Assembly (NCBI GenBank): GCA_045577945.1
Contig: JAZNJG010000142.1
Coordinates: 1,516-65,515 of the forward strand
Source: Bacilli bacterium
Lineage (GTDB): Bacteria; Bacillota_I; Bacilli_A; ML615J-28; CAG-698
DNA length: 64,000 nucleotides
Direction of reading: 5' to 3'
The notes beneath the pieces were generated by a model, which was not told the DNA's origin, searched no databases, and was given only the letters and a program-made list of their open reading frames with translations. A program made the position numbers and the translations under genes. Of this stretch, positions 1 through 64,000 are shown one piece after another. How positions within the stretch are numbered: the stretch's first letter is position 1; every line of letters begins with the position of its first letter.

Positions 1-7
1 GAATATT

Positions 8-367
8 GTGTTAAAAGATTATAAATCTAAATTTCAAATTGACAAAGATCAGTTTAAAAATATTATCAAAGCAGCTAACGCTATTAAAAACATTTCAAGT
101 AATAAAGATTCAATTATTCGTTTCTATTGTAATAATAGTGATATTATTGTTGAAGCCAAACTATCTAAAGATGAGCCTATGAAGAATGTATTCAGAATTA
201 ACTTAGGTAGTGACTATGAAATTGTTAGCTCGTTTGATGTTTCAGTTAACTCAAGTAAATTTAATCTAATTGATGGTGACTATGAAATTGAAATATATGA
301 AAGATTTATTAAACTAAGACATTCACAATTAGATTTATTCTATGTATTAGCTTGTGAGATTTTATAA
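8..367 (+). CDS. 5'-truncated ORF, possibly C-terminal part of sliding clamp (gp45-like)
   Basis: ORF runs off the window start; sits just upstream of the clamp-loader gene as in the T4 45-44-62-regA order; no diagnostic motif seen. Confidence 0.3.
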   Translation: MLKDYKSKFQIDKDQFKNIIKAANAIKNISSNKDSIIRFYCNNSDIIVEAKLSKDEPMKNVFRINLGSDYEIVSSFDVSVNSSKFNLIDGDYEIEIYERFIKLRHSQLDLFYVLACEIL

Positions 368-623
368 AATGAGTATCAAAATTATATCTATATCAAATAA
401 TCTTTATATAGGTACTGTAGAAGATATAAACCCATCATTTGTTGTATTAAAAGATGTTTATACGATCAATAATACCATTAGAGATAACAAAACTATAGTA
501 CTTGGTAAGGTTAAGTATATTAAGAAAGGAATTGCTAGTTTCTCGCAATTTGATTATATTGCTGATGCAGATGATAGTTTAATAGAATTATATATGAAAG
601 TTATTAGTGATGAAAAAGCTTGA
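354..623 (+). CDS. hypothetical protein (89 aa)
   Basis: compact ORF with overlapping start/stop junctions with both neighbours. Confidence 0.4.
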   Translation: MRFYKMSIKIISISNNLYIGTVEDINPSFVVLKDVYTINNTIRDNKTIVLGKVKYIKKGIASFSQFDYIADADDSLIELYMKVISDEKA

Positions 624-1545
624 AATTAATAAAATATGGTCAGAGAAATATAGACCCGATACTATAGATAAATGTATACTACCAGATAGAATTAAACATA
701 TCTTTACAACCTATAAAGAAAAAGATAATATACCTAATATGATATTATCAGGCTCTTCAGGCTGTGGTAAAACAACTATAGCTCGCGCATTATGTAAAGA
801 ATTAAATGTTGAGTGTTTAGAAATTAACGGTTCAGATGAAAATGGTATTGATGTTTTAAGAACAAAAATTACTGATTATGTATCAGCATATTCACTTAAT
901 AATCAAAAACAGTATAAAGTGATTTTACTCGATGAAGCTGATGGTTTAACTACACAAATGCAAGATGGGTTAAGAAACTTTATTGAGAAATATTCTGATT
1001 ATTGTAGATTTATATTCACTTGCAACAACTTTCATAAACTTACTAGTGCAATAAAATCTAGAACAGTTCATATTCCTTTTGATTTTACAAATGAGGAAAA
1101 AAATAAATTAATATTTGAAATGAGTAAAAGAATTTCAAATATTTTAAATAATGAAAATAGAAAAACTGATATGACTATAATAGGTCGTGTTGTATTAGAA
1201 ACCTTTCCTGACTTTCGTAACGCTATTAATACATTGGAAAATATTGATAGTAATGATTATAAAGAGTTTAAAAAAACAATTGATTCTAATTCTTTTAAGG
1301 ATTTAATTGAAATTATGAAATCCAAAGATTTTCCAAAAATGGTTAGTTGGGTTGAAGAAAACTGTAAATCAAATGAAGAGATGTTGTTTACTAAAATATA
1401 CGATAGCGTATCAGATATATTTCAAGGAACAAAGAAATGTCAAGCTATACTTGATTTAGCAGATTATCAGCAAAAATTTTATTTTGCAAAAGATAAAAGA
1501 ATCACTTTATGTGCTTGTATAGTAAAATTATCGACGTTAATTTAA
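607..1545 (+). CDS. clamp loader large subunit (AAA+ ATPase, gp44/RFC-like)
   Basis: Walker A 'SGSSGCGKTT'; Walker B/DEAD-like 'ILLDEADGLT'; SRC-like 'FIFTCN'; 312 aa close to T4 gp44 length. Confidence 0.85.
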   Translation: MMKKLEINKIWSEKYRPDTIDKCILPDRIKHIFTTYKEKDNIPNMILSGSSGCGKTTIARALCKELNVECLEINGSDENGIDVLRTKITDYVSAYSLNNQKQYKVILLDEADGLTTQMQDGLRNFIEKYSDYCRFIFTCNNFHKLTSAIKSRTVHIPFDFTNEEKNKLIFEMSKRISNILNNENRKTDMTIIGRVVLETFPDFRNAINTLENIDSNDYKEFKKTIDSNSFKDLIEIMKSKDFPKMVSWVEENCKSNEEMLFTKIYDSVSDIFQGTKKCQAILDLADYQQKFYFAKDKRITLCACIVKLSTLI

Positions 1546-1563
1546 TTAAAAGGATTAAGTAAA

Positions 1564-1866
1564 ATGGCTAATGAAGAAAATTCTGTTGTATGTGTTCATT
1601 TATTAAATGGTGAGACTTTAATTAGTGGTATTTCAAATATGAAAGAAAATTGGATTACACTAAATCAACCATATGTATTTGCATTAAATCCATTAGATAA
1701 TAAAACAATTCAATTTATACCATATTTAAATGAATTTACATCTGATGATTTATTTGATATTAATGTGAATTCAGTAGTGAGTATATTTAAACCTCATGAG
1801 AAATATGCTTTAAAATATATTGAATTTGTTAAAAATGGTGATTCAAAAACATTATTGACTGAGTAG
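1564..1866 (+). CDS. possible clamp-loader small subunit (gp62-like), by position only
   Basis: 100-aa ORF immediately after the gp44-like gene; no sequence motif recognised. Confidence 0.3.
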   Translation: MANEENSVVCVHLLNGETLISGISNMKENWITLNQPYVFALNPLDNKTIQFIPYLNEFTSDDLFDINVNSVVSIFKPHEKYALKYIEFVKNGDSKTLLTE

Positions 1867-1870
1867 TGAT

Positions 1871-2362
1871 ATGAATATGATTAATGAGTTATTTGATATT
1901 AGCGAGTGTAGTGAAAAAATCACTACATCGCAATATCAATATAATAATATTACTGATAATTATAAAGAACCGACGTTAACTGAGTGGTTAAATTCAATTA
2001 ATTATGATAAAACATACTTATTAGATAATTTAAATATTAAAAAATACCCACAATACATTATTAATATGTGTCTTTATAAGAACCGTGATATATTATACTA
2101 TATTGATGTATTAAATTGTCTAGATGTTAATAATAAAATGCATTATGATTTTTTATTAAACAGTATTCCAGCTAAAAAAAGATGGGCACCTTTTAGTAAA
2201 AAGAATAAAAATATAGATGATGTCGACCTAGTGAAAAAATATTTTAATGTTAGTTACAATCGTGCATTAAAGTATTACATGCAATTAGATAAGGAAGATA
2301 TTGAAATTATTAAAAAAATTTTTGAAGTGGGTGGAATTAAGAATAATAATAGAAAGAAATAA
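1871..2362 (+). CDS. hypothetical protein (163 aa)
   Basis: ORF in operon context. Confidence 0.4.
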   Translation: MNMINELFDISECSEKITTSQYQYNNITDNYKEPTLTEWLNSINYDKTYLLDNLNIKKYPQYIINMCLYKNRDILYYIDVLNCLDVNNKMHYDFLLNSIPAKKRWAPFSKKNKNIDDVDLVKKYFNVSYNRALKYYMQLDKEDIEIIKKIFEVGGIKNNNRKK

Positions 2363-2403
2363 ATATCTATAAATAATTCATATAGAGTAATAAAGGATGG
2401 TAT

Positions 2404-2817
2404 TTGATGAAAGATTTTAATGTTGAAGATTACATTCTCACAAGAGAGGTAAAATTAACCTCACCTGAAAAATTTACTGTTATAATGGAAACACTTGAAA
2501 GAATTGGTATGGTGAGTTTACATAATAAAACCTTATTTCAATCTTGCCATATTTTACAGAAAAGAGGTAAATTCTATATTGTACATTTTAAAGAAATGTA
2601 TGCATTAGATAATAAAGAGTGTACTCTTTCAATTGAAGATGTTGCAATTAGAAATCTAATAACAACATTATTAGTTAAATGGGGTATGGTTGAACTTGTT
2701 AATACAATCGAACCAGAACCAATTGCAAATGCTTTATCAATTAACATTATACCATACAAAGAGAGACAAAATTGGAATTTGCAGCCAAAATATAGATTTA
2801 GATATAAAAATAAATAA
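2404..2817 (+). CDS. regA: translational repressor RegA
   Basis: 'FQSCHILQKRGKFYIVHFKEM' matches the T4 RegA core 'YQSCHILQKKGLYYIVHFKEM'; C-terminus 'PKYRF' similar; T4-like position after the clamp-loader genes. Confidence 0.8.
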   Translation: MMKDFNVEDYILTREVKLTSPEKFTVIMETLERIGMVSLHNKTLFQSCHILQKRGKFYIVHFKEMYALDNKECTLSIEDVAIRNLITTLLVKWGMVELVNTIEPEPIANALSINIIPYKERQNWNLQPKYRFRYKNK

Positions 2818-2839
2818 TCTATAACTCAGGCTGCTTCGT

Positions 2840-3358
2840 ATGAAAATAATTAATCACACAATATCATTTATTGACTATCCAAGTAATAGCGAATGGGCTA
2901 TTATATTATATTTTAGTGGATGTGAGCATAAGTGTCGTTTATGTCATAATCAATTATTACAAAATCCAAATTCTGGTAAAGATATTGATATTGAAGATTT
3001 GTATAAATTGATTAAAAATCAATGTGAAAAAAATCACACTAAGAATGTAGTGTTTTCTGGTGGTGACCCTCTATATAAAACAAACATTAATATACTACGT
3101 TTATTCCTTGAAAAATATGGAAATGAATTTAATATATGTATATACACGGGTTATGATATTGAGTATGTTAAGAGAAATAATATATCAAATTTTAAGTATA
3201 TAAAATGTGGTGTATATAATGAGAAACAAAAACAACCATCTGGAAATTTTGAAAATTATTTTCAACTCGCCTCAATAAATCAAAACTTTTATAATAATAA
3301 GTATGAACAAGTTAGTAAAGACGGGAGACTAGTTTATGAAAACAGCGTTAAAGATTAA
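2840..3358 (+). CDS. nrdG: anaerobic ribonucleotide reductase activating protein (radical SAM, NrdG-like)
   Basis: Cys cluster 'FSGCEHKCRLCHN'; 'VVFSGGDPL' glycine-rich SAM motif; directly upstream of and overlapping NrdD. Confidence 0.75.
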   Translation: MKIINHTISFIDYPSNSEWAIILYFSGCEHKCRLCHNQLLQNPNSGKDIDIEDLYKLIKNQCEKNHTKNVVFSGGDPLYKTNINILRLFLEKYGNEFNICIYTGYDIEYVKRNNISNFKYIKCGVYNEKQKQPSGNFENYFQLASINQNFYNNKYEQVSKDGRLVYENSVKD

Positions 3359-5447
3359 TTATCCTGAGTTTGATCTTGATAGTGTAATTGATGAAGATTT
3401 GAAAATTGATCTTGATAGGGTTACTTATGATAAAGTTACTACTTCTAGTACAACAAGAACAATTAAGAATATTCGTAAAAATCTTTCAGCTACTATTAAA
3501 GCTAAATATGGTGTTAGTGATAAAGATAAATTAAAACAACTAACAGATAGTATTTTAAAAATACACGGTCTTCATGAAGATAATTTTGATTTTGTTAAAA
3601 AGTTTGAAGATGGTCTGCTGGAAAGAATCAACGATATTTCAATTGATGACAATTCAAATAAAAACGATAAAGTAATGAGAGGTTATTTGAATGAAATTGA
3701 AAAACCTGTTGATAAATTAGTTGGCTATGACATGCTTTATAGAACTTTAAAAGATTTATATGGTGAGAAAGAGGCAAAAAAACTAACAGGTGAAATGTAT
3801 GATTATTCACTAGGTTTATCAGACTCAAGTAATATCTTAGTTCCTTATTGTTGGGCTTTAGATGCATCTAAAATAGTAACACAGGGTCGTAATTTTGGTG
3901 TATTACCTTCAGGTCCTTGTAAACATGTAAGTTCATATATTTCTTCATTATGCGAAACAGTTCATCAGATGTCGAATCATTTAGCAGGTGCTATTGCAAT
4001 TGGTTCATTCTTTCTTGATTTAGCACACGTTATGATTTACAAAGAAAGAATCACTTTAGAAGATATTAAAAGTAATAAGCGTACACGTAAGTTGATTGAA
4101 AACGAGATTCAACAATTTGTTCATTCTGTAAATCATCTATCAAGAAACGGGCAAGAAAGCCCATTTACTAACGTATCAGTATTTGATAGTGTTAAGTTAA
4201 TCAGTTTGCTAGATGAAAAAAATTATGATTGGTATTTTCCAAATATGAAAGCAATCTCAACTGATAATGATTTAAGCGATAAAATGTCAGATGAAGATTT
4301 TAAAAAGTATGTAATTGATTATATATTAGTAATCCAGAATCTATATATGGATTTCTTTGAAAAGGGTGATCCAAGAAATAATGGAATGCCTTATAGATTT
4401 CCTGTTACAACAGTTAATTTTTCAAAGAATGAAAATCTTGAAATTATTGATAATAAATTTTTAAAAGAGTTTTGTAAGAGAGATGTTTCTAGATTTAACC
4501 TATTTAATAGTATGGGTACTAAAGTATGTAGTTGCTGTCGTTTGATTAACAATACAGAAATGTTAGATTTTGCAGCTCAATCAAATTCATTTGGTGGTGG
4601 TGGTTCTATTTCATTAGGATCACATCGAGTTGTTACAGTTAATTTTGCACGAATTGCAATCGAAGCTGATTCGTTTGATGAATATTTAGAAATTCTTGAT
4701 GAAAGAGTTGAGGCTGCTGCTAAAATCTTACGCGCACATAAATTGATGTTGATGAAATTAACTGAAAAGGGTTATGAGCCATTTATTGCGAATGGCTATA
4801 TTCAAATGAAGAGAATGTTTTCGACATTTGGTATGCTAGGTATATATGAAGCTAATAAAATTTTAAGACAAAAATTAGAAGTGAATGAAGATGTTGATTT
4901 GATTAAGGATATTTTAATTCATTTTAATGAAAAAGTTCTTGAAATGAGTAAAGTTTACAAAATAACAGGAAATATTGAACAGATACCTGGTGAAAGCTTT
5001 GCAGTAAGATTAGCTGATACAGATAAAATAATTTTCGATTTTAATGATGATTATTATAAAATGTATGCAAATCAGTTTTGTCCATTATATGAAGATTTTA
5101 GCTTATTTGAGAAACTTGAAACAGATGGTCTTTATAATAGTATGCTTTCTGGTGGAGGAATTGTACATTGTCAAATTGCAAGTGAAACAACACCTCAACA
5201 AAATGAAAAATTAATTAAATACGCATGTAGTGTAGGGTGTGAACATTTTGCACTAAATCGTGTGTATTCTAGATGTAGAGAGTGTGGAAAGGTAGTTAAT
5301 TATAAGGAAGATAAATGTGAATGTGGAAGTGAAAGTATTGAATATTTAACAAGAGTTGTTGGATTCTTCACACCTGTTGATTCTTGGAATAAAACGAGAA
5401 GAGAATGGGAGTTTCCAAAACGCAGATTTACAAAAATCGATTTATAA
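3336..5447 (+). CDS. nrdD: anaerobic ribonucleoside-triphosphate reductase NrdD
   Basis: 703 aa; C-terminal glycyl-radical motif 'TRVVGFFTPV'; Zn ribbon 'CRECGKVVNYKEDKCECGS'. Confidence 0.9.
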   Translation: MKTALKINYPEFDLDSVIDEDLKIDLDRVTYDKVTTSSTTRTIKNIRKNLSATIKAKYGVSDKDKLKQLTDSILKIHGLHEDNFDFVKKFEDGLLERINDISIDDNSNKNDKVMRGYLNEIEKPVDKLVGYDMLYRTLKDLYGEKEAKKLTGEMYDYSLGLSDSSNILVPYCWALDASKIVTQGRNFGVLPSGPCKHVSSYISSLCETVHQMSNHLAGAIAIGSFFLDLAHVMIYKERITLEDIKSNKRTRKLIENEIQQFVHSVNHLSRNGQESPFTNVSVFDSVKLISLLDEKNYDWYFPNMKAISTDNDLSDKMSDEDFKKYVIDYILVIQNLYMDFFEKGDPRNNGMPYRFPVTTVNFSKNENLEIIDNKFLKEFCKRDVSRFNLFNSMGTKVCSCCRLINNTEMLDFAAQSNSFGGGGSISLGSHRVVTVNFARIAIEADSFDEYLEILDERVEAAAKILRAHKLMLMKLTEKGYEPFIANGYIQMKRMFSTFGMLGIYEANKILRQKLEVNEDVDLIKDILIHFNEKVLEMSKVYKITGNIEQIPGESFAVRLADTDKIIFDFNDDYYKMYANQFCPLYEDFSLFEKLETDGLYNSMLSGGGIVHCQIASETTPQQNEKLIKYACSVGCEHFALNRVYSRCRECGKVVNYKEDKCECGSESIEYLTRVVGFFTPVDSWNKTRREWEFPKRRFTKIDL

Positions 5448-5472
5448 TTGAAATTTATAAATTTTTAATATA

Positions 5473-5510
5473 AAATAGAGATAATAATAAGTTATCTCTA
5501 TTTTTATTTG
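5473..5510. terminator. bidirectional terminator after nrdD
   Basis: 12-bp stem 'aaatagagataa/ttatctctattt' + T-run. Confidence 0.6.
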
Positions 5511-5529
5511 ATAAGTATCAAAGGTAGAT

Positions 5530-5928
5530 CTAACTCCACAACCAATTAATTATTTTAAATGGAATTAATAAAATCCACTTTAACCCTTTTAGTATTTTAG
5601 CAAAAAAAGGTTCTCTGTACTCTTTCATATCATCAGGTATAAATTTTACTCTTTTATCCCTTAAAAGCTTTTGTTGGTATAATTTAATTTCAGTTTCATT
5701 TGGTAAGTGATCTTTACCAAATAAAGCGTATAAATCTATATATTTTCTTTTATCAAAGATTCGATTTGGTATGTATTTAATATATGATTCTGGTATTCTA
5801 CCTTCAACATCTATAACTAGCCCAATTGGTTCTTCATCTTGAATTGCTTTATTTCCTATATATCGATCTCTTAATTTATAAGCTTTAATAACTCGAATTT
5901 TACCATTCATACTATACCTCTCTTTCAT
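5530..5928 (-). CDS. hypothetical protein (132 aa)
   Basis: minus-strand ORF between two terminator/promoter regions. Confidence 0.4.
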   Translation of the reverse strand: MKERYSMNGKIRVIKAYKLRDRYIGNKAIQDEEPIGLVIDVEGRIPESYIKYIPNRIFDKRKYIDLYALFGKDHLPNETEIKLYQQKLLRDKRVKFIPDDMKEYREPFFAKILKGLKWILLIPFKIINWLWS

Positions 5929-5962
5929 AATTATTTATTTCTGTATAATTTTCATAAATTAG

Positions 5963-5991
5963 TTGATTATATTAAAAATTTATTATATATT
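5963..5991 (+). promoter_or_regulatory. early sigma70-like promoter
   Basis: TTGATT-17-TATATT; shared 27-nt motif 'ttgattatattaaaaatttattatata'. Confidence 0.55.
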
Positions 5992-6014
5992 AAATATAAA
6001 TTAAAGGAGATATA

Positions 6015-6359
6015 ATGACTGAATATTTAAATATTGATTATGATAGTTTCTTAGACGATCAACCATCAAACTATCCATTTCGTATAATACGCTATAATTA
6101 CAATAATAATTGTGGTATGTTAAAATTTTATAAGAAGCAAAAAGAATATAATTATAGTAGTAATGTAATTGAATCATATATTAGAAACAAGTTTTCTAAG
6201 TTAATAAAAAAGATTACTATCATATCTGATAAATTTATTGGTGATGAAAGAATCGTTAATTATACAGTAGGAGAACAGGTTTTAGAAATACACTTTGATC
6301 GAGAAGATAAAGAATATTATTTTACAGATACACAGATTATATCATATTTAAATAATTAA
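6015..6359 (+). CDS. hypothetical protein (114 aa)
   Basis: preceded by early promoter TTGATT-17-TATATT and RBS 'aaaggaga'. Confidence 0.45.
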   Translation: MTEYLNIDYDSFLDDQPSNYPFRIIRYNYNNNCGMLKFYKKQKEYNYSSNVIESYIRNKFSKLIKKITIISDKFIGDERIVNYTVGEQVLEIHFDREDKEYYFTDTQIISYLNN

Positions 6360-6421
6360 GTTGAATTTCTAATAATTGTATATAATATTATGTATAATGC
6401 GATAATAAGGTGTTAGAATAA

Positions 6422-7561
6422 ATGGTTGATATAACTTTAACAGATGAACAAAATCAAGCTATTAAAGAATTTTTTAATTGGTTTAATAATTTTAAATTAA
6501 AATATTCTAAAAGATTTTTCTTTATTTCTGGTCCTGCAGGAACAGGAAAGACAACCTTATGCCGATTTATTTTAGATGATCTTAATTCATCTGATAAAAC
6601 TGTTTGCTGTTGTGCGTTTACAGGTAAAGCATCTGTTAATTTTAAAGAAAAAACTGGTTATCCAAGTAATACAATACATTCATGTATTTATAAACCTGTT
6701 ATGAAAGATGGTAAGGTTGTTGATTGGAAATTAAATTTTTATGACAGTCCTTTTTTAGAATGCGATTTAATAATAATTGATGAAATATCAATGGTGTATA
6801 AAGAATTATGGTTAGATATATTAAAATATAACAAACCTATTCTTGTGTTTGGTGATTTAAACCAACTTCCACCTGTTAATAATGATATAATATTTAGTGA
6901 AATAAATGTAGATTTTAACCTTACACAGATACACAGACAAGCTTTAGAAAATCCAATCATTCGATTATCGATTGATGTTAGAAATGAAACAGATATTCCC
7001 TATGGTAATTTTGAAGATAAAGTGCTAAAAATACGTAGAGATGAATTTGATCTTAAAAATATTTTAAAATTTGATCAAGTACTATGTGGTCGTAACGTAA
7101 CAAGAGTTGAATTAAATAATTATACTCGACAATTATTAGGCTACACAACTCAATTACCATCTATTAATGAAAAATTAATATGTTTAAGAAATAATAGAGA
7201 TGCATATGTGTTTAATGGGCAAATATTAAATACTATAAGTAATCCAATTAAACAAGATAAGAAAAGAGGAACATTTGATATTAGACTTGACTATAACGAA
7301 GGTTATAGTAATGTATTTACTATATTTGATGATGAGTTTCTAAGAAAAGATATACGTGAGGAAAGATGGAGGATATTAAGAGATAATCCATGGTTTTGTC
7401 AATTTGATTTTTCATATACTATTTCTGTACATAAATCTCAAGGCTCAGAATGGAACACAGTGTGTTTATTTGATGAGAGTTATTGTTTTAGAGAGAGTAG
7501 GTGGAAATGGTTATATACTGGAATTACTAGATGTAAGGATAAATTACTTATAATAAAGTAA
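6422..7561 (+). CDS. dda: Dda-like SF1 DNA helicase (RecD/Dda family)
   Basis: Walker A 'GPAGTGKTT'; 'LIIIDEISM'; C-terminal motif 'VHKSQGSEW'. Confidence 0.8.
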   Translation: MVDITLTDEQNQAIKEFFNWFNNFKLKYSKRFFFISGPAGTGKTTLCRFILDDLNSSDKTVCCCAFTGKASVNFKEKTGYPSNTIHSCIYKPVMKDGKVVDWKLNFYDSPFLECDLIIIDEISMVYKELWLDILKYNKPILVFGDLNQLPPVNNDIIFSEINVDFNLTQIHRQALENPIIRLSIDVRNETDIPYGNFEDKVLKIRRDEFDLKNILKFDQVLCGRNVTRVELNNYTRQLLGYTTQLPSINEKLICLRNNRDAYVFNGQILNTISNPIKQDKKRGTFDIRLDYNEGYSNVFTIFDDEFLRKDIREERWRILRDNPWFCQFDFSYTISVHKSQGSEWNTVCLFDESYCFRESRWKWLYTGITRCKDKLLIIK

Positions 7562-7595
7562 GAGAAGAGATTAAATCTCTTCTCTTTTATTTTTT
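7561..7595 (+). terminator. terminator after dda
   Basis: 11-bp stem 'agagaagagat/atctcttctct' + 'tttatttttt'. Confidence 0.65.
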
Positions 7596-8001
7596 AACTT
7601 AGTTGCGCTTTTAATAAAGCTTTTACTTTTAACATATGTGATGATATCTCATCCAAAATTGCATTAACACCTCTATAAGTATTAATATCATCTATACCTA
7701 TTTTAATTTCATCAGCTAAATTTAATAAGAATCGAATCATTGATTCTGTGTTATTAAAATCTTCAACATAATATTTAGTAGATTCTATCTTAAATATATT
7801 CTCGATTGATTTTAAAGAATTAGTTTCTTCTGCCATAAAATATCTTTCCATCAAACTATCTATAAAATCATCAATTGGTTCAGCAACTTCATCCATAAAT
7901 TCATGTAATTCTAAAAATTGTGAACCTGTTAATTTCCAGTGTATTAATTTTGCAGATACCTTAAAAGCGTGTAATCTTGCCACCACATCTTTCATTTTCA
8001 T
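7594..8001 (-). CDS. Dps/ferritin-like protein
   Basis: 'VSAKLIHWKLTGSQFLELHEFMDE' resembles the Dps helix-A/B motif 'HW.V.G..F..LHE'. Confidence 0.45.
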   Translation of the reverse strand: MKMKDVVARLHAFKVSAKLIHWKLTGSQFLELHEFMDEVAEPIDDFIDSLMERYFMAEETNSLKSIENIFKIESTKYYVEDFNNTESMIRFLLNLADEIKIGIDDINTYRGVNAILDEISSHMLKVKALLKAQLS

Positions 8002-8099
8002 ATTTTTTACTCCTATAATAATATTTTTAATCCTAAGTATTTATGATTTTAAAATCTTATAAATAATTATAAATCTAATTTAATTTTTATAAGATTTTA

Positions 8100-8137
8100 T
8101 CAAACATTCAATATTAAATTTAATCTTGAATGTTTAT
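8100..8137 (-). other. imperfect 14-bp hairpin at the 3' end of the TnpB-like gene
   Basis: 'aaacattcaatatt aaattt aatcttgaatgttt' (one mismatch); overlaps the stop codon. Confidence 0.45.
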
Positions 8138-9322
8138 TTTTTGTACATTTAATAAGTTTTGATAATTAAATGTATGGTTAAACCATAACAACCCATATTG
8201 TTTTGCTATATTGACAGCTGAATTAATATCCCTATCAATAAAAACAGAAGGAAGAATTTCAACAATTCTATTATATAGATTTGACTTGAATTCAATTTTA
8301 TCAGTCATGCAATTTAACTGACTCGTATATGATTCATTTACTGGTATAAATTTGATATTGTTTAGTTCAGCTTTATACTGAATGAAACTCTTAAATCTAC
8401 TCAATAATCCTTCATTTTGAGTTGATTTATTTAATTTACATTTATAATTCTTTTTACATTTTTTAGTTTGAATGTCTCCTACAATAATGTTATCTATGTT
8501 TTTAGATCTACATTCATCAATAATAAATTTTGATGTTTTGTGTAAATAATCTTTTCTTTTATTTGTTAATTTTTGTTGTTTTCTTTGTTTTGTTTTAAAT
8601 AATTTTAAATATTTGTTTGAACCTTTAACTTTCTTTGATAATTTAGATTTAATACTATTAATTTGTTCTTCTAAACTTTTAAATCTTTTAGTTTGAATTT
8701 TGATACAGTCACCATTTGATTCATATATAGAAGCAATGGATGAAACACCTAAATCAATAGACATAAAATTATAATTATATTCTTTTTCTTTCTTTTGTTC
8801 AGAATAAACAAAAATTAAATAAATATCTCCATTTTCATATAGTTTGAAAACTAATTGTTTAATCGTATCAATATTGATTACATTTGTATCATAATAATCA
8901 CAATTAGATAAATCTATGTTGATTTTGGGTTTATTAATTTGTATTTGTTTGTTAATAAATTTAAAACCACCACCAATATAAATTTTATCACCTCTTTTTT
9001 GAATATTGGCATCTAATAAAATTGGAGAATAAACTCTTTCATTTTTAGGATATCTGGCTGTTTTATCTTTCTTTTTCTTAGTAAAGTATGATTTTACTGA
9101 ATTAATAACCTCTCTACTGACATTTTGAGTATGTTTAGAATGGAGTTTGTTTTCTTTGGCAAAATCTTTAGTTATTTGATGAATTTTATTAAAATCGTTA
9201 TTTTCTTTGAGATTTTGCAAACATAAATTATAAACAGTTGATAGTGATATTGAATACTGTTTTAATAATTCAATATCACTATCATTTAGAAAACTATTTA
9301 TTTTAATTCTTTTTACTAACAT
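8120..9322 (-). CDS. TnpB-like (IS200/IS605 OrfB family) RuvC-like nuclease without the canonical zinc finger
   Basis: RuvC-I 'FMSIDLGVSSIA'; RuvC-III 'YTSQ...DRDINSAVNIAKQ'; N-terminal helical region as in OrfB proteins; no adjacent TnpA; the CxxC...CxxC insert is absent. Confidence 0.55.
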   Translation of the reverse strand: MLVKRIKINSFLNDSDIELLKQYSISLSTVYNLCLQNLKENNDFNKIHQITKDFAKENKLHSKHTQNVSREVINSVKSYFTKKKKDKTARYPKNERVYSPILLDANIQKRGDKIYIGGGFKFINKQIQINKPKINIDLSNCDYYDTNVINIDTIKQLVFKLYENGDIYLIFVYSEQKKEKEYNYNFMSIDLGVSSIASIYESNGDCIKIQTKRFKSLEEQINSIKSKLSKKVKGSNKYLKLFKTKQRKQQKLTNKRKDYLHKTSKFIIDECRSKNIDNIIVGDIQTKKCKKNYKCKLNKSTQNEGLLSRFKSFIQYKAELNNIKFIPVNESYTSQLNCMTDKIEFKSNLYNRIVEILPSVFIDRDINSAVNIAKQYGLLWFNHTFNYQNLLNVQKINIQD

Positions 9323-9460
9323 AATTAAGTTATTTAAAAAAATTAACTTTATATAACTATTTATAAAAAATTACATAAGGAAATATAGATAAAAATATAT
9401 TGTAAAATAAAAATATATTATTTATAATTTTTTTATAAAAATTCATATCATTTTTGAAAG

Positions 9461-11491
9461 GTGTATCTAATAATGGATTTAATGAATGATTTATTTGGGA
9501 TTGATGAATCGGAAGATAAAATTATTTCTCTTCTTAAAAGATGTGATGATTGTTATAACAACTCTAATTGCTATTACATATTAAACGAACAAGATGTTAG
9601 TATACTATCAGATATGTCATTAAATTATAATTGTAATATAGAAGTTACTGATGATATTTATGATGAAATCTATTTTAATATTAAATCAAAATATCCTAAC
9701 AACACATACTTCAATAAAGTTGGTTCAAATGTTAAGTCAGGAAAAATAAAATTAGATATACCAATGGGCTCAGCAAGTGAATTAAAAAAAGGTGATTGGG
9801 ATAAATGGAAACTACCAATTGAGTATGTAATTAGTAATAAATTAGACGGAGTATCATGTAGGCTTTATTATGAATATGGTAAATTAGTTAAAGCTGTTTC
9901 ACGTGGAAATGGTTATGAAAGTCAAGATATCACTAAACACGTAATGAAGATTAAAAATGTTAAAAAGCAATTAAATCAAAATATTAATATTAAAATTAGA
10001 GGTGAAATTATCGTTCCAAAAACTAATATTAATTTAATGTTAGATGAAATTGAAAATGAAACTGGTGCGAGACCAAAAAATCAAAGAAACTCGGTTAGTG
10101 GTTTTATTAATAGTAAAAATGGTGTTGATTCAGTCGCAAGAAATGTTAATTTTATAGCTTATAAAATTGAAGAATGGGGTAAATCTGAATATGAGATGTT
10201 TAAGTATCTAGAGCATGAACTAGAATTTGATACAACCGAATATCATTTAATAGATGGTAATTATACTGAAGAGAAGCTAGTTAATATATTAAAAGATGTA
10301 AAAGATAACTATACATATGAATGTGATGGATTAATTATTACTCAAAATATAACTCAACCTGGTTATGAAGGTTATGAAACAAATTCTATCAAAAGAAAGT
10401 CAAGTCGAAAGTTTAAAGTTGGTTTAAGTGATAATATAACTACATCAGAAGTTATCAGTATTAATTGGAATATTTCAAAAGATGGTTTATTTAAACCAGT
10501 AGTTCAAATCAAACCTGTACAATTAGCAGGAGTAACAGTTACTCAAGCAACAGGTCATAACTATAAAAATATTATAGATAATAGAATTGGTAAAGGTGCA
10601 ATTATTACAATATCTCGCTCAGGTGAAGTTATCCCGTGGATTCAAAATGTTATTAAACCGTGTGAAGATAATATTGATAATTATGACTTACCGAATTCAC
10701 AATTATATAAAATATCTGGTGTTGATATTAAATTTACAAATATTATAACAGAAGATGATTATGATATAGATAGTGAAGTAAAATTTTACAGAAAAGAGCA
10801 AAATATTAAAAAATTAGTTTATTTTTGTAACTGTTTAGATGTGGAACAAGCTGGAGATGGTAACATTCGTAAATTAACCAATAATAAAGATCTAGTTGGT
10901 GAGAGTTTAATACCTAAAATATACAGTATTAAAGATTTAATATTAGAGCCAGTTGAAACATTTATATCAACTATAGGTGTTAACGGTCGATTATTTTATA
11001 ATTCATTACATCAAAAATTAAAAGAATGTACTGAATCTCGATTTTTTGATGCAGTTGGTTGTTTTGGAAGAGGTATTGGTGAAACAAAATTAGATAAAAT
11101 ATATAATAGATATCAAACATTAAATGTATCTTTAGAACAAGTTTTATCAACACCAGGTTTTGCTGAAAAAACATCTGAACAATATAATAATCATATGATG
11201 AATTATTTTAATTGGGTTGACTGGTTAAACAATAATAATATTCATTTAAAAACACCTGATTTATATAGCGGTGAGTGTAGTGATTTAAGTGTATGTTTTA
11301 CTGGTGTTCGTGATTCAAATATAGAGAATTTTATTAAATTAAATGGTGGTAGAATTGTATCAAGTGTAACGAAAGATTGCAATTTACTAATATGCGATTC
11401 ATTAAACAGTAATTCAGGTAAAATGAAAAAAGCTATAGAAAAACAAATTGAAATTATTAATTATGAAGAAGCGTGTAGGAGGTTTTGTTAA
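9461..11491 (+). CDS. ligA: NAD-dependent DNA ligase (LigA family)
   Basis: adenylation motif 'NKLDGVSCRLYY'; 'SRGNGYESQDIT'; 676 aa with a C-terminal BRCT-like region. Confidence 0.85.
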   Translation: MYLIMDLMNDLFGIDESEDKIISLLKRCDDCYNNSNCYYILNEQDVSILSDMSLNYNCNIEVTDDIYDEIYFNIKSKYPNNTYFNKVGSNVKSGKIKLDIPMGSASELKKGDWDKWKLPIEYVISNKLDGVSCRLYYEYGKLVKAVSRGNGYESQDITKHVMKIKNVKKQLNQNINIKIRGEIIVPKTNINLMLDEIENETGARPKNQRNSVSGFINSKNGVDSVARNVNFIAYKIEEWGKSEYEMFKYLEHELEFDTTEYHLIDGNYTEEKLVNILKDVKDNYTYECDGLIITQNITQPGYEGYETNSIKRKSSRKFKVGLSDNITTSEVISINWNISKDGLFKPVVQIKPVQLAGVTVTQATGHNYKNIIDNRIGKGAIITISRSGEVIPWIQNVIKPCEDNIDNYDLPNSQLYKISGVDIKFTNIITEDDYDIDSEVKFYRKEQNIKKLVYFCNCLDVEQAGDGNIRKLTNNKDLVGESLIPKIYSIKDLILEPVETFISTIGVNGRLFYNSLHQKLKECTESRFFDAVGCFGRGIGETKLDKIYNRYQTLNVSLEQVLSTPGFAEKTSEQYNNHMMNYFNWVDWLNNNNIHLKTPDLYSGECSDLSVCFTGVRDSNIENFIKLNGGRIVSSVTKDCNLLICDSLNSNSGKMKKAIEKQIEIINYEEACRRFC

Positions 11492-12045
11492 ATATGTCAA
11501 ATGAAAAAGAGATAGTATATAATTATATTAAAAACGATGATGTCTATATACTGGGTGAATTTGATAATACAGTTTCTCAAAATATAATTGCCCTACTACC
11601 ACAAATTATTGAAAGTAAGATAAATCAAAAGCATGCTGAAATTAATTTCTATATTAATTCTTGTGGTGGTCAAACAGATATATTATTTTCTCTATCATAT
11701 TTTATCGAAAAAGCTAAACAAGCTGGTATTACTGTTAATACCCATGTTATTGGTGATGCTTTTTCAGCTGGTAGTTATCTTGCAGTACAAGGTAATTATA
11801 GGTATATGAATAGATATAGTAACCAGTTAATGCATTTTGGTTGGGTTCCAACTGTAGCTGAGACACCAAAACAACTAGAAAGAAATCATAAAATGGTTAA
11901 TGATCATTTTAATAATTTAGTTGATATCTATTTAAAATATACTAAATTAACAAAAGCACAAATAAAACAGTTTATGAATGATGATAATTGTTACTTGAAT
12001 GCAGAAGAATGTTTAAAATATGGATTAATTGATGAAATTATTTAA
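11485..12045 (+). CDS. ClpP-like serine peptidase (S14 family)
   Basis: 'INSCGG' (cf. INSPGG); 'GDAFSAGSYLAVQG' with a Ser nucleophile; 'MHFGW' His. Confidence 0.6.
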   Translation: MLNMSNEKEIVYNYIKNDDVYILGEFDNTVSQNIIALLPQIIESKINQKHAEINFYINSCGGQTDILFSLSYFIEKAKQAGITVNTHVIGDAFSAGSYLAVQGNYRYMNRYSNQLMHFGWVPTVAETPKQLERNHKMVNDHFNNLVDIYLKYTKLTKAQIKQFMNDDNCYLNAEECLKYGLIDEII

Positions 12046-13003
12046 AGGAGTAGTTAATATGAGTGGTTTTACTGAAAAGACAATTAAAGCAATCTGTAGA
12101 AATAAAATTGACGATTTATGTAAGTATATTGCTAAAGATGATGAAGATCTAGCTAAAGAATTTAAAAAGCATTGCTTTATTTCAGGTGGTGCTATCACTT
12201 CATTATTACAAGGAGAACAACCAAACGATTTTGATATCTATATAGATAATATAGACACTTTATATAAGATTTGCGAATTTTATACAAATCAATGGAATAA
12301 CAATCATAAGACTAAAAGAGAATTTAATATTATTAAACATATTGAAGAAGATGAACATAAACACGTTGAAATTCAAGTTAAATCATCTGGTATTGTAAAA
12401 GATAGTGATGTTGAAGATCAAGATGAAATACCTTTACCAGCAAAAGAATTAGTTGACGATATTGATAATATAGAAGAAGTTCATAGCAAAAAGTATATTA
12501 TAAAATGCATTACATCTAACGCGTTAAGTTTATCTGATGATATCCAGATTATATGTAGATTCTGCGGCACACCAAATGAAATATTTAAAAATTATGACTT
12601 TATTCATACAATGCAAGCTTATTATAGGTTTACTGATGATTTAATATTAAATACTAAATCATTAACATCTATTATGGCTAAACGCTTAGAGTATAATGGC
12701 TCGTTATTTCCTATATGTTCATTATTTAGATTGAGAAAATTTCTACAGAGAGGTTGGACGATTAGTTCGATGGAAATTTTGAAAATTGCATATCAAATTT
12801 CAAAATTAGATTTAGATGATGTTAATATATTAAAAGAACAACTATGTGGCTGTGATTTTGCATATATGATGGCATTTTGTAATGCATTACATAATTGGAG
12901 AGAAGAAAATCCTGATATAGAATTTAATAGTGAGTACATGTTTGAGTTAATCGAAAAGGTATTCGATAAAGACTATTCATTAGGTGATGAAGATGGTGAA
13001 TAG
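12029..13003 (+). CDS. hypothetical protein with a Pol-beta-type nucleotidyltransferase motif
   Basis: 'FISGGAITSLLQGEQPNDFDIYIDN' fits hG[GS]x9-13DhDh. Confidence 0.3.
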   Translation: MMKLFKGVVNMSGFTEKTIKAICRNKIDDLCKYIAKDDEDLAKEFKKHCFISGGAITSLLQGEQPNDFDIYIDNIDTLYKICEFYTNQWNNNHKTKREFNIIKHIEEDEHKHVEIQVKSSGIVKDSDVEDQDEIPLPAKELVDDIDNIEEVHSKKYIIKCITSNALSLSDDIQIICRFCGTPNEIFKNYDFIHTMQAYYRFTDDLILNTKSLTSIMAKRLEYNGSLFPICSLFRLRKFLQRGWTISSMEILKIAYQISKLDLDDVNILKEQLCGCDFAYMMAFCNALHNWREENPDIEFNSEYMFELIEKVFDKDYSLGDEDGE

Positions 13004-13391
13004 AATAAAACAACTATTGAATTGGTTATTAATAAAATTATTCCATACAGATAAACAACCAATTCAATCTGTTGTCAATACAACTAAACATTATAATGAT
13101 CAAACCCTAGGTCAAAAGAAAAATAAATTTCATAAGCGACTCGATCGTTTATGGAAAAATAAACATACTACTAGAGGTAATGTTTATTATTTAATGACAA
13201 AAGAATATGGAGAACAATTTCATGTTTCAAAATTAAAAACTAATTTAGATTTTGTGAAAGCATATAACTGCCTACAAAAAGTTGAAAATCATATACGTAC
13301 AAATAAAATTATAAGTGATGCTTATAATGATCCTAGAATAATACATGTATTAAATAAGCCATTGAAAAGAAAGGTAAAAAAATTTAAATAA
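12984..13391 (+). CDS. hypothetical basic protein (135 aa)
   Basis: Lys/Arg-rich ORF overlapping the preceding gene. Confidence 0.4.
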   Translation: MMKMVNRIKQLLNWLLIKLFHTDKQPIQSVVNTTKHYNDQTLGQKKNKFHKRLDRLWKNKHTTRGNVYYLMTKEYGEQFHVSKLKTNLDFVKAYNCLQKVENHIRTNKIISDAYNDPRIIHVLNKPLKRKVKKFK

Positions 13392-13410
13392 AAAAAAATA
13401 AAAATTTTAG

Positions 13411-13439
13411 TTGATTATATTAAAAATTTATTATATATT
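13411..13439 (+). promoter_or_regulatory. early sigma70-like promoter upstream of the rIIA-like gene
   Basis: identical 27-nt motif as at 5963. Confidence 0.55.
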
Positions 13440-13465
13440 TTTAGTGTAATAATGGAGCAGTAGTT

Positions 13466-15631
13466 ATGAAAATAAGTGAAAATAATAATGAAATTGAAAC
13501 ATCTTTAAATAATTCTAAGAATTTTACAATTAAAGCATCACCAAAAGCTTTTAAAATTCTTTCAAGTGGGTTATATTCTAATAAAATTAGAGCAATTATA
13601 CGTGAATTATCTTGCAATGCATATGATGCACATATTGCAGCAAATAATCCTGAGCCATTTATAGTTCATCTACCTTCACGTCTAGATAATAGTTTTTATG
13701 TTAAAGATTTTGGTACAGGTTTATCTGAAGAAGATATCATGAGTCTGTATACAACATATTTTGATTCAAACAAGACAAATTCAAACGATTTTGTTGGTGC
13801 ATTAGGTTTAGGTTCTAAATCACCATTCTCATATACAGATTCTTTTATAGTAGAAAGTCGTTTTAATGGTAGAAAAACACTATATCTAATATATCTAGAT
13901 GAAAATGAATTTCCATCTATATCAAAAATTGAAGAAAGTGATACAGATGAACATTCTGGATTAACAGTTAAATTTTCAATTAAAGAAAATGATTTTAAAG
14001 ATTTTACAGATGAAGCAGTGTTTGTTTTGTCACCTTTTGAAATTAGACCAAAAATAGTTGGTAGTTATGATAATATTAAATTACATAGTAAGTTAGAATT
14101 TATAAATGACTACTGCCTTAATTCAAATGAATATCGCTATTTTGGTTTACATGCTTTTATGGGTAATATTTTATATCCAGTTAATCTTAAAGAATTAGAC
14201 TTACAAGAAAATATAATTCAATTTTTAAAAAAACGAAATATTATAATTAAATTTAATATAGGTGATCTTGATATAACACCATCAAGAGAGCAATTATCGT
14301 ATATTAAATCAACAAAAGAAGCACTAGTTAAAAAAATTAACAGTACAATTGACAATATCATTAATAAATACGCAATAGATATTAATAGTAGTGAAGATAC
14401 TTTTAGTATGATACAATCATTTAATTCACTATTCGATGATATACGAGCAATTATATATCATAAAATTGATCGTGATAAATTTCAATTTGATGATAAATTA
14501 TATAGTAAAGATCATAATCGCTTTTATTGTAATTTAGGTCATATTGTTAAAAGTGATATAAAGTTAGATGGTATAAAGAGTTTTAAAGTTGTCGAAACAG
14601 AAAGACGTACTAAGAGTAAACTACCATATTTAACTAAAGTAAATTGTAATCTATTTAATATACCCAAGAATAAAAGCTTTTATATTTCATTTAATAAAGA
14701 AGATGATAATAAGTTTAAATTGAGTGAAATTTTTTATTCTTATCTAATAAGTGTTTCAACATATAAGAATTCAAATATAACAGATGATGATATTATTCGT
14801 TATATTAAAGATAATTACTTTATCACTAATATATTGTATGCTAAAGATTTAGTACCTGAAGAGGAAGAAGTTGATCAAGATAGACCTTTAATGTATCTTA
14901 ACGATATGTCTTATGGCAATACACATGATTTAAATAGTTATTTACAACCATATACTCAAATTCAGTTTAGTGAATATAAGGGATTTGATAGTGTTGAAGA
15001 AATTAAAAATGATAATAGAACGTTTTTAATTGCTTGTGATAAATCTAATATCTTAAAAAAGGATGGTAGTAAGCTTATTAATAATGATGCTGAATCTAAA
15101 TATTATAAATTTATATATAGCATATTTACAAAATACTACCCATCATATAAACTTTTATTCTGTCGAAAAAAAGCAATTAAATATGTAGAAGAAAAATTTA
15201 AAATACCTTATTTTTTTGATTTTGCTGAAAGATTGTTAAGAAAGCAAAAACATATTAGAGATCAAATTATAGATATGTATAAAGATGTTGAAGAAGATAA
15301 TAGTCTTCTTGAAAAAGTATCTAAATCACTCGATGCAACAAAATTAGAAAATATAAATGATAATAAATTGAAGAATATTATACTAAAATATAGATCTTCT
15401 AATTATGATAAATTTAAAAATAGGTATGCAATAAATAGAGAAAATATATGTAGATTATATAAGAATGTTAAAATTACTAATGAAAATATATCTAATAATG
15501 ATTATATAAGAATGTATGATAGTGTTTTCCATCTTGCATGTAATTTATGGACTAGTGATATAAGACACCAATCTCAAAATATAATTGATCTGGCTAATTT
15601 AATATATGAAAGGAATCAAGCTAATGTATAA
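13466..15631 (+). CDS. rIIA: rIIA-like protein (GHKL ATPase-like N-terminus)
   Basis: 721 aa (T4 rIIA is 725 aa); N-box-like 'IRELSCNAYDAH'; followed by an overlapping ~318-aa gene, as in T4 rIIA-rIIB. Confidence 0.5.
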   Translation: MKISENNNEIETSLNNSKNFTIKASPKAFKILSSGLYSNKIRAIIRELSCNAYDAHIAANNPEPFIVHLPSRLDNSFYVKDFGTGLSEEDIMSLYTTYFDSNKTNSNDFVGALGLGSKSPFSYTDSFIVESRFNGRKTLYLIYLDENEFPSISKIEESDTDEHSGLTVKFSIKENDFKDFTDEAVFVLSPFEIRPKIVGSYDNIKLHSKLEFINDYCLNSNEYRYFGLHAFMGNILYPVNLKELDLQENIIQFLKKRNIIIKFNIGDLDITPSREQLSYIKSTKEALVKKINSTIDNIINKYAIDINSSEDTFSMIQSFNSLFDDIRAIIYHKIDRDKFQFDDKLYSKDHNRFYCNLGHIVKSDIKLDGIKSFKVVETERRTKSKLPYLTKVNCNLFNIPKNKSFYISFNKEDDNKFKLSEIFYSYLISVSTYKNSNITDDDIIRYIKDNYFITNILYAKDLVPEEEEVDQDRPLMYLNDMSYGNTHDLNSYLQPYTQIQFSEYKGFDSVEEIKNDNRTFLIACDKSNILKKDGSKLINNDAESKYYKFIYSIFTKYYPSYKLLFCRKKAIKYVEEKFKIPYFFDFAERLLRKQKHIRDQIIDMYKDVEEDNSLLEKVSKSLDATKLENINDNKLKNIILKYRSSNYDKFKNRYAINRENICRLYKNVKITNENISNNDYIRMYDSVFHLACNLWTSDIRHQSQNIIDLANLIYERNQANV

Positions 15632-16562
15632 CTATATTCTAACACCAAATAAATTGACTATTGTTGGGAATCAAAAACATATTCAAATTGAAAGTGACAA
15701 TCAACACTGGGAAGAATGTCGCCAGTTATTAAAAGAAAAAAAATTCGAAGAGATTATTCAATTAGTTGATAAAAAAGATATTATAATTGAGTATATGAAT
15801 GGTAATATTTCAATTATTGATGATTGTGTTTTAATCGATGGTAAACAGATTCATAATAGAATTGTAGATAGAATTATTCAATTTAAAAATGAAGGTTATG
15901 ATTTTGTTCCCTTAATCAATTTTATAAAAAATCAATTATTAAATCCTAGCAGCGAATCAATTGAAGATTTGTATGATTTTATTGAACACGGAAGTATGCC
16001 AATTACATCGGATGGGTGTTTTCTTGCATACAAAGTTGTAGATAGTGATTATTTAGATAAACATTCAAATACTTTTGATAATCATATTGGATGTGTTTGT
16101 GAAATGAATCGTGAAGATGTTGATAGTGATAGACTAAACACATGTTCAACTGGATTACATGTATGTACATATGATTATATATCTTCTTTTATATGCTGTA
16201 ATGATCATGTCATGATTGTCAAAGTTAATCCTAAAGATGTTGTCAGTGTTCCAGTTGATTATAATCAATCTAAGATGAGATGCTGTAAGTATGTAGTTGT
16301 TGATGAGTATATTAACTTTAATAAAGGTACTAGTGGTTACTTTAATAAACTCTATTATGATAATTATGAGGAAGATAGTACAGAAATTACTGAAGGTAAA
16401 ATTTTTACACTTAATAAGTATCTTAATAATAGCTTAAGAAAGAATAAACGGATAGAAATTATTAAAGTAAATGTAAATAATAATTCTGTGTGTGTTAAAA
16501 AAGTTAATGGTCATACTATATATAGTATTGAGTTGGAAAAATTATTAAAATGTATTGAATAA
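15606..16562 (+). CDS. rIIB: rIIB-like protein
   Basis: 318 aa (T4 rIIB is 312 aa); overlaps the rIIA-like gene. Confidence 0.4.
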   Translation: MKGIKLMYNYILTPNKLTIVGNQKHIQIESDNQHWEECRQLLKEKKFEEIIQLVDKKDIIIEYMNGNISIIDDCVLIDGKQIHNRIVDRIIQFKNEGYDFVPLINFIKNQLLNPSSESIEDLYDFIEHGSMPITSDGCFLAYKVVDSDYLDKHSNTFDNHIGCVCEMNREDVDSDRLNTCSTGLHVCTYDYISSFICCNDHVMIVKVNPKDVVSVPVDYNQSKMRCCKYVVVDEYINFNKGTSGYFNKLYYDNYEEDSTEITEGKIFTLNKYLNNSLRKNKRIEIIKVNVNNNSVCVKKVNGHTIYSIELEKLLKCIE

Positions 16563-16593
16563 ATAAAATTTTTAATTTACAATATTTTATATA

Positions 16594-16863
16594 ATGAAAG
16601 TGAATAAAATGATTAATTTATTAGAACCAGAAATTTTACATCTAGCTGATATTTATAATATAAGTGCCTCTTGTACTTATAATAAAGATAGTTGTGTTTT
16701 TAATCTTATTGGAGATAGTAAGAATATTGAAAAATTTAAAGATCGAGTTAGTAAACTTGATAGTTATAAAAAAATAAATAGTTATAATATAGCTAATGAT
16801 TTATATAGTATGTTGCAAACACAATATATTCAATCACAACAATCTAAATATATTATTGATTGA
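16594..16863 (+). CDS. hypothetical protein (89 aa)
   Basis: ORF. Confidence 0.35.
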   Translation: MKVNKMINLLEPEILHLADIYNISASCTYNKDSCVFNLIGDSKNIEKFKDRVSKLDSYKKINSYNIANDLYSMLQTQYIQSQQSKYIID

Positions 16864-16877
16864 TGAAAGGTAGATAT

Positions 16878-16926
16878 TTATGAAGATACGAAATGGTTGG
16901 GTAGGAAATAGTTCATCTAGTAGTTT
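16878..16926 (+). repeat. 49-bp perfect direct repeat, copy A1 (5' end of paralog 1)
   Basis: identical to 20506..20554. Confidence 0.85.
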
Positions 16927-17284
16927 TGTTTTATATGGCTACATGATAGATATAGAAGAAGACAGTAAATTAAAAGATAAGTATAAAGCAAATATTTTAA
17001 GTAATGATATAGAATTTGATAAGTATGATTTTGATAACTGGGTATGTGATCAAATTCAACCTAATAGTGATGATCTACAACTCGAAGTTTATCATGGACT
17101 CGATAATTATGGTAGTGATACTATTTTTATTGGATTGTATCCTGATAAAATGAAAGATCAAGAAACAAAAATTCATTTTAAACAGAAGGTTACTAATTTA
17201 ATTAATGATAACTTTAAATTATATGGTAACGAGATGATATGTGTTGAAGACATACAAATGTATAGTGATGAGGGTTACGATTAA
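16880..17284 (+). CDS. 'MKIRNGWVGNSSSSSF' family protein, paralog 1
   Basis: conserved 16-aa N-terminus shared with the ORFs at 20499, 22213 and 31293; 5' DNA identical to the 20506 copy. Confidence 0.6.
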   Translation: MKIRNGWVGNSSSSSFVLYGYMIDIEEDSKLKDKYKANILSNDIEFDKYDFDNWVCDQIQPNSDDLQLEVYHGLDNYGSDTIFIGLYPDKMKDQETKIHFKQKVTNLINDNFKLYGNEMICVEDIQMYSDEGYD

Positions 17285-17616
17285 TGGAGAATCTAAATCT
17301 AATAGAAGCAAACGAGTCAATTCTAATTGCTGATGATAATTTTCAAGTATATAATTTATATTCTGCTGAGGATTTTAATTTAAAGCAACTAGAAAGTAAA
17401 AAAAATGTATTGACAACTTTAGAGATAAATACTTATAAATCTCGTATAGGAATAATTTCAGGTTCAAATGAATCAAGTGATTTTATAAGTATAGTTTCAA
17501 TGCCAGTTTTACTAGAAGGTAAAACTCAAATTAAAGTAAATGTTTATAACAATAGTTATTTCAAGGGTATCAGTATAAAGAAAGGTGATATTCTTGGTAC
17601 AATAACAATAGGATAA
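17284..17616 (+). CDS. hypothetical protein (110 aa)
   Basis: ORF; start overlaps the previous stop (ATGA). Confidence 0.4.
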   Translation: MENLNLIEANESILIADDNFQVYNLYSAEDFNLKQLESKKNVLTTLEINTYKSRIGIISGSNESSDFISIVSMPVLLEGKTQIKVNVYNNSYFKGISIKKGDILGTITIG

Positions 17617-17634
17617 TATGAAAGTGTAATAGCA

Positions 17635-17826
17635 ATGTCTGTTCTCAAGCTCATATATTGGATACTTGTTGAAAATATATGGTGCCGTATAAACGGTCAT
17701 CGATTTATAGTTGTAAAAGATATTAAAATATCTGATCCAACTATACCATTTGATGGTGTGCAAATATTAAATTGTACTCATTGTAAAAAATCGAAAATGG
17801 CTTGGTATATTAATACGAAAGAATAA
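17635..17826 (+). CDS. small Cys/His-containing protein (63 aa)
   Basis: C..H...C..HC..SK pattern. Confidence 0.3.
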   Translation: MSVLKLIYWILVENIWCRINGHRFIVVKDIKISDPTIPFDGVQILNCTHCKKSKMAWYINTKE

Positions 17827-17853
17827 AAGTTTATTACAATTGACTAGTTTTTA

Positions 17854-17885
17854 GAAAATTCCAAAAGCAGAGGTTTTTGGAATTT
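17854..17885 (+). terminator. hairpin terminator
   Basis: 12-bp stem 'aaaattccaaaa/ttttggaatttt'. Confidence 0.45.
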
Positions 17886-18002
17886 TCGTTTATATGAATG
17901 TTTATTTTTCACATCATTCATTAGATCTGTATTGAAAAGAAAATAATATTGAATATAATTTTAGATAATACATTTTTTAATATGAATTGAAAGGCAATAA
18001 AA

Positions 18003-18845
18003 ATGAGTATTTTAATTTGTGAAGATTTCGCAAATACACTTCAAGGCGAAGGAATGAGATGTGGTTATCCATCACTTTTCATTCGTTCATTTGGTTGTAA
18101 TTTGTGCTGTGTTGGGTTCGGACAACCTGATCCTTCAAACCCAAAAACATATCATAAAGTTGACTACGATTTAGATATTTCACCAAAATATGGTTGTGAC
18201 TCACCAAAAAGCTGGCATCAAAAATTTAAAAACTTATGTAGAGAATATAAAACAGGTAGAGAATATTTAGATTATTTAATTAAAACATATGGTTATAGAT
18301 GGCTACAAGAGATTGTTATTACTGGTGGTGAACTATTAATATATGATGATTTTTATGTAGATTTCTTTACTGAATTAAAGAAAGAATATGATAATAGTAA
18401 TTTTAATGATTTTATAAATGTAACATTTGAGACTAATGGAATTATTCAACCTTCAGAACAATTAGTAAATGTTTTAAGTGAAATATGTTTTAAAGTCCTC
18501 TGGTCAATATCACCTAAACTAAATTGTGTTGCTGGTGTTGATGAAAACAAATCAATTAATATTGAAACATTAAGAAATTATGCGAGAATGAGAAATGAAG
18601 GTTTTTGCAAAATTCAATTTAAGTTTGTATATAATGGTGATGAAAGAGCTTTAAATAAAGTAAAAGATATCGAATGGCAATTAGGAAGTGATATACTTCC
18701 TACTGATATCATGCTAATGCCTGTAGGTGCGTGGGAAAATACTTTAGAATTAAAACAAAAAACATTTCAAGTATGTGTAGAAAATGGTTATGTAATGACG
18801 CAAAGATTACATGTTGAATTGTTTGGTGCTAGAAATGGAATTTAA
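18003..18845 (+). CDS. queE: QueE-like 7-carboxy-7-deazaguanine synthase (radical SAM), atypical Cys spacing
   Basis: N-terminus 'ICEDFANTLQGEGMRCGYPSLFIRSFGCN' matches the QueE signature E.F.T.QGEG...G....F.R..GC; cluster motif reads CNLCC...CDS rather than CX3CX2C. Confidence 0.55.
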   Translation: MSILICEDFANTLQGEGMRCGYPSLFIRSFGCNLCCVGFGQPDPSNPKTYHKVDYDLDISPKYGCDSPKSWHQKFKNLCREYKTGREYLDYLIKTYGYRWLQEIVITGGELLIYDDFYVDFFTELKKEYDNSNFNDFINVTFETNGIIQPSEQLVNVLSEICFKVLWSISPKLNCVAGVDENKSINIETLRNYARMRNEGFCKIQFKFVYNGDERALNKVKDIEWQLGSDILPTDIMLMPVGAWENTLELKQKTFQVCVENGYVMTQRLHVELFGARNGI

Positions 18846-18874
18846 TTATTAGATATGAAAGGTGTATTTAAAAT

Positions 18875-19381
18875 ATGAAAATTCGTAAATTATTTAAATT
18901 CGAAGCAAGTCATATAGTAAGAAATTGTTCCAGTGAAAGATGTAAATATTCTGTGCATGGTCATAGCTATCGTGTAGAAGTATTTTTAACATCTGATAAA
19001 TTAGATAACGGGCAGATGATATATGATTTTGGTTTAATGAAACCTTCTGTAGGTAAATTTTTAGATAAATTTGATCATTGCTGGCATTATTGGAATGTTG
19101 AAAGCGAAGAATTTAAACAGTTCGTTCAAAATACAAACCAAAGATGGATTGAATTACCATTTTCGCCATCAGCAGAAAACTATGCAATTTATTTTCTTAA
19201 AGCTATAAATTATATTTTAGATCACAATGAAATGAAGAATGGAGAGGGTAATGTAAAATGTGTAGGGGTGAGAGTACACGAAACTGACACTGGATACGCA
19301 GAATCCGAATTAAATGATCTAAAATGGCATGATTATTATAATTTAGAAGATATCAAATTTTCACAAGAATTATCAAATTAA
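18875..19381 (+). CDS. queD: QueD (6-carboxy-5,6,7,8-tetrahydropterin synthase)
   Basis: 'KFEASHIV...CKYSVHGHSYRVEV' is the QueD/PTPS Cx3HGH zinc motif. Confidence 0.7.
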   Translation: MKIRKLFKFEASHIVRNCSSERCKYSVHGHSYRVEVFLTSDKLDNGQMIYDFGLMKPSVGKFLDKFDHCWHYWNVESEEFKQFVQNTNQRWIELPFSPSAENYAIYFLKAINYILDHNEMKNGEGNVKCVGVRVHETDTGYAESELNDLKWHDYYNLEDIKFSQELSN

Positions 19382-19406
19382 AAACACAGTCAAAAAGGAA
19401 ATTAAT

Positions 19407-20381
19407 ATGGGAAAAATTACAACTGATAATTTACCAGATATGCAAAAAACACAAACAGGTTTTCATAAAAAAGGAATTGAAAAAGTTGGTGTAAGATGTA
19501 TCAATTCATACATTCCTATCCAAATGAAAGATGGTAGTGTTCAAAAACCGCTAGCTATTATTTCATCTTATTGTTCGTTAGATGAAAATACTAAAGGTAT
19601 TAATATGAGTCGTATTTCAAGAACTATTAATAAGGTTCTCTCTACAGAATCATCTGGGGATGGTTTTAGAGATTTAGAGAGATTTGTAAAAGAATTAAGA
19701 GACGCACATCAATCTCCTGATATTTATATTAAAGCTAAATTTCAATTATTATTAAATGATAATTCACCAATGTCTGAATTATACTCACAAGAACCAGTTA
19801 AAGTTGTTATTGAATCGCAGTATCGAAATAATGAGTATAAAACATTTTTAACAGTTGAAACAGTTGAAATGTCATTATGTCCTTGTTCAAAAACAATGTC
19901 GCTTTTGATTAATAACACTACAGAAGATGAGAGAAAAGAAATAGATAAATTACCAGAATTGCTAAAAAACAAAGTACTACAAAGTGGATATGGAGCTCAT
20001 AATCAAAAATCTTTTATTAAAGCTACTGTTGAACTTAATCCAGATACAAAAGAAGATTTATGGATTGAAGATATAAGATCAATGATTCAAAAAGCTTCTT
20101 CCTGTCCTTCTTACTCAGTATTAAAAAGAAATGATGAAAAATTTGTGACAGAAGTTTCCTATATGGGTGGTTATTTTGATGACGATAAAAACTTTAATAA
20201 AATTGAAGGTGCTGGACCTAAATTTGTAGAAGATATTATTAGAGATTTGTCGTTTGAATTAGATAATGAATTAGATAAAACAATTAAAGATTATGTCTTA
20301 GTTTGTAATAATCAAGAAAGTATCCACAGTGGAGATATTCAAGCAACTTCAATTTTATCTGCTGGTCGTAGTCTAAAATAG
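19407..20381 (+). CDS. putative GTP cyclohydrolase (FolE2/MptA-like) or another deazapurine-pathway enzyme
   Basis: co-operonic with QueE/QueD; 'EMSLCPCSK' Cys pair; family assignment not verifiable here. Confidence 0.35.
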   Translation: MGKITTDNLPDMQKTQTGFHKKGIEKVGVRCINSYIPIQMKDGSVQKPLAIISSYCSLDENTKGINMSRISRTINKVLSTESSGDGFRDLERFVKELRDAHQSPDIYIKAKFQLLLNDNSPMSELYSQEPVKVVIESQYRNNEYKTFLTVETVEMSLCPCSKTMSLLINNTTEDERKEIDKLPELLKNKVLQSGYGAHNQKSFIKATVELNPDTKEDLWIEDIRSMIQKASSCPSYSVLKRNDEKFVTEVSYMGGYFDDDKNFNKIEGAGPKFVEDIIRDLSFELDNELDKTIKDYVLVCNNQESIHSGDIQATSILSAGRSLK

Positions 20382-20408
20382 ATAACACACTACATATTAA
20401 AAGTTAAT

Positions 20409-20446
20409 AAAGAAGTATAAATTTTAGTATACTTCTTTATTTTTAT
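20409..20446 (+). terminator. terminator after the deazaguanine operon
   Basis: 11-bp stem 'aaagaagtata/tatacttcttt' + 'atttttat'. Confidence 0.6.
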
Positions 20447-20498
20447 GTTGATTTATTAACTTTTTAATATATAATATGATTAAAATATATAAAAGGAG

Positions 20499-21032
20499 TT
20501 GAATATTATGAAGATACGAAATGGTTGGGTAGGAAATAGTTCATCTAGTAGTTTCATTATAGTTGGTGGTAGTATTGATTATGATGGTCGATCCTTATCA
20601 TTTGATGAATTTGTAAAAAAATATCTAGAAGATTGTATATTTGGTAATTGGTTTGAATACGATCTACAAGAGTATGATACTCCTGTTTATTTTTGTGATG
20701 ATGATAAATTTGCAGAATATTTTATAGATGCGTATAAAGTAATATTACCTGAAAGTTGTCGAGGGAAGTATAAAAAACTCAAAGATATGATTTTAAATGT
20801 AAAGCATACTGATAAGAATTATCTTACTAAAATACAGGAGCGTGATAAAATTAAAGAAGAAATTACTAGGTATTGTAGTCAGTTACTAAAACCATTATTT
20901 CAAGATAAAGATATCAATATATATTGGGGTAGTGACGATACATATGTTGGTGATGTAAATGAAGAAAAATATGTTAGAGACTTGTATTATGATTCAAGTG
21001 CTTTTTATAAAAAAGAGTTTAATAATCATTAA
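20499..21032 (+). CDS. 'MKIRNGWVGNSSSSSF' family protein, paralog 2
   Basis: identical N-terminal 16 aa and identical 49-nt 5' DNA to paralog 1. Confidence 0.6.
   Translation: MNIMKIRNGWVGNSSSSSFIIVGGSIDYDGRSLSFDEFVKKYLEDCIFGNWFEYDLQEYDTPVYFCDDDKFAEYFIDAYKVILPESCRGKYKKLKDMILNVKHTDKNYLTKIQERDKIKEEITRYCSQLLKPLFQDKDINIYWGSDDTYVGDVNEEKYVRDLYYDSSAFYKKEFNNH
20506..20554 (+). repeat. 49-bp perfect direct repeat, copy A2 (5' end of paralog 2)
   Basis: identical to 16878..16926; the two copies bracket the QueE/QueD/FolE2-like genes. Confidence 0.85.
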
Positions 21033-21049
21033 ATTGAAAGATTGATATT

Positions 21050-22120
21050 ATGAATAAATGCGTTGTTTTTGATAATGGTAAGTTTAAGTTTCTAAGATCA
21101 CTAGTGTTTAATTATAATTTAAATAAAAGTAATGGTTATATGGAAACTTGGGGTAAAACAAGAGACGAAGATCCTGAATTTTGTCCTTTTGGACCTGTTA
21201 TTGCTGATATAGAGATAACAACAATTTGTGGTGGGGTCGATCCTAAATTTGGTCCATGTAAGTTTTGCTATAAAGCAAATACACTAAAGGGTAATAATAT
21301 GAGTTTTGAAAATTTCAAAACAATTTTCGATAAACTACCTAAAACATTAACCCAAATTGCATTTGGAACTGATGCTACTTTAACATCCAATCCAGATATT
21401 TGGAAAATTATGCAATATAGTAGAGATAATGGTGTTATGCCTAATGTGACAGTTGCTAATATTGATAAAGGTACTGCTGAAAAACTATCTAAGCTTTGTG
21501 GTGTTGTTGATGTTTCAAATTATGGTGAGATTTTTGGAAAACAATATTGTTTTGATTCTGTTAAGAATTTAACAGATACTGGAATGAAACAAGTAAATAT
21601 ACATCAATTATTATCAAGTGAGACATATCAACAATGTTTAGATCTATTGGATAGCAGAGTTAAAGATGAGCGGTTAGAGAAATTAAATGCAATTGTATTT
21701 TTATCACTAAAACAAAAGGGTAGAGGTATCAACTATCATCCTATGACTCAAGATCAATTTAACGTTATAGTTGATAAAGCATTTGAATTAGGTGTTAGTA
21801 TTGGTTTTGATTCTTGTAGTTCATTAAAAGTGTTTAATTATTTGAAGAATAAAAATGATAAGCAAGATTTAACTCAATTTATCGAGCCTTGTGAATCTTC
21901 TTTATTCTCAATGTATGTAAATGTTGAGGGTAAATATTTTCCTTGTTCATTTACAGAAGGAGAACAAGAATGGAAAGAAGGTTTAGATATTTTGAATTGT
22001 GATGATTTTATAAAAGATATTTGGTATCATGAAAAGACTAAAACTTTTAGAGCTAAATTATTAAACACACAAAAAACAAACTGTCATAATTGTAGACACT
22101 GTCCAATGTTTAAAATATAG
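21050..22120 (+). CDS. Cys-rich Fe-S (radical-SAM-like) protein candidate
   Basis: 'ITTICGGVDPKFGPCKFCY' Cys triad with extended spacing; C-terminal 'CHNCRHCPMF'. Confidence 0.3.
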   Translation: MNKCVVFDNGKFKFLRSLVFNYNLNKSNGYMETWGKTRDEDPEFCPFGPVIADIEITTICGGVDPKFGPCKFCYKANTLKGNNMSFENFKTIFDKLPKTLTQIAFGTDATLTSNPDIWKIMQYSRDNGVMPNVTVANIDKGTAEKLSKLCGVVDVSNYGEIFGKQYCFDSVKNLTDTGMKQVNIHQLLSSETYQQCLDLLDSRVKDERLEKLNAIVFLSLKQKGRGINYHPMTQDQFNVIVDKAFELGVSIGFDSCSSLKVFNYLKNKNDKQDLTQFIEPCESSLFSMYVNVEGKYFPCSFTEGEQEWKEGLDILNCDDFIKDIWYHEKTKTFRAKLLNTQKTNCHNCRHCPMFKI

Positions 22121-22188
22121 AAAGGCTATTATATGAAGAAATTTTGGAATATACATAGAGTTATGCTTGTTATATTAACAATGATTTT

Positions 22189-22260
22189 AGTATTTGCTTA
22201 GGAGAATATTATATGAAAATAAGAAACGGTTGGGTAGGAAATTCAAGCAGTAGTTCATTT
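22189..22260 (+). repeat. 72-bp perfect direct repeat, copy B1 (RBS + 5' end of paralog 3)
   Basis: identical to 31272..31343. Confidence 0.85.
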
Positions 22261-23046
22261 ATTCTATTACTAGATAATCCAGAAAATCGTGAAGAATTTG
22301 AAACATGGTTTGAAGATTGTGGTTATAGATCAAAAGATGAAAATGAAAAGATAGAAAAAATTAAATCTACAATTAATAGTGTAAAGACATTGTATAACAA
22401 TAATAGTATATCTTTTGATGATGCAAATACTATTATTGATAGTATGAGAGATACTATTAAAGATATTCCAGGAGTTTTTCTATTTAATAATTCAATAGAT
22501 AATTGTCTGCTGATAGAAAATAATATATATTATAGTGAATTTACATGTGAAAAGGTTATGGATCTTTTATGGGATGCCTGGAATAAACAAGGTATAGCTA
22601 ATTGTAGTGAATCTGAATTTTGTAAAGAAGATAATATTCGAGTATTTAATAAAATAGAAGATTGGAAAGAGCAATTAGATGATAAGAATTCATACTTATA
22701 TCAAACAATTCAAGAAGAAGTTGAAAGAGGATTACGGGATAATTTAGATTATAAGATTAATGGAGATAATATAAATCTAAAATATCGCGAATATCATTGT
22801 TTTGATGACACTATATCAGTGTATGATATAAGTGATAGTAAATCATATAGAGATTTTATCGATATGCTAACACAGCAAAAAATCGACTACATTCGTGGTG
22901 TGTTACTAGATGATTATAAGAATCTTAATTGTTATGTAATTACTTTCTGTTCAGATGATGGTGAATCAACAGATTTTGACTACATAGGAAGATCAGGATA
23001 TATATTCAGAGACACTCTTTTCTGTATTCGTAATGAAAATAGTTAA
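22213..23046 (+). CDS. 'MKIRNGWVGNSSSSSF' family protein, paralog 3
   Basis: 72-nt 5' region identical to the paralog at 31293. Confidence 0.6.
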   Translation: MKIRNGWVGNSSSSSFILLLDNPENREEFETWFEDCGYRSKDENEKIEKIKSTINSVKTLYNNNSISFDDANTIIDSMRDTIKDIPGVFLFNNSIDNCLLIENNIYYSEFTCEKVMDLLWDAWNKQGIANCSESEFCKEDNIRVFNKIEDWKEQLDDKNSYLYQTIQEEVERGLRDNLDYKINGDNINLKYREYHCFDDTISVYDISDSKSYRDFIDMLTQQKIDYIRGVLLDDYKNLNCYVITFCSDDGESTDFDYIGRSGYIFRDTLFCIRNENS

Positions 23047-23054
23047 TTTTTCTC

Positions 23055-23083
23055 TTGATTATATATGAAAATTATTATATAAT
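23055..23083 (+). promoter_or_regulatory. early sigma70-like promoter
   Basis: TTGATT-17-TATAAT. Confidence 0.55.
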
Positions 23084-23133
23084 AAATTTATAAAATGATG
23101 ATATTGTGTTAATTTAACTGAAAGGAAGCAAAT

Positions 23134-23628
23134 ATGAAAAAATGCACAAAATGTGGTCGAGTTTTAGATGAATCTCATTTTTCTAAACAAGCTAGAGGAA
23201 AAAATCATTTAAGACCGTGGTGTAAAGATTGTTGTAATGAATATGCTAAAGAGTATACACGTAAAAAGAAAATTGCAATGGGTGAAAGAAATATTAGCCG
23301 AGTTATTACTAATAATATGGTTGATGATATTTTTAACGTTAAAAATCTTAAAGATATCCCTACTAAAATTAAAAAATCTTTAAAATTACCTAAAAAACTT
23401 TTAGAAGATAATATAAGCAACCATACAATTAGATCAAATATCACTAATGTTTTAAGAAGATCACAGAGTGTAGTTCATATTAGTCAAATTCAAGTAGCAT
23501 ATTACAGAATGTTCGGCGAATTAATCAAGAGTAGAGCTCTTTCACTTCATCTAAATCATATGAAGAAAAAAGATTCAAATTTAATGAATGTATCGAAAGG
23601 GTACTACTCTTATAAAAGAGAGGAGTAA
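23134..23628 (+). CDS. zinc-ribbon protein (164 aa)
   Basis: 'CTKCGRVL...RPWCKDCCNEY'; preceded by an early promoter. Confidence 0.4.
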   Translation: MKKCTKCGRVLDESHFSKQARGKNHLRPWCKDCCNEYAKEYTRKKKIAMGERNISRVITNNMVDDIFNVKNLKDIPTKIKKSLKLPKKLLEDNISNHTIRSNITNVLRRSQSVVHISQIQVAYYRMFGELIKSRALSLHLNHMKKKDSNLMNVSKGYYSYKREE

Positions 23629-23631
23629 ATA

Positions 23632-23931
23632 ATGAAAAATAATATTATACAGTGTATTTCCCTTGATTATAGATTTAATATCATTAAATTTATAAATGAA
23701 AAAGGTGAAGTTGCAGTTAATGATATTATTAATGAGTTTTCTCATTTTAATATTAAACAATCTGTTGTTTCACAAACACTAAGAATATTTCGTGAGAATG
23801 GCTTAGTTGATTATAAAGGGGATAAGCAAAAGCATATCTATTATATTAAAAATAAATATGTTTCTGATCTTATTAAAATTGTTGAATTAGTAATGAATGG
23901 AGATAAATTAGAAAATGTGTCTGCTGAGTGA
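23632..23931 (+). CDS. small winged-helix-like DNA-binding protein
   Basis: 'VVSQTLRIFRENGLVDY' is wHTH-like. Confidence 0.35.
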   Translation: MKNNIIQCISLDYRFNIIKFINEKGEVAVNDIINEFSHFNIKQSVVSQTLRIFRENGLVDYKGDKQKHIYYIKNKYVSDLIKIVELVMNGDKLENVSAE

Positions 23932-24142
23932 AATCGGGAAAAATAGTACATGGGTAAAACCAGAAAGAATGTTAGTAATTCAAAGAAAGAACGTTTCATA
24001 TAATTCGTTTTGGAATGAAAGTAAACATAAATGGGGTGGTTTACTAGATGCAACAATTTATAGTGATGACACTACACTCCCAACTTTTCAAGATGTTGAG
24101 TATAGTGTTGTTGATTATCGCGAGCTAACAAATATAAAATAA
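23915..24142 (+). CDS. hypothetical protein (75 aa)
   Basis: ORF overlapping the previous gene's end. Confidence 0.3.
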   Translation: MCLLSEIGKNSTWVKPERMLVIQRKNVSYNSFWNESKHKWGGLLDATIYSDDTTLPTFQDVEYSVVDYRELTNIK

Positions 24143-24226
24143 AAACTACATTCTAACTTGAAAGATAAAAATAAACATTTATTATAAAAATAAATGTTTA
24201 TTTTTTTACAATAAAGGAATAAAATA

Positions 24227-24769
24227 TTGTCAGTATACTTTACTAGTGATTGCCATTTTTCTCACCGCAATGTAATTACATTTTGTAACAGACCATATGA
24301 AGATATCAATCATATGAATAAATGTTTAATAGAGAATTGGAATAGTGTTGTTACAAATAATGATGATATTTACTGTCTTGGTGATTTTGCGTGGAATTTT
24401 TCACCATCACAATTAAGTGAGATTATGAAGCAGTTGAATGGTCATAAACATTTAATATCTGGTAATCATGATAAACAGAAGATGCATATTAAATCGCAAT
24501 TATGGGAAAGTGTTGAATATTATAAACATCTTAAAATTGATAAAAAGAGAATTATTCTGTGTCATTATCCAATATTTGATTTCGATTGTGCTTATCATAA
24601 ATCAATTCATTTATACGGTCATATACATAAGCAACAGGATTTTGATGAAATAAGTAAAATACATCGAAATAAAGGATTTTATTCATATTGTGTTGGTGTT
24701 GATTTTAACAATTATACACCTATTAAATTTGAAGATATACTAGAAAAGATCGAATATAGTGAGGAGTAA
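24227..24769 (+). CDS. calcineurin-like metallophosphoesterase
   Basis: 'TSDCHFSH', 'GDFAWN', 'GNHD', 'GHIH' metallophosphatase motifs; TTG start. Confidence 0.7.
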   Translation: MSVYFTSDCHFSHRNVITFCNRPYEDINHMNKCLIENWNSVVTNNDDIYCLGDFAWNFSPSQLSEIMKQLNGHKHLISGNHDKQKMHIKSQLWESVEYYKHLKIDKKRIILCHYPIFDFDCAYHKSIHLYGHIHKQQDFDEISKIHRNKGFYSYCVGVDFNNYTPIKFEDILEKIEYSEE

Positions 24770-24774
24770 ATTTT

Positions 24775-25353
24775 ATGAAGAAGATACTACTTCTACAAAA
24801 AGATAAGTTAGAAAAATATAAAATAGATAACATATATAATGATATTTTATATATTGGTGAAGAAAAATATTCACTATATAAAATAAACAATAATAATTAT
24901 GATTTATATGTATTTACGTATGATAATGAAGATGATAAAAATTTATTATATAGCAATATAATTGATCATGTTACAAATCATAGTCTAGATAAAGATGTAA
25001 TAATATATGATAAACCAGAGGATGTAGTATTCGATAATGATTTTTATTTTGTTTTAAGTGTAGGTAGTGGTGAATATGAAGATTACTATGAAAGAGCAAT
25101 TGGTATTTTTAAAACAAGGTATAAAGCAGAACAATACTATAAAGAACATTGCGAGATAACATTAGAAAGTATTAAAAAACAAAATGAAGAGTATTATAAA
25201 TACGAAGAAAACGAACCTATTTTTGAAGATTATAATAGTGTAGAAGATTATAACAGCGCATATACTCAGTATTGGTCAGATAAAGTTTGTGAATATATAC
25301 CAGAAGATAGTGCAACTTGTTGTCGAATTAATAAGTTAAAAATTATTGACTAA
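24775..25353 (+). CDS. hypothetical protein (192 aa)
   Basis: ORF. Confidence 0.4.
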   Translation: MKKILLLQKDKLEKYKIDNIYNDILYIGEEKYSLYKINNNNYDLYVFTYDNEDDKNLLYSNIIDHVTNHSLDKDVIIYDKPEDVVFDNDFYFVLSVGSGEYEDYYERAIGIFKTRYKAEQYYKEHCEITLESIKKQNEEYYKYEENEPIFEDYNSVEDYNSAYTQYWSDKVCEYIPEDSATCCRINKLKIID

Positions 25354-25490
25354 CCATAAATGTTTCTGAAAAATTATAAAAATTTATAAAACAAATTCAA
25401 TTTTTATATAAATTTATATTAAATTGTAAGTTTTTATATAAGAAAACATAAATAATTACATATATTAATACTTTATAATATGGTAGTATA

Positions 25491-25778
25491 ATGAAAGCAA
25501 AATATAAAATAGGTGATGAGATCTTTATAAATAACCCAACAGGTGATAAAATTAGTAAATCTGTAGAAGGTATAGCATATACAAAAGACAAGATTTACTA
25601 CTTAACAGATGCTATTGATTTAGCAATTTTAGGTTATGAAGAAGATGAAATTTGTCTAAATGAAAGAGCTCAAGCTAAAAAGGATATACAGAATAATATA
25701 GAAAAATTAAGTGATATGATTTTTGATGAAAAAATCAAGTTATATATGCTTGAAACTCAAGATAATTTTACAATATAA
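25491..25778 (+). CDS. hypothetical protein (95 aa)
   Basis: ORF. Confidence 0.35.
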   Translation: MKAKYKIGDEIFINNPTGDKISKSVEGIAYTKDKIYYLTDAIDLAILGYEEDEICLNERAQAKKDIQNNIEKLSDMIFDEKIKLYMLETQDNFTI

Positions 25779-25877
25779 AAATAATTCTGAATAACTTCAT
25801 AAAATTAATTGTTTATTCATAATTTAATATTATATTTATTAATGTAAAGCAGTTAATTTTATTAAGGAGTTTATATT

Positions 25878-26117
25878 ATGAGTAGTATTGTAGATATTCG
25901 TTATTGTAAAGATAATGGTGGTTATTATATGGTTTTAGGTAGCGCTGAAAATGTCCAAAAAGGCGCATATAGAGTATTATGGGACTGTGGTTTAAGATCT
26001 CATGATTTTAAAGAAGATATAATTAAAGATCGTCTTGTTAAAAGATTAACAGTTAATATAGGTCGTGAAAAAAATCGTTGGGATAAATTAATATCAATTA
26101 TAAATGCATATAAATAA
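25878..26117 (+). CDS. hypothetical protein (79 aa)
   Basis: ORF with RBS 'aaggag'. Confidence 0.4.
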   Translation: MSSIVDIRYCKDNGGYYMVLGSAENVQKGAYRVLWDCGLRSHDFKEDIIKDRLVKRLTVNIGREKNRWDKLISIINAYK

Positions 26118-26145
26118 AGAAGTGATATAAAAACAATAGAGGAAT

Positions 26146-26925
26146 TTATAATTCCTCTATTGTTATATTTGTAATAACTTCATGGTCATCGTATTTTTCA
26201 GCTGTTTCTGGTTCGATATGGACACTGATTTTCTCGATAAAAGTATTTGCCTCATCATCAGTCATTTGAATATTCATATTCTTAATTGTTTTGCCTGAAT
26301 AAGATGGTCCGTATAAATAACCATACACTTTAAAAGAAAGATTTCTTGTTAATCTGCGACTTGTTTCATCATAAACACCTTCAAATTCATCAACCTTATC
26401 CATTCCTTCCCATGTTACTTTATATTCAGTATTATTAGATAAAAAATCGATATCATTTATATAGAATGAAAATGAAGGTGTAAAATAGGGTAAAATTTGC
26501 TCAATTAGTTGAAACAAATCGTTATTTCGAGTTGCGGTCATCCTAACATCAAAATTAAAAATTACTGGTATTCTATTTTTTATATACTTAACTTGTGAAT
26601 CTATACCCTGACATCTAATTGTATTTGATGAATTTAATAATCTTGATGAATCAGGTTCAATATTAGTTAAGTAATATGAAAGAATAGGAGATTCCATTTT
26701 AACCATAGCTTTATATAGATCAGGATTATCTTGCTGAACTACATTAGGATTTTTGATAATTGCATACCATTTTTCCTTATTAGAATATATTAAGGGTACA
26801 TTAATAATCTTTTTTGGTTTACCCTTAATATCTCTCGTAATTTTAAGCTCACTAAATATATAACCAAAAGAAGCAGTTACTTTTTTAATTATATCAGGAA
26901 AAAAATATTCTGTTGCGATAGGCAT
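26146..26925 (-). CDS. hypothetical protein (259 aa), isolated minus-strand gene
   Basis: long ORF. Confidence 0.45.
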   Translation of the reverse strand: MPIATEYFFPDIIKKVTASFGYIFSELKITRDIKGKPKKIINVPLIYSNKEKWYAIIKNPNVVQQDNPDLYKAMVKMESPILSYYLTNIEPDSSRLLNSSNTIRCQGIDSQVKYIKNRIPVIFNFDVRMTATRNNDLFQLIEQILPYFTPSFSFYINDIDFLSNNTEYKVTWEGMDKVDEFEGVYDETSRRLTRNLSFKVYGYLYGPSYSGKTIKNMNIQMTDDEANTFIEKISVHIEPETAEKYDDHEVITNITIEEL

Positions 26926-27037
26926 TCTGTATTGATTCTCGTTAAATAAAACTATATAAATATTTATAGGTAAAATGCTGCATAAAGGTTTTACCTATTA
27001 TAAAATAAACTAATTTGCTGAAAAGGAATTAAAAAAG

Positions 27038-27508
27038 ATGTCAAATTTAAATAGACTTTTAGATAATACTATGCTCGCTTTTTTAGGAGGTAATGGTATT
27101 TTTGATGAATTAAATTTTTCGAAAAATATTGAAAATAGATTTACAAGTGTAAACTACCCACCTTGCGATATTAAAAAAATAGAATATAAAAATGATATAT
27201 GTGGTTATATTATTGAGTTAGCACTAGCTGGGTTTAAAAAAGAAGATATTAATGTAAGTGAATTTGAAGAAAGAGGTATCAGATATCTTCATATTGATAA
27301 TAATATTTCAAAAGAATCTACACCAGAAGATAGTGAATATAATACCACATATATTAAAAAATCAATTTCAAGAAAACAATTTTCTTTAGATTTTCAAATT
27401 TCAAATGAATTAGAAATCGCAGATGCTAAAATGGAGAATGGATTACTATCTATTAAATTAGATGTGATGAACACATCTTCTTCATCAAAACGCATTGAAA
27501 TAAAATAA
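27038..27508 (+). CDS. small heat-shock protein (Hsp20/alpha-crystallin family)
   Basis: alpha-crystallin-domain-like 'IIELALAGFKKEDINVSEFEERGIRYLHID...FSLDFQISNELEIADAKMENGLLSIKL'. Confidence 0.6.
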   Translation: MSNLNRLLDNTMLAFLGGNGIFDELNFSKNIENRFTSVNYPPCDIKKIEYKNDICGYIIELALAGFKKEDINVSEFEERGIRYLHIDNNISKESTPEDSEYNTTYIKKSISRKQFSLDFQISNELEIADAKMENGLLSIKLDVMNTSSSSKRIEIK

Positions 27509-27519
27509 TCATTATAATA

Positions 27520-27566
27520 AAATAGAGTTATAGTTAAAATATACACTATAACTCTATTTTTAATTT
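27520..27566 (+). terminator. terminator after the Hsp20 gene
   Basis: 15-bp stem 'aaatagagttatagt/actataactctattt' + T-run. Confidence 0.6.
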
Positions 27567-27583
27567 ATATAAAGGAAATTATA

Positions 27584-27832
27584 ATGTTGTATCGTGTTAT
27601 TGGTAAAAGATTACTACTTGAACAGCAAGAAGATGATTCAAAAGGTTTAATTTATAATCAAGATTTACAAGCATATAAAGTATTAGATAAGGGAAAAGAA
27701 GTCGAAGAAATCAATATTGGTGATATTATTATTGCTAATAAACAAAACGTTATCACAACTAAATTTAAGCAAGATACAATTAAAGTTATTAGTGTTGATA
27801 ATGTTGTGTGTTATATATCGCAAGGAGAATAA
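27584..27832 (+). CDS. GroES-like co-chaperonin
   Basis: 82 aa immediately upstream of GroEL; 'YRVIGKRLLLEQQEDDSKGLIY' fits the GroES mobile-loop region pattern. Confidence 0.45.
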   Translation: MLYRVIGKRLLLEQQEDDSKGLIYNQDLQAYKVLDKGKEVEEINIGDIIIANKQNVITTKFKQDTIKVISVDNVVCYISQGE

Positions 27833-27835
27833 GTA

Positions 27836-29467
27836 ATGGTTGAATTAGTTGATATAGAGAAAGGAAAAGAAGCTAGAGAATTAATTCTTAATGGGGTTAA
27901 AAAACTAGTCGATTCAGTTTCTTGTACTATGGGAGCTGCTGGAAGAAACGTCTTAATTGAAAAACCATTTGCTAAACCTATTCTCACTAAAGATGGTGTT
28001 TCTGTTGCAAAACCTATATATTTAGAGAATAAATTTGAAAATATGGGTGCCCAGCTTGTAAAAGAGGTCGCTCAAAAAACAGTTGATGAAGTTGGTGACG
28101 GAACTACAACAGCAACAGTTTTAACAGGTGCTCTATATGAAAATTCTATTGAATATTGTAATAAAGGATTCAATCCTGTTAAAATTAAACGTGGTATTGA
28201 GAGTTATAAACATGAATTAATTTCTTATTTAGAAGAAAATAAAAAAACTATTAACAGTAGAGAAGATATTTTTAATGTTGCTAATATATCTGCAAATGGA
28301 GATAATGAAATTGCAGATGTAATTACAGAAGCAATCGATATTACAGGTGTTGATGGTGTTGTCACAGTTGAAAATTCATCTACTACTTTAACCAATATAG
28401 AATATACAGAAGGTTTGCAGTTTGATTGTGGGTATGTATCACCATACTTTATCAATAATCAAAAGAAACTTAATTTTGAAGCAGAAAATTGTTACTTGTT
28501 AATAATTTCTGGTCATGTATATACTTTTGATGAATTGGCGGACCCATTAACACTTGCACTACAAAATAATAAACCTATTGTAATCATTGCAAATGATTTT
28601 AGTCAAGATGTTATTAATACTTTAGTTAAGAATAGATTGCAACAAAATCTTAAAGTGTGCGCAGTAAGATTACCATATTATGGTGAAGAAAGAGAAGAAT
28701 TTGCTGAAGATTTATCAATTGCACTCAGTTGTCCATATTTAAATACTAATATGAAAGAAACTATTCGTGATAATAGTTTATCTAAGTTAACAGATGGAGA
28801 TAATAATTATATTTTAATTGATAAAATTACTGTTGATAAAAACACTATTACTTTCATTAATGAAAATAAAAATCAAGCTGATTTAGATAATCGAATTGAA
28901 TATATTAAATCAAAATTAAATAATTCTAAATCACCTGTTGAACAAAATACATTAAGAGATCGATTGTCTAAATTAACCGGATCAGTTGCTATTATTAAAG
29001 TCGGTGGTGCTTCTGAAATTGAAGTTCAAGAAAAGAAAGATCGAATTGATGATGCACTACATGCAACTAAAGCATCTATTAAAGAAGGTGTAGTTATTGG
29101 TGGTGGTATGGCTTTATTGAAAGCTGTAAATAGATTAGTTAAAAATCATAGAGATGAAACGGATAGAGAGAAAATAGTAGCAATGGATATTTTAAAGAAA
29201 TCTTTAATTAAACCAGCAACAACTATTTTATCAAATGCAGGTTATGATAGTGATTTATTATTTGATAATGAGATTATTGAAAATAATAATATTGGTTATG
29301 ATGTATCTAATAGCGTTATTCAGAAAGTTGATATGTTTGAGCAAGGTATTATAGATCCTATATTGGTTACAAAAACAGCTCTTTCTAATTCAATTTCTGT
29401 TGCTGGTTTATTAATGACAACAGAAACAGCTATTGCATTAAAAAATCAAGAAAACGATATTGTATAG
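27836..29467 (+). CDS. groEL: GroEL-type chaperonin (Hsp60)
   Basis: 'AAGRNVLIEKPFAKPILTKDGVSVAK', 'GDGTTTATVL', 'IIKVGGASEIEVQEKKDRIDDALHAT'. Confidence 0.9.
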   Translation: MVELVDIEKGKEARELILNGVKKLVDSVSCTMGAAGRNVLIEKPFAKPILTKDGVSVAKPIYLENKFENMGAQLVKEVAQKTVDEVGDGTTTATVLTGALYENSIEYCNKGFNPVKIKRGIESYKHELISYLEENKKTINSREDIFNVANISANGDNEIADVITEAIDITGVDGVVTVENSSTTLTNIEYTEGLQFDCGYVSPYFINNQKKLNFEAENCYLLIISGHVYTFDELADPLTLALQNNKPIVIIANDFSQDVINTLVKNRLQQNLKVCAVRLPYYGEEREEFAEDLSIALSCPYLNTNMKETIRDNSLSKLTDGDNNYILIDKITVDKNTITFINENKNQADLDNRIEYIKSKLNNSKSPVEQNTLRDRLSKLTGSVAIIKVGGASEIEVQEKKDRIDDALHATKASIKEGVVIGGGMALLKAVNRLVKNHRDETDREKIVAMDILKKSLIKPATTILSNAGYDSDLLFDNEIIENNNIGYDVSNSVIQKVDMFEQGIIDPILVTKTALSNSISVAGLLMTTETAIALKNQENDIV

Positions 29468-29494
29468 ATTTTTAATAGTAATGTAAATTATACT

Positions 29495-29532
29495 AAAACA
29501 CTGAAGTTTTTGTACTTCAGTGTTTTTTATGA
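29495..29532 (+). terminator. terminator after groEL
   Basis: 13-bp stem 'aaaacactgaagt/acttcagtgtttt' + 'ttat'. Confidence 0.65.
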
Positions 29533-29571
29533 ATAAATAATTATAAGATAGAATTATAAGTAGGTATAAGT

Positions 29572-30192
29572 ATGATTTACGATCCTTTTTTTAAGAGAGT
29601 TAGAGAGATTGCTTCAAGAGCCAATATTAAAGCTTTTCAACAAGGCTCAATTAATTGGTATCGTAAAAAAGTGGGTGAACTAACAAATAAACCATCTGCT
29701 CCGGAAATTATAAGAACAAATAGAACTAAAACTATAATCTATCCTGGAAACATGTATATGTTTGTTTATGATGCTAAATGGAAAGATCATCCTGAAATTT
29801 TACCTTATTGGGATCAATTTCCTTTAACTATATGTATTAAAAAGTTAAAAGATGGCTGGCTTGGGTTAAATTTACATTACCTATCTCCTAAACAAAGAGG
29901 TCAATTTCTTGGAGCATTATATGATTTAAGAAGTAATAGTAGATTAGATGAACAAACAAAATTAAGAATTACATATAATTTATTAAAAAACGCAGCAGAA
30001 TATAAATTATTTAAGCCGTGTATAAAAAGATATCTATATAATCACGTCAAAACAAATTATGCAAGAATCCAATCACAAGATTGGCTAACTGCTGTATTTT
30101 TACCAACACAAAGATTTATTGGAGCTTCTAATACTAAAGTGTGGTCCGATTCATCTTTAATCGCATCAGGTCAGAAAATTAAGAGAAAATAA
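29572..30192 (+). CDS. hypothetical protein (206 aa)
   Basis: ORF. Confidence 0.4.
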   Translation: MIYDPFFKRVREIASRANIKAFQQGSINWYRKKVGELTNKPSAPEIIRTNRTKTIIYPGNMYMFVYDAKWKDHPEILPYWDQFPLTICIKKLKDGWLGLNLHYLSPKQRGQFLGALYDLRSNSRLDEQTKLRITYNLLKNAAEYKLFKPCIKRYLYNHVKTNYARIQSQDWLTAVFLPTQRFIGASNTKVWSDSSLIASGQKIKRK

Positions 30193-30194
30193 AA

Positions 30195-30728
30195 ATGAAT
30201 ATTTCAGATATAGTTAAACAAGTTATCAAACGTGGTATATCAAAACTCAATAGATTTCAATTAGAGATAGTTGAGCCACCTAAATTATCAAAAAATGATA
30301 AATTTACTGAATATGGTGTAAGTAATTTTATCAATGAATTAAATTTTCAATGCGAATCCGTTAGTATACCAGGTATTAATATCGAGACAAATGAGAATAT
30401 GTTTATTACACCTGTACGTAAAACAAATAGTGAAATTAAAGTAACTATACGTGTTGGTAAGGATATGAAAGAAAAGAAATTTTTTGATGCGTGGTGTAAT
30501 AATATAATTGATGAAGAAACATACATTGTTCAATATCTTGATAATATTAAAACTACAATTAATATATATAAGATGAATGATGACTTGAGTAAAAAATTAT
30601 ATGGTATACAATTAATTGATGCTTACCCAAAGACAGTTGGGGAAATTACTTTAAGTCAAAATAGTAATGAATATATGATTATAGATGTTAGCTTTGTATG
30701 TAGAAAGCAAAAATATATAAAATTATAG
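30195..30728 (+). CDS. hypothetical protein (177 aa)
   Basis: ORF. Confidence 0.4.
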   Translation: MNISDIVKQVIKRGISKLNRFQLEIVEPPKLSKNDKFTEYGVSNFINELNFQCESVSIPGINIETNENMFITPVRKTNSEIKVTIRVGKDMKEKKFFDAWCNNIIDEETYIVQYLDNIKTTINIYKMNDDLSKKLYGIQLIDAYPKTVGEITLSQNSNEYMIIDVSFVCRKQKYIKL

Positions 30729-30788
30729 ATAATTTACATTGAAATTATAAATCTCCTTATTTAATATTATGAATAAGGAGATTTATTT

Positions 30789-31262
30789 ATGAAAAAAATG
30801 ATAATTTTATTATTTCTATCTCTTATATTTTCAAACAACTTATATGCGTTATCTAAAGTTGATGGTAAAAATATTATCTTATTAACAGCAGCTGAGAGAA
30901 AATTATATGATGATAAAATGACAGTCAATTATGAGGATATCACATTAGAGAGAGCTAGAAATTTTTGTAAAAATATAGGGCAAGTTTTAACTACATATGA
31001 ATTTGAAGAAGTATCTTGCGATTACGTACACCCAACACACGCGACATCTAATTGCTCGAAAAGATTAATAAATTCAGTTATTCCATTTAATGGAGGATTT
31101 AGAACTGCGTCTCCAAGTGAATTAGAAACTCACTATCACAGGGGCGGTGCAACAGTTGCTGTATTAACATTAGGTTTAGTTCCTATTATCATTCCATATA
31201 AAACAAGAATAGTAACTGAGATAAATTGTAGTGAAGGAAAACAAACATACAAGGTAGAATAG
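30789..31262 (+). CDS. secreted protein with an N-terminal signal peptide
   Basis: 'MKKMIILLFLSLIFSNNLYA' signal-peptide-like. Confidence 0.45.
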   Translation: MKKMIILLFLSLIFSNNLYALSKVDGKNIILLTAAERKLYDDKMTVNYEDITLERARNFCKNIGQVLTTYEFEEVSCDYVHPTHATSNCSKRLINSVIPFNGGFRTASPSELETHYHRGGATVAVLTLGLVPIIIPYKTRIVTEINCSEGKQTYKVE

Positions 31263-31271
31263 TATAATTGA

Positions 31272-31343
31272 ATTTGCTTAGGAGAATATTATATGAAAAT
31301 AAGAAACGGTTGGGTAGGAAATTCAAGCAGTAGTTCATTTATT
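31272..31343 (+). repeat. 72-bp perfect direct repeat, copy B2 (RBS + 5' end of paralog 4)
   Basis: identical to 22189..22260. Confidence 0.85.
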
Positions 31344-31745
31344 TTAGTTGGTGAATATCCACAAGAACTTGTCAATCAAAAAGGTAGTCGTTGGTTATAT
31401 AAATTAGAAGGTGAACAAAGAGAACGTGCACTTCGATTTGCAAAAGATGAAATTGAGAATGGTGATGAATACAGATGGTTTGATAACAATGACGAAAGAA
31501 AAGAATTATTAGATAGTAACAAAGATGTATACTTAACTTCATTTTTATCTGATAGTGGTGATTTATTTGATATAGTGTGTAATTTGCCAAACTCATTCCA
31601 TCTTGAAGAAGGTGGGCACGGCTATCCTTATGATGAAGAATGTTTTGATGAATTGGTTGAAGATGAGATTTGGTTAAGAAACGAAGAAAAAACTAAAACT
31701 TATTGGGAAGAAATCGATAGATTTAGTGAAGAAATTGAAATGTGA
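31293..31745 (+). CDS. 'MKIRNGWVGNSSSSSF' family protein, paralog 4
   Basis: 72-nt 5' region identical to 22189..22260. Confidence 0.6.
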   Translation: MKIRNGWVGNSSSSSFILVGEYPQELVNQKGSRWLYKLEGEQRERALRFAKDEIENGDEYRWFDNNDERKELLDSNKDVYLTSFLSDSGDLFDIVCNLPNSFHLEEGGHGYPYDEECFDELVEDEIWLRNEEKTKTYWEEIDRFSEEIEM

Positions 31746-31758
31746 ATATAATTTTTAA

Positions 31759-32007
31759 TTGAAAGGTAATAACATGTATATTAAATATGTATTTGGTATC
31801 TTAATTATTATATTATTAATTTTTATGTTAATTAGATTTTGGGTTAATATATTTAATTCTGAAAAGAAAACTCATATTAGCGATAGAATTAATCATATAG
31901 ATAAGATTAATAAATTAGCTAAGAAAGTTAGAGCTAGTAAGAAAAAATATAAAAACTATAAGTCAAGTAAAGATGTAATTGATGAATTTATGAAAGGTGA
32001 AAAATAA
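31759..32007 (+). CDS. small membrane protein
   Basis: hydrophobic helix 'VFGILIIILLIFMLI'. Confidence 0.4.
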   Translation: MKGNNMYIKYVFGILIIILLIFMLIRFWVNIFNSEKKTHISDRINHIDKINKLAKKVRASKKKYKNYKSSKDVIDEFMKGEK

Positions 32008-33182
32008 TGTTTGAAGATTTTTTTTATGACGAAGATGGTAATATTCGTATGAAACGTGTTATCGGTGTAATAGTAACATTAGCATTTATTATTGCCTCGT
32101 TCCTATTATTTGATGGGGTTTGGGAGAATAATAAGGCATCAAACTATCAAATTAAACAGGCTGCAGTTTCTGGTAATTTAAGTGTTAAAAATGATGCTGG
32201 TGTATATGTTAAGTGGTTTGGTGATATTACTACATATCGAAAAGTATCTAGTTTAGATTTTGAAGAAGAAAATATTAAAGTTAGATTTAATGATGGTTCT
32301 GAAGCAGGTATCAAAGGTAAAGTAACATTTAGATTACCTACAAATCCTGATTTACAGAAAAAACTACATATTGAATATCATGATTTTGATAACGTTGTTA
32401 AAAATTTAATTAAACCTAATGTAGAAGAATCATTAAAACAAGCAGCAACATTAATGACAGCTGAAGAATCCTATTCTTCTGGAAGAACCAATTTTATTAG
32501 TGCTGCCGAACAACAAGCTAAATTAGGTATTTTTAAAACAATTTCTAAAGAATCAGATTCTGAAGATGGAACAGTAAAGAGAACAATTCGTGTAGCTTTT
32601 GATAGTAACGGAAATCCAATTATTCAAAAACCTACAATGTTAAAAGAATATGGTATTGAAATCACACAATTTACAGTGTCTGATTTTGAATTTGATGATG
32701 TCGTTAAAAATTTAATTGCTGAAAAGAAGAAGAAAGAACAAGAACAAGTAGTATCACGTTCTGAAGCTGAAAAAGCAAAACAAGAAGCAATTACAGAGAA
32801 AGAAAGAGGTGAAGCTCGTATTGCTAAACAAAGAGCAGATTCTGAAGTAATTAAAACAGCTGCTGTTATTGAAGCTCAAAAGAAAGCAGAGGTTGCGAAG
32901 CTTGAAGCTGAGCAAGCAAAATATGAAGCACAAAAAATTAGAGAACAAGGTGCTGCAGAAGCGTATGCTAATGAATTAAAAGTAAAAGCTGGTTTAACAC
33001 CATTAGAAAAAGCTCAAATTGAAAAAGAAACAAAAATCGGTATTGCACAAGCACTATCCAAAGTACAATTCCCATCAAGTATGGTTATTTCAGGTGGATC
33101 TAATAGCGGTACAAATCCATTTGATGCTGTTGGATTACAATCATTATATGAATTATCTGAAAAAATGTCTATAAAGAAATAG
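32007..33182 (+). CDS. SPFH/band-7 (prohibitin/HflK-like) membrane protein
   Basis: N-terminal TM segment; long Ala/Glu/Lys coiled-coil region typical of SPFH proteins. Confidence 0.5.
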   Translation: MFEDFFYDEDGNIRMKRVIGVIVTLAFIIASFLLFDGVWENNKASNYQIKQAAVSGNLSVKNDAGVYVKWFGDITTYRKVSSLDFEEENIKVRFNDGSEAGIKGKVTFRLPTNPDLQKKLHIEYHDFDNVVKNLIKPNVEESLKQAATLMTAEESYSSGRTNFISAAEQQAKLGIFKTISKESDSEDGTVKRTIRVAFDSNGNPIIQKPTMLKEYGIEITQFTVSDFEFDDVVKNLIAEKKKKEQEQVVSRSEAEKAKQEAITEKERGEARIAKQRADSEVIKTAAVIEAQKKAEVAKLEAEQAKYEAQKIREQGAAEAYANELKVKAGLTPLEKAQIEKETKIGIAQALSKVQFPSSMVISGGSNSGTNPFDAVGLQSLYELSEKMSIKK

Positions 33183-33198
33183 ATTATAGAGGTATATA

Positions 33199-33786
33199 AT
33201 GAGCAAATATATTATATATAGTTTTTATTGTATGGCATTAGTGATTGCAAATGTAATTGCAAATAGAATTGGACAAATAGGTTGGTTTTCTGTTGCAGGT
33301 AACCCACTAGCATACGTAACCTGTTTTTTATTCTGTGATATTATGAATGAAAAATATGGTGAAGTAGAAGCCAGAAAATTAGTTAATACAGGGTTTTTAG
33401 TTTCGATTGGGTATATGGTTTTATTATACTCAACATATCTAATTCCAGCAGGTGATTTACAGTACGATGAATCATTTAAGTTAGTTTTTAATAATAGCTA
33501 TAGAGCGGTTTTAGCGTCACTATGTGCATATCTAATTTCTAATCATATTGATGTTAAAATATTTAGTTATCTCAGACGAAAGAAGAAAGGTAAAGTAACT
33601 AGAAAAGTTATATCAACAATTATAAGTCAATTTATTGATAGCTCAATATTTGCGTTAGTTGCTTTTTTAGGTGTATTTGATCTAACATCTTTAGTATCAA
33701 TTATTATAAGCGAGTATTTAATTAAAACAATTATTAACTTATCTGAAACTCCAATTTATTGTCTATTAACAAGAAAGGGAAAATAA
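33199..33786 (+). CDS. YhhQ/QueT-family (DUF165) 7-deazaguanine precursor transporter
   Basis: 'ALVIANVIANRIGQIGWFSVAGNPLAYVTCFLFCDIMNEKYGEVEARKLVNTGF' matches the YhhQ pattern SN....LP..G...G...FP..F...D...E..G...AR; six predicted TM helices. Confidence 0.55.
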   Translation: MSKYIIYSFYCMALVIANVIANRIGQIGWFSVAGNPLAYVTCFLFCDIMNEKYGEVEARKLVNTGFLVSIGYMVLLYSTYLIPAGDLQYDESFKLVFNNSYRAVLASLCAYLISNHIDVKIFSYLRRKKKGKVTRKVISTIISQFIDSSIFALVAFLGVFDLTSLVSIIISEYLIKTIINLSETPIYCLLTRKGK

Positions 33787-34074
33787 ATGAAAAAAATATT
33801 ATATACAGTTTGTATTTTAACATTATTATCTGGTTGTGCTTCTAATAGCATATTAAATCAAGAAGGTAGTAATTATGTAAGAACTGGTGTTTTTAAAGAT
33901 AGTTTTGATCATCAACAGTATAACTATATAGAAACAGGAAAAACTATATCATTTGATAAACATAACTCTATTAATGCTTTTGGTGGTGTTCAAAGTTCAG
34001 CATCTGAAAAAGTGTTTGATTTTGAAGATAGGTATGAAGATTACTGGGAAGTTAATTACGAATTTCGCTGGTAA
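33787..34074 (+). CDS. small lipoprotein
   Basis: lipobox 'LLSGCAS'. Confidence 0.5.
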   Translation: MKKILYTVCILTLLSGCASNSILNQEGSNYVRTGVFKDSFDHQQYNYIETGKTISFDKHNSINAFGGVQSSASEKVFDFEDRYEDYWEVNYEFRW

Positions 34075-34079
34075 TTAAG

Positions 34080-34108
34080 GGGAGGAAATAATTTCCTCCT
34101 TTTTTATT
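34080..34108 (+). terminator. terminator; same hairpin sequence as 44059
   Basis: 'ggaggaaataatttcctcc' + 'ttttttatttttttat'. Confidence 0.6.
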
Positions 34109-34126
34109 TTTTTATTGATTTTTTAG

Positions 34127-34154
34127 TTGATTTATTAAATTTTTTATATATAAT
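34127..34154 (+). promoter_or_regulatory. sigma70-like promoter
   Basis: TTGATT-16-TATAAT. Confidence 0.4.
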
Positions 34155-34185
34155 AAATTTATAATATTTAATAAAGGAGATTAAA

Positions 34186-34341
34186 ATGAAAGATATATTA
34201 AAAGGTATTGTATATGGATTTTGTGGTAGTGTTGCTGCTTACTTTGTATTCATGTTTTTTATCAACACTTTATTATGGTGGTGTACAGATGAATCAGAAA
34301 TGTTTTATCAACCTGTTTGGAATATAACAAAATTAATGTAG
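34186..34341 (+). CDS. small membrane protein (51 aa)
   Basis: ATG at 34186 after promoter TTGATT-16-TATAAT and RBS 'aaaggaga'; hydrophobic. Confidence 0.3.
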   Translation: MKDILKGIVYGFCGSVAAYFVFMFFINTLLWWCTDESEMFYQPVWNITKLM

Positions 34342-34469
34342 ATAAAACTATAATATTCACGGCACCCAAGGCCCGCAGTCACACTCGAACGACCATCATG
34401 ACCAGAACGAGCCCGCGAACCACAATGAGAACTATCGTTCCAACCACCACCAGAAAGCAAAACACCCAT
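34308..34469 (-). CDS. mini-ORF consisting of a decayed DGR variable-repeat copy (VR2)
   Basis: 54 codons, 'MGVLLSGGGWNDSSHCGSRARSGHDGRSSVTAGLGC...', in the same reading frame as the TR/VR1 codons. Confidence 0.3.
   Translation of the reverse strand: MGVLLSGGGWNDSSHCGSRARSGHDGRSSVTAGLGCREYYSFIYINFVIFQTG
34361..34466 (-). repeat. DGR variable-repeat-like copy 2 (degenerate)
   Basis: about 85 % identical to the TR; most differences are at TR adenines, a few are not. Confidence 0.6.
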
Positions 34470-34496
34470 ATAATTTTAAAAACTTTTATAAAAAAG

Positions 34497-34522
34497 AAAC
34501 AGCTCGTATCAACGAGCTGTTT
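34497..34522 (-). terminator. hairpin terminator downstream of the DGR target gene
   Basis: perfect 10-bp stem 'aaacagctcg/cgagctgttt', followed on the minus strand by 'cttttttat'. Confidence 0.5.
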
Positions 34523-34590
34523 AGGTTTATTTGAGACTGAGAGCTTTTAACTACTACGTAGTTGGGTCCCTGGACCTGAGGTCCCTCTCG

Positions 34591-35673
34591 CTACGCTTGG
34601 TTTATATTTGGACTACGCCCGCGGCACCCATCGCCCGCATTCACATGCGAACGACCAACAGCACCAGTACGAGCCCGCGAACCACAATCAGAACCATTGT
34701 CCCAATCACCACCAGCACGCAAAACATAACAAGCTCCGTAATATGCACCTTTTGATGTATCTTGTAATTGAGTCCATCCTGAGCCACCAGAAGCTGAAGG
34801 AGATTCTAGCCATTGCCAGAGATAGCCACACATTTCTTCACACCCGTAATTAGAAATCATTCTTCTACTCGCTGTATCTACGTGGCCACCAGAAGTTTTT
34901 GGATTTGGAGCAGCAGCACCATAAATTGAAGTTTTTTGATTAGATCCTTCAGCAGCGCATTGAAATTCTGTATCTCCTAGAGGTTGTTTCTTGACATACA
35001 TTAAATCTTCATAATGAAGAGGTGGGTTTCTTGAATCAGTTACTGTACCACCATAAACAGACATTGTATTGGTTCCAGTTCCAGATTGTAAATATATATC
35101 ACACCAGAAATTTAAGGGCTCAATATAAACCATACCTTCAGGCGAGCAGTGAGGGCGTCTATTCAAACACCAAACTGAAGCCGGTAAAATTTCTCCTGCA
35201 ATATAACCTGATAATGGGTGATCTGTAATTGTACCTACATTTACACATAATGTGTGAAATCCACCAATTTTTCTAGTATTATTAGCTGTGAATCCTGTCG
35301 GGTATGTTGAGTTTTTAGAACACTTAAATCCTATTTGACCATTATTATTATATATGTAAATATAATAATTTGCACCTGCATCTAATGTAGTCCCATTATC
35401 TAGTATATCTAATACATTTAATGTAGTATCTTCGGGTATTGAATAGAACATATCATTACCATCAACATTTAATCTAATAAATGTCCCAGCAGCTATTGTT
35501 AAAGTTTGTCTATCACTAGCTGACATAAAAGGTGTTGAGTATGCAGAAAAATCGACTTTAAAGTCTGCACTCGCTTTATTTTTAAGTGCATCAATGTCAG
35601 TATTCATTGTTGAGAGGGTATCTTTAAGAGTATCAACACGTTCAACAGGTATTTTACTTGTATTAACAACCAT
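34591..35673 (-). CDS. DGR target protein (putative receptor-binding/tail-fibre-like, C-type-lectin-type variable C-terminus)
   Basis: C-terminal 37 codons are the variable repeat; C-terminus '...AGGDWDNGSDCGSRARTGAVGRSHVNAGDGCRGRSPNINQA*' vs TR-encoded 'AGGNWNNSSNCGSRARNGNDGRSNVNANNGCRGR'. Confidence 0.8.
   Translation of the reverse strand: MVVNTSKIPVERVDTLKDTLSTMNTDIDALKNKASADFKVDFSAYSTPFMSASDRQTLTIAAGTFIRLNVDGNDMFYSIPEDTTLNVLDILDNGTTLDAGANYYIYIYNNNGQIGFKCSKNSTYPTGFTANNTRKIGGFHTLCVNVGTITDHPLSGYIAGEILPASVWCLNRRPHCSPEGMVYIEPLNFWCDIYLQSGTGTNTMSVYGGTVTDSRNPPLHYEDLMYVKKQPLGDTEFQCAAEGSNQKTSIYGAAAPNPKTSGGHVDTASRRMISNYGCEEMCGYLWQWLESPSASGGSGWTQLQDTSKGAYYGACYVLRAGGDWDNGSDCGSRARTGAVGRSHVNAGDGCRGRSPNINQA
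34615..34726 (-). repeat. DGR variable repeat (VR1)
   Basis: 112 nt; the 14 mismatches to the TR are all at TR adenines. Confidence 0.85.
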
Positions 35674-35683
35674 TATTTTTTTC

Positions 35684-36019
35684 CTATTTAATTAAAGTTT
35701 CAATTTCTTCTTTAGTAAACCCTATACGAAATATATATGCATTAGAGTCTTCAACGAATTCGTATTGATGACGAATAGGGCTTGTTAGTTTATTACCATC
35801 TTTATCTTCTTCCTCTATAATAATTTTATGAGTTTCATCTTCAACACCATCACCAACTAATTCTGTTTCTTGCCAAATAAAACGATTATCATAAGCTTCT
35901 TTTAATTTTTGTTTTCCATACATACCAAATAATTCAATACAGTTTAAGTAATCTTCTTTGGTATTAAAAAATTTAGGTAAACCTCTCATTAAACATTTCC
36001 TTTCTAATATTTTATACAT
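35684..36019 (-). CDS. hypothetical acidic protein (111 aa) upstream of the DGR target
   Basis: ORF; does not look like a basic Avd. Confidence 0.4.
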   Translation of the reverse strand: MYKILERKCLMRGLPKFFNTKEDYLNCIELFGMYGKQKLKEAYDNRFIWQETELVGDGVEDETHKIIIEEEDKDGNKLTSPIRHQYEFVEDSNAYIFRIGFTKEEIETLIK

Positions 36020-36073
36020 ATATTCAATAATATTTATACTAGAATCGGCTATGAATAATTGTTAAAAAAATAG

Positions 36074-36101
36074 TTGTTTTTTAATTTATTTATGTTATAA
36101 T
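36074..36101 (+). promoter_or_regulatory. sigma70-like promoter upstream of the DGR TR-RT unit
   Basis: TTGTTT-16-TATAAT. Confidence 0.4.
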
Positions 36102-36190
36102 CATAGATGTGATTATAAAAATCACAGGTTATAGGTTTACAATACACTGTAAGTTTTGCATAACGACGCATTACATACAAAGCAAAACCT

Positions 36191-36302
36191 TGTTTTGCAT
36201 GCTGGTGGTAATTGGAACAATAGTTCTAATTGTGGTTCACGAGCTCGTAATGGTAATGATGGTCGTTCGAATGTGAATGCGAACAATGGGTGCCGCGGGC
36301 GT
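36191..36302 (+). repeat. DGR template repeat (TR)
   Basis: AAY-codon-rich 112-nt segment 147 nt upstream of the RT; invariant template for VR1 and VR2. Confidence 0.85.
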
Positions 36303-36448
36303 GATATATTAACACCAATTTAGTTAATAGCCGAATCTATATTCCTTGGTATTAATTTACCAAAATAACACTAAGAAAGACTATCGAAGCTAGTAATAAT
36401 ATATGAACGTTTTGATAGTCTTAACCTTTATATAAAGAGAAGCATACT

Positions 36449-38119
36449 ATGAAGAGATATGGTAATTTTTGGGATAATATAGTTACAAAATCAAATATTT
36501 TATTATCATATTTAAATGCTAAAGTTGGTAAGAGAAAGAAAAGAAATGTAAGACGCTTTTATAAAAACTGGCGTGAAAATCTTGATAAAATACAACATTC
36601 TCTCAAATTTTTTACATTTAAAACTGGTCAATATAATAGCAAAGAATTATACGAACCAAAGAAAAGAGTTATATACATATTACCATTTAATCCAGATCGA
36701 ATCGTTCAACACGCAGTTATGAATGAAATTAAAAAGATCTGGAATAAAATTTTTATTAGCGATAGTTATGCTTGTCGTGACAAAAAAGGAATGCACCGAG
36801 GATCAAATAAAGTTAGAGGGTGGGTAAAGATTAATAAGTATTGTCTTAAAATGGATGTAAGAAAATTTTATCTTAATATTAATCATGAAATATTAAAGAC
36901 AATTATAAGAAAAAAGTTAAAAGATATATACCTTTTAAAAGTTTTTGATAATATCATTGATAGTTTTCCAGGTGAGATAAATGTTCCTATAGGAAATTTT
37001 ACATCTCAATGGTTTGGTAATCTATATATGAATGAACTAGATTATTATGTAAAACATACACTTCATTGTAAATATTATATTCGATATTGTGATGATTTTT
37101 GTTTATTTAGTAATAATAAACAACAATTACATGATTGGTCGGCTTTGATAAAGCAATTTTTAAAAGATAAATTACAATTAGAGTTAAGTAAAAATGATGT
37201 TTTTCCTGTAACAAGAGGTGTTGATTTTTTAGGTTATCGCCATTTTCCAAATAAAGTTTTAGTTCGAAAAAGAACTATTAAAAAATTTAAAAAAATTTTT
37301 AGAAAAATTGCAAAGAAAATTCAAGAAGATAACTACAATAATTACACATACATTCTTGGTTTTTTGAATTCATCTAAAGGTTGGTTAGATCATGCTAATA
37401 CTCATCGATTTAAAGAAAGGTGGAAAATTGAAGAACTAATTAAATTATTAAGAGTATGTGAATATAGTAAATTCAAAAAGCTATTCATATATGTTGCGAA
37501 TATACCTGCAAAAACATATATAATTAATGATGAGAGAATAAATGAGATTATTCAAGAAGCAAGAAGTATTAAAATTAACAAAACTCAGACAATGAAGAAA
37601 TCAATAAAAATAGATATTAGTAAATTAAAAAATTTTCAATACACACCATATGCTGAACCAGGTGATTGGATGAATTTGAGTGAACAATTTAAAATAAATA
37701 CTTTTAACGATATGGAATGTGAAAATTTATTTTTAAAAGAATTGGATATGAATAGTGAATTAAAGAAAGAAATCGTGTCATTATCAGATTTAATAGGTGC
37801 TAGTAAAATAAAATACCCAACTATTAAATTAGAAGAAATAATAGATATTGATGTACTAATACATAGTATGTATATAGCACCAAGTATTAAAAGTGAGGGT
37901 AAAGATTATGCACGATTTATAATTACAAAATTAGATAGTGATGAAAAGCTAACATTTACAACTGAAAGTGTATCTGTTGTTGATAGTGTAAAAAGAGTAT
38001 TAGCGAAATTTGATTCATTAAATATAAGTGAAGAATCTAGACCACTTATCAAATCTAGATTTGTATATGAATTTTCAAAAAAATCAGGTAGACGGTATAT
38101 AAAAATGATTTCTTTATGA
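36449..38119 (+). CDS. DGR reverse transcriptase with a ~200-aa C-terminal extension
   Basis: 'VPIGNFTSQWFGN' (DGR-type IGxxxSQ motif); 'YIRYCDDFCLF' (YxDD); 'VDFLGYRHF'. Confidence 0.85.
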   Translation: MKRYGNFWDNIVTKSNILLSYLNAKVGKRKKRNVRRFYKNWRENLDKIQHSLKFFTFKTGQYNSKELYEPKKRVIYILPFNPDRIVQHAVMNEIKKIWNKIFISDSYACRDKKGMHRGSNKVRGWVKINKYCLKMDVRKFYLNINHEILKTIIRKKLKDIYLLKVFDNIIDSFPGEINVPIGNFTSQWFGNLYMNELDYYVKHTLHCKYYIRYCDDFCLFSNNKQQLHDWSALIKQFLKDKLQLELSKNDVFPVTRGVDFLGYRHFPNKVLVRKRTIKKFKKIFRKIAKKIQEDNYNNYTYILGFLNSSKGWLDHANTHRFKERWKIEELIKLLRVCEYSKFKKLFIYVANIPAKTYIINDERINEIIQEARSIKINKTQTMKKSIKIDISKLKNFQYTPYAEPGDWMNLSEQFKINTFNDMECENLFLKELDMNSELKKEIVSLSDLIGASKIKYPTIKLEEIIDIDVLIHSMYIAPSIKSEGKDYARFIITKLDSDEKLTFTTESVSVVDSVKRVLAKFDSLNISEESRPLIKSRFVYEFSKKSGRRYIKMISL

Positions 38120-38210
38120 AATATATATTGATTTTTTATAATTTATATACTATATATTATATATATTATATAAAAGTTATAATACACTGTGAATATGAAT
38201 TTTATTTTTT

Positions 38211-38297
38211 GGAGGCGTGCTGTAAGTGGTAGCCAGATCAGACTTAAAATCTGAGGGAGATTTCTCCGTGTGGGTTCAAGTCCCTCCGCCTCTACCA
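38211..38297 (+). tRNA. tRNA-Leu(TAA), long variable arm
   Basis: cloverleaf; anticodon loop 'cuUAAaa'; 3' CCA encoded. Confidence 0.75.
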
Positions 38298-38323
38298 TTT
38301 TAATAAATAATTACATAACAAAC

Positions 38324-38399
38324 GCCGACATAGCTCAACTGGTAGAGCAACTCACTTGTAATGAGAAGGTTGGGAGTTCAAGTCTCTCTGTCGGCACCA
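38324..38399 (+). tRNA. tRNA-Thr(TGT)
   Basis: acceptor gccgaca/tgtcggc; anticodon loop 'cuUGUaa'. Confidence 0.65.
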
Positions 38400-38412
38400 T
38401 TATTTTTTTTTT

Positions 38413-38487
38413 GGTCCCATCGTCTAATGGTTAGGACATCACCCTTTCACGGTGGTAATATGGGTTCGAATCCCGTTGGGATCACCA
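38413..38487 (+). tRNA. tRNA-Glu(TTC)
   Basis: 'cccuuucacgg' anticodon arm as in bacterial tRNA-Glu; T-loop 'ggttcgaatcc'. Confidence 0.75.
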
Positions 38488-38495
38488 ATTTTTAT

Positions 38496-38570
38496 TCCGA
38501 CTTAGCTCAGCGGTAGAGCAATCGGCTGTTAACCGATCGGTCATCTGTTCGAATCAGATAGTCGGAGCCA
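38496..38570 (+). tRNA. tRNA-Asn(GTT)
   Basis: anticodon arm 'atcgg cuGUUaa ccgat'; acceptor tccgact/agtcgga. Confidence 0.75.
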
Positions 38571-38579
38571 ATTTTTATA

Positions 38580-38650
38580 GGGATGTAGCTCAGCTGGTAA
38601 GAGTAGTAGTCTGATAAACTATAGGTTGTTGGTTTAAGTTTAGTACGAGG
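38580..38650 (+). pseudogene. tRNA-Ile(GAT)-like 5' portion without a matching 3' acceptor strand
   Basis: good acceptor-5', D arm and anticodon arm 'gtagt cuGAUaa actat', but no T arm or acceptor complement follows. Confidence 0.35.
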
Positions 38651-38674
38651 AGAGCTATTTCTTATATATTATAT

Positions 38675-38760
38675 GGGTGGGTTGCATAGAGGCTTATTGC
38701 AGCGGACTGTAAATTCGCCGTCTTCGGACATCGGTGGTTCAAATCCATCCCCACCCACCA
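38675..38760 (+). tRNA. tRNA-Tyr(GTA), long variable arm
   Basis: acceptor gggtggg/cccaccc; anticodon loop 'cuGUAaa'; T-loop 'ggttcaaatcc'. Confidence 0.75.
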
Positions 38761-39147
38761 TTTTTCCGAATAAAAACGGAGATTTATACTATATAATATT
38801 TACAGTACACTGTTATATTATTAAAGTATAAACGTAGGGAGTTCTTCAATCGGTAGCTCCAAAGACAACGAAAATGTTTAATTAAGAACCGATTTTTATT
38901 TTATGAGAGGTAGAAGAAATAGATGTTTTTCTTCTATAAATTATTAAATATAGTAAGAATCTTCTAAAGTTTTAATTTTAATTTAGGTAAGATTAAAATT
39001 AATTTGATAGAGACTTAATTCTTATGGAACGCTCTATTACATAAAAGGTTATAAGATAGTTTACCTGAACTTTTAACATATATGTAGGAGTTTAATAATT
39101 TATATAACCTACTAACTATTCTTGTAGGAAACCTTTCACCATTTATA

Positions 39148-39552
39148 ATGAAAGGTAAAAAAAATATGGAATTAAAAAAGAGATATGGTATATTTCTCAT
39201 TAAAGAGAAAGTATTATATGGATATGTTGAAAATTCTTTTTCAATGAGCTGGGAACCAAATTGTGTAAGAGCTTGGAAATTAGAAGACTTACAATGGATT
39301 TGGAATAATGGCGTTAGACCTTATGGTTTAGATACTAAATATACAAAAGGAATTAAAGCCAAATATCCAAAAGCTTTTATCGTTCGTATTACTGATAATT
39401 TTCCCAAACAATTTCAAAATAAATTAAGAAAGAAAATAAAAATTCATTGGAAAGAAAGACAAGATATATTAAATAGAACAGAAGAAGAACAAAAGAAAAA
39501 ATATATTAGCAAAAAATATCACGCTAGAAATGTTCGGTTTAGTGAGGTGTGA
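39148..39552 (+). CDS. hypothetical basic protein (134 aa)
   Basis: ORF inside the tRNA region. Confidence 0.4.
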   Translation: MKGKKNMELKKRYGIFLIKEKVLYGYVENSFSMSWEPNCVRAWKLEDLQWIWNNGVRPYGLDTKYTKGIKAKYPKAFIVRITDNFPKQFQNKLRKKIKIHWKERQDILNRTEEEQKKKYISKKYHARNVRFSEV

Positions 39553-39992
39553 GTTTTACAGATAATATATTGGGATTATTTAGCTAATTTTCTTCAATAT
39601 ATTATTTGAGAATAACAAAGTAAGAAGTGATAAGCTTATGGAGTTATTTTATACGATGGGAAAGACCATTGACATATTGGAATCAGACAATAAGGTTACA
39701 CCAAGTATTATACAGACCTTATAAAGTGTGTTTGCACTGATCTCGTGCGGTGTTAAAATAAACAGGAGTTGGCTCTTTTAGATATGAGTAACACAGTGAT
39801 ATCTAATATAGTGAAAAATAAAATTAGACATTCTTATCAAATTGGAAATTATATTTATTTTTCACTGAATTTTTTTTATACCACGATCGTTCATTGGTTA
39901 GAGTGTGGTCTTATATACCTAGTATCGTAGTTTGAGTCTCACCATTCCAGCCATTTTATAATTATTAAAATAATTTCTAATTTATAAAACAA

Positions 39993-40066
39993 TAGAGTGT
40001 CGTCTAATGGTAGGACATCGCACTTTGACTGCGACAATAGTGGTTCGAATCCATTCACTCTAACCA
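39993..40066 (+). tRNA. tRNA-Gln(TTG)
   Basis: acceptor tagagtg/cactcta; anticodon arm 'tcgca cuUUGac tgcga'. Confidence 0.7.
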
Positions 40067-40100
40067 ATTCTAATTTACTCTTATCTTCATAAAATTTCTC

Positions 40101-40129
40101 TTGATTATATTAAAAATATATTATATAAT
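40101..40129 (+). promoter_or_regulatory. early sigma70-like promoter
   Basis: TTGATT-17-TATAAT, shared motif 'ttgattatattaaaaat.tattatata'. Confidence 0.6.
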
Positions 40130-40154
40130 ATTAATATACTTAAAGGAAAATAAA

Positions 40155-40523
40155 ATGAAAAGTTTTAAAGATTTTTTAACAGAAGCAAAAGAAAATATTA
40201 GTCATAAACTCGTTGATATGAAAATTATTAATGAGATGGCTACTCTTGCTGCTAAAAGCGATGGAGTTGGATTTATAGCTCGTATATATTCTAATGATCA
40301 CGAGCCCGCTCATATGCATATTTTAGATTATAATAATAAAAAATTAGCTAAAGTTTTATTATCGGGAAATACTCCATCGAAAATTAATGATTTTCAATTC
40401 TTAGATGGTGAATTGGATAGAGATATGTTAAAGAAATTATTAAAATGGGCTAAAGGAAATAATGAAGAAGGTTTTAATAATTGGATATATAGCTTCTCGG
40501 TATGGAAGTCAGAACATAAATAA
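40155..40523 (+). CDS. internal-protein-like small protein with a CTS-like N-terminus 'MKSFKDFLTEAKE'
   Basis: N-terminus resembles the T4 IPI/II/III capsid-targeting sequence 'MKTYQEFIAEA'; true start is the internal Met after RBS 'aaaggaaaataaaatg', not the track start at 40101. Confidence 0.5.
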   Translation: MKSFKDFLTEAKENISHKLVDMKIINEMATLAAKSDGVGFIARIYSNDHEPAHMHILDYNNKKLAKVLLSGNTPSKINDFQFLDGELDRDMLKKLLKWAKGNNEEGFNNWIYSFSVWKSEHK

Positions 40524-40535
40524 AAGGAAAATAAA

Positions 40536-40715
40536 ATGAAAAAGAAGAAACGAAAACGATTTATAAATGGTGATGAAAGAAATTTAAGATTTAATCTCTT
40601 TCATAATGGATTATTTAAACAAAAGATTATACCAAATAAAAAGAAGAAAGTTAAAAAGTTTGACTATAAAAAAGAAATCAGTTCTTATCTAAACATTTAT
40701 TCATTGAGTTTTTAG
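40536..40715 (+). CDS. small highly basic protein (59 aa)
   Basis: 'MKKKKRKRFINGDERNLRF...'; RBS 'aaaaggaaaataaaatg'. Confidence 0.3.
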   Translation: MKKKKRKRFINGDERNLRFNLFHNGLFKQKIIPNKKKKVKKFDYKKEISSYLNIYSLSF

Positions 40716-40776
40716 ACAAGAACTGATTTTTATAATAAATAATTTATATAAATGCATTTATAAAGGAAAACCAAAT

Positions 40777-41136
40777 ATGAAAACATTTAGGGAATTTTTA
40801 TTAGAAGCTAAAATAAATGAAGATACTATGACTCCAGACGAAATTAAAAACTTCATCGATGATCATAAAATTCGAAAAGATATAGGAACTGGAGTATTTA
40901 AATATACTAAAGTAGAGGAATCTGTGTCATTAGATGAAGAAAAAATATCAGACATTAGAACCTTAAAGAAAGGTCAAAAATTTAAATTCAAAAATTCTAA
41001 AGACAATAATACTTATATTATTACTCGTAAATTCAATTCTAATTCATTATCATATGATAATGTAAATACTAAAGAACATTATATATGGGATTGGAGTCAA
41101 GTCCATGAACGTGATGTTATAGTTGAATCAAAATAA
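40777..41136 (+). CDS. internal-protein-like small protein with CTS-like N-terminus 'MKTFREFLLEAKINE'
   Basis: same N-terminal family as 40155, 60427 and 63247. Confidence 0.5.
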   Translation: MKTFREFLLEAKINEDTMTPDEIKNFIDDHKIRKDIGTGVFKYTKVEESVSLDEEKISDIRTLKKGQKFKFKNSKDNNTYIITRKFNSNSLSYDNVNTKEHYIWDWSQVHERDVIVESK

Positions 41137-41463
41137 TTAACAGAAGCTAGCTTAAATCTTGATGATAGTTTTGAATTTGAAAGAACCAAATTTAATATTA
41201 AATAGTGGGATAATGGTGAAATTCAAATTACAAGTTCACATCCATATGATTTAGCTGAATATCATTGAGCTAAAAGTAGAAACGATGGCAAAACATTTGA
41301 TATTATATTAGATAATAAAAGAGTTAAAACTGTTGTTACTAGATCATGGGAAAGAATTGATGATGAAGATTTGGGTGATTATGCAACATTTTCATGGTCT
41401 GAAATCACAAAAGTTCTAAAAGATATGGATAAAAGAGTAAAACCTCATATTGACAGAACTTAA
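41137..41463 (+). pseudogene. stop-interrupted continuation of the 40777 reading frame
   Basis: same frame stays coding-like ('...ITKVLKDMDKRVKPHIDRT') but holds in-frame TAA, TAG and TGA. Confidence 0.3.
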
Positions 41464-41523
41464 TTGTTTAAAATGTTTTCAAAATAAACTCTTATAAATA
41501 ATAATATAAGAGTTTATTTTTTA

Positions 41524-41601
41524 CTCGTAGTTGCATAGTCTGGCTAATGCGCTTGGTTTGGGTCCAAGAGATCGGGAGTTCGAATCTCTCCTACGAGACC
41601 A
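41524..41601 (+). tRNA. tRNA-Pro(TGG)
   Basis: acceptor ctcgtag/ctacgag; anticodon arm 'cttgg uuUGGgu ccaag'. Confidence 0.7.
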
Positions 41602-41607
41602 TTTTAT

Positions 41608-41683
<76 letters not shown>

Positions 41684-41690
41684 TTTTAAA

Positions 41691-41765
41691 GGGAATGTAG
41701 CTCAGAGGAAGAGCGCTACACTGTCACTGTAGAGGTCGAGATATCGTAATTCTTCATTCCCGCCA
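41691..41765 (+). tRNA. tRNA-Asp(GTC)
   Basis: acceptor gggaatg/cattccc; anticodon arm 'ctaca cuGUCac tgtag'; atypical T-loop. Confidence 0.6.
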
Positions 41766-41774
41766 TATATTATT

Positions 41775-41848
41775 AGAGATTTAGTTTAGTGGTAAAACAT
41801 CGGTCTCCAAAACCGAAGTCAGCTGTTCAAATCAGTTAATCTCTGCCA
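41775..41848 (+). tRNA. tRNA-Trp(CCA)
   Basis: acceptor agagatt/aatctct; anticodon arm 'tcggt cuCCAaa accga'. Confidence 0.7.
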
Positions 41849-41855
41849 TTTATAT

Positions 41856-41929
41856 GGAGAGTTGACAGATCGGTTATGTGGAAGACTGCAAATCTTTTTA
41901 GAGGTGTTCGACTCACCTACTCTCCTCCA
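41856..41929 (+). tRNA. tRNA-Cys(GCA)
   Basis: acceptor ggagagt/actctcc; anticodon loop 'cuGCAaa'. Confidence 0.6.
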
Positions 41930-42060
41930 TAAAATATTATTATGTCAGGTGAGATAGAGATGTGTGATAAGGATATCTATATAATAAGTTCAATTATTAT
42001 TGGATTGAGCTGTATTTTATATAGTTTAATTTAAGGAAAGGTGGTAGAGTTATTCTGAAA

Positions 42061-42096
42061 ATATAATCATATAATTTATATGATTATATTTTCATA
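42061..42096. terminator. perfect 16-bp palindromic hairpin (bidirectional terminator)
   Basis: 'aaaatataatcatataa ttt atatgattatatttt'. Confidence 0.5.
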
Positions 42097-42767
42097 TAAT
42101 GTTTGAATTGTTTTATCATTAACATTATATGTTTTATAAATATATTCAAATTCTTCTTGTAAGTCTTCTTTATATAGAATCTTATATTTCATATTAGTAA
42201 TAGAATTTGCTTTAATATCAACTAAATCAGTATAGTAACCTTTAATTTCTATAATAGTATCATTATTAATTATAAAATCTGGATAGTATTTATGGTATTT
42301 TCCATTATAAAAATATTCATAAGATTTATTGCATCTTTTAATGTTAATATTGTGATCTAAGCAGTAAATTAAATAAACAAGTTCATAAGTAGAATCACAA
42401 TAAAAACTCTTATACCAACCGTGTTTAGATCTACCCGATCCTTTATGATAGCCACCTAATTTTCTTTCTTTAGCATATTTTGATAATTTTCTTTTAGTTT
42501 CTTCTGTATGAGGGTGACTTGAAGTTTTATGTAATCCTAGTTTTTGATTTCTTTTAAACGTTTCATGTGCTTTTTTTATCCGCTCATCTGTTTCTTTACT
42601 AAGCCTTTTATTCCAACCAACACTACCTTTTTTCTATGTGCTAGCGGACTTTTTATTTTTTGTACTCTATTTGGATTATATTTACAATGTTTTTGATGAA
42701 CGCTTAAACTACCAGGCTTTTTACATTCTCTACCACAATATTGACAAATAAATTTTTCTTTTGACAT
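42079..42767 (-). pseudogene. frameshifted homing-endonuclease-like gene (Zn-finger N-terminus + NUMOD3-like motif)
   Basis: 'MSKEKFICQYCGRECKKPGSLSVHQKHCKYNPN' continues in another frame after an A/T homopolymer near 42565-42575 as '...HTEETKRKLSKYAKERKLGGYHKGSGRSKHGWYKSFYCDSTYELVYLIYCLDHNINIK...'. Confidence 0.5.
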
Positions 42768-42960
42768 TAAAAATCTCCTTGAAAAAGGAGACAGAAACAA
42801 ATATAAATAATTATAGCAATTTTGATAATGTTTCTATCTCAATTGTTAGAAGATTTGTAAAACGGCTAATTTTACAAATCTTTGTTTTATATAATTATTT
42901 ATAAAAGTTTAGTTTTTAATGTGAAAATATAAATACTTTATATAATATTGTAGAAGTATG

Positions 42961-43011
42961 GTGAAATGATAACTGGCTTCCGTGAGTTCGAATCTCACCC
43001 TTTCCGCCATA
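42961..43011 (+). pseudogene. tRNA 3' fragment (T arm + acceptor 3' strand + CCA) with no 5' half
   Basis: 'gtgagttcgaatctcac cctttccg cca'. Confidence 0.35.
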
Positions 43012-43823
43012 AAATATTTAAAAAAAGCTTGAAAATTATTTTTATTTACATATAATAAAGGTGTAAATAATATTTAATTATATTGTTTACTTCCCCGAAT
43101 ATTAGATACTAGTTTCTAATGCTTTAAAACAACTAGTGTAGGTGCATGACTGAAAATGATTGTTGACTTTGTTAATTTGAATAGGAAATTAATAGTTTGG
43201 CTATCTAGATCAGCTCTAGGGTTTAATGGATTATCCTAGCAACCATTAAGGTATGCGCTTTGCCGATTTGAAAAAGTGCTCTTTTGATTAATTTATAGGT
43301 TAAAATTAATTAAGTTGAAATAGCTTGTAATTATTTCCGTTGGTGAAAGCGCTCATAAGAAAATACGTAAAGTTTTCTTTTTATTTATAAGAACTCTCTT
43401 TCTTATAAATAATATTAGAAGTAGCAATATTTCTAATAGTTCATTTTATTAATAGTGTTAAAGTAGAGCGATTCTCTCACCTATCTATCAAGGTAATGAC
43501 GGCATCCTTTATAGAAAGCCTAATCAGCATTTCTTGGAATTTAGAAGCTAAAATAAATTCGACAATATAAAGGAGAGAATAAGTATTCTCTTAAACTATA
43601 CGATAGATAATAGAATGAACAAACCCTCAAATAAGGTCGTGAATTAATGGTCGGAGAGATAGTGACCAGGATAAAATAAATAAATCTCAAATTCAATGTT
43701 ATTCTAGAAACTAACATTGACGTGCTGAAAGAGGTGAAAATCGTCTATAGAAATATAGACGATTTTTTTGTTGATTATCTAAAAATATATTATACAATAT
43801 AGTTATTAGAAATATAGGAGATT

Positions 43824-44057
43824 ATGAACATGGATGAACAAAATCAACAAATACAATCAGGTGATATTAGATTTGATCTTTACAGTCAAATACATTTTTA
43901 TATTACAAATAGTAGCGATAATTCATATAGTATAATTAACAGTAAAATGTATACATCAAGTGTTAATAAAAATGAATGCTATGAGACGAGATTAATTAAA
44001 CATTTTGATGATAATAAAGAAGGTTTAATTAAATTTGTAGAAAGCTTTTGTGAATAA
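43824..44057 (+). CDS. hypothetical protein (77 aa)
   Basis: ORF with RBS 'taggag'. Confidence 0.4.
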   Translation: MNMDEQNQQIQSGDIRFDLYSQIHFYITNSSDNSYSIINSKMYTSSVNKNECYETRLIKHFDDNKEGLIKFVESFCE

Positions 44058-44058
44058 A

Positions 44059-44094
44059 AAAGGAGGAAATAATTTCCTCCTTTTTTATTATTTT
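44059..44094. terminator. bidirectional terminator; same hairpin sequence as 34080..34108
   Basis: 'aggaggaaataatttcctcc' followed by 'ttttttattattttttat'. Confidence 0.6.
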
Positions 44095-44745
44095 TTATAC
44101 CCATAATAACATCCAAGCTAACCAAGCACCTTGATAGCCACCATATATCCATTCACCCCAATTCCATCCATTTTTACCAAATGGAATTTTCTTTTCAACT
44201 TTACTACCAATCCAGTAGCAAATACCCATACCTAAACCAGATAGCATAAACCATAAACTATTTAAATATAATCCCCATAAGAACGTCAGAATTAAGCCTG
44301 TTAAGCAAGTTCCACAGAAACCAAATATTCTAGGGAATTCATATAACCAATAAGTCTTTGCTTCAACTTGAACCCAGTGACCAAATAATTTATTGAATAT
44401 TTTAGCTGATTTTTCACTAAATGTTATTCTAATACTATATAATAAATCATCAATTAATTCACATTCTTCATCTTTTAGTGGATTAATTTTACCACCACCA
44501 ACTAATGATCCGATATATAATCCCCATCCATATAATTGGTAAGAGGTATAACAATCAATAAAGCCAACTAACCAGTTTTCTAAACCAAATCCATAAAAAA
44601 AGCAGCCATATAGACCGAAAGCAACAGCATACCAAATTTTATTCATTAGAGCTTTATAACCTTTAAATTCCAAACCACCTCTAACACGCCAAAGAAAAGC
44701 TGATAAGATTATAATTAAAATACTATATAAAATATTAATTATCAT
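44095..44745 (-). CDS. polytopic membrane protein, Trp/Gly-rich (possibly PnuC-like transporter)
   Basis: 6-7 hydrophobic segments; no motif verified. Confidence 0.4.
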   Translation of the reverse strand: MIINILYSILIIILSAFLWRVRGGLEFKGYKALMNKIWYAVAFGLYGCFFYGFGLENWLVGFIDCYTSYQLYGWGLYIGSLVGGGKINPLKDEECELIDDLLYSIRITFSEKSAKIFNKLFGHWVQVEAKTYWLYEFPRIFGFCGTCLTGLILTFLWGLYLNSLWFMLSGLGMGICYWIGSKVEKKIPFGKNGWNWGEWIYGGYQGAWLAWMLLWV

Positions 44746-44851
44746 AGAGATCTCCTCATAATAAACTTATACATAATTATTTATTTTTGTTGATTTTAAT
44801 TGAGAATTTATTATATAATTTATCTATAATAAAAATATTGAAAGGAGTGTT

Positions 44852-45172
44852 ATGATGAAAAATAGTATGTGGAAAACAAACAATGAAATACCTACAACAT
44901 ATGTAAATGTTGTTATGAAATTTGATGAGCCGTTCGGAGATCAACTACCAAAAGACGAACAAGATCCGGAATACGAATGTATTGAAATGAGAGATCCAGG
45001 TGATGGAAATGATTTATGTTGGCAATGGTTTGAGCAGTGTTCAACTTGGTGTTATCTAGATGATTTAATTAGATGTTCAAAAGATATATGTAGTATTGCT
45101 GAGAAGTTTTTAGAAAAGAATATTGAATTTGAAGATTGGGTTGGAATGAATTTTGAGTATTTAGAAAAATAA
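44852..45172 (+). CDS. hypothetical acidic protein (106 aa)
   Basis: ORF with RBS 'aaaggag'. Confidence 0.4.
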   Translation: MMKNSMWKTNNEIPTTYVNVVMKFDEPFGDQLPKDEQDPEYECIEMRDPGDGNDLCWQWFEQCSTWCYLDDLIRCSKDICSIAEKFLEKNIEFEDWVGMNFEYLEK

Positions 45173-45181
45173 TATAAAAAG

Positions 45182-45215
45182 AAAAAGACTAGTTTTATTA
45201 CTAGTCTTTTTCTCT
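45182..45215. terminator. bidirectional terminator
   Basis: 12-bp stem 'aaaaagactagt/actagtcttttt' + T-run. Confidence 0.6.
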
Positions 45216-45254
45216 ATCTCATATGTATGTTAACATATTCGATATAGGGAAATT

Positions 45255-45620
45255 TTATATATTTTCTTCTGGATAAGGATAACGAGCTTTGATTTCTTCA
45301 ACTTTTTGCTTACGTTCTTCAATAAGTAGGTTGATTTCAGCAATAATCTCAGTAGTTTGCTCTTCATCACCAAGTCTTTGAATATGACAAGTGATAGGAT
45401 CAACCTCATTTTTGTAGGCTTCTTGTCTTGCTTGTTGCTGCTCTTCTTTTGTCGGTTCAGGTTTCTCAGGAGCATAGCCTTGAACATACCAACGCTCATC
45501 ATAACCTAACTCAACTTCCATTTCAATCATGCCAATAGATTGATAGAAAGAAGAGTTTGTACCAGTTCCAATGGACACTTCTTTAGTTTCGTCATTTATT
45601 ACTTTTGCATATTTTTTCAT
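45255..45620 (-). CDS. tail fibre assembly chaperone (Tfa-like), copy 1
   Basis: 'DPITCHIQRLGDEEQTTEIIAEINLL...YPYPEENI'; paralog of 46764..47156. Confidence 0.6.
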   Translation of the reverse strand: MKKYAKVINDETKEVSIGTGTNSSFYQSIGMIEMEVELGYDERWYVQGYAPEKPEPTKEEQQQARQEAYKNEVDPITCHIQRLGDEEQTTEIIAEINLLIEERKQKVEEIKARYPYPEENI

Positions 45621-45621
45621 A

Positions 45622-46764
45622 TTAATTTACTCCTTTACAAGGATAAAATGTTAATTGTCCATAGTTATTGTCTCGCAATTCTACAACATCTCCTGCTTCA
45701 ACAGGAACGCAACAACTACCATTCCAATAAGTAGCTGTACTGAAGGATAATTGAATGTCATTTATATAAAAAGATGAACCTGTTCCACCTGTTCCACCTG
45801 ATTGATATAAAATCCAACCTTTTGTAAGGCAAGTATAAGTTCCTTGTACTCTATTTAATACTAAAATTCCTGCTGTATAATCAGGCATATTAAGCGCATC
45901 ATTGTAATCAACTACTCTAAATGGAAGTTTAGTAGAAAACGAAGCTATTTTACCGTTATCGCTACTTGATTTAATATTAAATCTACCTATTACTAATTTA
46001 TCAGCACCTAGATAAGTGTTACCATTATACAAATAGTTATCTGATTTAACTAATAGATTTGAATACCAAACAACTGTATTGTCGTTTTTCAAAGCTAAAT
46101 CAAATGTTCCATAAGTTTCGCTACCCCAAGTATGTGTTACAACTTTACTTGTAACAAACTCAATACTCCTCAAACTACCATCAGCATTTCTACCATCTGG
46201 TATCAAGCCTTTAACACCCGGTAAAGCAAATACAGTTGAGCCAATATAACTAAAGCCGTTGAAGACTTGGTCAATAGAAGTAATAGTACCATCTGAAACA
46301 GTTACGATAGCTAAAGATAAACTCCAAACATCACTTTCAAGTACCCCGTTTCTATAAAATGCTACAGTCATTGTAGATGTATTATAAAACATTCCTGAAC
46401 CAGTTGGTGGTGTTGTACCACTTGTGCAAGCTGATGGTGATTGATTTGCCCAAGCTTTATTATCTCTTATATTACAAAACACAACAAAAGTCCCACTACC
46501 ACTATGAGGTGAAACAACCAAATCATTATCTAAAATTATATGCGAACCGTCACCCTTATACAGCTTACTACCTGCCTTTAGTGTTAGCACACCATCATTA
46601 AGCTCTAGTTTAATATCTTGTGGTATTTCTGTTATGCAGTTGGTGACGTTTTTAGAATACTTAGCAAAATTAACAAAGTTAGAAGGAACATTACCGAAAT
46701 CTCTATCAACTTTATCATTGAGAGCTTCAAGCACTACTCCAGCATCATAATTCACTTCGGTCAT
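45622..46764 (-). CDS. tail fibre/receptor-binding protein A
   Basis: 380 aa, Gly/Thr/Ser/Asn-rich beta-type composition; immediately upstream of a Tfa gene; GC-richer than the window. Confidence 0.55.
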   Translation of the reverse strand: MTEVNYDAGVVLEALNDKVDRDFGNVPSNFVNFAKYSKNVTNCITEIPQDIKLELNDGVLTLKAGSKLYKGDGSHIILDNDLVVSPHSGSGTFVVFCNIRDNKAWANQSPSACTSGTTPPTGSGMFYNTSTMTVAFYRNGVLESDVWSLSLAIVTVSDGTITSIDQVFNGFSYIGSTVFALPGVKGLIPDGRNADGSLRSIEFVTSKVVTHTWGSETYGTFDLALKNDNTVVWYSNLLVKSDNYLYNGNTYLGADKLVIGRFNIKSSSDNGKIASFSTKLPFRVVDYNDALNMPDYTAGILVLNRVQGTYTCLTKGWILYQSGGTGGTGSSFYINDIQLSFSTATYWNGSCCVPVEAGDVVELRDNNYGQLTFYPCKGVN

Positions 46765-47156
46765 TATTCATTCTCCTCTGGATATGGATTTTCTTCTTTT
46801 ATTTTAGCAACTATTTCCGCTCTCTTAACTTTAAGAGCATCAATTTCTGCAATAATATCTTCTGTCTGTTCCTCATCTCGTAAAGATTGTATTTGACAAG
46901 TGATCGGGTCTTTTTGGTCTCGATAAAGAGCTTCACGAGTCTGACGAACTTCTTCATAGGTTAGAAGTGGTTTCTCAACAACAGGAGCTGGTTTAGGCTC
47001 TGGAATTTTATTAATCTGAAAATAACGCTTGCCGTTTTCACGACGTTCAATAATTTCAGTCAATATTGCTTTGTTAGCATTGCACCAAGCTTTAGCTTCG
47101 TTGAATTTCTCGTCAAAAGTTCCGTCAATATATTCAATTATCTGTCCGTATTCCAT
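46764..47156 (-). CDS. tail fibre assembly chaperone (Tfa-like), copy 2
   Basis: 'DPITCQIQSLRDEEQTEDIIAEIDAL...NPYPEENE'. Confidence 0.6.
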   Translation of the reverse strand: MEYGQIIEYIDGTFDEKFNEAKAWCNANKAILTEIIERRENGKRYFQINKIPEPKPAPVVEKPLLTYEEVRQTREALYRDQKDPITCQIQSLRDEEQTEDIIAEIDALKVKRAEIVAKIKEENPYPEENE

Positions 47157-47169
47157 TTAGTATACCCCC

Positions 47170-48363
47170 CTATTTAATAGCATCCATTTTAATTTCAGCA
47201 ATAACAGCACACGCTCCCAACCAAGGATTGTATGCGGTTTTAGTTATGTTCAATTGATGGTATTTATAGTATTTCTGTGAATTAACTACAATTTCCCAAG
47301 TTGCACCTTGAGCAGTTACATCATTTGTCCAATCGCAAATATGTTCCCAAGTGGCGTTATCATTTGAACCCAAAACAGTTCCAGCAGTAACGCCTTTATG
47401 TCCAGAAGAATTCGAAGTTGTAATTGTAAGTTTTTTTAACTTCAAAGCTTTTGGATTATACATTATCAACCACTGTGGCATACCACCACTTGAGTGCCAA
47501 ATTGTACTAGTGTTATTGTCAAAAGCATTCCAATAAGCACCACTATATACACTCTTACCAGTAACAGCAAAGCTGTCACCGCCTAAAGTTCCATTAGCGG
47601 TTAAAACTGGTTGTTTGAATATGTTGTCATAAACCAATGTACTTCCGTTATATATTTTCGATATTTCCGTTGAACCAAAATATATTCTACTCATCTCTTT
47701 AGGTGGAACTGTAACAATATAATCATAATCATCGGCAGTACTTTCAATTCCTTTAGTACCTCTCCACCATTCTTCACCATTTATTTTGATGTAGGATTTT
47801 CTAAGGTCGATTGAACCACTAGTAAAAGCAGCCGCATAGTATTTACCGCCCGCTTGAAAGTCAGCACCAATAGCTATGTTATATCCAGAAGTAATAGGAG
47901 TGGTAACACTTGATGAAGCTTCTGGTGTGTAGATAACTCCATCAGTAGACAAACTTAGCTCGTACCCTGTTTCAGGATTATAAGAAGCTTTTGCATAATA
48001 GTCTTTGTTTACTTCAAGAGTAGTAGTTCCAGTAATTCCAAATAATAGGGTACTTGTATTGTTGGCATAAGCACCAAAATATAAATTATTTTTACCAGTA
48101 ACAACAACGTCAACAGGTTGATAAGCAACGCTTGAGGAGTTAAATAAACTCCTGCTAACACCTAAAGCACTCAAATTGAACTTAGCAACTATATCCCAAC
48201 TGTTTGAGTTAGGGCTAAAGTTCTCAGGCAACACAAGCCAACTCGTTGAACTGAAACCACTAGCAATACCATTCTCAATAGTTGGAGAGCCTACAACTGT
48301 TACATTAGGCTCTGTTCCGTACTTGTAATATTTCTTCAACACTGGATTCAAATACACAGGCAT
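47170..48363 (-). CDS. tail fibre/receptor-binding protein B
   Basis: 397 aa, Ser/Thr/Gly/Asn-rich; upstream of Tfa copy 2. Confidence 0.55.
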   Translation of the reverse strand: MPVYLNPVLKKYYKYGTEPNVTVVGSPTIENGIASGFSSTSWLVLPENFSPNSNSWDIVAKFNLSALGVSRSLFNSSSVAYQPVDVVVTGKNNLYFGAYANNTSTLLFGITGTTTLEVNKDYYAKASYNPETGYELSLSTDGVIYTPEASSSVTTPITSGYNIAIGADFQAGGKYYAAAFTSGSIDLRKSYIKINGEEWWRGTKGIESTADDYDYIVTVPPKEMSRIYFGSTEISKIYNGSTLVYDNIFKQPVLTANGTLGGDSFAVTGKSVYSGAYWNAFDNNTSTIWHSSGGMPQWLIMYNPKALKLKKLTITTSNSSGHKGVTAGTVLGSNDNATWEHICDWTNDVTAQGATWEIVVNSQKYYKYHQLNITKTAYNPWLGACAVIAEIKMDAIK

Positions 48364-48366
48364 GGC

Positions 48367-49410
48367 TTAGACCTCCGGTATGCAATATAGCACACCTTCT
48401 TCTGGTTCGACTGGTAAAACAGATACAAGCTTAATTTTATTTGATTCAGAGCTAATTATTTCTTCTAACCCAGAACCTCTATAATTCCCACCGTCTATAT
48501 CAACCTTTCCATTTAAGGCTTCAGTGATTGCTCCAATATTAATTTCAGTCTCTTCGCGTTTAGTGTTACCAACGTAGAAATAAAGATACTTCTTATTCTG
48601 AACTTCTTTATATTTAGTAGAAGATAAATCAGCGACTATACCTGATTTTGTTGGGTCTGTGGTAATACCTGTTGCTAAATACCCTGATGTTTGAGTATTT
48701 TGACCAGTTGTAGTGCCAACATTTTCTCCGTATGATGTTGTTAATCCTGACAATAATTGTGTATTATTGTTAACCCAACTTGTTAAACCCCTATCATTAG
48801 TTCCATCGGTCAACCCCAAAGCCATTCCATTACCAACAACAGGATAAGTTTTTTGCAAATCAAGCTCATCACTTATCTTTCTCGGTAACTTAAATCTCTT
48901 ATTCTCTTCATCTAAGATATAATACCAAGCAGCTCCAGTTAAATTATAAATCTGTTCAACAAGATTTGATTGATCCGGTAATACAATCTTATAATTTTTA
49001 GACGTCATATAGTATGTAATGAGTAACCCATTAACTAATTCAGTAGTTGGCTCAACTACTAAAGCTTTCTCATTAACTAATTCATTATATGCAGTATAAT
49101 AGATATCTCCATCTTGCCAAGAAAATGTGTCTGCTCTAATAAAACTCGCGTCAGTTAGTTTATGATCCTGCCAAGTATGAAAAAATAAAGGTAAAGCAGC
49201 TCCACCACCTAAACTAATTTCTTTCCAAAACAAACTATCTGATAAATTATTTCCTAAATTATTATCAGTGAGAGATTGATATAGTTTAATTTCTTCAGAA
49301 TCAGCTGAAATAACTGTATTATTAATATTATATGATTTTTCTGGTGAGTAATTGAAAATACCAATTGTATTATCTAAATCTTTAACTAAATTTTGAGGTA
49401 ATTTTATCAT
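48367..49410 (-). CDS. tail fibre/baseplate-associated protein (347 aa)
   Basis: structural-type composition; RBS 'aaggagg'; poly-G leader and late promoter upstream. Confidence 0.5.
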   Translation of the reverse strand: MIKLPQNLVKDLDNTIGIFNYSPEKSYNINNTVISADSEEIKLYQSLTDNNLGNNLSDSLFWKEISLGGGAALPLFFHTWQDHKLTDASFIRADTFSWQDGDIYYTAYNELVNEKALVVEPTTELVNGLLITYYMTSKNYKIVLPDQSNLVEQIYNLTGAAWYYILDEENKRFKLPRKISDELDLQKTYPVVGNGMALGLTDGTNDRGLTSWVNNNTQLLSGLTTSYGENVGTTTGQNTQTSGYLATGITTDPTKSGIVADLSSTKYKEVQNKKYLYFYVGNTKREETEINIGAITEALNGKVDIDGGNYRGSGLEEIISSESNKIKLVSVLPVEPEEGVLYCIPEV

Positions 49411-49446
49411 TATTAAATTACCTCCTTAATTTTTAATAGAGAGGAA

Positions 49447-49456
49447 TTACCTAGCG
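49447..49456 (-). repeat. homopolymeric (C)10/(G)10 tract in the 5' leader of the tail fibre gene
   Basis: the only mononucleotide G/C run of 8 or more in this AT-rich window; 37-46 nt upstream of the ATG at 49410, downstream of the late motif. Confidence 0.8.
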
Positions 49457-49537
49457 CCCCCCCCCCAGTCTAACATTGAAAAAATATGTTTATTGAACAT
49501 TTTAATCCCTTTCTATTAAAACTTATCTTTATACAAT

Positions 49538-49545
49538 TATTTATA
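49538..49545 (-). promoter_or_regulatory. T4-type late promoter motif TATAAATA (minus strand)
   Basis: + strand 'caattatttatata'; motif recurs upstream of other minus-strand structural genes. Confidence 0.45.
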
Positions 49546-49549
49546 TAAA

Positions 49550-49585
49550 ATAAAAGTGTCTATTTTTGAAATAGACACTTTTATT
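49550..49585 (-). terminator. terminator after the repeat-containing fibre gene
   Basis: 13-bp stem 'aaaagtgtctattt/aaatagacactttt'. Confidence 0.55.
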
Positions 49586-49606
49586 ATCTTTTATTTAGAA
49601 TAAAAA

Positions 49607-51043
49607 TTAGCCTGTGATAACTGCTTTATAAGTATCAGCAGCAACACCAGAAGCAGCATTGATTTTAACTACAACGCTATTATTTGATTGAACGATAGTA
49701 GCAAAAACAACTTGACCTGTAGCAGCTTCTTTCAACTGAACTGTAGCATCTTCACCGAATGTATGTTCAATTGTCCATGTTGCAACACCAGAAGTAGCTG
49801 ATAATTCAGGGTTATTAACAACTAGCTTGTGAGAAGCAGCAGCTGCTGCAGCCAAAGCTTCTTCTTTTGCAGAATTAATTGAACCTTCTAATTCAGTTTT
49901 TTGAGCTGTTACATTTTCAATTGTTGCGTATGTTTTAGCAACATCTTCTGATGTGATATAAGCAGACAAATCAACAGTTTCTGATAATTTATCCCATCCA
50001 GCATCAGTCCAAGCATAATTAGCACCTGTTTCTGTAATATTATAAACATCACCAATTACTTGACCTTCTGAAGGCAAATCAGAGAAAGTAGCAACTGAAC
50101 CTTTGAATTTATAAACAGATGAAACTTTTGCATCAACTTCTGCTTTTGTATAAGCATCACCAATACCGTAACCTGCTAAAGTTGTTGCTTTATCAGCTTT
50201 TCCTTCCAAAGCAGCAGCAACACCACCTGATTTAACAGGGTTTGTAGATTCAGCGGTTGGAACATCATCAAAAGTTAATACATCTTGTTTTTTAGCTAAT
50301 TCAGTTGTTAATGATGTTTCATTAACGTATTTAGAATCGTTAGTCAAATCAGACAATTTAGTTGGAACATCAGCAGCATTTGCTTTAACTGATAAACCAC
50401 TTACTAATTGTTTAACATTAACAGCAGCTGTTTCAGAAGTACCTTCAGCAACTTCTAATGCAGTAGCAATCTTAACAATACCTTTTACAGAATCAGAAGC
50501 TTCAGGTAATGCACTCCAAGAAGCTGCTTCACCGTTAGTTGTTAAATATTTACCTTCATTTCCTGCTTGAGCTGGTAATGAATCTTTAGCATTGACTAAA
50601 TTATCAACTTCAGTTTTTGTATAAGCATCACTAATGTTGTATCCAGCTAAAGTTGTAGCTTTGTCAGCTTTAGCAGCAACTGCACCATCAACTTCAGTTT
50701 TTGTATAAGCATCAGCGATACCATAACCTGCCAATGAAGTAGCTTTATCAGCCTTAGCATTAACAGCAGTATCAACTTCAGTTTTTGTATAAGCGTTTTC
50801 GATTCCATAACCTGCTAAAGTTGTTGCTTTGTCAGCTTTAGCATCAAAAGAAGCTTGTAATTCTTCTAAAGTTGTATATGAAACCCATTTAGTATTCTCA
50901 TAGCAATAAAATTTATGAGAAGCTGTGTTATAATAAATTTGACCTTCAACAGGATTTGCAGGAGCTGTTGATAAATTCTGAACAACGGCATTTTGCAATT
51001 CATTCTTATTAAGATCAAGCGATGTTAAAAATTTATATGACAT
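49607..51043 (-). CDS. fibrous structural protein with 28-aa tandem repeats
   Basis: five copies of '(A/G)KADKAT(T/S)LAGYGI.(D/N)AYTK(T/A)EVD'. Confidence 0.6.
50603..50854 (-). repeat. 3 x 84-bp tandem DNA repeats (plus a dispersed copy at ~50132)
   Basis: repeat starts at 50603, 50687 and 50771, 'atcaacttcagtttttgtataagc...'. Confidence 0.7.
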
Positions 51044-51067
51044 ATATGTTCATCCTTTTAGTTTATG

Positions 51068-51952
51068 TTAATTTAAATAGGCTTTTCCTGAAAATGATAG
51101 TGAAAAACTTACTATTAATTTAGATTTATCAATATATTGAACATCACCAACAACAGCAGTCATTGCTGAATCAACAATTGTTACGCTTGGAAATTTATTT
51201 AAGTTGTGAACGATTTCCCATTTTTTACTGGCAACATCTTGCTCAAATACAAAAGTATTTGATGTAACTGTTGATGAAACTGATAAAATACCACCTTCAT
51301 CAATATTCAATCCAGCACCAACAACAACACCACCTAATTGTTCATTAGTAGCTTTTGGTAGTTCATAATCTTTTGGTTTATCTTTTAAATCATTATAACT
51401 ACCTGTTGTTGCAACCATTGCAAGTTTTGAGCGTTCTTCTGATATTAAATCATCAACTTCTTTTTTAGTATAGTAGTTGGATAAATCAATATCAGTTGAA
51501 CCAATCATTTCATACTTATTATCTATCCAAATATATTCTTCATATACATTACTCAATTTAGTATCTTTTTTAGGAATAAAGTATATTGTACTACCTTGTC
51601 CTTTTTCTGGTAAAACATCAAGTATTACAAATTTAACTGTTTCAATTTTACCAATAGCTACTTTAATTGAGTTTTCAACATAATCTGAATCAACATAATT
51701 TGAATCATTTTTAAGTTGACTTGTTTTAGTTGGCACAATAGCTGATATTACATCATTCTTAATAATAATATTTTCACCAGCTTCATAAACAATACCTTCT
51801 TTAATATTTAAATCTTTTGTTGAAAGATTGCCAACTAATTTTACATTATTAATTGCAGGTAAATTTAATAAGCTGTTATAATCTGTTCCAGGTGGTATAA
51901 CATTAAATTTAATCGAACTATTATTTGTTGTTGTATTAGTATTTCTTAACAT
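51068..51952 (-). CDS. tail fibre-like structural protein (294 aa)
   Basis: Asn/Thr/Ser-rich N-terminus; in the structural block. Confidence 0.45.
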   Translation of the reverse strand: MLRNTNTTTNNSSIKFNVIPPGTDYNSLLNLPAINNVKLVGNLSTKDLNIKEGIVYEAGENIIIKNDVISAIVPTKTSQLKNDSNYVDSDYVENSIKVAIGKIETVKFVILDVLPEKGQGSTIYFIPKKDTKLSNVYEEYIWIDNKYEMIGSTDIDLSNYYTKKEVDDLISEERSKLAMVATTGSYNDLKDKPKDYELPKATNEQLGGVVVGAGLNIDEGGILSVSSTVTSNTFVFEQDVASKKWEIVHNLNKFPSVTIVDSAMTAVVGDVQYIDKSKLIVSFSLSFSGKAYLN

Positions 51953-52266
51953 TTAACGAGCTCTGGTAAGATTTTAAAATATATATTAGTTAATGTAGTA
52001 TATTCTTTACCATATGAATCAACAACCTTCAAAGCTCCATAAATACCACCAACAGGTAATTGTTTTGTTTCTTCTTTAGTAAAAAACAATTCAATCTTTT
52101 GACCATTTAAATTTTCATAAGTTTTAGTAATTGGACCTAATGTGAAAATTATACGATAATCAGATAAATCTTCAACATCAGTTGTTGCTAAAACTATTTT
52201 TTGGTCCATGAAATCACTATCATCACCTTGTCTTATAACTATAGGTTTCATTAAATATAAATCCAT
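51946..52266 (-). CDS. hypothetical structural-module protein (106 aa)
   Basis: ORF with late motif TATAAATA about 30 nt upstream (52294..52301). Confidence 0.4.
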   Translation of the reverse strand: MDLYLMKPIVIRQGDDSDFMDQKIVLATTDVEDLSDYRIIFTLGPITKTYENLNGQKIELFFTKEETKQLPVGGIYGALKVVDSYGKEYTTLTNIYFKILPELVKC

Positions 52267-52293
52267 ATTTCAAGTTCTATACTATATAATTAT

Positions 52294-52301
52294 TTATACA
52301 A
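52294..52301 (-). promoter_or_regulatory. late promoter motif TATAAATA (minus strand)
   Basis: + strand 'aattatttata', ~30 nt upstream of the minus-strand ATG at 52266. Confidence 0.4.
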
Positions 52302-52363
52302 ACAAAAAATGTCTAATATTTATATATTAGACATTTGATAAATATATTTTCTATATTTTTATA

Positions 52364-52705
52364 TTATTTTCTAAGCAATTTCTTCCACCAAGGCTTCTTA
52401 GTACTTTTTTTAATTTCTTCTCTGTGTGAAGTAATAATATTATCATTTTCATTTAGTAATGATTCGATATCATTATATGTAACAGATGCTTTATAGTATT
52501 CTAATGATGGTTGAAATAAAATAATATTTTTAATTCTTTGAACAGTTTTTCCACCTTTAGTTTTACCTTGTTTAATATGGCTGATTGTTGATTGTGGTAT
52601 ATTAAATTTTTGTGAGAATTGACTTTGAGTCATTTTATTTGTTTTTAAGTAATCTTGTAACATTACACTTACATCAAATACATTCAATTTCATAACTAAC
52701 TCCAA
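52364..52705 (-). CDS. XRE-family helix-turn-helix DNA-binding protein
   Basis: 'KMTQSQFSQKFNIPQSTISHIKQGK'. Confidence 0.55.
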   Translation of the reverse strand: MELVMKLNVFDVSVMLQDYLKTNKMTQSQFSQKFNIPQSTISHIKQGKTKGGKTVQRIKNIILFQPSLEYYKASVTYNDIESLLNENDNIITSHREEIKKSTKKPWWKKLLRK

Positions 52706-52771
52706 ATAATGTTAAATTAAATACATTTTTAATATAATATAAATTTTATATATTTCAACTAAATTTTTTTG

Positions 52772-52800
52772 TTGATTATATTAAAAATTTATTATATAAT
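52772..52800 (+). promoter_or_regulatory. early sigma70-like promoter
   Basis: TTGATT-17-TATAAT. Confidence 0.6.
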
Positions 52801-52834
52801 ATCATTATATAGTTGATATTGAAAGGTTGTTAGT

Positions 52835-53215
52835 ATGGAATACAATTGGCAAGAAATTCAAGAAGAATGTACTGATATTGCTATCGTAGCTGAAGCAAAT
52901 GAAGTTAGTCTTATGATGAGTGAAGGTATTAAATACTCAATTCATGATATGATATCAAATAAAAGTGTTGGTTATATGTATGATATATGTGGTAATGCAC
53001 TTATTAAATTTAAAGATCAAAGAGGTTCATTTGCAAAAGCATATAAAAAGTTTATTCAAACAGTTGAAGAAATATATAGTACAGATATTTTTAATCTATA
53101 TATGCATTCATCAAGACAAGAATTAAGAGTTAACAAAGCTGTTGCATTCGCTGTTGCTAATCATATTAATAATAAGTATAAAGCAAATGTATATGTAAAG
53201 TGGTATGAAGATTAG
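52835..53215 (+). CDS. hypothetical protein (126 aa)
   Basis: ORF after the early promoter. Confidence 0.4.
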   Translation: MEYNWQEIQEECTDIAIVAEANEVSLMMSEGIKYSIHDMISNKSVGYMYDICGNALIKFKDQRGSFAKAYKKFIQTVEEIYSTDIFNLYMHSSRQELRVNKAVAFAVANHINNKYKANVYVKWYED

Positions 53216-53438
53216 AGAGGAAGATATGTTTACAATTAAAGATTTGGTTGATGATTTTGAATCAAAAATTGGTTTGATACAAGATTGTCGAGTCGATAGA
53301 ATTAAAAAAGAACTTATTAAAGCTGGTTTGAATAAGGAACAAGCTGAATTTTTTGCTATGTTATGTGATGATTTGGAATCAGCTGGATTTAATCGTGGAT
53401 ATCAGACAGCATTGGAAATTCTAGATGACTCGTATTAA
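53205..53438 (+). CDS. hypothetical protein (77 aa)
   Basis: ORF. Confidence 0.35.
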   Translation: MKIREEDMFTIKDLVDDFESKIGLIQDCRVDRIKKELIKAGLNKEQAEFFAMLCDDLESAGFNRGYQTALEILDDSY

Positions 53439-53847
53439 TCTGGTAAATGTCGAAGAATTATCTGATCAACATTTAATTGCTGAATATAGAGAATTGCCTA
53501 GATGTATCAAACAAAATATTAACATATCAGATGCACCTAAAAAGTACTGTCTCAATAAAGGTCATATGAAATGGGCAAAGCTTCATTCGAGATGGTTAAT
53601 GAGAAGGTATTTAGATATTACATGGGAAATGCAATATAGAGGAATTAAAACAAACTACCCATTTTACAAGTTATATGAGATTTATGAAACTCAATACTAT
53701 ACAAAAGAATGTGATAATTGGTATAATCCAACTGATAGCGACATTCAACTATCGAAAAATAGAATTATTGAAAAATTTAATCTCAAACCAAATTGGTATA
53801 AATGGACCAAAAGACAACCACCTACATATTTAACAATAGAAAGATAA
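53425..53847 (+). CDS. denV: endonuclease V, pyrimidine-dimer DNA glycosylase (DenV)
   Basis: '[26 protein letters not shown]' vs T4 DenV '[26 protein letters not shown]'; 140 aa vs 138 aa. Confidence 0.85.
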   Translation: [140 protein letters not shown]

Positions 53848-53882
53848 ACCATCACATTTAATATAATAAGAAGGAATAATAC

Positions 53883-54293
53883 ATGAGCAAGTATAAATTA
53901 AATCACTTATATCAAAATAAAACAGATAAAACAAGTCTCTATTATATAAGCGAATGGAGTAGTGGTGAAATTTTAGTTGAAGAATTTAAACAAGTCGAAA
54001 ATCCATACTATTCATATGTATATGAAGATACTGATTTTGTTGTCAGCCCTGATGATTTTGAAAATTTAATCATCGAACATGTAATTGATTTGGGTGAACT
54101 AGAATCAACAGACTATTCTTTCAAAACAGTATTTAACCAAATACAACAAAGACATTTTGGTTCAAATACAGATAAAGTATTAGTTAAAGATAGAACAAAC
54201 GATTTAATTTGGGAATTAGATCATTCAAATGATATAGCTAAAGTTGATGTGTTTTTATCACTAGCTAAAAAGTATCATGAATTAATAGAATAA
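53883..54293 (+). CDS. hypothetical protein (136 aa)
   Basis: ORF. Confidence 0.4.
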   Translation: MSKYKLNHLYQNKTDKTSLYYISEWSSGEILVEEFKQVENPYYSYVYEDTDFVVSPDDFENLIIEHVIDLGELESTDYSFKTVFNQIQQRHFGSNTDKVLVKDRTNDLIWELDHSNDIAKVDVFLSLAKKYHELIE

Positions 54294-54332
54294 AAAATAG
54301 CGAGATTTATTTCTCGCTATTTTTTTTTAATA
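54294..54332. terminator. bidirectional terminator
   Basis: 'aaatagcgaga tttattt ctcgctattt' + T9. Confidence 0.6.
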
Positions 54333-55505
54333 TTTACCAGTAAATATAATATAAAACATTGTAAGGTAGGGTTGCATATTATTATGTGGTTGATTTCCTC
54401 CAACTGGAGATGTATATGCCCACCAGTTATCAAAATCTCGACCACCATTTGAACCATAGTGACCTTTACTAACTAATCCCCATGGATCATTTCCATACGC
54501 TTCTGAAAAAGGTGCAATATGTTTATGTTCTGGAATTTCTGACACTGTTAATTTATGTGTTGCTTCACCACCTTTACTACCAACATTATAACCACCACCT
54601 TGACCGACAGGAACACGACCACTCATATTTGGTAAAGCAAATGTTGTTTTACCATCACCTGCACCATAAATTGTACCAATTTTAGAAAATAAATCTTTAT
54701 ATGTTGTTCTGTTTAATAATCGACCATCACATTTCATCCAACCAGTTGGTATAGAACTTTCTACACCTGCATATAATTTAACTTCACCAACAAAAGTATT
54801 AGATTGAATTTGAATTCGTTGATTATTTGATGATCCAGTTGTTGATACTCTTAAACCAACATCAGAAGTAAATTTTGAGCCTAAATAATTTGCAGTATCA
54901 GTTGGAGATATCTTAACAAGACTAGTATCACCAACATCATCACTTGTTAGTAATTTATAACCACCTTTCGTTGTGCCGTCAAAGTAATACATTTTTTTAT
55001 CATCTTGTGAATATACTACTTTACCAGCAACACCAGTTTGCGATTTAATAACATTAGAAGTTGATTTCTTTATGATAAGCTCAATATTATCATTATTTAA
55101 ATCTAAGGTTGAATTATTAGTTAGAATTTTATCTTGTTCACCTTTATCATTCTCAATGAATAGATACTTTTTATCTGCACTCCATCCAAAATTTTTATAT
55201 TTTAACTTATTTGTATCATATAGTTTAATAATTGCATCACCAACTAAATCTGATCCAACTCGTATATTATTTTTAACATCTAATTCACCATTAATTTGAA
55301 GTGAATCGGTTATAACACCACCTTGTTTATCAAGCTTTTCATCATTAACTTCGTTGATTGCAGCAACAAGTGTTGTTTTTGATACAGTTGTAAGTAAATT
55401 TAAAACATCAACTGATAATTGATTATTCAATAAATCAATAGCAGCATTTGTTTTATCACACCATTCAAGAAATGTATCATCTAAAATTAATCTATTTAAA
55501 GCCAT
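54327..55505 (-). CDS. tail fibre protein with a C-terminal phage-tail-collar domain
   Basis: 'GEATHKLTVSEIPEHKH...GGNQPHNNMQPYLTMFYIIF' is a collar-domain (PF07484-type) motif. Confidence 0.6.
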   Translation of the reverse strand: MALNRLILDDTFLEWCDKTNAAIDLLNNQLSVDVLNLLTTVSKTTLVAAINEVNDEKLDKQGGVITDSLQINGELDVKNNIRVGSDLVGDAIIKLYDTNKLKYKNFGWSADKKYLFIENDKGEQDKILTNNSTLDLNNDNIELIIKKSTSNVIKSQTGVAGKVVYSQDDKKMYYFDGTTKGGYKLLTSDDVGDTSLVKISPTDTANYLGSKFTSDVGLRVSTTGSSNNQRIQIQSNTFVGEVKLYAGVESSIPTGWMKCDGRLLNRTTYKDLFSKIGTIYGAGDGKTTFALPNMSGRVPVGQGGGYNVGSKGGEATHKLTVSEIPEHKHIAPFSEAYGNDPWGLVSKGHYGSNGGRDFDNWWAYTSPVGGNQPHNNMQPYLTMFYIIFTGKY

Positions 55506-55516
55506 TTGTATATACC

Positions 55517-55711
55517 TTAGATAAGTTTCTCAATTATTTTTTCTAAATCTTTAATTTTATTTTCTAATTCTTCAATTTTTGCTGCTTGATCTTTTTTTGC
55601 TTTTTTCTTTTGACGATAAGCTGATAAAGCTTCAACATTAGAATTTAGAATAGCGTTAGAATCTAAATCCTTAACATAATCTTTTTCATCAGTGATTTTA
55701 ACTTCTCTCAT
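55517..55711 (-). CDS. small coiled-coil protein (64 aa)
   Basis: ORF with late motif at 55731..55738. Confidence 0.35.
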   Translation of the reverse strand: MREVKITDEKDYVKDLDSNAILNSNVEALSAYRQKKKAKKDQAAKIEELENKIKDLEKIIEKLI

Positions 55712-55730
55712 ATAGAAAACCTCTTTATAA

Positions 55731-55738
55731 TTATTTAT
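55731..55738 (-). promoter_or_regulatory. late promoter motif TATAAATA (minus strand)
   Basis: + strand 'aattatttata', ~20 nt upstream of the ATG at 55711. Confidence 0.4.
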
Positions 55739-55762
55739 AGAGAGGGAGTTACCTCCCTCAAA

Positions 55763-58700
55763 CTATACAAGTGTTAATACCTTAAGATTTTGTATAAATG
55801 GTATATCATATGTATTTGCAGATTTAAATACAATTTTAATAACAAATGTCTTAAATCCTGTAAATCCATCATATGTGATAACTCCAGAATCAAATGAATA
55901 TTCTTTAATATCATTAACATTAACAGAATAATCATTATTATCAGCAGACATTTTTACAAAAGGTCTAAGATTGAATATACTTTCATCATCTTTATTTTGA
56001 ACTCTATAGTATACTTCAATATCTGTATTCATTGGTCTGTATGCTTCGAAATAAACCTTGATTGAATCTGCATCAAAACCTTCTTTCAACGTTACCTTTT
56101 TAGTGATATATTTTGCAAGAGCATTACCACCAACAGGATCTGTTTCATATAATGAATCATTATTAATAATATTTTTAATGAGTAATATATTGGATTTCTC
56201 TAAATCAATACAAGATGCACAATCTATATCATTAATGAATACTGCTTTAATAAGAAATGTATAATTTGTATTTACTAGAGCTTGAGTTGGTAAAGAAATA
56301 TCTTTATCATTTTCAAATTCAATCCAGTTATTATCAAATGTTGTTCCATCATATGTTTTTTTGTAATAAAAGCGAATATTATTAGTACCTTGAATAATAT
56401 TATGTAGATGAGCATAAAATACGTCATAATTAAATAACTCATTTGATTTAGCTCTCAATACTAATTCACTACCTACATTAAATTGTAGCTTATTAACATT
56501 AAATTTTAATACTTTATTATATTCAACTAACCATTCATTTTTAGAGTTATTAGTAAATACATCACCTGTTCCTATTGCTTTTGATACAATATTATTTGCT
56601 GATGAATTTATAATTGGTTGTCCGACAGTAGCTCTATATAACTCATATTTAGAGCTATTTGTATGAACAACAATTGCATATTCACCTTCAATTAAGAATA
56701 ATGGTCTCTTAAATATAAATCTTGTAGATAAACTGCCGTTATTTGAAATAATAACAGATGATGCTCTCATTGTTACTTGTGAGAATGGAATCAATTTACT
56801 TTTATGTGGTTTACCGTCTTGAACAGGTCTAATATCAATTGTAACTGGTAAACTATTATCTTTTGTTTTAAAGAACAAATCAACACTATCAATAAATATT
56901 CCATTTGGTTTATTTGACACTTGGAATGTTTGTGCAATCATTTTACGCGTCATTGTTTGATTTGATAAAGTGTAATCTTCTACTAATTCTTGGTGTTGAA
57001 TTAGTGGAGGTAATGTAGAAACTACATTATCTGTTCTATTGTTTAGTAAACCTAATGCATAGAAATTAATTTCAGCCATTGTAGAAGCTTTTTCAAGCTT
57101 ATTTTGTGATTGGTTAATAAATCTCAATAAATGCATACCAGAACGAATAAATCCGCTTGGCAAACTAATAGTATTAGAAATTTCACCATAATTATCAGAA
57201 ATTCGACCACCACCAACGTATTTATTGATATTTACATCATCAAGAAATACATCAAACATTGTGTTTGGCTTAACAGCTTTAACATTAAAGTTTAATTTAA
57301 CAGAATCAATATATGGAATAACATCAACATTGACTTTTCTATTATTAACAATCTTTTGAATTGATGTGCTTGACTCAAGATTTAATATAGAATCTTTATC
57401 TTTATTGATTTCATTACCATACCATAAATTTTTCCAATAGCCATAGTTAATATCGTATGGTGATTTTGTTTTGATTTTCCAACCAACATTAACATCATTT
57501 TCATTGATAACAACATCTGGATTTTTATTAATATTAATAAAGTTAGTTCCATTTGGAGTAATATCAATATTGCCGATCCAATTTATAAGATTAAATGGAT
57601 TAATTTGAACTGTTTCTGTAATTGTATCTTGTTTAATATAAGAAACAGATGTTGAAGTTGGGGTTATTAATCCATTATTATTAGCAATACCTGTTGAAGA
57701 ACTATCAATTTCTAAATTTAAGGATTGAGTATCAATAGGTGCTCTTAAATATCTATGCATGCTATCGATAGAACAATTATATGAAATATTAGTTAGATCT
57801 CCAACATTATGTCCAATAAATGAATCAACTAAAATACCAGATTTATACATATCATCACCAGATTCATCTAAAACTGTTTGATTTTTAGCGTTCTCTTCAA
57901 GTAATGATAATGATGCATAATATTCCAAGTTAGATATACGGTTATCTAATTTTCCAATGTCTCGCATTGTATATCTTTTATTATCAATGTATTTAATAGT
58001 AATATCATTAACATCAAATGTATAAGCAGGGATTGTTAAGATATATAATGACATTGAATCATCACGATCATTTGGGGTTGTTGGAACTAAATCTGATACA
58101 CCCTGTATATAATCAAATTGACGATCTTCTCTTAATATAATTTTATCAATGCGACCTAAATAGAATTCATAATTAGCGTTAATATTATCATCTGGTCTTG
58201 GTAAATCAATACCACCAGTAGGAACTATAACACTATTTGATCCATCTGCAACACGAGGTCTAAAATCGATTACATCACGTAGATTATAAGTTGTTCCATT
58301 ATTTGTAGTATATGTAGGAATTTGATCATAATCAATAATAGATGTATATGAATCAACTGAGAAATAACCTGAACCAGAATGTGAAAAGTATTCAAATTCA
58401 ACTGTTAGAGTATCATCAATTGAACCATTATTTAATGTAATAGAACCGTGATCATATAAATTATCTCTCTGTCCATTATCTAATGTAAATTGATCTGTGA
58501 TATCAGTATCTGAAGAATCTTTAACAGAAACTAGTTTATAAATATCTGAATATCCTAAATCTAATCTATTACCTGTTAACTTACCTGTTATTGTAGCAGT
58601 ATTAAGTGCTTTAGTTCTTTCAGCTTTTGAGTTTAGATTAACACTAGCTAAAATAGTAACTGATGCTTGGAAAGACGTATCATTTATATTAAATGTTGCG

Positions 58701-60325
58701 GTTTGGTTACCACCAGATAATGTAATACTACGACCTGAAGTAGTCATATTAATTATTTGACCAGAAACAATTCCTGTATCGCCAGCGTTTACAACATTAG
58801 TAGCAACTAAAATATATCTTCTCTTAAGAGTATCAGATAATGCACCTGAAGCACCAAAGAATGAATTATTTCCACCAATATTAATAGAAGCTACACCATT
58901 TGCAAAGCTTGCTTCAAAAGATCTTTGTGAAACATATTCTGTACTGATTGTGCTGTCTGGTTTTAATGTTTTTACTGATGTATGTGGTGTTGCAAATAAA
59001 AGTGTATTATAACTAGTACCAAGTAACTTTTCACCAGAAACGGCAGCAATAGTTGCGCTAGCGCCAGATGTGTTTGTAATATTTGTTACACTATTAAAAG
59101 ATTGGTTACTATTCATTTGAATATTGAATAAGTAAAATCTAAAACTACCATCACTTTCTTGTGTAATGAATCTTAAATACGCTGTACCAATTTTAGTTGA
59201 TGATTTTAAAAGATCAACCTGCTCTAAATTAACTGGTTTAAATAATCCTGTCATAGATGTTACTTTACAGTAGTTGCCATACTGTGCATTAATATCAAAA
59301 TTTGTGACTTGCTCAACATCACGAGCTTTTGGTAATGATAGCTTTGATGTTGAAATCGTCTCAAATTCATAACCGCGAACATATGCCTTACCTGCACCAA
59401 GTAAGACATTAAAATTATCTCCATTATTTTCAATTTTAATATCAAACGGTTCAACAGTGAAGTTGCCACTTTCATCAAATGTTCTTCTGGCAAAATTTTT
59501 CTCTAATTCAGAATACTGTGTATACTTATTCTCGAAAGTAATTTCACCTTCTTTAACTTCCATTAATTCAATAAAATTAATAGAATTTGCACTATCAATT
59601 GATTTCTTTTCTAAATATAATGTATATTGTAAACGATCTGCACCATGTGCACCATAATTAGGTGAGCCATTTGCAGGATCAAGCAAAGAATTGTCTGTTT
59701 CATAAGTTACTATATTATCATATACAGTGATACCAATCTTATATGAAGGTTTGTTTGAATATTTTTCAAGAATAATTTGTTGCTGACCAACTCTTAAAAA
59801 TAATCCATTATAAAAATAATAACCTTCGCTGATACCTACCATAGATGCAAAGCCAATTGAGCTTTCTTCATTTAAGATTGTTGCACTATATACAATATCT
59901 TCAGCAATAATATCTTCCCCATAATTAAAATCAATACCATTTAACGGTTTAACATAAATTGTATTTTCATCTGTTCCTTCAGCTTCAATATAATGAACTA
60001 CTCTTGCTAAAGCACCAGATTGTTGACCTTTAATTATTTGACCCATAAAATTAGCAACATTAATATTTGTTTCTTTAAATGTGCTTGCTAATAATATATA
60101 GGTAACTTCAGTATCTAAACTAACTTCACCACCTAATACTCTTGAGCCATTTTGAAATAAGTGTGAACCAAATTGATTAATTTGATTTTGTATGATTGTT
60201 TGCATTTGCGTCAGTTCACGAGCTTGAACTGCAACAGAAGGTTTAAAAAGAATACGATAAAAATCTTTCTCTTCTTTATAATCATCGTAATATGGATTTG
60301 TATTTGTTACTAAAAGATCAGCCAT
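55763..60325 (-). CDS. large virion structural protein (1520 aa; fibre/baseplate-type)
   Basis: very long Asn/Ser/Thr-rich ORF with late motif at 60365..60372 upstream. Confidence 0.55.
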   Translation of the reverse strand: MADLLVTNTNPYYDDYKEEKDFYRILFKPSVAVQARELTQMQTIIQNQINQFGSHLFQNGSRVLGGEVSLDTEVTYILLASTFKETNINVANFMGQIIKGQQSGALARVVHYIEAEGTDENTIYVKPLNGIDFNYGEDIIAEDIVYSATILNEESSIGFASMVGISEGYYFYNGLFLRVGQQQIILEKYSNKPSYKIGITVYDNIVTYETDNSLLDPANGSPNYGAHGADRLQYTLYLEKKSIDSANSINFIELMEVKEGEITFENKYTQYSELEKNFARRTFDESGNFTVEPFDIKIENNGDNFNVLLGAGKAYVRGYEFETISTSKLSLPKARDVEQVTNFDINAQYGNYCKVTSMTGLFKPVNLEQVDLLKSSTKIGTAYLRFITQESDGSFRFYLFNIQMNSNQSFNSVTNITNTSGASATIAAVSGEKLLGTSYNTLLFATPHTSVKTLKPDSTISTEYVSQRSFEASFANGVASINIGGNNSFFGASGALSDTLKRRYILVATNVVNAGDTGIVSGQIINMTTSGRSITLSGGNQTATFNINDTSFQASVTILASVNLNSKAERTKALNTATITGKLTGNRLDLGYSDIYKLVSVKDSSDTDITDQFTLDNGQRDNLYDHGSITLNNGSIDDTLTVEFEYFSHSGSGYFSVDSYTSIIDYDQIPTYTTNNGTTYNLRDVIDFRPRVADGSNSVIVPTGGIDLPRPDDNINANYEFYLGRIDKIILREDRQFDYIQGVSDLVPTTPNDRDDSMSLYILTIPAYTFDVNDITIKYIDNKRYTMRDIGKLDNRISNLEYYASLSLLEENAKNQTVLDESGDDMYKSGILVDSFIGHNVGDLTNISYNCSIDSMHRYLRAPIDTQSLNLEIDSSSTGIANNNGLITPTSTSVSYIKQDTITETVQINPFNLINWIGNIDITPNGTNFININKNPDVVINENDVNVGWKIKTKSPYDINYGYWKNLWYGNEINKDKDSILNLESSTSIQKIVNNRKVNVDVIPYIDSVKLNFNVKAVKPNTMFDVFLDDVNINKYVGGGRISDNYGEISNTISLPSGFIRSGMHLLRFINQSQNKLEKASTMAEINFYALGLLNNRTDNVVSTLPPLIQHQELVEDYTLSNQTMTRKMIAQTFQVSNKPNGIFIDSVDLFFKTKDNSLPVTIDIRPVQDGKPHKSKLIPFSQVTMRASSVIISNNGSLSTRFIFKRPLFLIEGEYAIVVHTNSSKYELYRATVGQPIINSSANNIVSKAIGTGDVFTNNSKNEWLVEYNKVLKFNVNKLQFNVGSELVLRAKSNELFNYDVFYAHLHNIIQGTNNIRFYYKKTYDGTTFDNNWIEFENDKDISLPTQALVNTNYTFLIKAVFINDIDCASCIDLEKSNILLIKNIINNDSLYETDPVGGNALAKYITKKVTLKEGFDADSIKVYFEAYRPMNTDIEVYYRVQNKDDESIFNLRPFVKMSADNNDYSVNVNDIKEYSFDSGVITYDGFTGFKTFVIKIVFKSANTYDIPFIQNLKVLTLV

Positions 60326-60364
60326 TATTTTCTCTCATATACAGACATTCTATTATTATACAAT

Positions 60365-60372
60365 TATTTATA
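60365..60372 (-). promoter_or_regulatory. late promoter motif TATAAATA (minus strand)
   Basis: + strand 'caattatttata', ~40 nt upstream of the ATG at 60325. Confidence 0.4.
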
Positions 60373-60426
60373 TTGAAATTATAGATATAAATACTTAAAG
60401 AAAAGTAATTTATGAAAGTTATAATA

Positions 60427-60930
60427 ATGAAAAGCTTTAGGGAATTTTTAAGCACTAACTACTTCAAACATGGTGCATTTATAGAATTAAAATTTACAAA
60501 AGAAACTTTAGAAAATTTACAAAAATATTTTAATAAAAATAATATTCAAAACCAACTCAATCTAGACGAAATTCACACTACATTACTATACTCTAGAAAA
60601 GGTATTGTTGATTATATTCCATCAAATGTATTGAAAGGTGAAATTCTAACACCGATTAAATTACATATATGGAAAACTCAAGAAGATACTAATTGTTTAG
60701 TTTGTGAATTACATAACAATAATGTTATTAGACATCACAATAATTTAATTAAAAATCATAACGCAAGCCATGATTATCCTGAATATATTCCTCATGTAAC
60801 ATTGAGCTATAATTGTGGTAATATTGATTTAGATCAATTAGAATTACCTGATTTTAATTTTATAGTTGAAAATGAATCATTAAGTTCACTTGATGAAGAT
60901 TGGCTAAAAAATAATATAAAGAAAAGATAA
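60427..60930 (+). CDS. 2H phosphoesterase (LigT/cyclic-phosphodiesterase-like) with an internal-protein-like N-terminus
   Basis: two H-x-T/S-x motifs, 'EIHTTLLYS' and 'IPHVTLSYN'; N-terminus 'MKSFREFL'; track start at 60412 is likely too early. Confidence 0.55.
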   Translation: MKSFREFLSTNYFKHGAFIELKFTKETLENLQKYFNKNNIQNQLNLDEIHTTLLYSRKGIVDYIPSNVLKGEILTPIKLHIWKTQEDTNCLVCELHNNNVIRHHNNLIKNHNASHDYPEYIPHVTLSYNCGNIDLDQLELPDFNFIVENESLSSLDEDWLKNNIKKR

Positions 60931-61000
60931 TAAGTATTGATTATATAGCTTACCATATTTAATATACAAAATGTAAAATCTATATAGAAAGGAATTAAAA

Positions 61001-62122
61001 GTGACACAAATAATCGATACAACTGAATTAGATTTTTCTGATGTTTTATTTAAACCAAAAAGAACAACATTAAATTCAAGAAGTGAAGCAGATATTATAA
61101 GAGAATATAAATTCAAGTACTATCCAAATACTATTAAATCTTGTGGTATAATGGCTGCTAATATGGCAACTACAGGAACATTTGAAATGAATGACGTTCT
61201 TCAAAAATATAAAGCAATTACTTGCTTACATAAGCATATTGATGTAAAAGATTTAGAAGAATATATGGTAAAAAATTATACTAAAAAAGAAAGTGAATAT
61301 AATTCATTTACATTTATTTCAATAGGTTTGAAAGATGATAAAGAAAAATTATTTGCTTTGATGGATAGAGGATCTCCATTTGATAAAATTTGTATCGATG
61401 TTGCAAATGGTTATATGCCAAAATTATTAGAATTTGTTAAAGAAGTTAGAGGAAAATACCCAAGAGCATTGATTATGGTTGGTAATGTTGTAACTGGAGA
61501 TATGACACAAGATCTTATCTTAAGTGGTGCAGATATTGTTAAGGTTGGTATTGGACCTGGTTCAGTTTGTACAACAAGAAAACTAACTGGTGTTGGAAGA
61601 CCTCAACTTTCAGCAATTCTTGAGTGTGCAGATGCAGCACATGGTGTTGGTGGTATGATTTGCGCTGATGGTGGTTGTACTTGTGCAGGTGATGTCGCAA
61701 AAGCATTTGGTGCTGGTGCAGATTTTGTAATGCTTGGTGGTATGCTCGCAGGAACAGATGAAGCAGCCGGAGATTTAATTGAAAAAGTTATCCAAACAAA
61801 TGAAATAATTTATGACATGTCAGATAATCGTGAAAGATTAGGTAAGTTAGAAGTTGTTAAAAAATTCAAACAATTTTACGGTATGTCATCTAAATTGGCA
61901 CAAGAAAAGCATTTTGGTGGAATGCAAAGATATAGAGCATCAGAAGGTAAAGTTGTTGAGATTCCATATAAAGGTTCAGTTATTAGTGTAATTGAAGAAA
62001 TACAAGGTGGAATCCGCTCAACAATGTCTTATATCGGTGCAAGAAGATTGAAAGATATTCCTAAATGCACAACATTTTATAAAGTTAACCGCCAGTTAAA
62101 TGAAGTCTTTGGTAAAAGTTAA
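61001..62122 (+). CDS. GMP reductase / IMP dehydrogenase family protein
   Basis: 'ICIDVANGY', '[18 protein letters not shown]', '[10 protein letters not shown]'; no CBS insert seen. Confidence 0.65.
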
Positions 62123-63213
62123 TGTATTTAAATGATACACAAATTAAAATTGAAGCAGGTAAATGTTTAAGGTGCAAAAATCCACAATGCGAAATGAATT
62201 GCCCTTTACATTTATCTGCTAAAACTTTTATTCAGTTATATAAGGAAACAAAATATAAAGAATTGATAGAATATATCTATTCAATCAATCCATTTGCTGA
62301 AGTATGTGGTTTTGTTTGTCCAAATAAATTTTGTATGCTAAACTGTACTAGAAATAAAATTGATAATTCAGTTAATATTAAATCATTACAATCAGTATTT
62401 ACTCATCAATATAAACACTTATTTAATATTCAATACACTAATAATCATAAAAATGTTGCAATTATTGGTGGTGGTGTTGCAGGCTTAACAGCTGCCTGGT
62501 TACTATCACTAAAAGGTTATAATATTGATTTATTTGAAAAGGATAGTAAGATTGGTGGTGAATTAAATTTAATACCTCAATTTCGTTTACCAAAATCTGT
62601 ACTAGAAAGTGATTTGCAGTTATTTAAGGATAATCCAAATATTAATATCATTTATAATACAAATGTTACTGATTATAATTCACTGTTAGAAAAATATGAA
62701 TTTGTTATTGTTGCAACTGGCAAGCAAATTGAAAATAAATTAAATATTGAAGGTGAGGAGTATTTAACAGGTTATAAAAGATTTTTATCTAACAATAACA
62801 ATAATTATAAAAATGTTGCAATTATTGGTGGTGGAAATGTAGCTGTTGATTGTGCATTGATTGCAAAAAATAGTAATAATAGTGTAACAATATTTGTAAG
62901 AAGAAATTTTTATGATATGAAGATTGATGAAGAACATTTACAAAAATTGTTTAGTAAGAAAATTAATATAGTTAGTAATTTTATACCAACAAATGTCTAT
63001 AAAGATGAAAAATTACATTTAGAAGGAAAATTGTTTGATAGAAGTTATATTGGCTTAAATAACTATGATGTAATAGTCAAAGCAATTGGTAGTATACAAG
63101 AAGATATAAAGATTAATAATGATAGTATAATTTATATACCTACTTCAAAGTATGTTGTAGATACTATTGTAAATACAATAAATACAATAAATAATTATAC
63201 ATATATATGTTAG
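62122..63213 (+). CDS. Fe-S + FAD/NAD(P)-binding oxidoreductase (GltD/PreT-like)
   Basis: N-terminal Cys clusters 'CLRCKNPQCEMNCP', 'CGFVCPNKFCMLNC'; two Rossmann motifs 'VAIIGGGVAGLTAA' and 'VAIIGGGNVAVD'. Confidence 0.55.
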   Translation: MYLNDTQIKIEAGKCLRCKNPQCEMNCPLHLSAKTFIQLYKETKYKELIEYIYSINPFAEVCGFVCPNKFCMLNCTRNKIDNSVNIKSLQSVFTHQYKHLFNIQYTNNHKNVAIIGGGVAGLTAAWLLSLKGYNIDLFEKDSKIGGELNLIPQFRLPKSVLESDLQLFKDNPNINIIYNTNVTDYNSLLEKYEFVIVATGKQIENKLNIEGEEYLTGYKRFLSNNNNNYKNVAIIGGGNVAVDCALIAKNSNNSVTIFVRRNFYDMKIDEEHLQKLFSKKINIVSNFIPTNVYKDEKLHLEGKLFDRSYIGLNNYDVIVKAIGSIQEDIKINNDSIIYIPTSKYVVDTIVNTINTINNYTYIC

Positions 63214-63246
63214 ATTGTTACTAGTAATTACAAAAAGGATATTAAA

Positions 63247-63672
63247 ATGAAATCATTTAAACAATTTTTAAGAGAGAGTGAAGAGGTTAAAGATCAGGTT
63301 TCTGAGAACGAAGAAGTAAAAGAACTTGATGAAGCTAAAATGGATTGGGGTAATGTTAGGAATGAAATAACAAACACCAATTTATTAGTTGATATTATTT
63401 ATACATATGGTCAACCTGAAATTCGTGTAGGAAGTAATAGTTATGCTATTAAAGATATGATGAATCCTGAATCTATTGAAGCTATTAGAAAAAAATACGG
63501 CTCAACAAAATTAACAGATGAACAAGAAGAAGAACTCAAACAAGATGAGATTGCTTTTTTGAAAAACCTTAAAAAGATGGAATCAGATATTCAAAAAGAT
63601 ATGATTAAAATTACTAAAAAGTATGAAGATGATATCAAAAAAGTTCTTAAGAAATATAACGCTGAAATTTAA
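63247..63672 (+). CDS. internal-protein-like acidic protein with CTS-like N-terminus 'MKSFKQFLRESEE'
   Basis: N-terminal family shared with 40155, 40777 and 60427. Confidence 0.45.
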   Translation: MKSFKQFLRESEEVKDQVSENEEVKELDEAKMDWGNVRNEITNTNLLVDIIYTYGQPEIRVGSNSYAIKDMMNPESIEAIRKKYGSTKLTDEQEEELKQDEIAFLKNLKKMESDIQKDMIKITKKYEDDIKKVLKKYNAEI

Positions 63673-63691
63673 TTATATATTTTAGAAAAAT

Positions 63692-63735
63692 AAAAAGCTT
63701 TCTTAAATTTATATTAAGAAAGCTTTTTATTTTCA
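63692..63735 (+). terminator. rho-independent terminator
   Basis: 15-bp stem 'aaaaagctttcttaa/taagaaagcttttt' + T-run. Confidence 0.6.
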
Positions 63736-63857
63736 CTACCGACGCATTTGAATAATCATCACTTTCAAATACAATAATTATCATATACTCAATTTAGATA
63801 TAAATCAAGTGGTTTTTATAATAAATAATTACATAGTAAAGCTTTATTTATTTGGAT

Positions 63858-64000
63858 AATATAAATTATGGTAAAAGATAATCCATACAGCACAAATATA
63901 TCATTTTTAATCTCAAATCAAATACCTGAACATATTCGTTCTGATAATGAATTATACGATTTATTTCTAACAGCATATTATGAGTGGATGGAAAAAGAAA
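63858..64000 (+). CDS. 3'-truncated ORF running off the window end
   Basis: 'MVKDNPYSTNISFLISNQIPEHIRSDNELYDLFLTAYYEWMEKE...'. Confidence 0.3.

Follow-up and report, generated by a model that had tools for sequence, protein, structure and literature searches.

Phage proteins that are injected together with the DNA act ahead of any reading of phage genes and are therefore the phage's first counter-move against host immunity. To our knowledge only a handful of them are known, among them IPI* and Alt of T4 and Dar of P1; IPI* is an injected anti-restriction protein, and the T4 tag is in use for loading foreign proteins into capsids. The internal proteins (IPs) IPI, IPII and IPIII of T4 and their capsid-targeting sequence (CTS) go back to Mullaney & Black 1996, as far as that work is covered in the reviews PMC9026906 and PMC3012670. 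Mutational work on the T4 CTS assigned targeting to residues 4 and 7 and processing to residues 8 and 10, and Asp10 was found to block processing, not targeting (PMC9026906). According to Repoila et al. 1994, in the part cited in PMC3012670 and PMC9026906, the IP loci are polymorphic among close enterobacterial relatives of T4. Read from the T4 genome (NC_000866), the leaders are MKTYQEFIAE/A for IPII and IPIII and MKTFKEFTSTTTPVSTITE/A (MKTFKEFTST) for IPI, with the slash placed at the cleavage position; the original prediction had given the first of these to all three proteins, which is right for IPII and IPIII and wrong for IPI.

The window considered here, that is, the whole stretch of 64,000 nucleotides that was analysed, derives from a T4-type myovirus at 27% GC and encodes the gp44 clamp loader, Dda, rIIA/rIIB, gp2 and gp3, all of T4 type; Gp23 is encoded by a relative whose proteins are 75-80% identical. 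Genes for a gp21-type protease and a gp22-type scaffold are absent from the window (the relative's contig was covered to the 3' end of gp23) and are expected in this phage lineage, since both belong to the core gene set that all T4-related phages share (PMC9026906). No DNA similarity to GenBank phages was found, and on sequence grounds the window phage is a distant, new low-GC T4-like phage. The features discussed below are collected in Table 1.

Table 1. Leader-tagged genes and accompanying features of the window.
Feature	Position	Strand	Basis or context
tRNA block, part (Gln, Pro, Met, Trp, Cys)	39993..41929	+	encloses ORFs 40155 and 40777
ORF 40155, leader-tagged DUF4160 protein, 122 aa	40155..40523	+	Pfam PF13711
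ORF 40777, leader-tagged orphan protein, 119 aa	40777..41136	+	sequence searches match only itself
18-nt exact repeat of ORF 40777 codons 8-13 (LEAKIN; TTAGAAGCTAAAATAAAT)	43541..43558	+	ORF-free stretch
Second TATAAATA copy, divergent	60365-60372	-	upstream of 1520-aa DUF4815 structural gene
T4 late-promoter consensus TATAAATA	60386..60393	+	34 nt upstream of Acb1 start
ORF 60427, leader-tagged Acb1 (anti-CBASS 2H phosphodiesterase) homologue, 167 aa	60427..60930	+	Pfam PF23474, PDB 7T26
ORF 63247, leader-tagged protein of a small unknown family, 141 aa	63247..63672	+	family alignment, AlphaFold
15-bp inverted repeat (AAAAAGCTTTCTTAA ... TTAAGAAAGCTTTTT)	63692..63728	+	20 nt past ORF 63247 stop; read from sequence

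The four tagged ORFs begin as first reported, with the N-termini MKSFKDFLTEAKE (40155), MKTFREFLLEAKINE (40777), MKSFREFLSTNY (60427) and MKSFKQFLRESEE (63247), which share M-K-[S/T]-F-x-[D/E/Q]-F-L. Six-frame regex scans, strict and loose, revealed no further copies of the motif in the window, and with the amino-acid frequencies found in its ORFs 2e-5 such starts would be expected by chance. F4 and F7 are kept in 4/4 leaders, and L8 is combined with E10 in 3/4 (ORFs 40155, 40777 and 63247); ORF 60427, with the leader MKSFREFLST, has L8 followed by T10 in place of Glu, so that the LxE cleavage site proposed for the whole group stands in three of its members and fails in the fourth. This same MKSFREFLST matches the T4 IPI leader, by identity or conservative similarity, at 10/10 positions. 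The first 10 residues, M-K-S/T-F-x-D/E/Q-F-L-x-E, are thus likely to represent a T4-type CTS: the suggested resemblance was borne out by the match to the T4 IP leaders, with the determinants at positions 4/7 and 8/10 kept, and every computational test that was run favoured this reading.

The likeness ends at residue 12. After removal of the leader no pairwise similarity was detected among the four proteins (best E 0.17), and their cargoes are a DUF4160 protein, an orphan, an Acb1 phosphodiesterase and a member of a small unknown family, which amounts to two different Pfam families and two unknowns. What had been taken for a family of small proteins is therefore a set of unrelated cargoes under a common tag. 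Recent duplication followed by fast divergence, with the N-terminus alone still recognisable, could explain the first eight residues and the similar ribosome-binding regions that the genes have in common; such paralogy is contradicted by the distinct Pfam families and the lack of post-leader similarity, and since both Pfam families are widespread, with other members that mostly have no leader, we regard it as extremely improbable.

At the DNA level the leaders vary in codon 3 (AGT/ACA/AGC/TCA), codon 5 (AAA/AGG) and codon 6 (GAT/GAA/CAA), and these synonymous and conservative differences indicate conservation at the level of the protein. They argue against the shared 5' end being a nucleic-acid or expression element, such as a translation initiation or enhancer element or a repressor site (e.g., for RegA), instead of a sorting signal, because residues are kept or conservatively replaced where codons change (Ser AGT vs TCA; Lys AAA vs Arg AGG). 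An expression element would agree with the A/T-rich surroundings, the ATG AAA start and the similar AAGGA Shine-Dalgarno sequences upstream of the four ORFs, as well as with the DNA of the upstream region plus leader, which is 77% conserved over 80 nt between relatives in which the cargo differs; we nevertheless consider it improbable, also in view of the environmental sequences described below. In the relatives (contigs of ~178 kb) different leader-tagged genes occupy the tagged loci of the window, and other tagged cargoes are carried by relatives at L123:1586, L127:4997, L127:9628 and L127:11239. Hence the genes are hypervariable, as had been proposed, in the sense that the leader loci are polymorphic among relatives, and this pattern fits an arms-race repertoire.

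IMG/VR was scanned with a DNA pattern for residues 1-8 of the leader, with the same codons in scrambled order as a control. The leader pattern was present on at least 120 contigs compared with 4 for the scrambled control, which is thus at least 30-fold rarer, and nearly all the leader matches listed lie at ORF starts. Among the matches listed, 73/88 (83%) have E at residue 10, which the pattern leaves unspecified, and 52/88 (59%) have S or A at residue 11, a protein-level signature of a protease site that an expression element would not account for. The 108 complete leader-bearing proteins among the matches listed fall into at least 45 unrelated cargo clusters, with kinases, nucleotidyltransferases and lysozymes among the families. 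Marine and freshwater T4-type contigs are among those matched, and T4-type structural genes lie within 14 kb of 73 of the 120 listed leader loci (61%). One marine leader-bearing cargo family is homologous to gp282 of phage PA5oct, a virion structural protein detected by mass spectrometry that begins MKSFRDYY, and this lends indirect support to the predicted presence of leader-tagged proteins in virions.

Many of these environmental leader genes are found among tail, neck and terminase genes, a tail-fibre module is flanked by two tagged genes, and a GroEL homologue is encoded in the window, all of which would suit a sorting tag for another destination, namely the tail or baseplate, the membrane or the phage-encoded GroEL. 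Such a destination seems to us quite improbable, given that the leader matches the head-specific T4 CTS residue by residue, carries the site of the head protease, which is active inside proheads, and is free of any hydrophobic segment.

The cargo of ORF 60427 matches PF23474 with 103.9 bits (cut-off 27) over profile positions 2-143 of 144 and the Acb1 of PDB 7T26 with an E value of 1.7e-17 in an alignment that starts at residue 16; its catalytic motifs H50-T-T52 and H123-V-T125 correspond in this alignment to HTT and HIT, and it is 31-34% identical to phage 57B proteins. Judged by these alignments it is a member of the Acb1 family with both HxT motifs and is predicted to hydrolyse cyclic oligonucleotides, and one of the supposed anti-defence candidates thereby belongs to a bona fide anti-defence family. 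In 7T26 the crystallised protein begins opposite residue 16 of ORF 60427, which places the leader outside the 2H fold. An alternative in-frame ATG, at 60412, precedes the leader ATG by 15 nt; since the corresponding ATG of a 75%-identical relative runs into an in-frame TAA, the leader ATG is the real start and the alternative is probably not used. A site scan found no [LI]xE in the first 45 residues, and this copy of Acb1 is consequently predicted to be packaged but unprocessed. The octamer TATAAATA recurs in the relative L123, about 35 nt ahead of its Acb1 gene; as a late promoter it is only suggestive, since its count in the AT-rich window does not rise above chance (30 observed, 30.3 expected), and sigma-70-like matches were likewise at chance level.

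Acb1 has been described as a cytoplasmic enzyme, and for this one cargo the N-terminal extension might be a trait of the Acb1 family that serves folding, oligomerisation or regulation in an unpackaged, cytoplasmic protein, the likeness to the CTS being due to common descent with a neighbouring ipI-type leader or to convergence. The 57B proteins of T4 and RB49 begin MMEFKDFSTG and MTPFRESVKG, which suggests that an F-x-x-F N-terminus is old in the family; some extension before the conserved GTY strand is present in 126/144 stand-alone Acb1 representatives, so that a trait of the family serving some other purpose could account for part of the resemblance. The lack of a cleavage site points the same way, and no report of packaged or virion-borne Acb1 was found in the literature searched. 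The extension is, however, absent from 18/144 representatives and from the crystallised, active Acb1, and the same eight residues head three unrelated proteins of this phage. Moreover, the targeting determinants F4 and F7 are kept in ORF 60427, a late-promoter-like element is conserved upstream of the gene, and in T4 a CTS rendered non-processable by Asp10 still targets (PMC9026906). We therefore hold the family trait to be a somewhat unlikely explanation of the Acb1 leader.

The original prediction placed all four genes near the tRNA block, which holds for ORFs 40155 and 40777, located inside it, and not for the other two. In ORF 40155 the leader MKSFKDFLTE/A (residues 1-10) precedes a DUF4160 domain at residues 39-110, which matches PF13711 with 41 bits (cut-off 23), covering positions 1-64 of the 65 in the profile. 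A second (L/I)xE site, INE/M at residues 25-27, is conserved in the homologue alignment; AlphaFold predicts a leader helix (4-18) with low confidence and the domain with confidence, and the second site falls in a predicted beta-strand and is thus perhaps inaccessible. No PDB fold match was found for this protein. ORF 40777 has the leader MKTFREFLLE/A and a second site, INE/D, at residues 13-15; neither a Pfam nor a PHROG family was matched, and its sole match among 5.8 billion proteins is the ORF itself. The supposed decayed fragment "..SWNLEAKIN" near 43545 was confirmed as a repeat, with 0.08 matches expected at two or fewer mismatches and a local-alignment score of 36 that exceeds those of all 476 background windows (maximum 30), but not as a gene remnant, because its flanks align weakly and contain no ATG; possibly it is what is left of a leader cassette.

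ORF 63247 is composed of the leader MKSFKQFLRE/S, an acidic linker ending in LDE/A (residues 27-29) and a conserved domain (AKMDWGNV...). Its family shows a conserved leader, a linker of anything from 0 to 19 residues and an invariant (L/I)DE/A ahead of the conserved domain; in one member E10 of the leader is itself the Glu of this motif. AlphaFold assigns pLDDT values under 50 to residues 15-31 and models a folded domain from about residue 32, with no fold match in the PDB. The linker of ORF 63247 is thus modelled as disordered, and the domain boundaries of the family, as aligned and modelled, fit a propeptide. The inverted repeat downstream of the gene looks like a terminator hairpin; it was given no score by the terminator scan because its stem is AT-rich.

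Starting as they do with a T4-type head-loading tag, the four proteins probably share the head with the DNA and are injected along with it when the next host is infected. From the likeness of the leader to that of T4 we infer core binding, cleavage, presence in the virion, injection and anti-defence function as follows. Late in infection the leader would bind the scaffolding core of the prohead, so that the protein becomes enclosed in the head, where a gp21-type prohead protease would cut after L-x-E10 in ORFs 40155, 40777 and 63247; a second cut, probably at the (L/I)xE site that ends the linker, would release the mature domain. The Acb1 homologue, having the targeting residues without the cleavage site, would enter the head and keep its leader. 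Once ejected together with the genome into a new host, the cargo would act before any phage gene expression, the injected Acb1 degrading CBASS cyclic-nucleotide signals and the other three acting on other targets, plausibly defence systems.

We tentatively propose, as a possibility short of an even chance, that Acb1 is capsid-delivered in this lineage, and perhaps also in T4 itself and many other T4-type phages, and that MKxFKxFLxE marks an injected repertoire. If so, the incoming genome would be pre-armed against CBASS and other cyclic-nucleotide signalling by active Acb1 in the head, and the leader would flag a large unexplored injected repertoire in environmental T4-type phages. A 10-residue tag recognisable in sequence would allow injected cargo to be listed from genomes and metagenomes; in the window it flags four candidates, one of them from a validated anti-CBASS family, which suggests an undescribed delivery route for Acb1. 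Natural variants of the leader, including a non-cleavable one, would widen the toolbox for capsid loading.

Comparison with the T4 IP loci, as originally suggested, showed that the window proteins and the T4 IPs have in common a 10-residue tag M-K-T/S-aromatic-x-E/Q-F-I/L-x-E with aromatics at 4 and 7, I/L8 and E10 before a small residue, the placement of this tag on otherwise unrelated small proteins, and a position near a tRNA block and 57B, T4 ipI lying between the tRNA block and 57B/acb1. In contrast to T4, the cargoes in the window are new (DUF4160, Acb1 and two unknowns) and are candidates for packaging, one leader is non-cleavable, and the mature proteins are not basic (pI 5.6-8.2), whereas the T4 IPs mostly are. 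The T-even IP loci, in so far as the cited accounts describe them, likewise have different ORFs behind a conserved promoter-plus-leader cassette, while the pattern reported here extends to an uncultured low-GC lineage and, with at least 45 cargo families, to T4-type contigs of marine and freshwater origin. T4 Acb1 (57B) and the crystallised Acb1 (PDB 7T26/7T27) belong to the same Pfam family as ORF 60427 and have both HxT motifs; the T4 gene adjoins ipI and the start of its product, MMEFKDFST, has F4 and F7, but ORF 60427 carries a full IPI-like leader, six residues longer than the T4 57B N-terminus. The propeptides of T4 gp24 (MAKINELLRE/S), gp22 (MLKEQLIAE/A) and Alt (MELITELFDE), which gp21 cuts after (L/I)xE (PMC5694885), are, like the window leaders, short helix-prone N-terminal segments ending in (L/I)xE; they belong to structural, scaffold or enzyme proteins with leaders of their own, and those of the window are of the aromatic IP type. 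Among "polyvalent" proteins fused to MuF or portal domains there are 2H phosphoesterases (Iyer et al. 2022, PMC9503650); these fusions and T4 Alt share with the proposal made here for Acb1 the idea that enzymes degrading nucleotide signals ride in the capsid and are injected. Delivery of the fusions is deduced from a large structural domain, and in the window from a 10-residue tag that is either removable or retained. [quoted passage not shown]

Four plus-strand genes of the window, named here by their start positions, open with a common N-terminal leader, and the four starts quoted in the original prediction were all recovered exactly in an ORF listing of 39000-64000 (table). Strict and loose regular-expression scans in six frames found the pattern M-K-[ST]-F-x-[DEQ]-F-L only at these four ORF starts in the window, with a chance expectation of about 2e-5 from the amino-acid composition of window ORFs. 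Because the codons differ (AGT, ACA, AGC and TCA for Ser/Thr; AAA and AGG for Lys/Arg; GAT, GAA and CAA for Asp/Glu/Gln) but specify identical or conservatively similar residues, conservation acts on the protein. Paralogy of the four genes was rejected, as no pairwise similarity is left once the leader is removed (best BLASTP E of 0.17 without the first 12 residues).

Coordinates of leader-tagged genes and other features in the window and in related loci (a slash marks the predicted gp21 cut)
Feature	Location	Strand	N-terminus	Length or match
ORF 40155	40155-40523	+	MKSFKDFLTEAKE	122 aa
ORF 40777	40777-41136	+	MKTFREFLLEAKINE	119 aa
ORF 60427 (Acb1)	60427-60930	+	MKSFREFLSTNY	167 aa
ORF 63247	63247-63672	+	MKSFKQFLRESEE	141 aa
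Leader ORF	L127		MKTFNQFLTE/A	139 aa
Leader ORF	L127		MKSFKEFLNE/E	119 aa
Leader ORF	L127		MESFKDFLLNE	109 aa
Basic ORF	40536-40715	+	MKKKKRKRFING...	59 aa
Basic ORF in relative	L127:10381-10563
IMPDH/GMP-reductase-like and DPD-like genes	61001-63213	+
Second exact copy of TTAGAAGCTAAAATAAAT	43541-43558
ORF-free stretch	42900-43820			about 900 nt
tRNA 3'-half-like element	about 42955-43011
tRNA-like gene	41691-41762	+		52.1 bits
tRNA-like gene	38586-38644	+		29.4 bits
Reverse-transcriptase ORF	36449-38119	+		556 aa; phrog_1423, E 5e-99
TnpB/IS605-type gene	8120-9322	-		phrog_506
TnpB/IS605-type genes in relatives	L123:15570-15809; L127:14097-15278
ORFs with second shared N-terminus	16880-17284, 20508-21032, 22213-23046, 31293-31745	+	MKIRNGWVGNSSSSSF[IV]	134-277 aa
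ORF with second shared N-terminus in relative	L123:325-768	-	MKIRNGWVGNSSSSSF[IV]
ORF adjoining gp44 clamp loader	1871-2362	+	MNMINELFDISE
NAD-dependent DNA ligase	9473-11491	+	MDLMNDLFGIDE

The first 10 residues of the capsid-targeting sequence (CTS) of T4 internal proteins are enough for packaging; targeting is set mainly by residues 4 and 7 and processing by residues 8 and 10, and Asp10 blocks processing with targeting still possible (review of Black's work, PMC9026906). Cleavage by gp21 occurs after the Glu of I/L-x-E (PMC12991175; PMC5694885). Read from the T4 genome, IPII and IPIII start MKTYQEFIAE/A, as had been stated for all three internal proteins, whereas IPI starts MKTFKEFTSTTTPVSTITE/A. 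Both F4 and F7 are present in all four window proteins. The T4-type LxE site ascribed to the whole set is present in three of them as L8-x-E10, followed by A or S, but is missing from ORF 60427, which reads L8-S-T10 and has no [LI]xE in its first 45 residues. With F4 and F7 in 4/4 proteins and unrelated cargoes (the proteins minus their leader), the original reading holds: the four are most plausibly CTS-led proteins packaged into the head, with packaging, cleavage, injection and anti-defence activity all inferred. Judged from sequence, CTS function is probable for the three cleavable proteins (ORFs 40155, 40777 and 63247), and for the Acb1 leader of ORF 60427 it is about an even call. Among the four, this Acb1 leader (MKSFREFLST) is the nearest counterpart of the T4 IPI leader MKTFKEFTST.

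ORF 40155 is a DUF4160 protein (Pfam, 41 bits, cut-off 23, domain at residues 39-110), ORF 40777 is an orphan whose sole match among 5.8 billion proteins is itself, and the ten homologues of ORF 63247 all belong to the same phage group. Pfam and PHROG scans revealed no family for ORF 40777, ORF 63247 or the leader cargoes of relatives, and Foldseek searches of the PDB with models of ORF 63247 (pLDDT 71) and ORF 40155 (pLDDT 78) returned nothing at E < 0.1. Members of the ORF 63247 family consist of a near-invariant leader, an acidic linker of 0-19 residues and an invariant (L/I)-D-E/A-K-M-D-W-G-N-V; in the shortest member, MKSFKQYLTE/AKMDWGNV, leader E10 doubles as the Glu of (L/I)-D-E. The AlphaFold model of ORF 63247 has a low-confidence leader helix, pLDDT < 50 at residues 15-31 and a folded domain thereafter. 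In the DUF4160 family another (L/I)xE is conserved at residues 25-27 and survives a 10-residue deletion; in ORF 40155 it may not be accessible to the protease because it is modelled within a beta-strand. ORF 40777 has I-N-E at residues 13-15. Several cleavage sites per propeptide are known in T4-related heads (PMC5694885). Directly 3' of the DUF4160 gene lies a very basic, leaderless ORF of 59 aa, kept in a relative and probably a real gene.

ORF 60427 encodes Acb1, the anti-CBASS 2H phosphodiesterase (103.9 bits, cut-off 27; match to PDB 7T26 with E 1.7e-17), and in the alignment its H50-x-T52 and H123-x-T125 occupy the positions of the 7T26 catalytic motifs. As the first residue of the crystallised protein aligns with residue 16 of ORF 60427, the 2H fold does not include the leader. 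An in-frame ATG is found five codons upstream, at 60412; position 60427 was taken as the start because the Acb1 of a relative (75% identical) has an in-frame TAA between this upstream ATG and the leader, where it starts behind a GAAAGG ribosome-binding site. The Acb1 leader of L123, a locus of a related phage, is MKTFKEFLSHNYY, likewise without E10. In the T4 genome, gene 57B (Acb1) starts MMEFKDFSTG and directly adjoins ipI.

Acb1 has 1180 relatives by full HMMER search; of the 150 top-ranking representatives, 144 are stand-alone proteins, and their N-termini were compared. An aromatic CTS-like leader occurs in 16 of these 144 (for example MKSFKEFIME/Q, MIKSFKEFLME/E, MLTFAQFLLE/A and MITFKQFLSE/N), and 36 of the 144 have an M-K-L-x-E-[LI] type N-terminus recalling the T4 gp24 propeptide MAKINELLRE/S. 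The main rival explanation, which concerns Acb1 only, is that the N-terminal extension characterises the family and serves some other purpose, and it is favoured by the spread of such extensions, 18 of the same 144 proteins having none ahead of the conserved GTY strand. Given the CTS-like and gp24-like N-termini, Acb1 may commonly be delivered in the head; full-text literature searches combining Acb1 with virion terms returned no description of a packaged Acb1. An exact match to the T4 late-promoter consensus, TATAAATA, precedes the Acb1 start by 34 nt and is shared by the relative, and other copies precede several minus-strand structural genes by 20-40 nt; the total in the window is at shuffle level (30 observed vs 30.3 expected). 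Scans for sigma-70-like promoters and terminator consensus likewise gave counts at shuffle level in the AT-rich window DNA, hence TTGATT-17-TATAAT upstream of ORF 40155 carries no weight.

Scanning of IMG/VR contigs with the DNA pattern ATGAAAWSNTTTARRSANTTTTTA, which encodes leader residues 1-8 only, matched at least 120 contigs, compared with 4 for a scrambled order of the same codons. Among the matches listed, nearly all fall at ORF starts; of their 88 distinct N-termini, 73 have Glu and 7 have Asp at residue 10, which the pattern leaves free, and 52 have Ser or Ala at residue 11, a bias characteristic of a gp21-type site. An mRNA-level element as the cause of the shared 5' ends was rejected on the codon variation, the residue-10 Glu bias and the scrambled-codon control. 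Without the leader, the 108 complete proteins among the matches listed form 45 unrelated clusters, which include basic proteins, adenylate kinase, cytidylyltransferases, HAD phosphatase and lysozyme-like proteins. PA5oct gp282, a structural protein that starts MKSFRDYY and has been detected by ESI-MS/MS, shares homology with one cargo family from residue 1 onwards. Of the 120 listed loci, each <=14 kb, 73 contain T4-type genes (gp4, gp13-gp24, gp5, gp6, gp25 and others) by tblastn with structural proteins of T4 and proteins of the window as queries; the leader is therefore, by genomic context, a feature of T4-type phages, its genes often within late structural clusters. Full-text literature searches with motif strings retrieved no description of the environmental leader.

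On three marine T4-type contigs (L040, L098 and L104), a leader-tagged 140-aa protein, MKTFKEFLKE/AIPFG..., with a weak lipoprotein/RlpA-like PHROG match, lies inside the gp19-gp24 head/tail cluster. Lysozyme-like, kinase and nucleotidyltransferase cargoes with the leader also occur on environmental viral contigs.

The window has a GC content of 27.4% and ten to twelve tRNA genes, and PHROG scans identified T4-type genes for the gp44 clamp loader, Dda helicase, rIIA, rIIB, the gp3 tail sheath stabiliser, the gp2 DNA end protector, anaerobic NrdD, QueE, QueD and a GroEL homologue. Megablast of 40000-64000 against GenBank phages matched a tRNA-Met only, indicating no close cultured relative, and tblastn identity to T4-type phages is just 30-36%. 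Homologues of ORF 63247 and ORF 40155 were found on two metagenomic contigs of 26% GC (ENA ERZ27302292 k141_1675235, 179,572 nt, and ERZ28614198 scaffold_75, 178,459 nt), which have in common with the window a DUF4815 structural protein (80% identity), gp2 and Acb1; one of them encodes Gp23. These shared genes indicate that the window is part of the genome, about 178 kb long, of a low-GC T4-type myovirus that is uncultured. A 47-nt exact search of GTDB genomes gave 0 matches. No gp21 or gp22 of the lineage was reached, locus L123 ending at the 3' end of gp23, and a neighbouring 389-aa protein used as query retrieved only distant jumbo-phage loci without T4 matches or leaders.

The proposed hypervariability is borne out in these relatives, whose loci L123 and L127 carry different leader-tagged cargoes. 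In L123, the Acb1 gene and the ORF 63247 homologue are adjacent, so the IMPDH/GMP-reductase-like and DPD-like (dihydropyrimidine-dehydrogenase-like Fe-S/FAD oxidoreductase) genes that separate them in the window look like an inserted auxiliary metabolic cassette; L123 also holds an 87-aa ORF with the start MKTFKDFLNE/S. Three further leader ORFs, all with new cargoes and without a Pfam or PHROG family, lie within 7 kb around the DUF4160 gene of L127. L127:4997 and ORF 40155 are 77% identical over 80 nt of upstream and leader sequence and differ in cargo, a pattern that a recombining leader cassette would produce. The predicted decayed fragment near 43545 stands as an exact repeat of TTAGAAGCTAAAATAAAT (codons 8-13 of ORF 40777) in an ORF-free stretch (0.08 matches expected at <=2 mismatches; alignment score 36 vs a maximum of 30 in 476 background windows), but not as a gene remnant, since it has no start codon and its flanks align only with gaps; on this thin evidence, a leader cassette may once have stood here.

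The same ORF-free stretch contains a tRNA 3'-half-like element ending in CCA, 97% conserved in L127, with no ARAGORN call and a weak tRNA/tmRNA-like Rfam match; the remainder of the stretch has no Rfam family, and Rfam searches of 41900-43900 gave sub-threshold matches only. Two more tRNA-like genes missed by ARAGORN were found by Rfam, and a reverse-transcriptase ORF lies immediately 5' of the tRNA block. TnpB/IS605-type transposase-like genes occur in the phage group, those of L123 and L127 being assigned to Cas12f1-like_TNB. Another N-terminus, MKIRNGWVGNSSSSSF[IV], is common to four window ORFs that otherwise differ and to one ORF in L123. Pfam and PHROG scans assigned these ORFs no family, and the shared start looks like a further portable module or the mark of a fast-diverging paralogue family. 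The starts of the gp44-adjoining ORF and of the ligase have in common [MI]N[ED]LF, which we take to resemble a sliding-clamp-binding motif.

On this reading, the four proteins would correspond, in a low-GC phage, to the polymorphic internal proteins known from T-even phages (PMC3012670, PMC9026906). While proteins of this kind are already known, the new points, as read from sequence, are an Acb1 cargo with a leader predicted to be targeting-competent and non-cleavable, and a leader that marks a large, diverse cargo repertoire in environmental T4-type phages.

Follow-up and report, generated by a model that had tools for sequence, protein, structure and literature searches.

A Slippage-Prone G Homopolymer in the 5' Leader of an Exchangeable Fibre Cassette of a Large T4-Like Gut Phage

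Introduction

The locus described here raises the question of whether a run of ten G residues in the leader of a fibre-type gene, in the AT-rich genome of a phage, is real and hypermutable, and whether changes in its length would alter the expression of the gene that follows. A first-pass annotation of the DNA had proposed this run as a candidate phase-variable switch of a receptor-binding component. In bacteria, phase variation by homopolymers is exemplified by the polyG/C tracts of porA and opc in Neisseria, the polyC tract of fim in Bordetella, and the polyA tract of vlp in Mycoplasma, and the tracts of the bacterial promoters are located upstream of the -10 element, either in the spacer that separates it from the -35 or in the stretch between it and an activator site. 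In the phages, the phase-variable homopolymers have been tied so far to frameshifts within the genes, as in the phages of Campylobacter and the contingency loci of the T-even phages.

The Phage and the Window

The source of the window (the whole stretch of DNA that was analysed, 64 kb in length, with a GC content of 27.4%) is a large, uncultivated T4-like myovirus of the gut. The window encodes a VrlC/DUF4815 protein of 1520 aa, a fibre with a collar domain, NrdD, an NAD-dependent ligase, and a GroEL-type chaperonin, together with a TnpB, a reverse transcriptase, and 10-12 tRNAs. No match to any deposited phage was found at the DNA level by megablast. Among the cultured phages, the best of the top 25 VrlC matches listed is Pelagibacter phage HTVC008M, with 31% identity, and these 25 matches are to phages of Pelagibacter and of the Rhizobium group, at approximately 30% identity, with no Campylobacter phages among them. 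VrlC proteins with 77-80% identity are encoded by metagenome contigs of 160-180 kb, at loci that also contain gp6- and gp8-like baseplate genes.

The G Tract and Its Surroundings

The tract is a homopolymer of ten G residues (G10) on the minus strand, which is the coding strand, and appears as ten C residues on the plus strand at 49457..49466. The run of ten C had been recognised by the first-pass annotation, but at coordinates (49447..49456) that were wrong by 10 nt. The description of the run as the only G/C run of 8 nt or more was correct, and can be extended to runs of at least 7 nt throughout the 64 kb. By a first-order Markov estimate, approximately 5e-4 runs of G or C of at least 10 nt would be expected in the window, and approximately 0.025 of at least 8 nt, while G7 has four matches, against 0.22 expected, a number that was reached in none of 100 shuffles. 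No further G/C tracts were found, either in the window or in approximately 150 kb of the loci of the relatives. The threshold for the instability of G/C homopolymers, at approximately 7-8 residues or more, is exceeded by G10, and also by the G8 of the related strain L016, described below.

The tract lies in an intergenic region of 196 nt (49411..49606), between the genes that encode proteins of 478 aa and 347 aa, both on the minus strand (Table 1), and is found 47-56 nt 5' of the ATG of the fibre gene, outside its ORF. The arrangement proposed initially, in which the tract sits between a promoter motif and the SD and ATG of the fibre gene, holds, and all the components are in place, including the SD, the ATG, and TATAAATA at 49538..49545 on the minus strand, which belongs to an enriched late-promoter motif. 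Alone, TATAAATA is not above chance in the window (30 occurrences versus 30.3 expected), whereas the extended motif of 16 nt, TATAAATAATTRTATA, has 19 matches with up to two mismatches, against 4.5 expected, which represents an enrichment of approximately four-fold, and none of 100 shuffles reached 19. Copies of the motif that are exact or have a single mismatch are located 12-31 nt before five other genes, that is, the VrlC gene, the small gene that precedes the collar fibre, the 106-aa gene, a 259-aa gene (26146..26925), and the TnpB gene (8120..9322), and TATAAATAATTRTATA is also found upstream of gene modules in the relatives. As it is enriched, precedes genes, and recurs in the relatives, TATAAATAATTGTATA is, as predicted from sequence, a real late-type promoter. 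The distance from TATAAATAATTGTATA to the fibre ATG is 119 nt. A further copy of TATAAATAATTRTATA, at 42903..42888 on the minus strand, is also separated from the next ORF by a long gap, in this case of 120 nt.

Table 1. Coordinates of the features of the locus and of related motifs in the window.
Feature	Coordinates	Strand	Remarks
478-aa fibre-type protein gene	49607..51043	-	Stop at 49607; faint PTL_trimer match; one homologue named 'receptor binding complex'
Intrinsic-terminator hairpin, 14-17 bp stem, 3-nt loop	49549..49585		Ends the upstream 106/294/478-aa transcription unit
Late-promoter motif TATAAATAATTGTATA	49530..49545	-	T4-type TATAAATA plus conserved extension
SD-like AAAGGGA of the leader ORF	49506..49512	-	
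Leader ORF, MFNKHIFSMLDWGGGAR followed by a stop (at G10)	49447..49500	-	Contains the tract; ATG 49500..49498; putatively translated
23-nt inverted repeat, 87% complementary	49427..49525	-	Arms 49427..49449 and 49503..49525; the start of the leader ORF and the tract lie between the arms
Fibre SD AAGGAGG	49421..49427	-	Fibre ATG at 49410
Initiation-region hairpin, 13-nt inverted repeat	49395..49427	-	Arms 49412..49424 and 49395..49407; pairs the SD with codons 2-6
347-aa fibre/receptor-binding-type protein gene	48367..49410	-	
Rest of the cassette unit	45255..48363	-	397-aa protein (F5/8 type C domain); 130-, 380-, and 121-aa proteins
Terminator hairpin closing the cassette unit	45178..45215	-	
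Variant motif TATAAATAATTATATA	52283..52298		Precedes the 106-aa gene, the first of the upstream fibre unit
Further TATAAATAATTRTATA motif copy	55724..55739		
Exact copy of TATAAATAATTGTATA	60357..60372		Upstream of VrlC

The 478-aa protein encoded upstream of the tract is 46-51% conserved in the relatives L017 and L025. Its gene contains internal repeats of approximately 113 nt (50131..50882), in three copies spaced 84 nt apart and a fourth located 471 nt away, with 67-74% identity, a pattern that is consistent with a repetitive fibre shaft.

Length Variation Between Strains

A copy of the 478-aa protein with 99% identity is encoded by a contig of 3641 bp in an independent metagenome assembly, L016 (ENA ERZ28593639). 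The alignment of this contig with positions 52736..49192 of the window extends over 3545 bp, with 98.5% identity, 51 mismatches (1.4% divergence), and a single gap, which corresponds to the tract, with G8 in L016 and G10 in the window, a comparison that is based on the consensus of two metagenome assemblies, in which the values of G8 and G10 may be wrong by a base or so. The ten A/T runs of 6-7 nt in the aligned stretch have the same length in both assemblies, and no other homopolymer differs.

In the 378 nt around the tract (49232..49609), no substitutions were found, against the 5.2 expected from the rate upstream (P = 0.0055), and the absence of substitutions in this interval indicates that the change in the length of the tract is recent in relation to point mutation. 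The window and L016 differ between 49609 and 49232 in the length of the tract and in a flip of the terminator loop, and in nothing else, both of which are kinds of change that occur fast. The presence of the tract in two independent assemblies indicates that it is real, while the fast-changing nature of the differences indicates that it is unstable, and it is thus very probable, from the sequences compared, that the tract is both real and hypermutable. The leader is known from two sequences, those of the window and L016, which are identical apart from the tract, and a third sample (L019) ends short of this region. In practical terms, the tract is an unstable site, which should be treated as variable when the phage is assembled, compared, or engineered.

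The flip of the terminator involves the loop of 3 nt in the hairpin, which is reverse-complemented between the strains, with CAA versus TTG on the minus strand (window 49566..49568, L016 3169..3171), while both stems are identical.

The Fibre Gene and Its Cassette

There are 733 homologues of the 347-aa protein, and proteins of 490-497 aa, with 72% identity over residues 73-309, are the closest among them. The genes of these closest homologues sit directly after gp47/gp48-type baseplate genes of Mu-like gut phages, that is, in the tail-fibre position. No Pfam or PHROG family was matched by the 347-aa protein, a search of its model fold against viral structures returned nothing significant, and scans with protein patterns found no relative in IMG/VR or the GTDB genomes. 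The fibre-type designation that this gene received initially agrees with the position of the homologues, with a CBM5/12-like domain and matches to tail-fibre folds, and with the divergence of the C-terminal part of the protein between strains, and the protein can reasonably be regarded as a receptor-binding one of the fibre type.

The similarity between the window and L016 is lost at approximately 49192, which corresponds to codon ~73 of the fibre gene (L016 3543..3641). The two strains have in common the promoter, the leader, and the first 72 codons, and differ in the C-terminal part. Codon 73 is both the end of the similarity to L016 and the start of the similarity to the fibres of the Mu-like phages, and it is this coincidence of the loss of similarity with the start of the 72% identity that indicates that the receptor-binding part was exchanged at a sharp breakpoint. 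The fibre gene is the most plastic locus seen. The tract itself was rejected as the junction of the cassette swap, given that the similarity between the strains runs through it and ends only at codon ~73.

Of the remaining genes of the unit, those encoding the 130-, 380-, and 121-aa proteins are homologous to genes that follow the fibre gene in two loci of Mu-like phages (L001 and L003), and the GC content of the cassette is 33-38%, in comparison with 27% for the genome. The tract is located at the 5' limit of a host-range hot spot, with the exchange of the cassette at the fibre gene, and a diversity-generating retroelement elsewhere in the window.

Apart from the tract, a single G/C run of at least 5 nt is present in the window, a G6 on the minus strand (C6 on the plus strand) at 47165..47170. 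This run includes the final base of the stop codon of the 397-aa gene, and stands in the place of an SD, 8 nt ahead of the ATG of the 130-aa gene, while the equivalent site in L001 is AAGGAG. For the segment of the fibre gene between 48580 and 48920, which encodes residues ~164-277 of the 347-aa protein, there are matches to VP1, the major capsid protein, in many gut Microviridae, with 33-48% identity and E-values down to 1e-8. Judging by these matches, a domain common to the fibres of tailed phages and the capsids of microviruses appears to be present.

Distribution Among the Relatives

No G/C runs of at least 5 nt were found in the loci examined in the relatives with VrlC proteins of 55-80% identity, including the syntenic junction of L017 (VrlC 77%) and L025 (55%). 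After the gene for the homologue of the 478-aa protein, these two relatives have a hairpin, then an SD and another gene, whose product starts with MP(S/T)KFYNLDTD, and the junction is without the promoter motif, the long leader, or a G run. The plain junction of L017 and L025 indicates that the leader and the tract are specific to the present sublineage.

The comparison of related genomes, which had been suggested as a check, provides the G8 allele of L016, but no tract in the relatives at 55-80% VrlC identity. The claim of a hypermutable poly-G is upheld by the non-random nature of the run and by the difference between G10 and G8 in two nearly identical, independently assembled genomes, but it does not extend to the more distant relatives, in which the tract is absent.

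No copies of the leader were found elsewhere, when searched for by a flank pattern with a variable gap, in IMG/VR, the JGI metagenomes, and the GTDB genomes, and the patterns based on a single flank returned no match. The TTAGACTGGGGGGGG pattern was found in five IMG/VR contigs, which are unrelated and were discarded as chance matches. Within the window, neither the arm of the leader nor the start of the leader ORF has a second copy, with up to three mismatches allowed. The possibility that the leader is a repeated or mobile element was rejected, given the lack of another copy in the window and of any meaningful match in the loci of the relatives examined.

The Leader ORF and the RNA Structure

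The 5' leader, of approximately 120 nt, is unusually long and strongly structured, and contains the tract downstream of the promoter motif. It also contains a short ORF, of 15-29 codons depending on the length of the tract, which starts where a normal gene would, since its ATG is 29 nt from TATAAATAATTGTATA. A pyrimidine stretch, UUCCUCUCU, is found between the end of this ORF and the fibre SD, in the order of the minus strand.

The folding of the leader (49381..49531) has a z-score of -3.7, and none of 200 shuffles was as good. The initiation region of the fibre gene has the most stable predicted fold of 66 genes, with -11.3 kcal/mol, in comparison with a mean of -3.4 kcal/mol and a standard deviation of 2.5 kcal/mol. 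The fibre SD is 27% unpaired in the predicted fold, and the SD of the leader ORF itself is 16% unpaired in the equilibrium fold, that is, it is mostly paired. A structural switch of the RNA dependent on the length of the tract was considered and rejected, given that both the topology of the MFE structure and the accessibility of the SD are unchanged for G0-G14. No known RNA family was recognised in the leader, with sub-threshold matches restricted to the terminator hairpin.

The outcome of the reading frame of the leader ORF was computed for tract lengths of G5-G14. At G8 or G11, the ORF stops at a UAG located 40 nt before the fibre AUG, and at G7, G10, or G13, it stops at a UAA 36 nt before the AUG. 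At G6, G9, or G12, that is, at the 3n lengths, the ORF has 27-29 codons, and continues through the SD hairpin to a stop located 2 nt before the fibre AUG. The two alleles observed, G8 and G10, represent the two frames that are not 3n, and the 3n allele was not seen in the two sequences. That the gain or loss of a single G would join the leader ORF to the fibre ORF was rejected, as there is a stop before the ATG in every frame, and two in-frame stops separate the ORFs in each.

Possible Roles of the Tract

The tract is a slippage-prone G homopolymer in the 5' leader of a late unit that encodes an exchangeable receptor-binding fibre cassette. The proposal of a phase-variable switch can be retained insofar as the tract is real, non-random, and different in length between strains, but not in either of its classical forms, since a tract that lies outside both the promoter spacer and the fibre ORF is not subject to either of the on/off mechanisms, that is, promoter spacing or frameshifting within the gene. 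An effect of the tract on expression, by whatever route, is a serious possibility, which falls somewhat short of an even chance, and the same weight can be given to the reading preferred here, in which the tract would be a contingency-type locus that modulates the expression of the fibre cassette at the level of translation.

The route that may be envisaged for this modulation is the coupling of the translation of the fibre gene to that of the leader ORF. The late promoter TATAAATAATTGTATA would fire, and the ribosomes would load on the leader ORF, the SD and ATG of which are found at the normal distance from a promoter. The tract would then set the frame of the ORF, so that lengths of 3n+1 or 3n+2 (G10, G8) would lead to a stop 36-40 nt before the fibre AUG, which would stay locked in the hairpin that sequesters the SD, resulting in a low basal yield. 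With 3n lengths (G9, G12), by contrast, the ORF would run through the SD hairpin, which would be opened, and the coupled translation would provide a different, probably higher, yield. Slippage during replication would produce progeny with heritable and reversible differences in the amount of fibre. If true, a T4-like gut phage would be hedging on the amount of exchangeable receptor-binding fibre per progeny.

The features expected of such a coupling are all present in silico, that is, an upstream ORF with an SD and a start, an adjacent stop, and a sequestered SD, although the three coincide only at the 3n lengths. Even so, the geometry could be a coincidence, given that the read-through of 15 open codons in one frame of an AT-rich sequence is not improbable (the chance is approximately 0.2), and a TAA near an ATG is common here. 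For this specific mechanism, the coupling to the leader ORF, the assessment is that it is unlikely, and the tract is equally doubtful as a three-state translational phase switch, in which only the 3n frame would melt the RBS hairpin, with a stop 2 nt from the AUG.

The idea that the tract is hypermutable and yet functionally neutral, as a run in a non-coding leader that was either expanded by slippage or left as the scar of a junction, carries considerable weight, while still being rather less than evenly probable. The leader would have arisen when the lineage rebuilt the region between the 478-aa gene and the newly acquired fibre cassette, and its ORF would be what is left of a displaced gene, a vestige of the 5' end with promoter, SD, and ATG, while the length of the tract would drift without any effect on expression. 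The simple junction of L017 and L025 fits this account, by making the leader a lineage-specific rearrangement, as does the composition of the cassette, which is foreign-like and has homologues in unrelated Mu-like phages, and the start of the leader ORF, which has the exact geometry of a normal gene start, as a remnant would. The RNA folding, furthermore, is insensitive to the length of the tract, and both alleles observed are in frames that do nothing special. Neutrality leaves less well explained the persistence of a run of G8-G10 in a genome of 27% GC, where it should be rare and short-lived, and where only one is present, in the most structured leader and beside the initiation region with the strongest occlusion in the window, while a junction scar in particular is at odds with a strain breakpoint at codon ~73 rather than at the tract, which means that the tract is not the junction of the latest swap. 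A transcriptional role, through changes in the spacing of a promoter or activator, the pausing or slippage of the RNA polymerase, or the formation of a two-tetrad G-quadruplex (of DNA or RNA) at 11 or more G residues, is very unlikely, despite the fact that promoter spacing is the classical mechanism of phase variation at intergenic homopolymers. The tract does resemble the bacterial promoter-spacer systems, in which expression is graded, as a homopolymer that lies between genes and precedes one of the surface or adhesin type, but it differs from them in its location within the transcribed leader, with the only recognisable promoter motif ending at 49530, 63 nt before the tract (49466). By inspection, the flanking hexamers are poor matches to sigma-70 sites (TAGACT, 4/6), the best -10 candidate, GGTAAT, is without the A at position 2 and would have a spacer of 15 nt, and no promoter spanning the tract is found among the predicted promoter matches listed, which do not include 58 weaker ones, nor is there a nearby gene on the plus strand for an antisense promoter to serve.

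An origin of the tract, or of the G10/G8 difference, in sequencing or assembly, such as the poly-G of two-colour Illumina chemistry or the miscalling of homopolymers, must be kept in mind in the case of G runs of at least 8 nt, which are prone to errors, and of records that are both metagenome assemblies represented by a consensus. This origin is extremely improbable, however, for a run that is found at the identical position, with identical flanks, in two independent assemblies of different strains, that is located within long contigs, and that is shorter than would be needed for the joining of contigs with common k-mer sizes. The promoter, SD, and ORFs on its flanks are undamaged, moreover, and the difference is confined to this one homopolymer.

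Comparison with Known Systems

In the phages of Campylobacter, polyG tracts provide for the phase-variable expression of the receptor-binding proteins, as represented in the literature that cites the original study (Sorensen et al. 2021, Cell Rep 35:109214; cited in PMC10579305, PMC12823448). The present tract resembles those of the Campylobacter Fletchervirus in being a homopolymer of approximately 8-10 G, associated with an RBP gene in a T4-like myovirus of low GC (~27%), in the variation of its length between closely related genomes, and in the mixed progeny that is the proposed outcome. The tracts of the Fletchervirus are reportedly located inside coding sequences, where they are said to act by frameshift, with several per genome, whereas the 64 kb examined here have a single tract, which is in the 5' leader and not in the fibre ORF. 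Nor is the phage a relative of the Fletchervirus (Eucampyvirinae), with no megablast match, and none of these phages among the top 25 VrlC matches.

In the T-even phages, homopolymers of at least 6 nt mutate at approximately 7e-4 and act as contingency loci, which in T2/T4 are mostly inside ORFs, with few in intergenic regions, while SSRs are under-represented in the tail-fibre genes (Gomez, Barrick and Waters 2025, bioRxiv 10.1101/2025.10.21.683753). The tract has in common with these loci the T4-type replication background and the slippage of a homopolymer, which leads to reversible variants at high frequency, but it is unlike the functionally studied agt and rIIA, which in the same study are A runs inside ORFs, and a G10 in an AT-rich genome, located in a leader, is not described there. 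If functional, the tract would represent a leader-located variant of the idea of the contingency locus, and if not, an ordinary unstable homopolymer.

Translational coupling and control by leader ORFs are known from the coat-lysis and coat-replicase pairs of MS2 and from the erm leader peptides, and RBS hairpins are known from e, soc, and gene 49 of T4. In these cases, as here, the regulated SD is paired in a hairpin that can be opened by upstream translation, but their upstream frame is fixed, or the control is exerted by stalling or by an alternative promoter, whereas the frame would be set here by a mutable homopolymer. We know of no SSR-controlled translational coupling in a phage. If true, the tuning of a receptor-binding cassette by a leader tract, through coupling, would represent a different viral route to mixed progeny, and large gut phages of an uncultivated lineage would be added to those in which the phenomenon is known.

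Other Elements of the Window

Genes of the TnpB type (OrfB_IS605 / Cas12f-like TNB) are found in the window, at 8120..9322, and in three relatives (L014 16362..17549; L017 14263..15444; L010 3594..3833), where they directly adjoin fibre modules. Two tRNA-like matches to Rfam, at 38586..38644 and 41691..41762, are absent from the ARAGORN list, and one of them, which scores just the 29.4 bits of the gathering threshold and is limited to positions 8-63 of the model, may be a degenerate tRNA.

The diversity-generating retroelement is located at 34360..38119, with a reverse transcriptase gene (RVT_1) at 36449..38119, and a template repeat of 112 nt (36191..36302) just upstream of this gene. There are two variable repeats on the opposite strand, VR1 (34615..34726), at the 3' end of a 360-aa gene (34591..35673), and VR2 (34360..34464). 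The mismatches are concentrated at the adenines of the template, with 15 of 15 between the template and VR1, and 16 of 17 between the template and VR2. The retroelement is working-looking.
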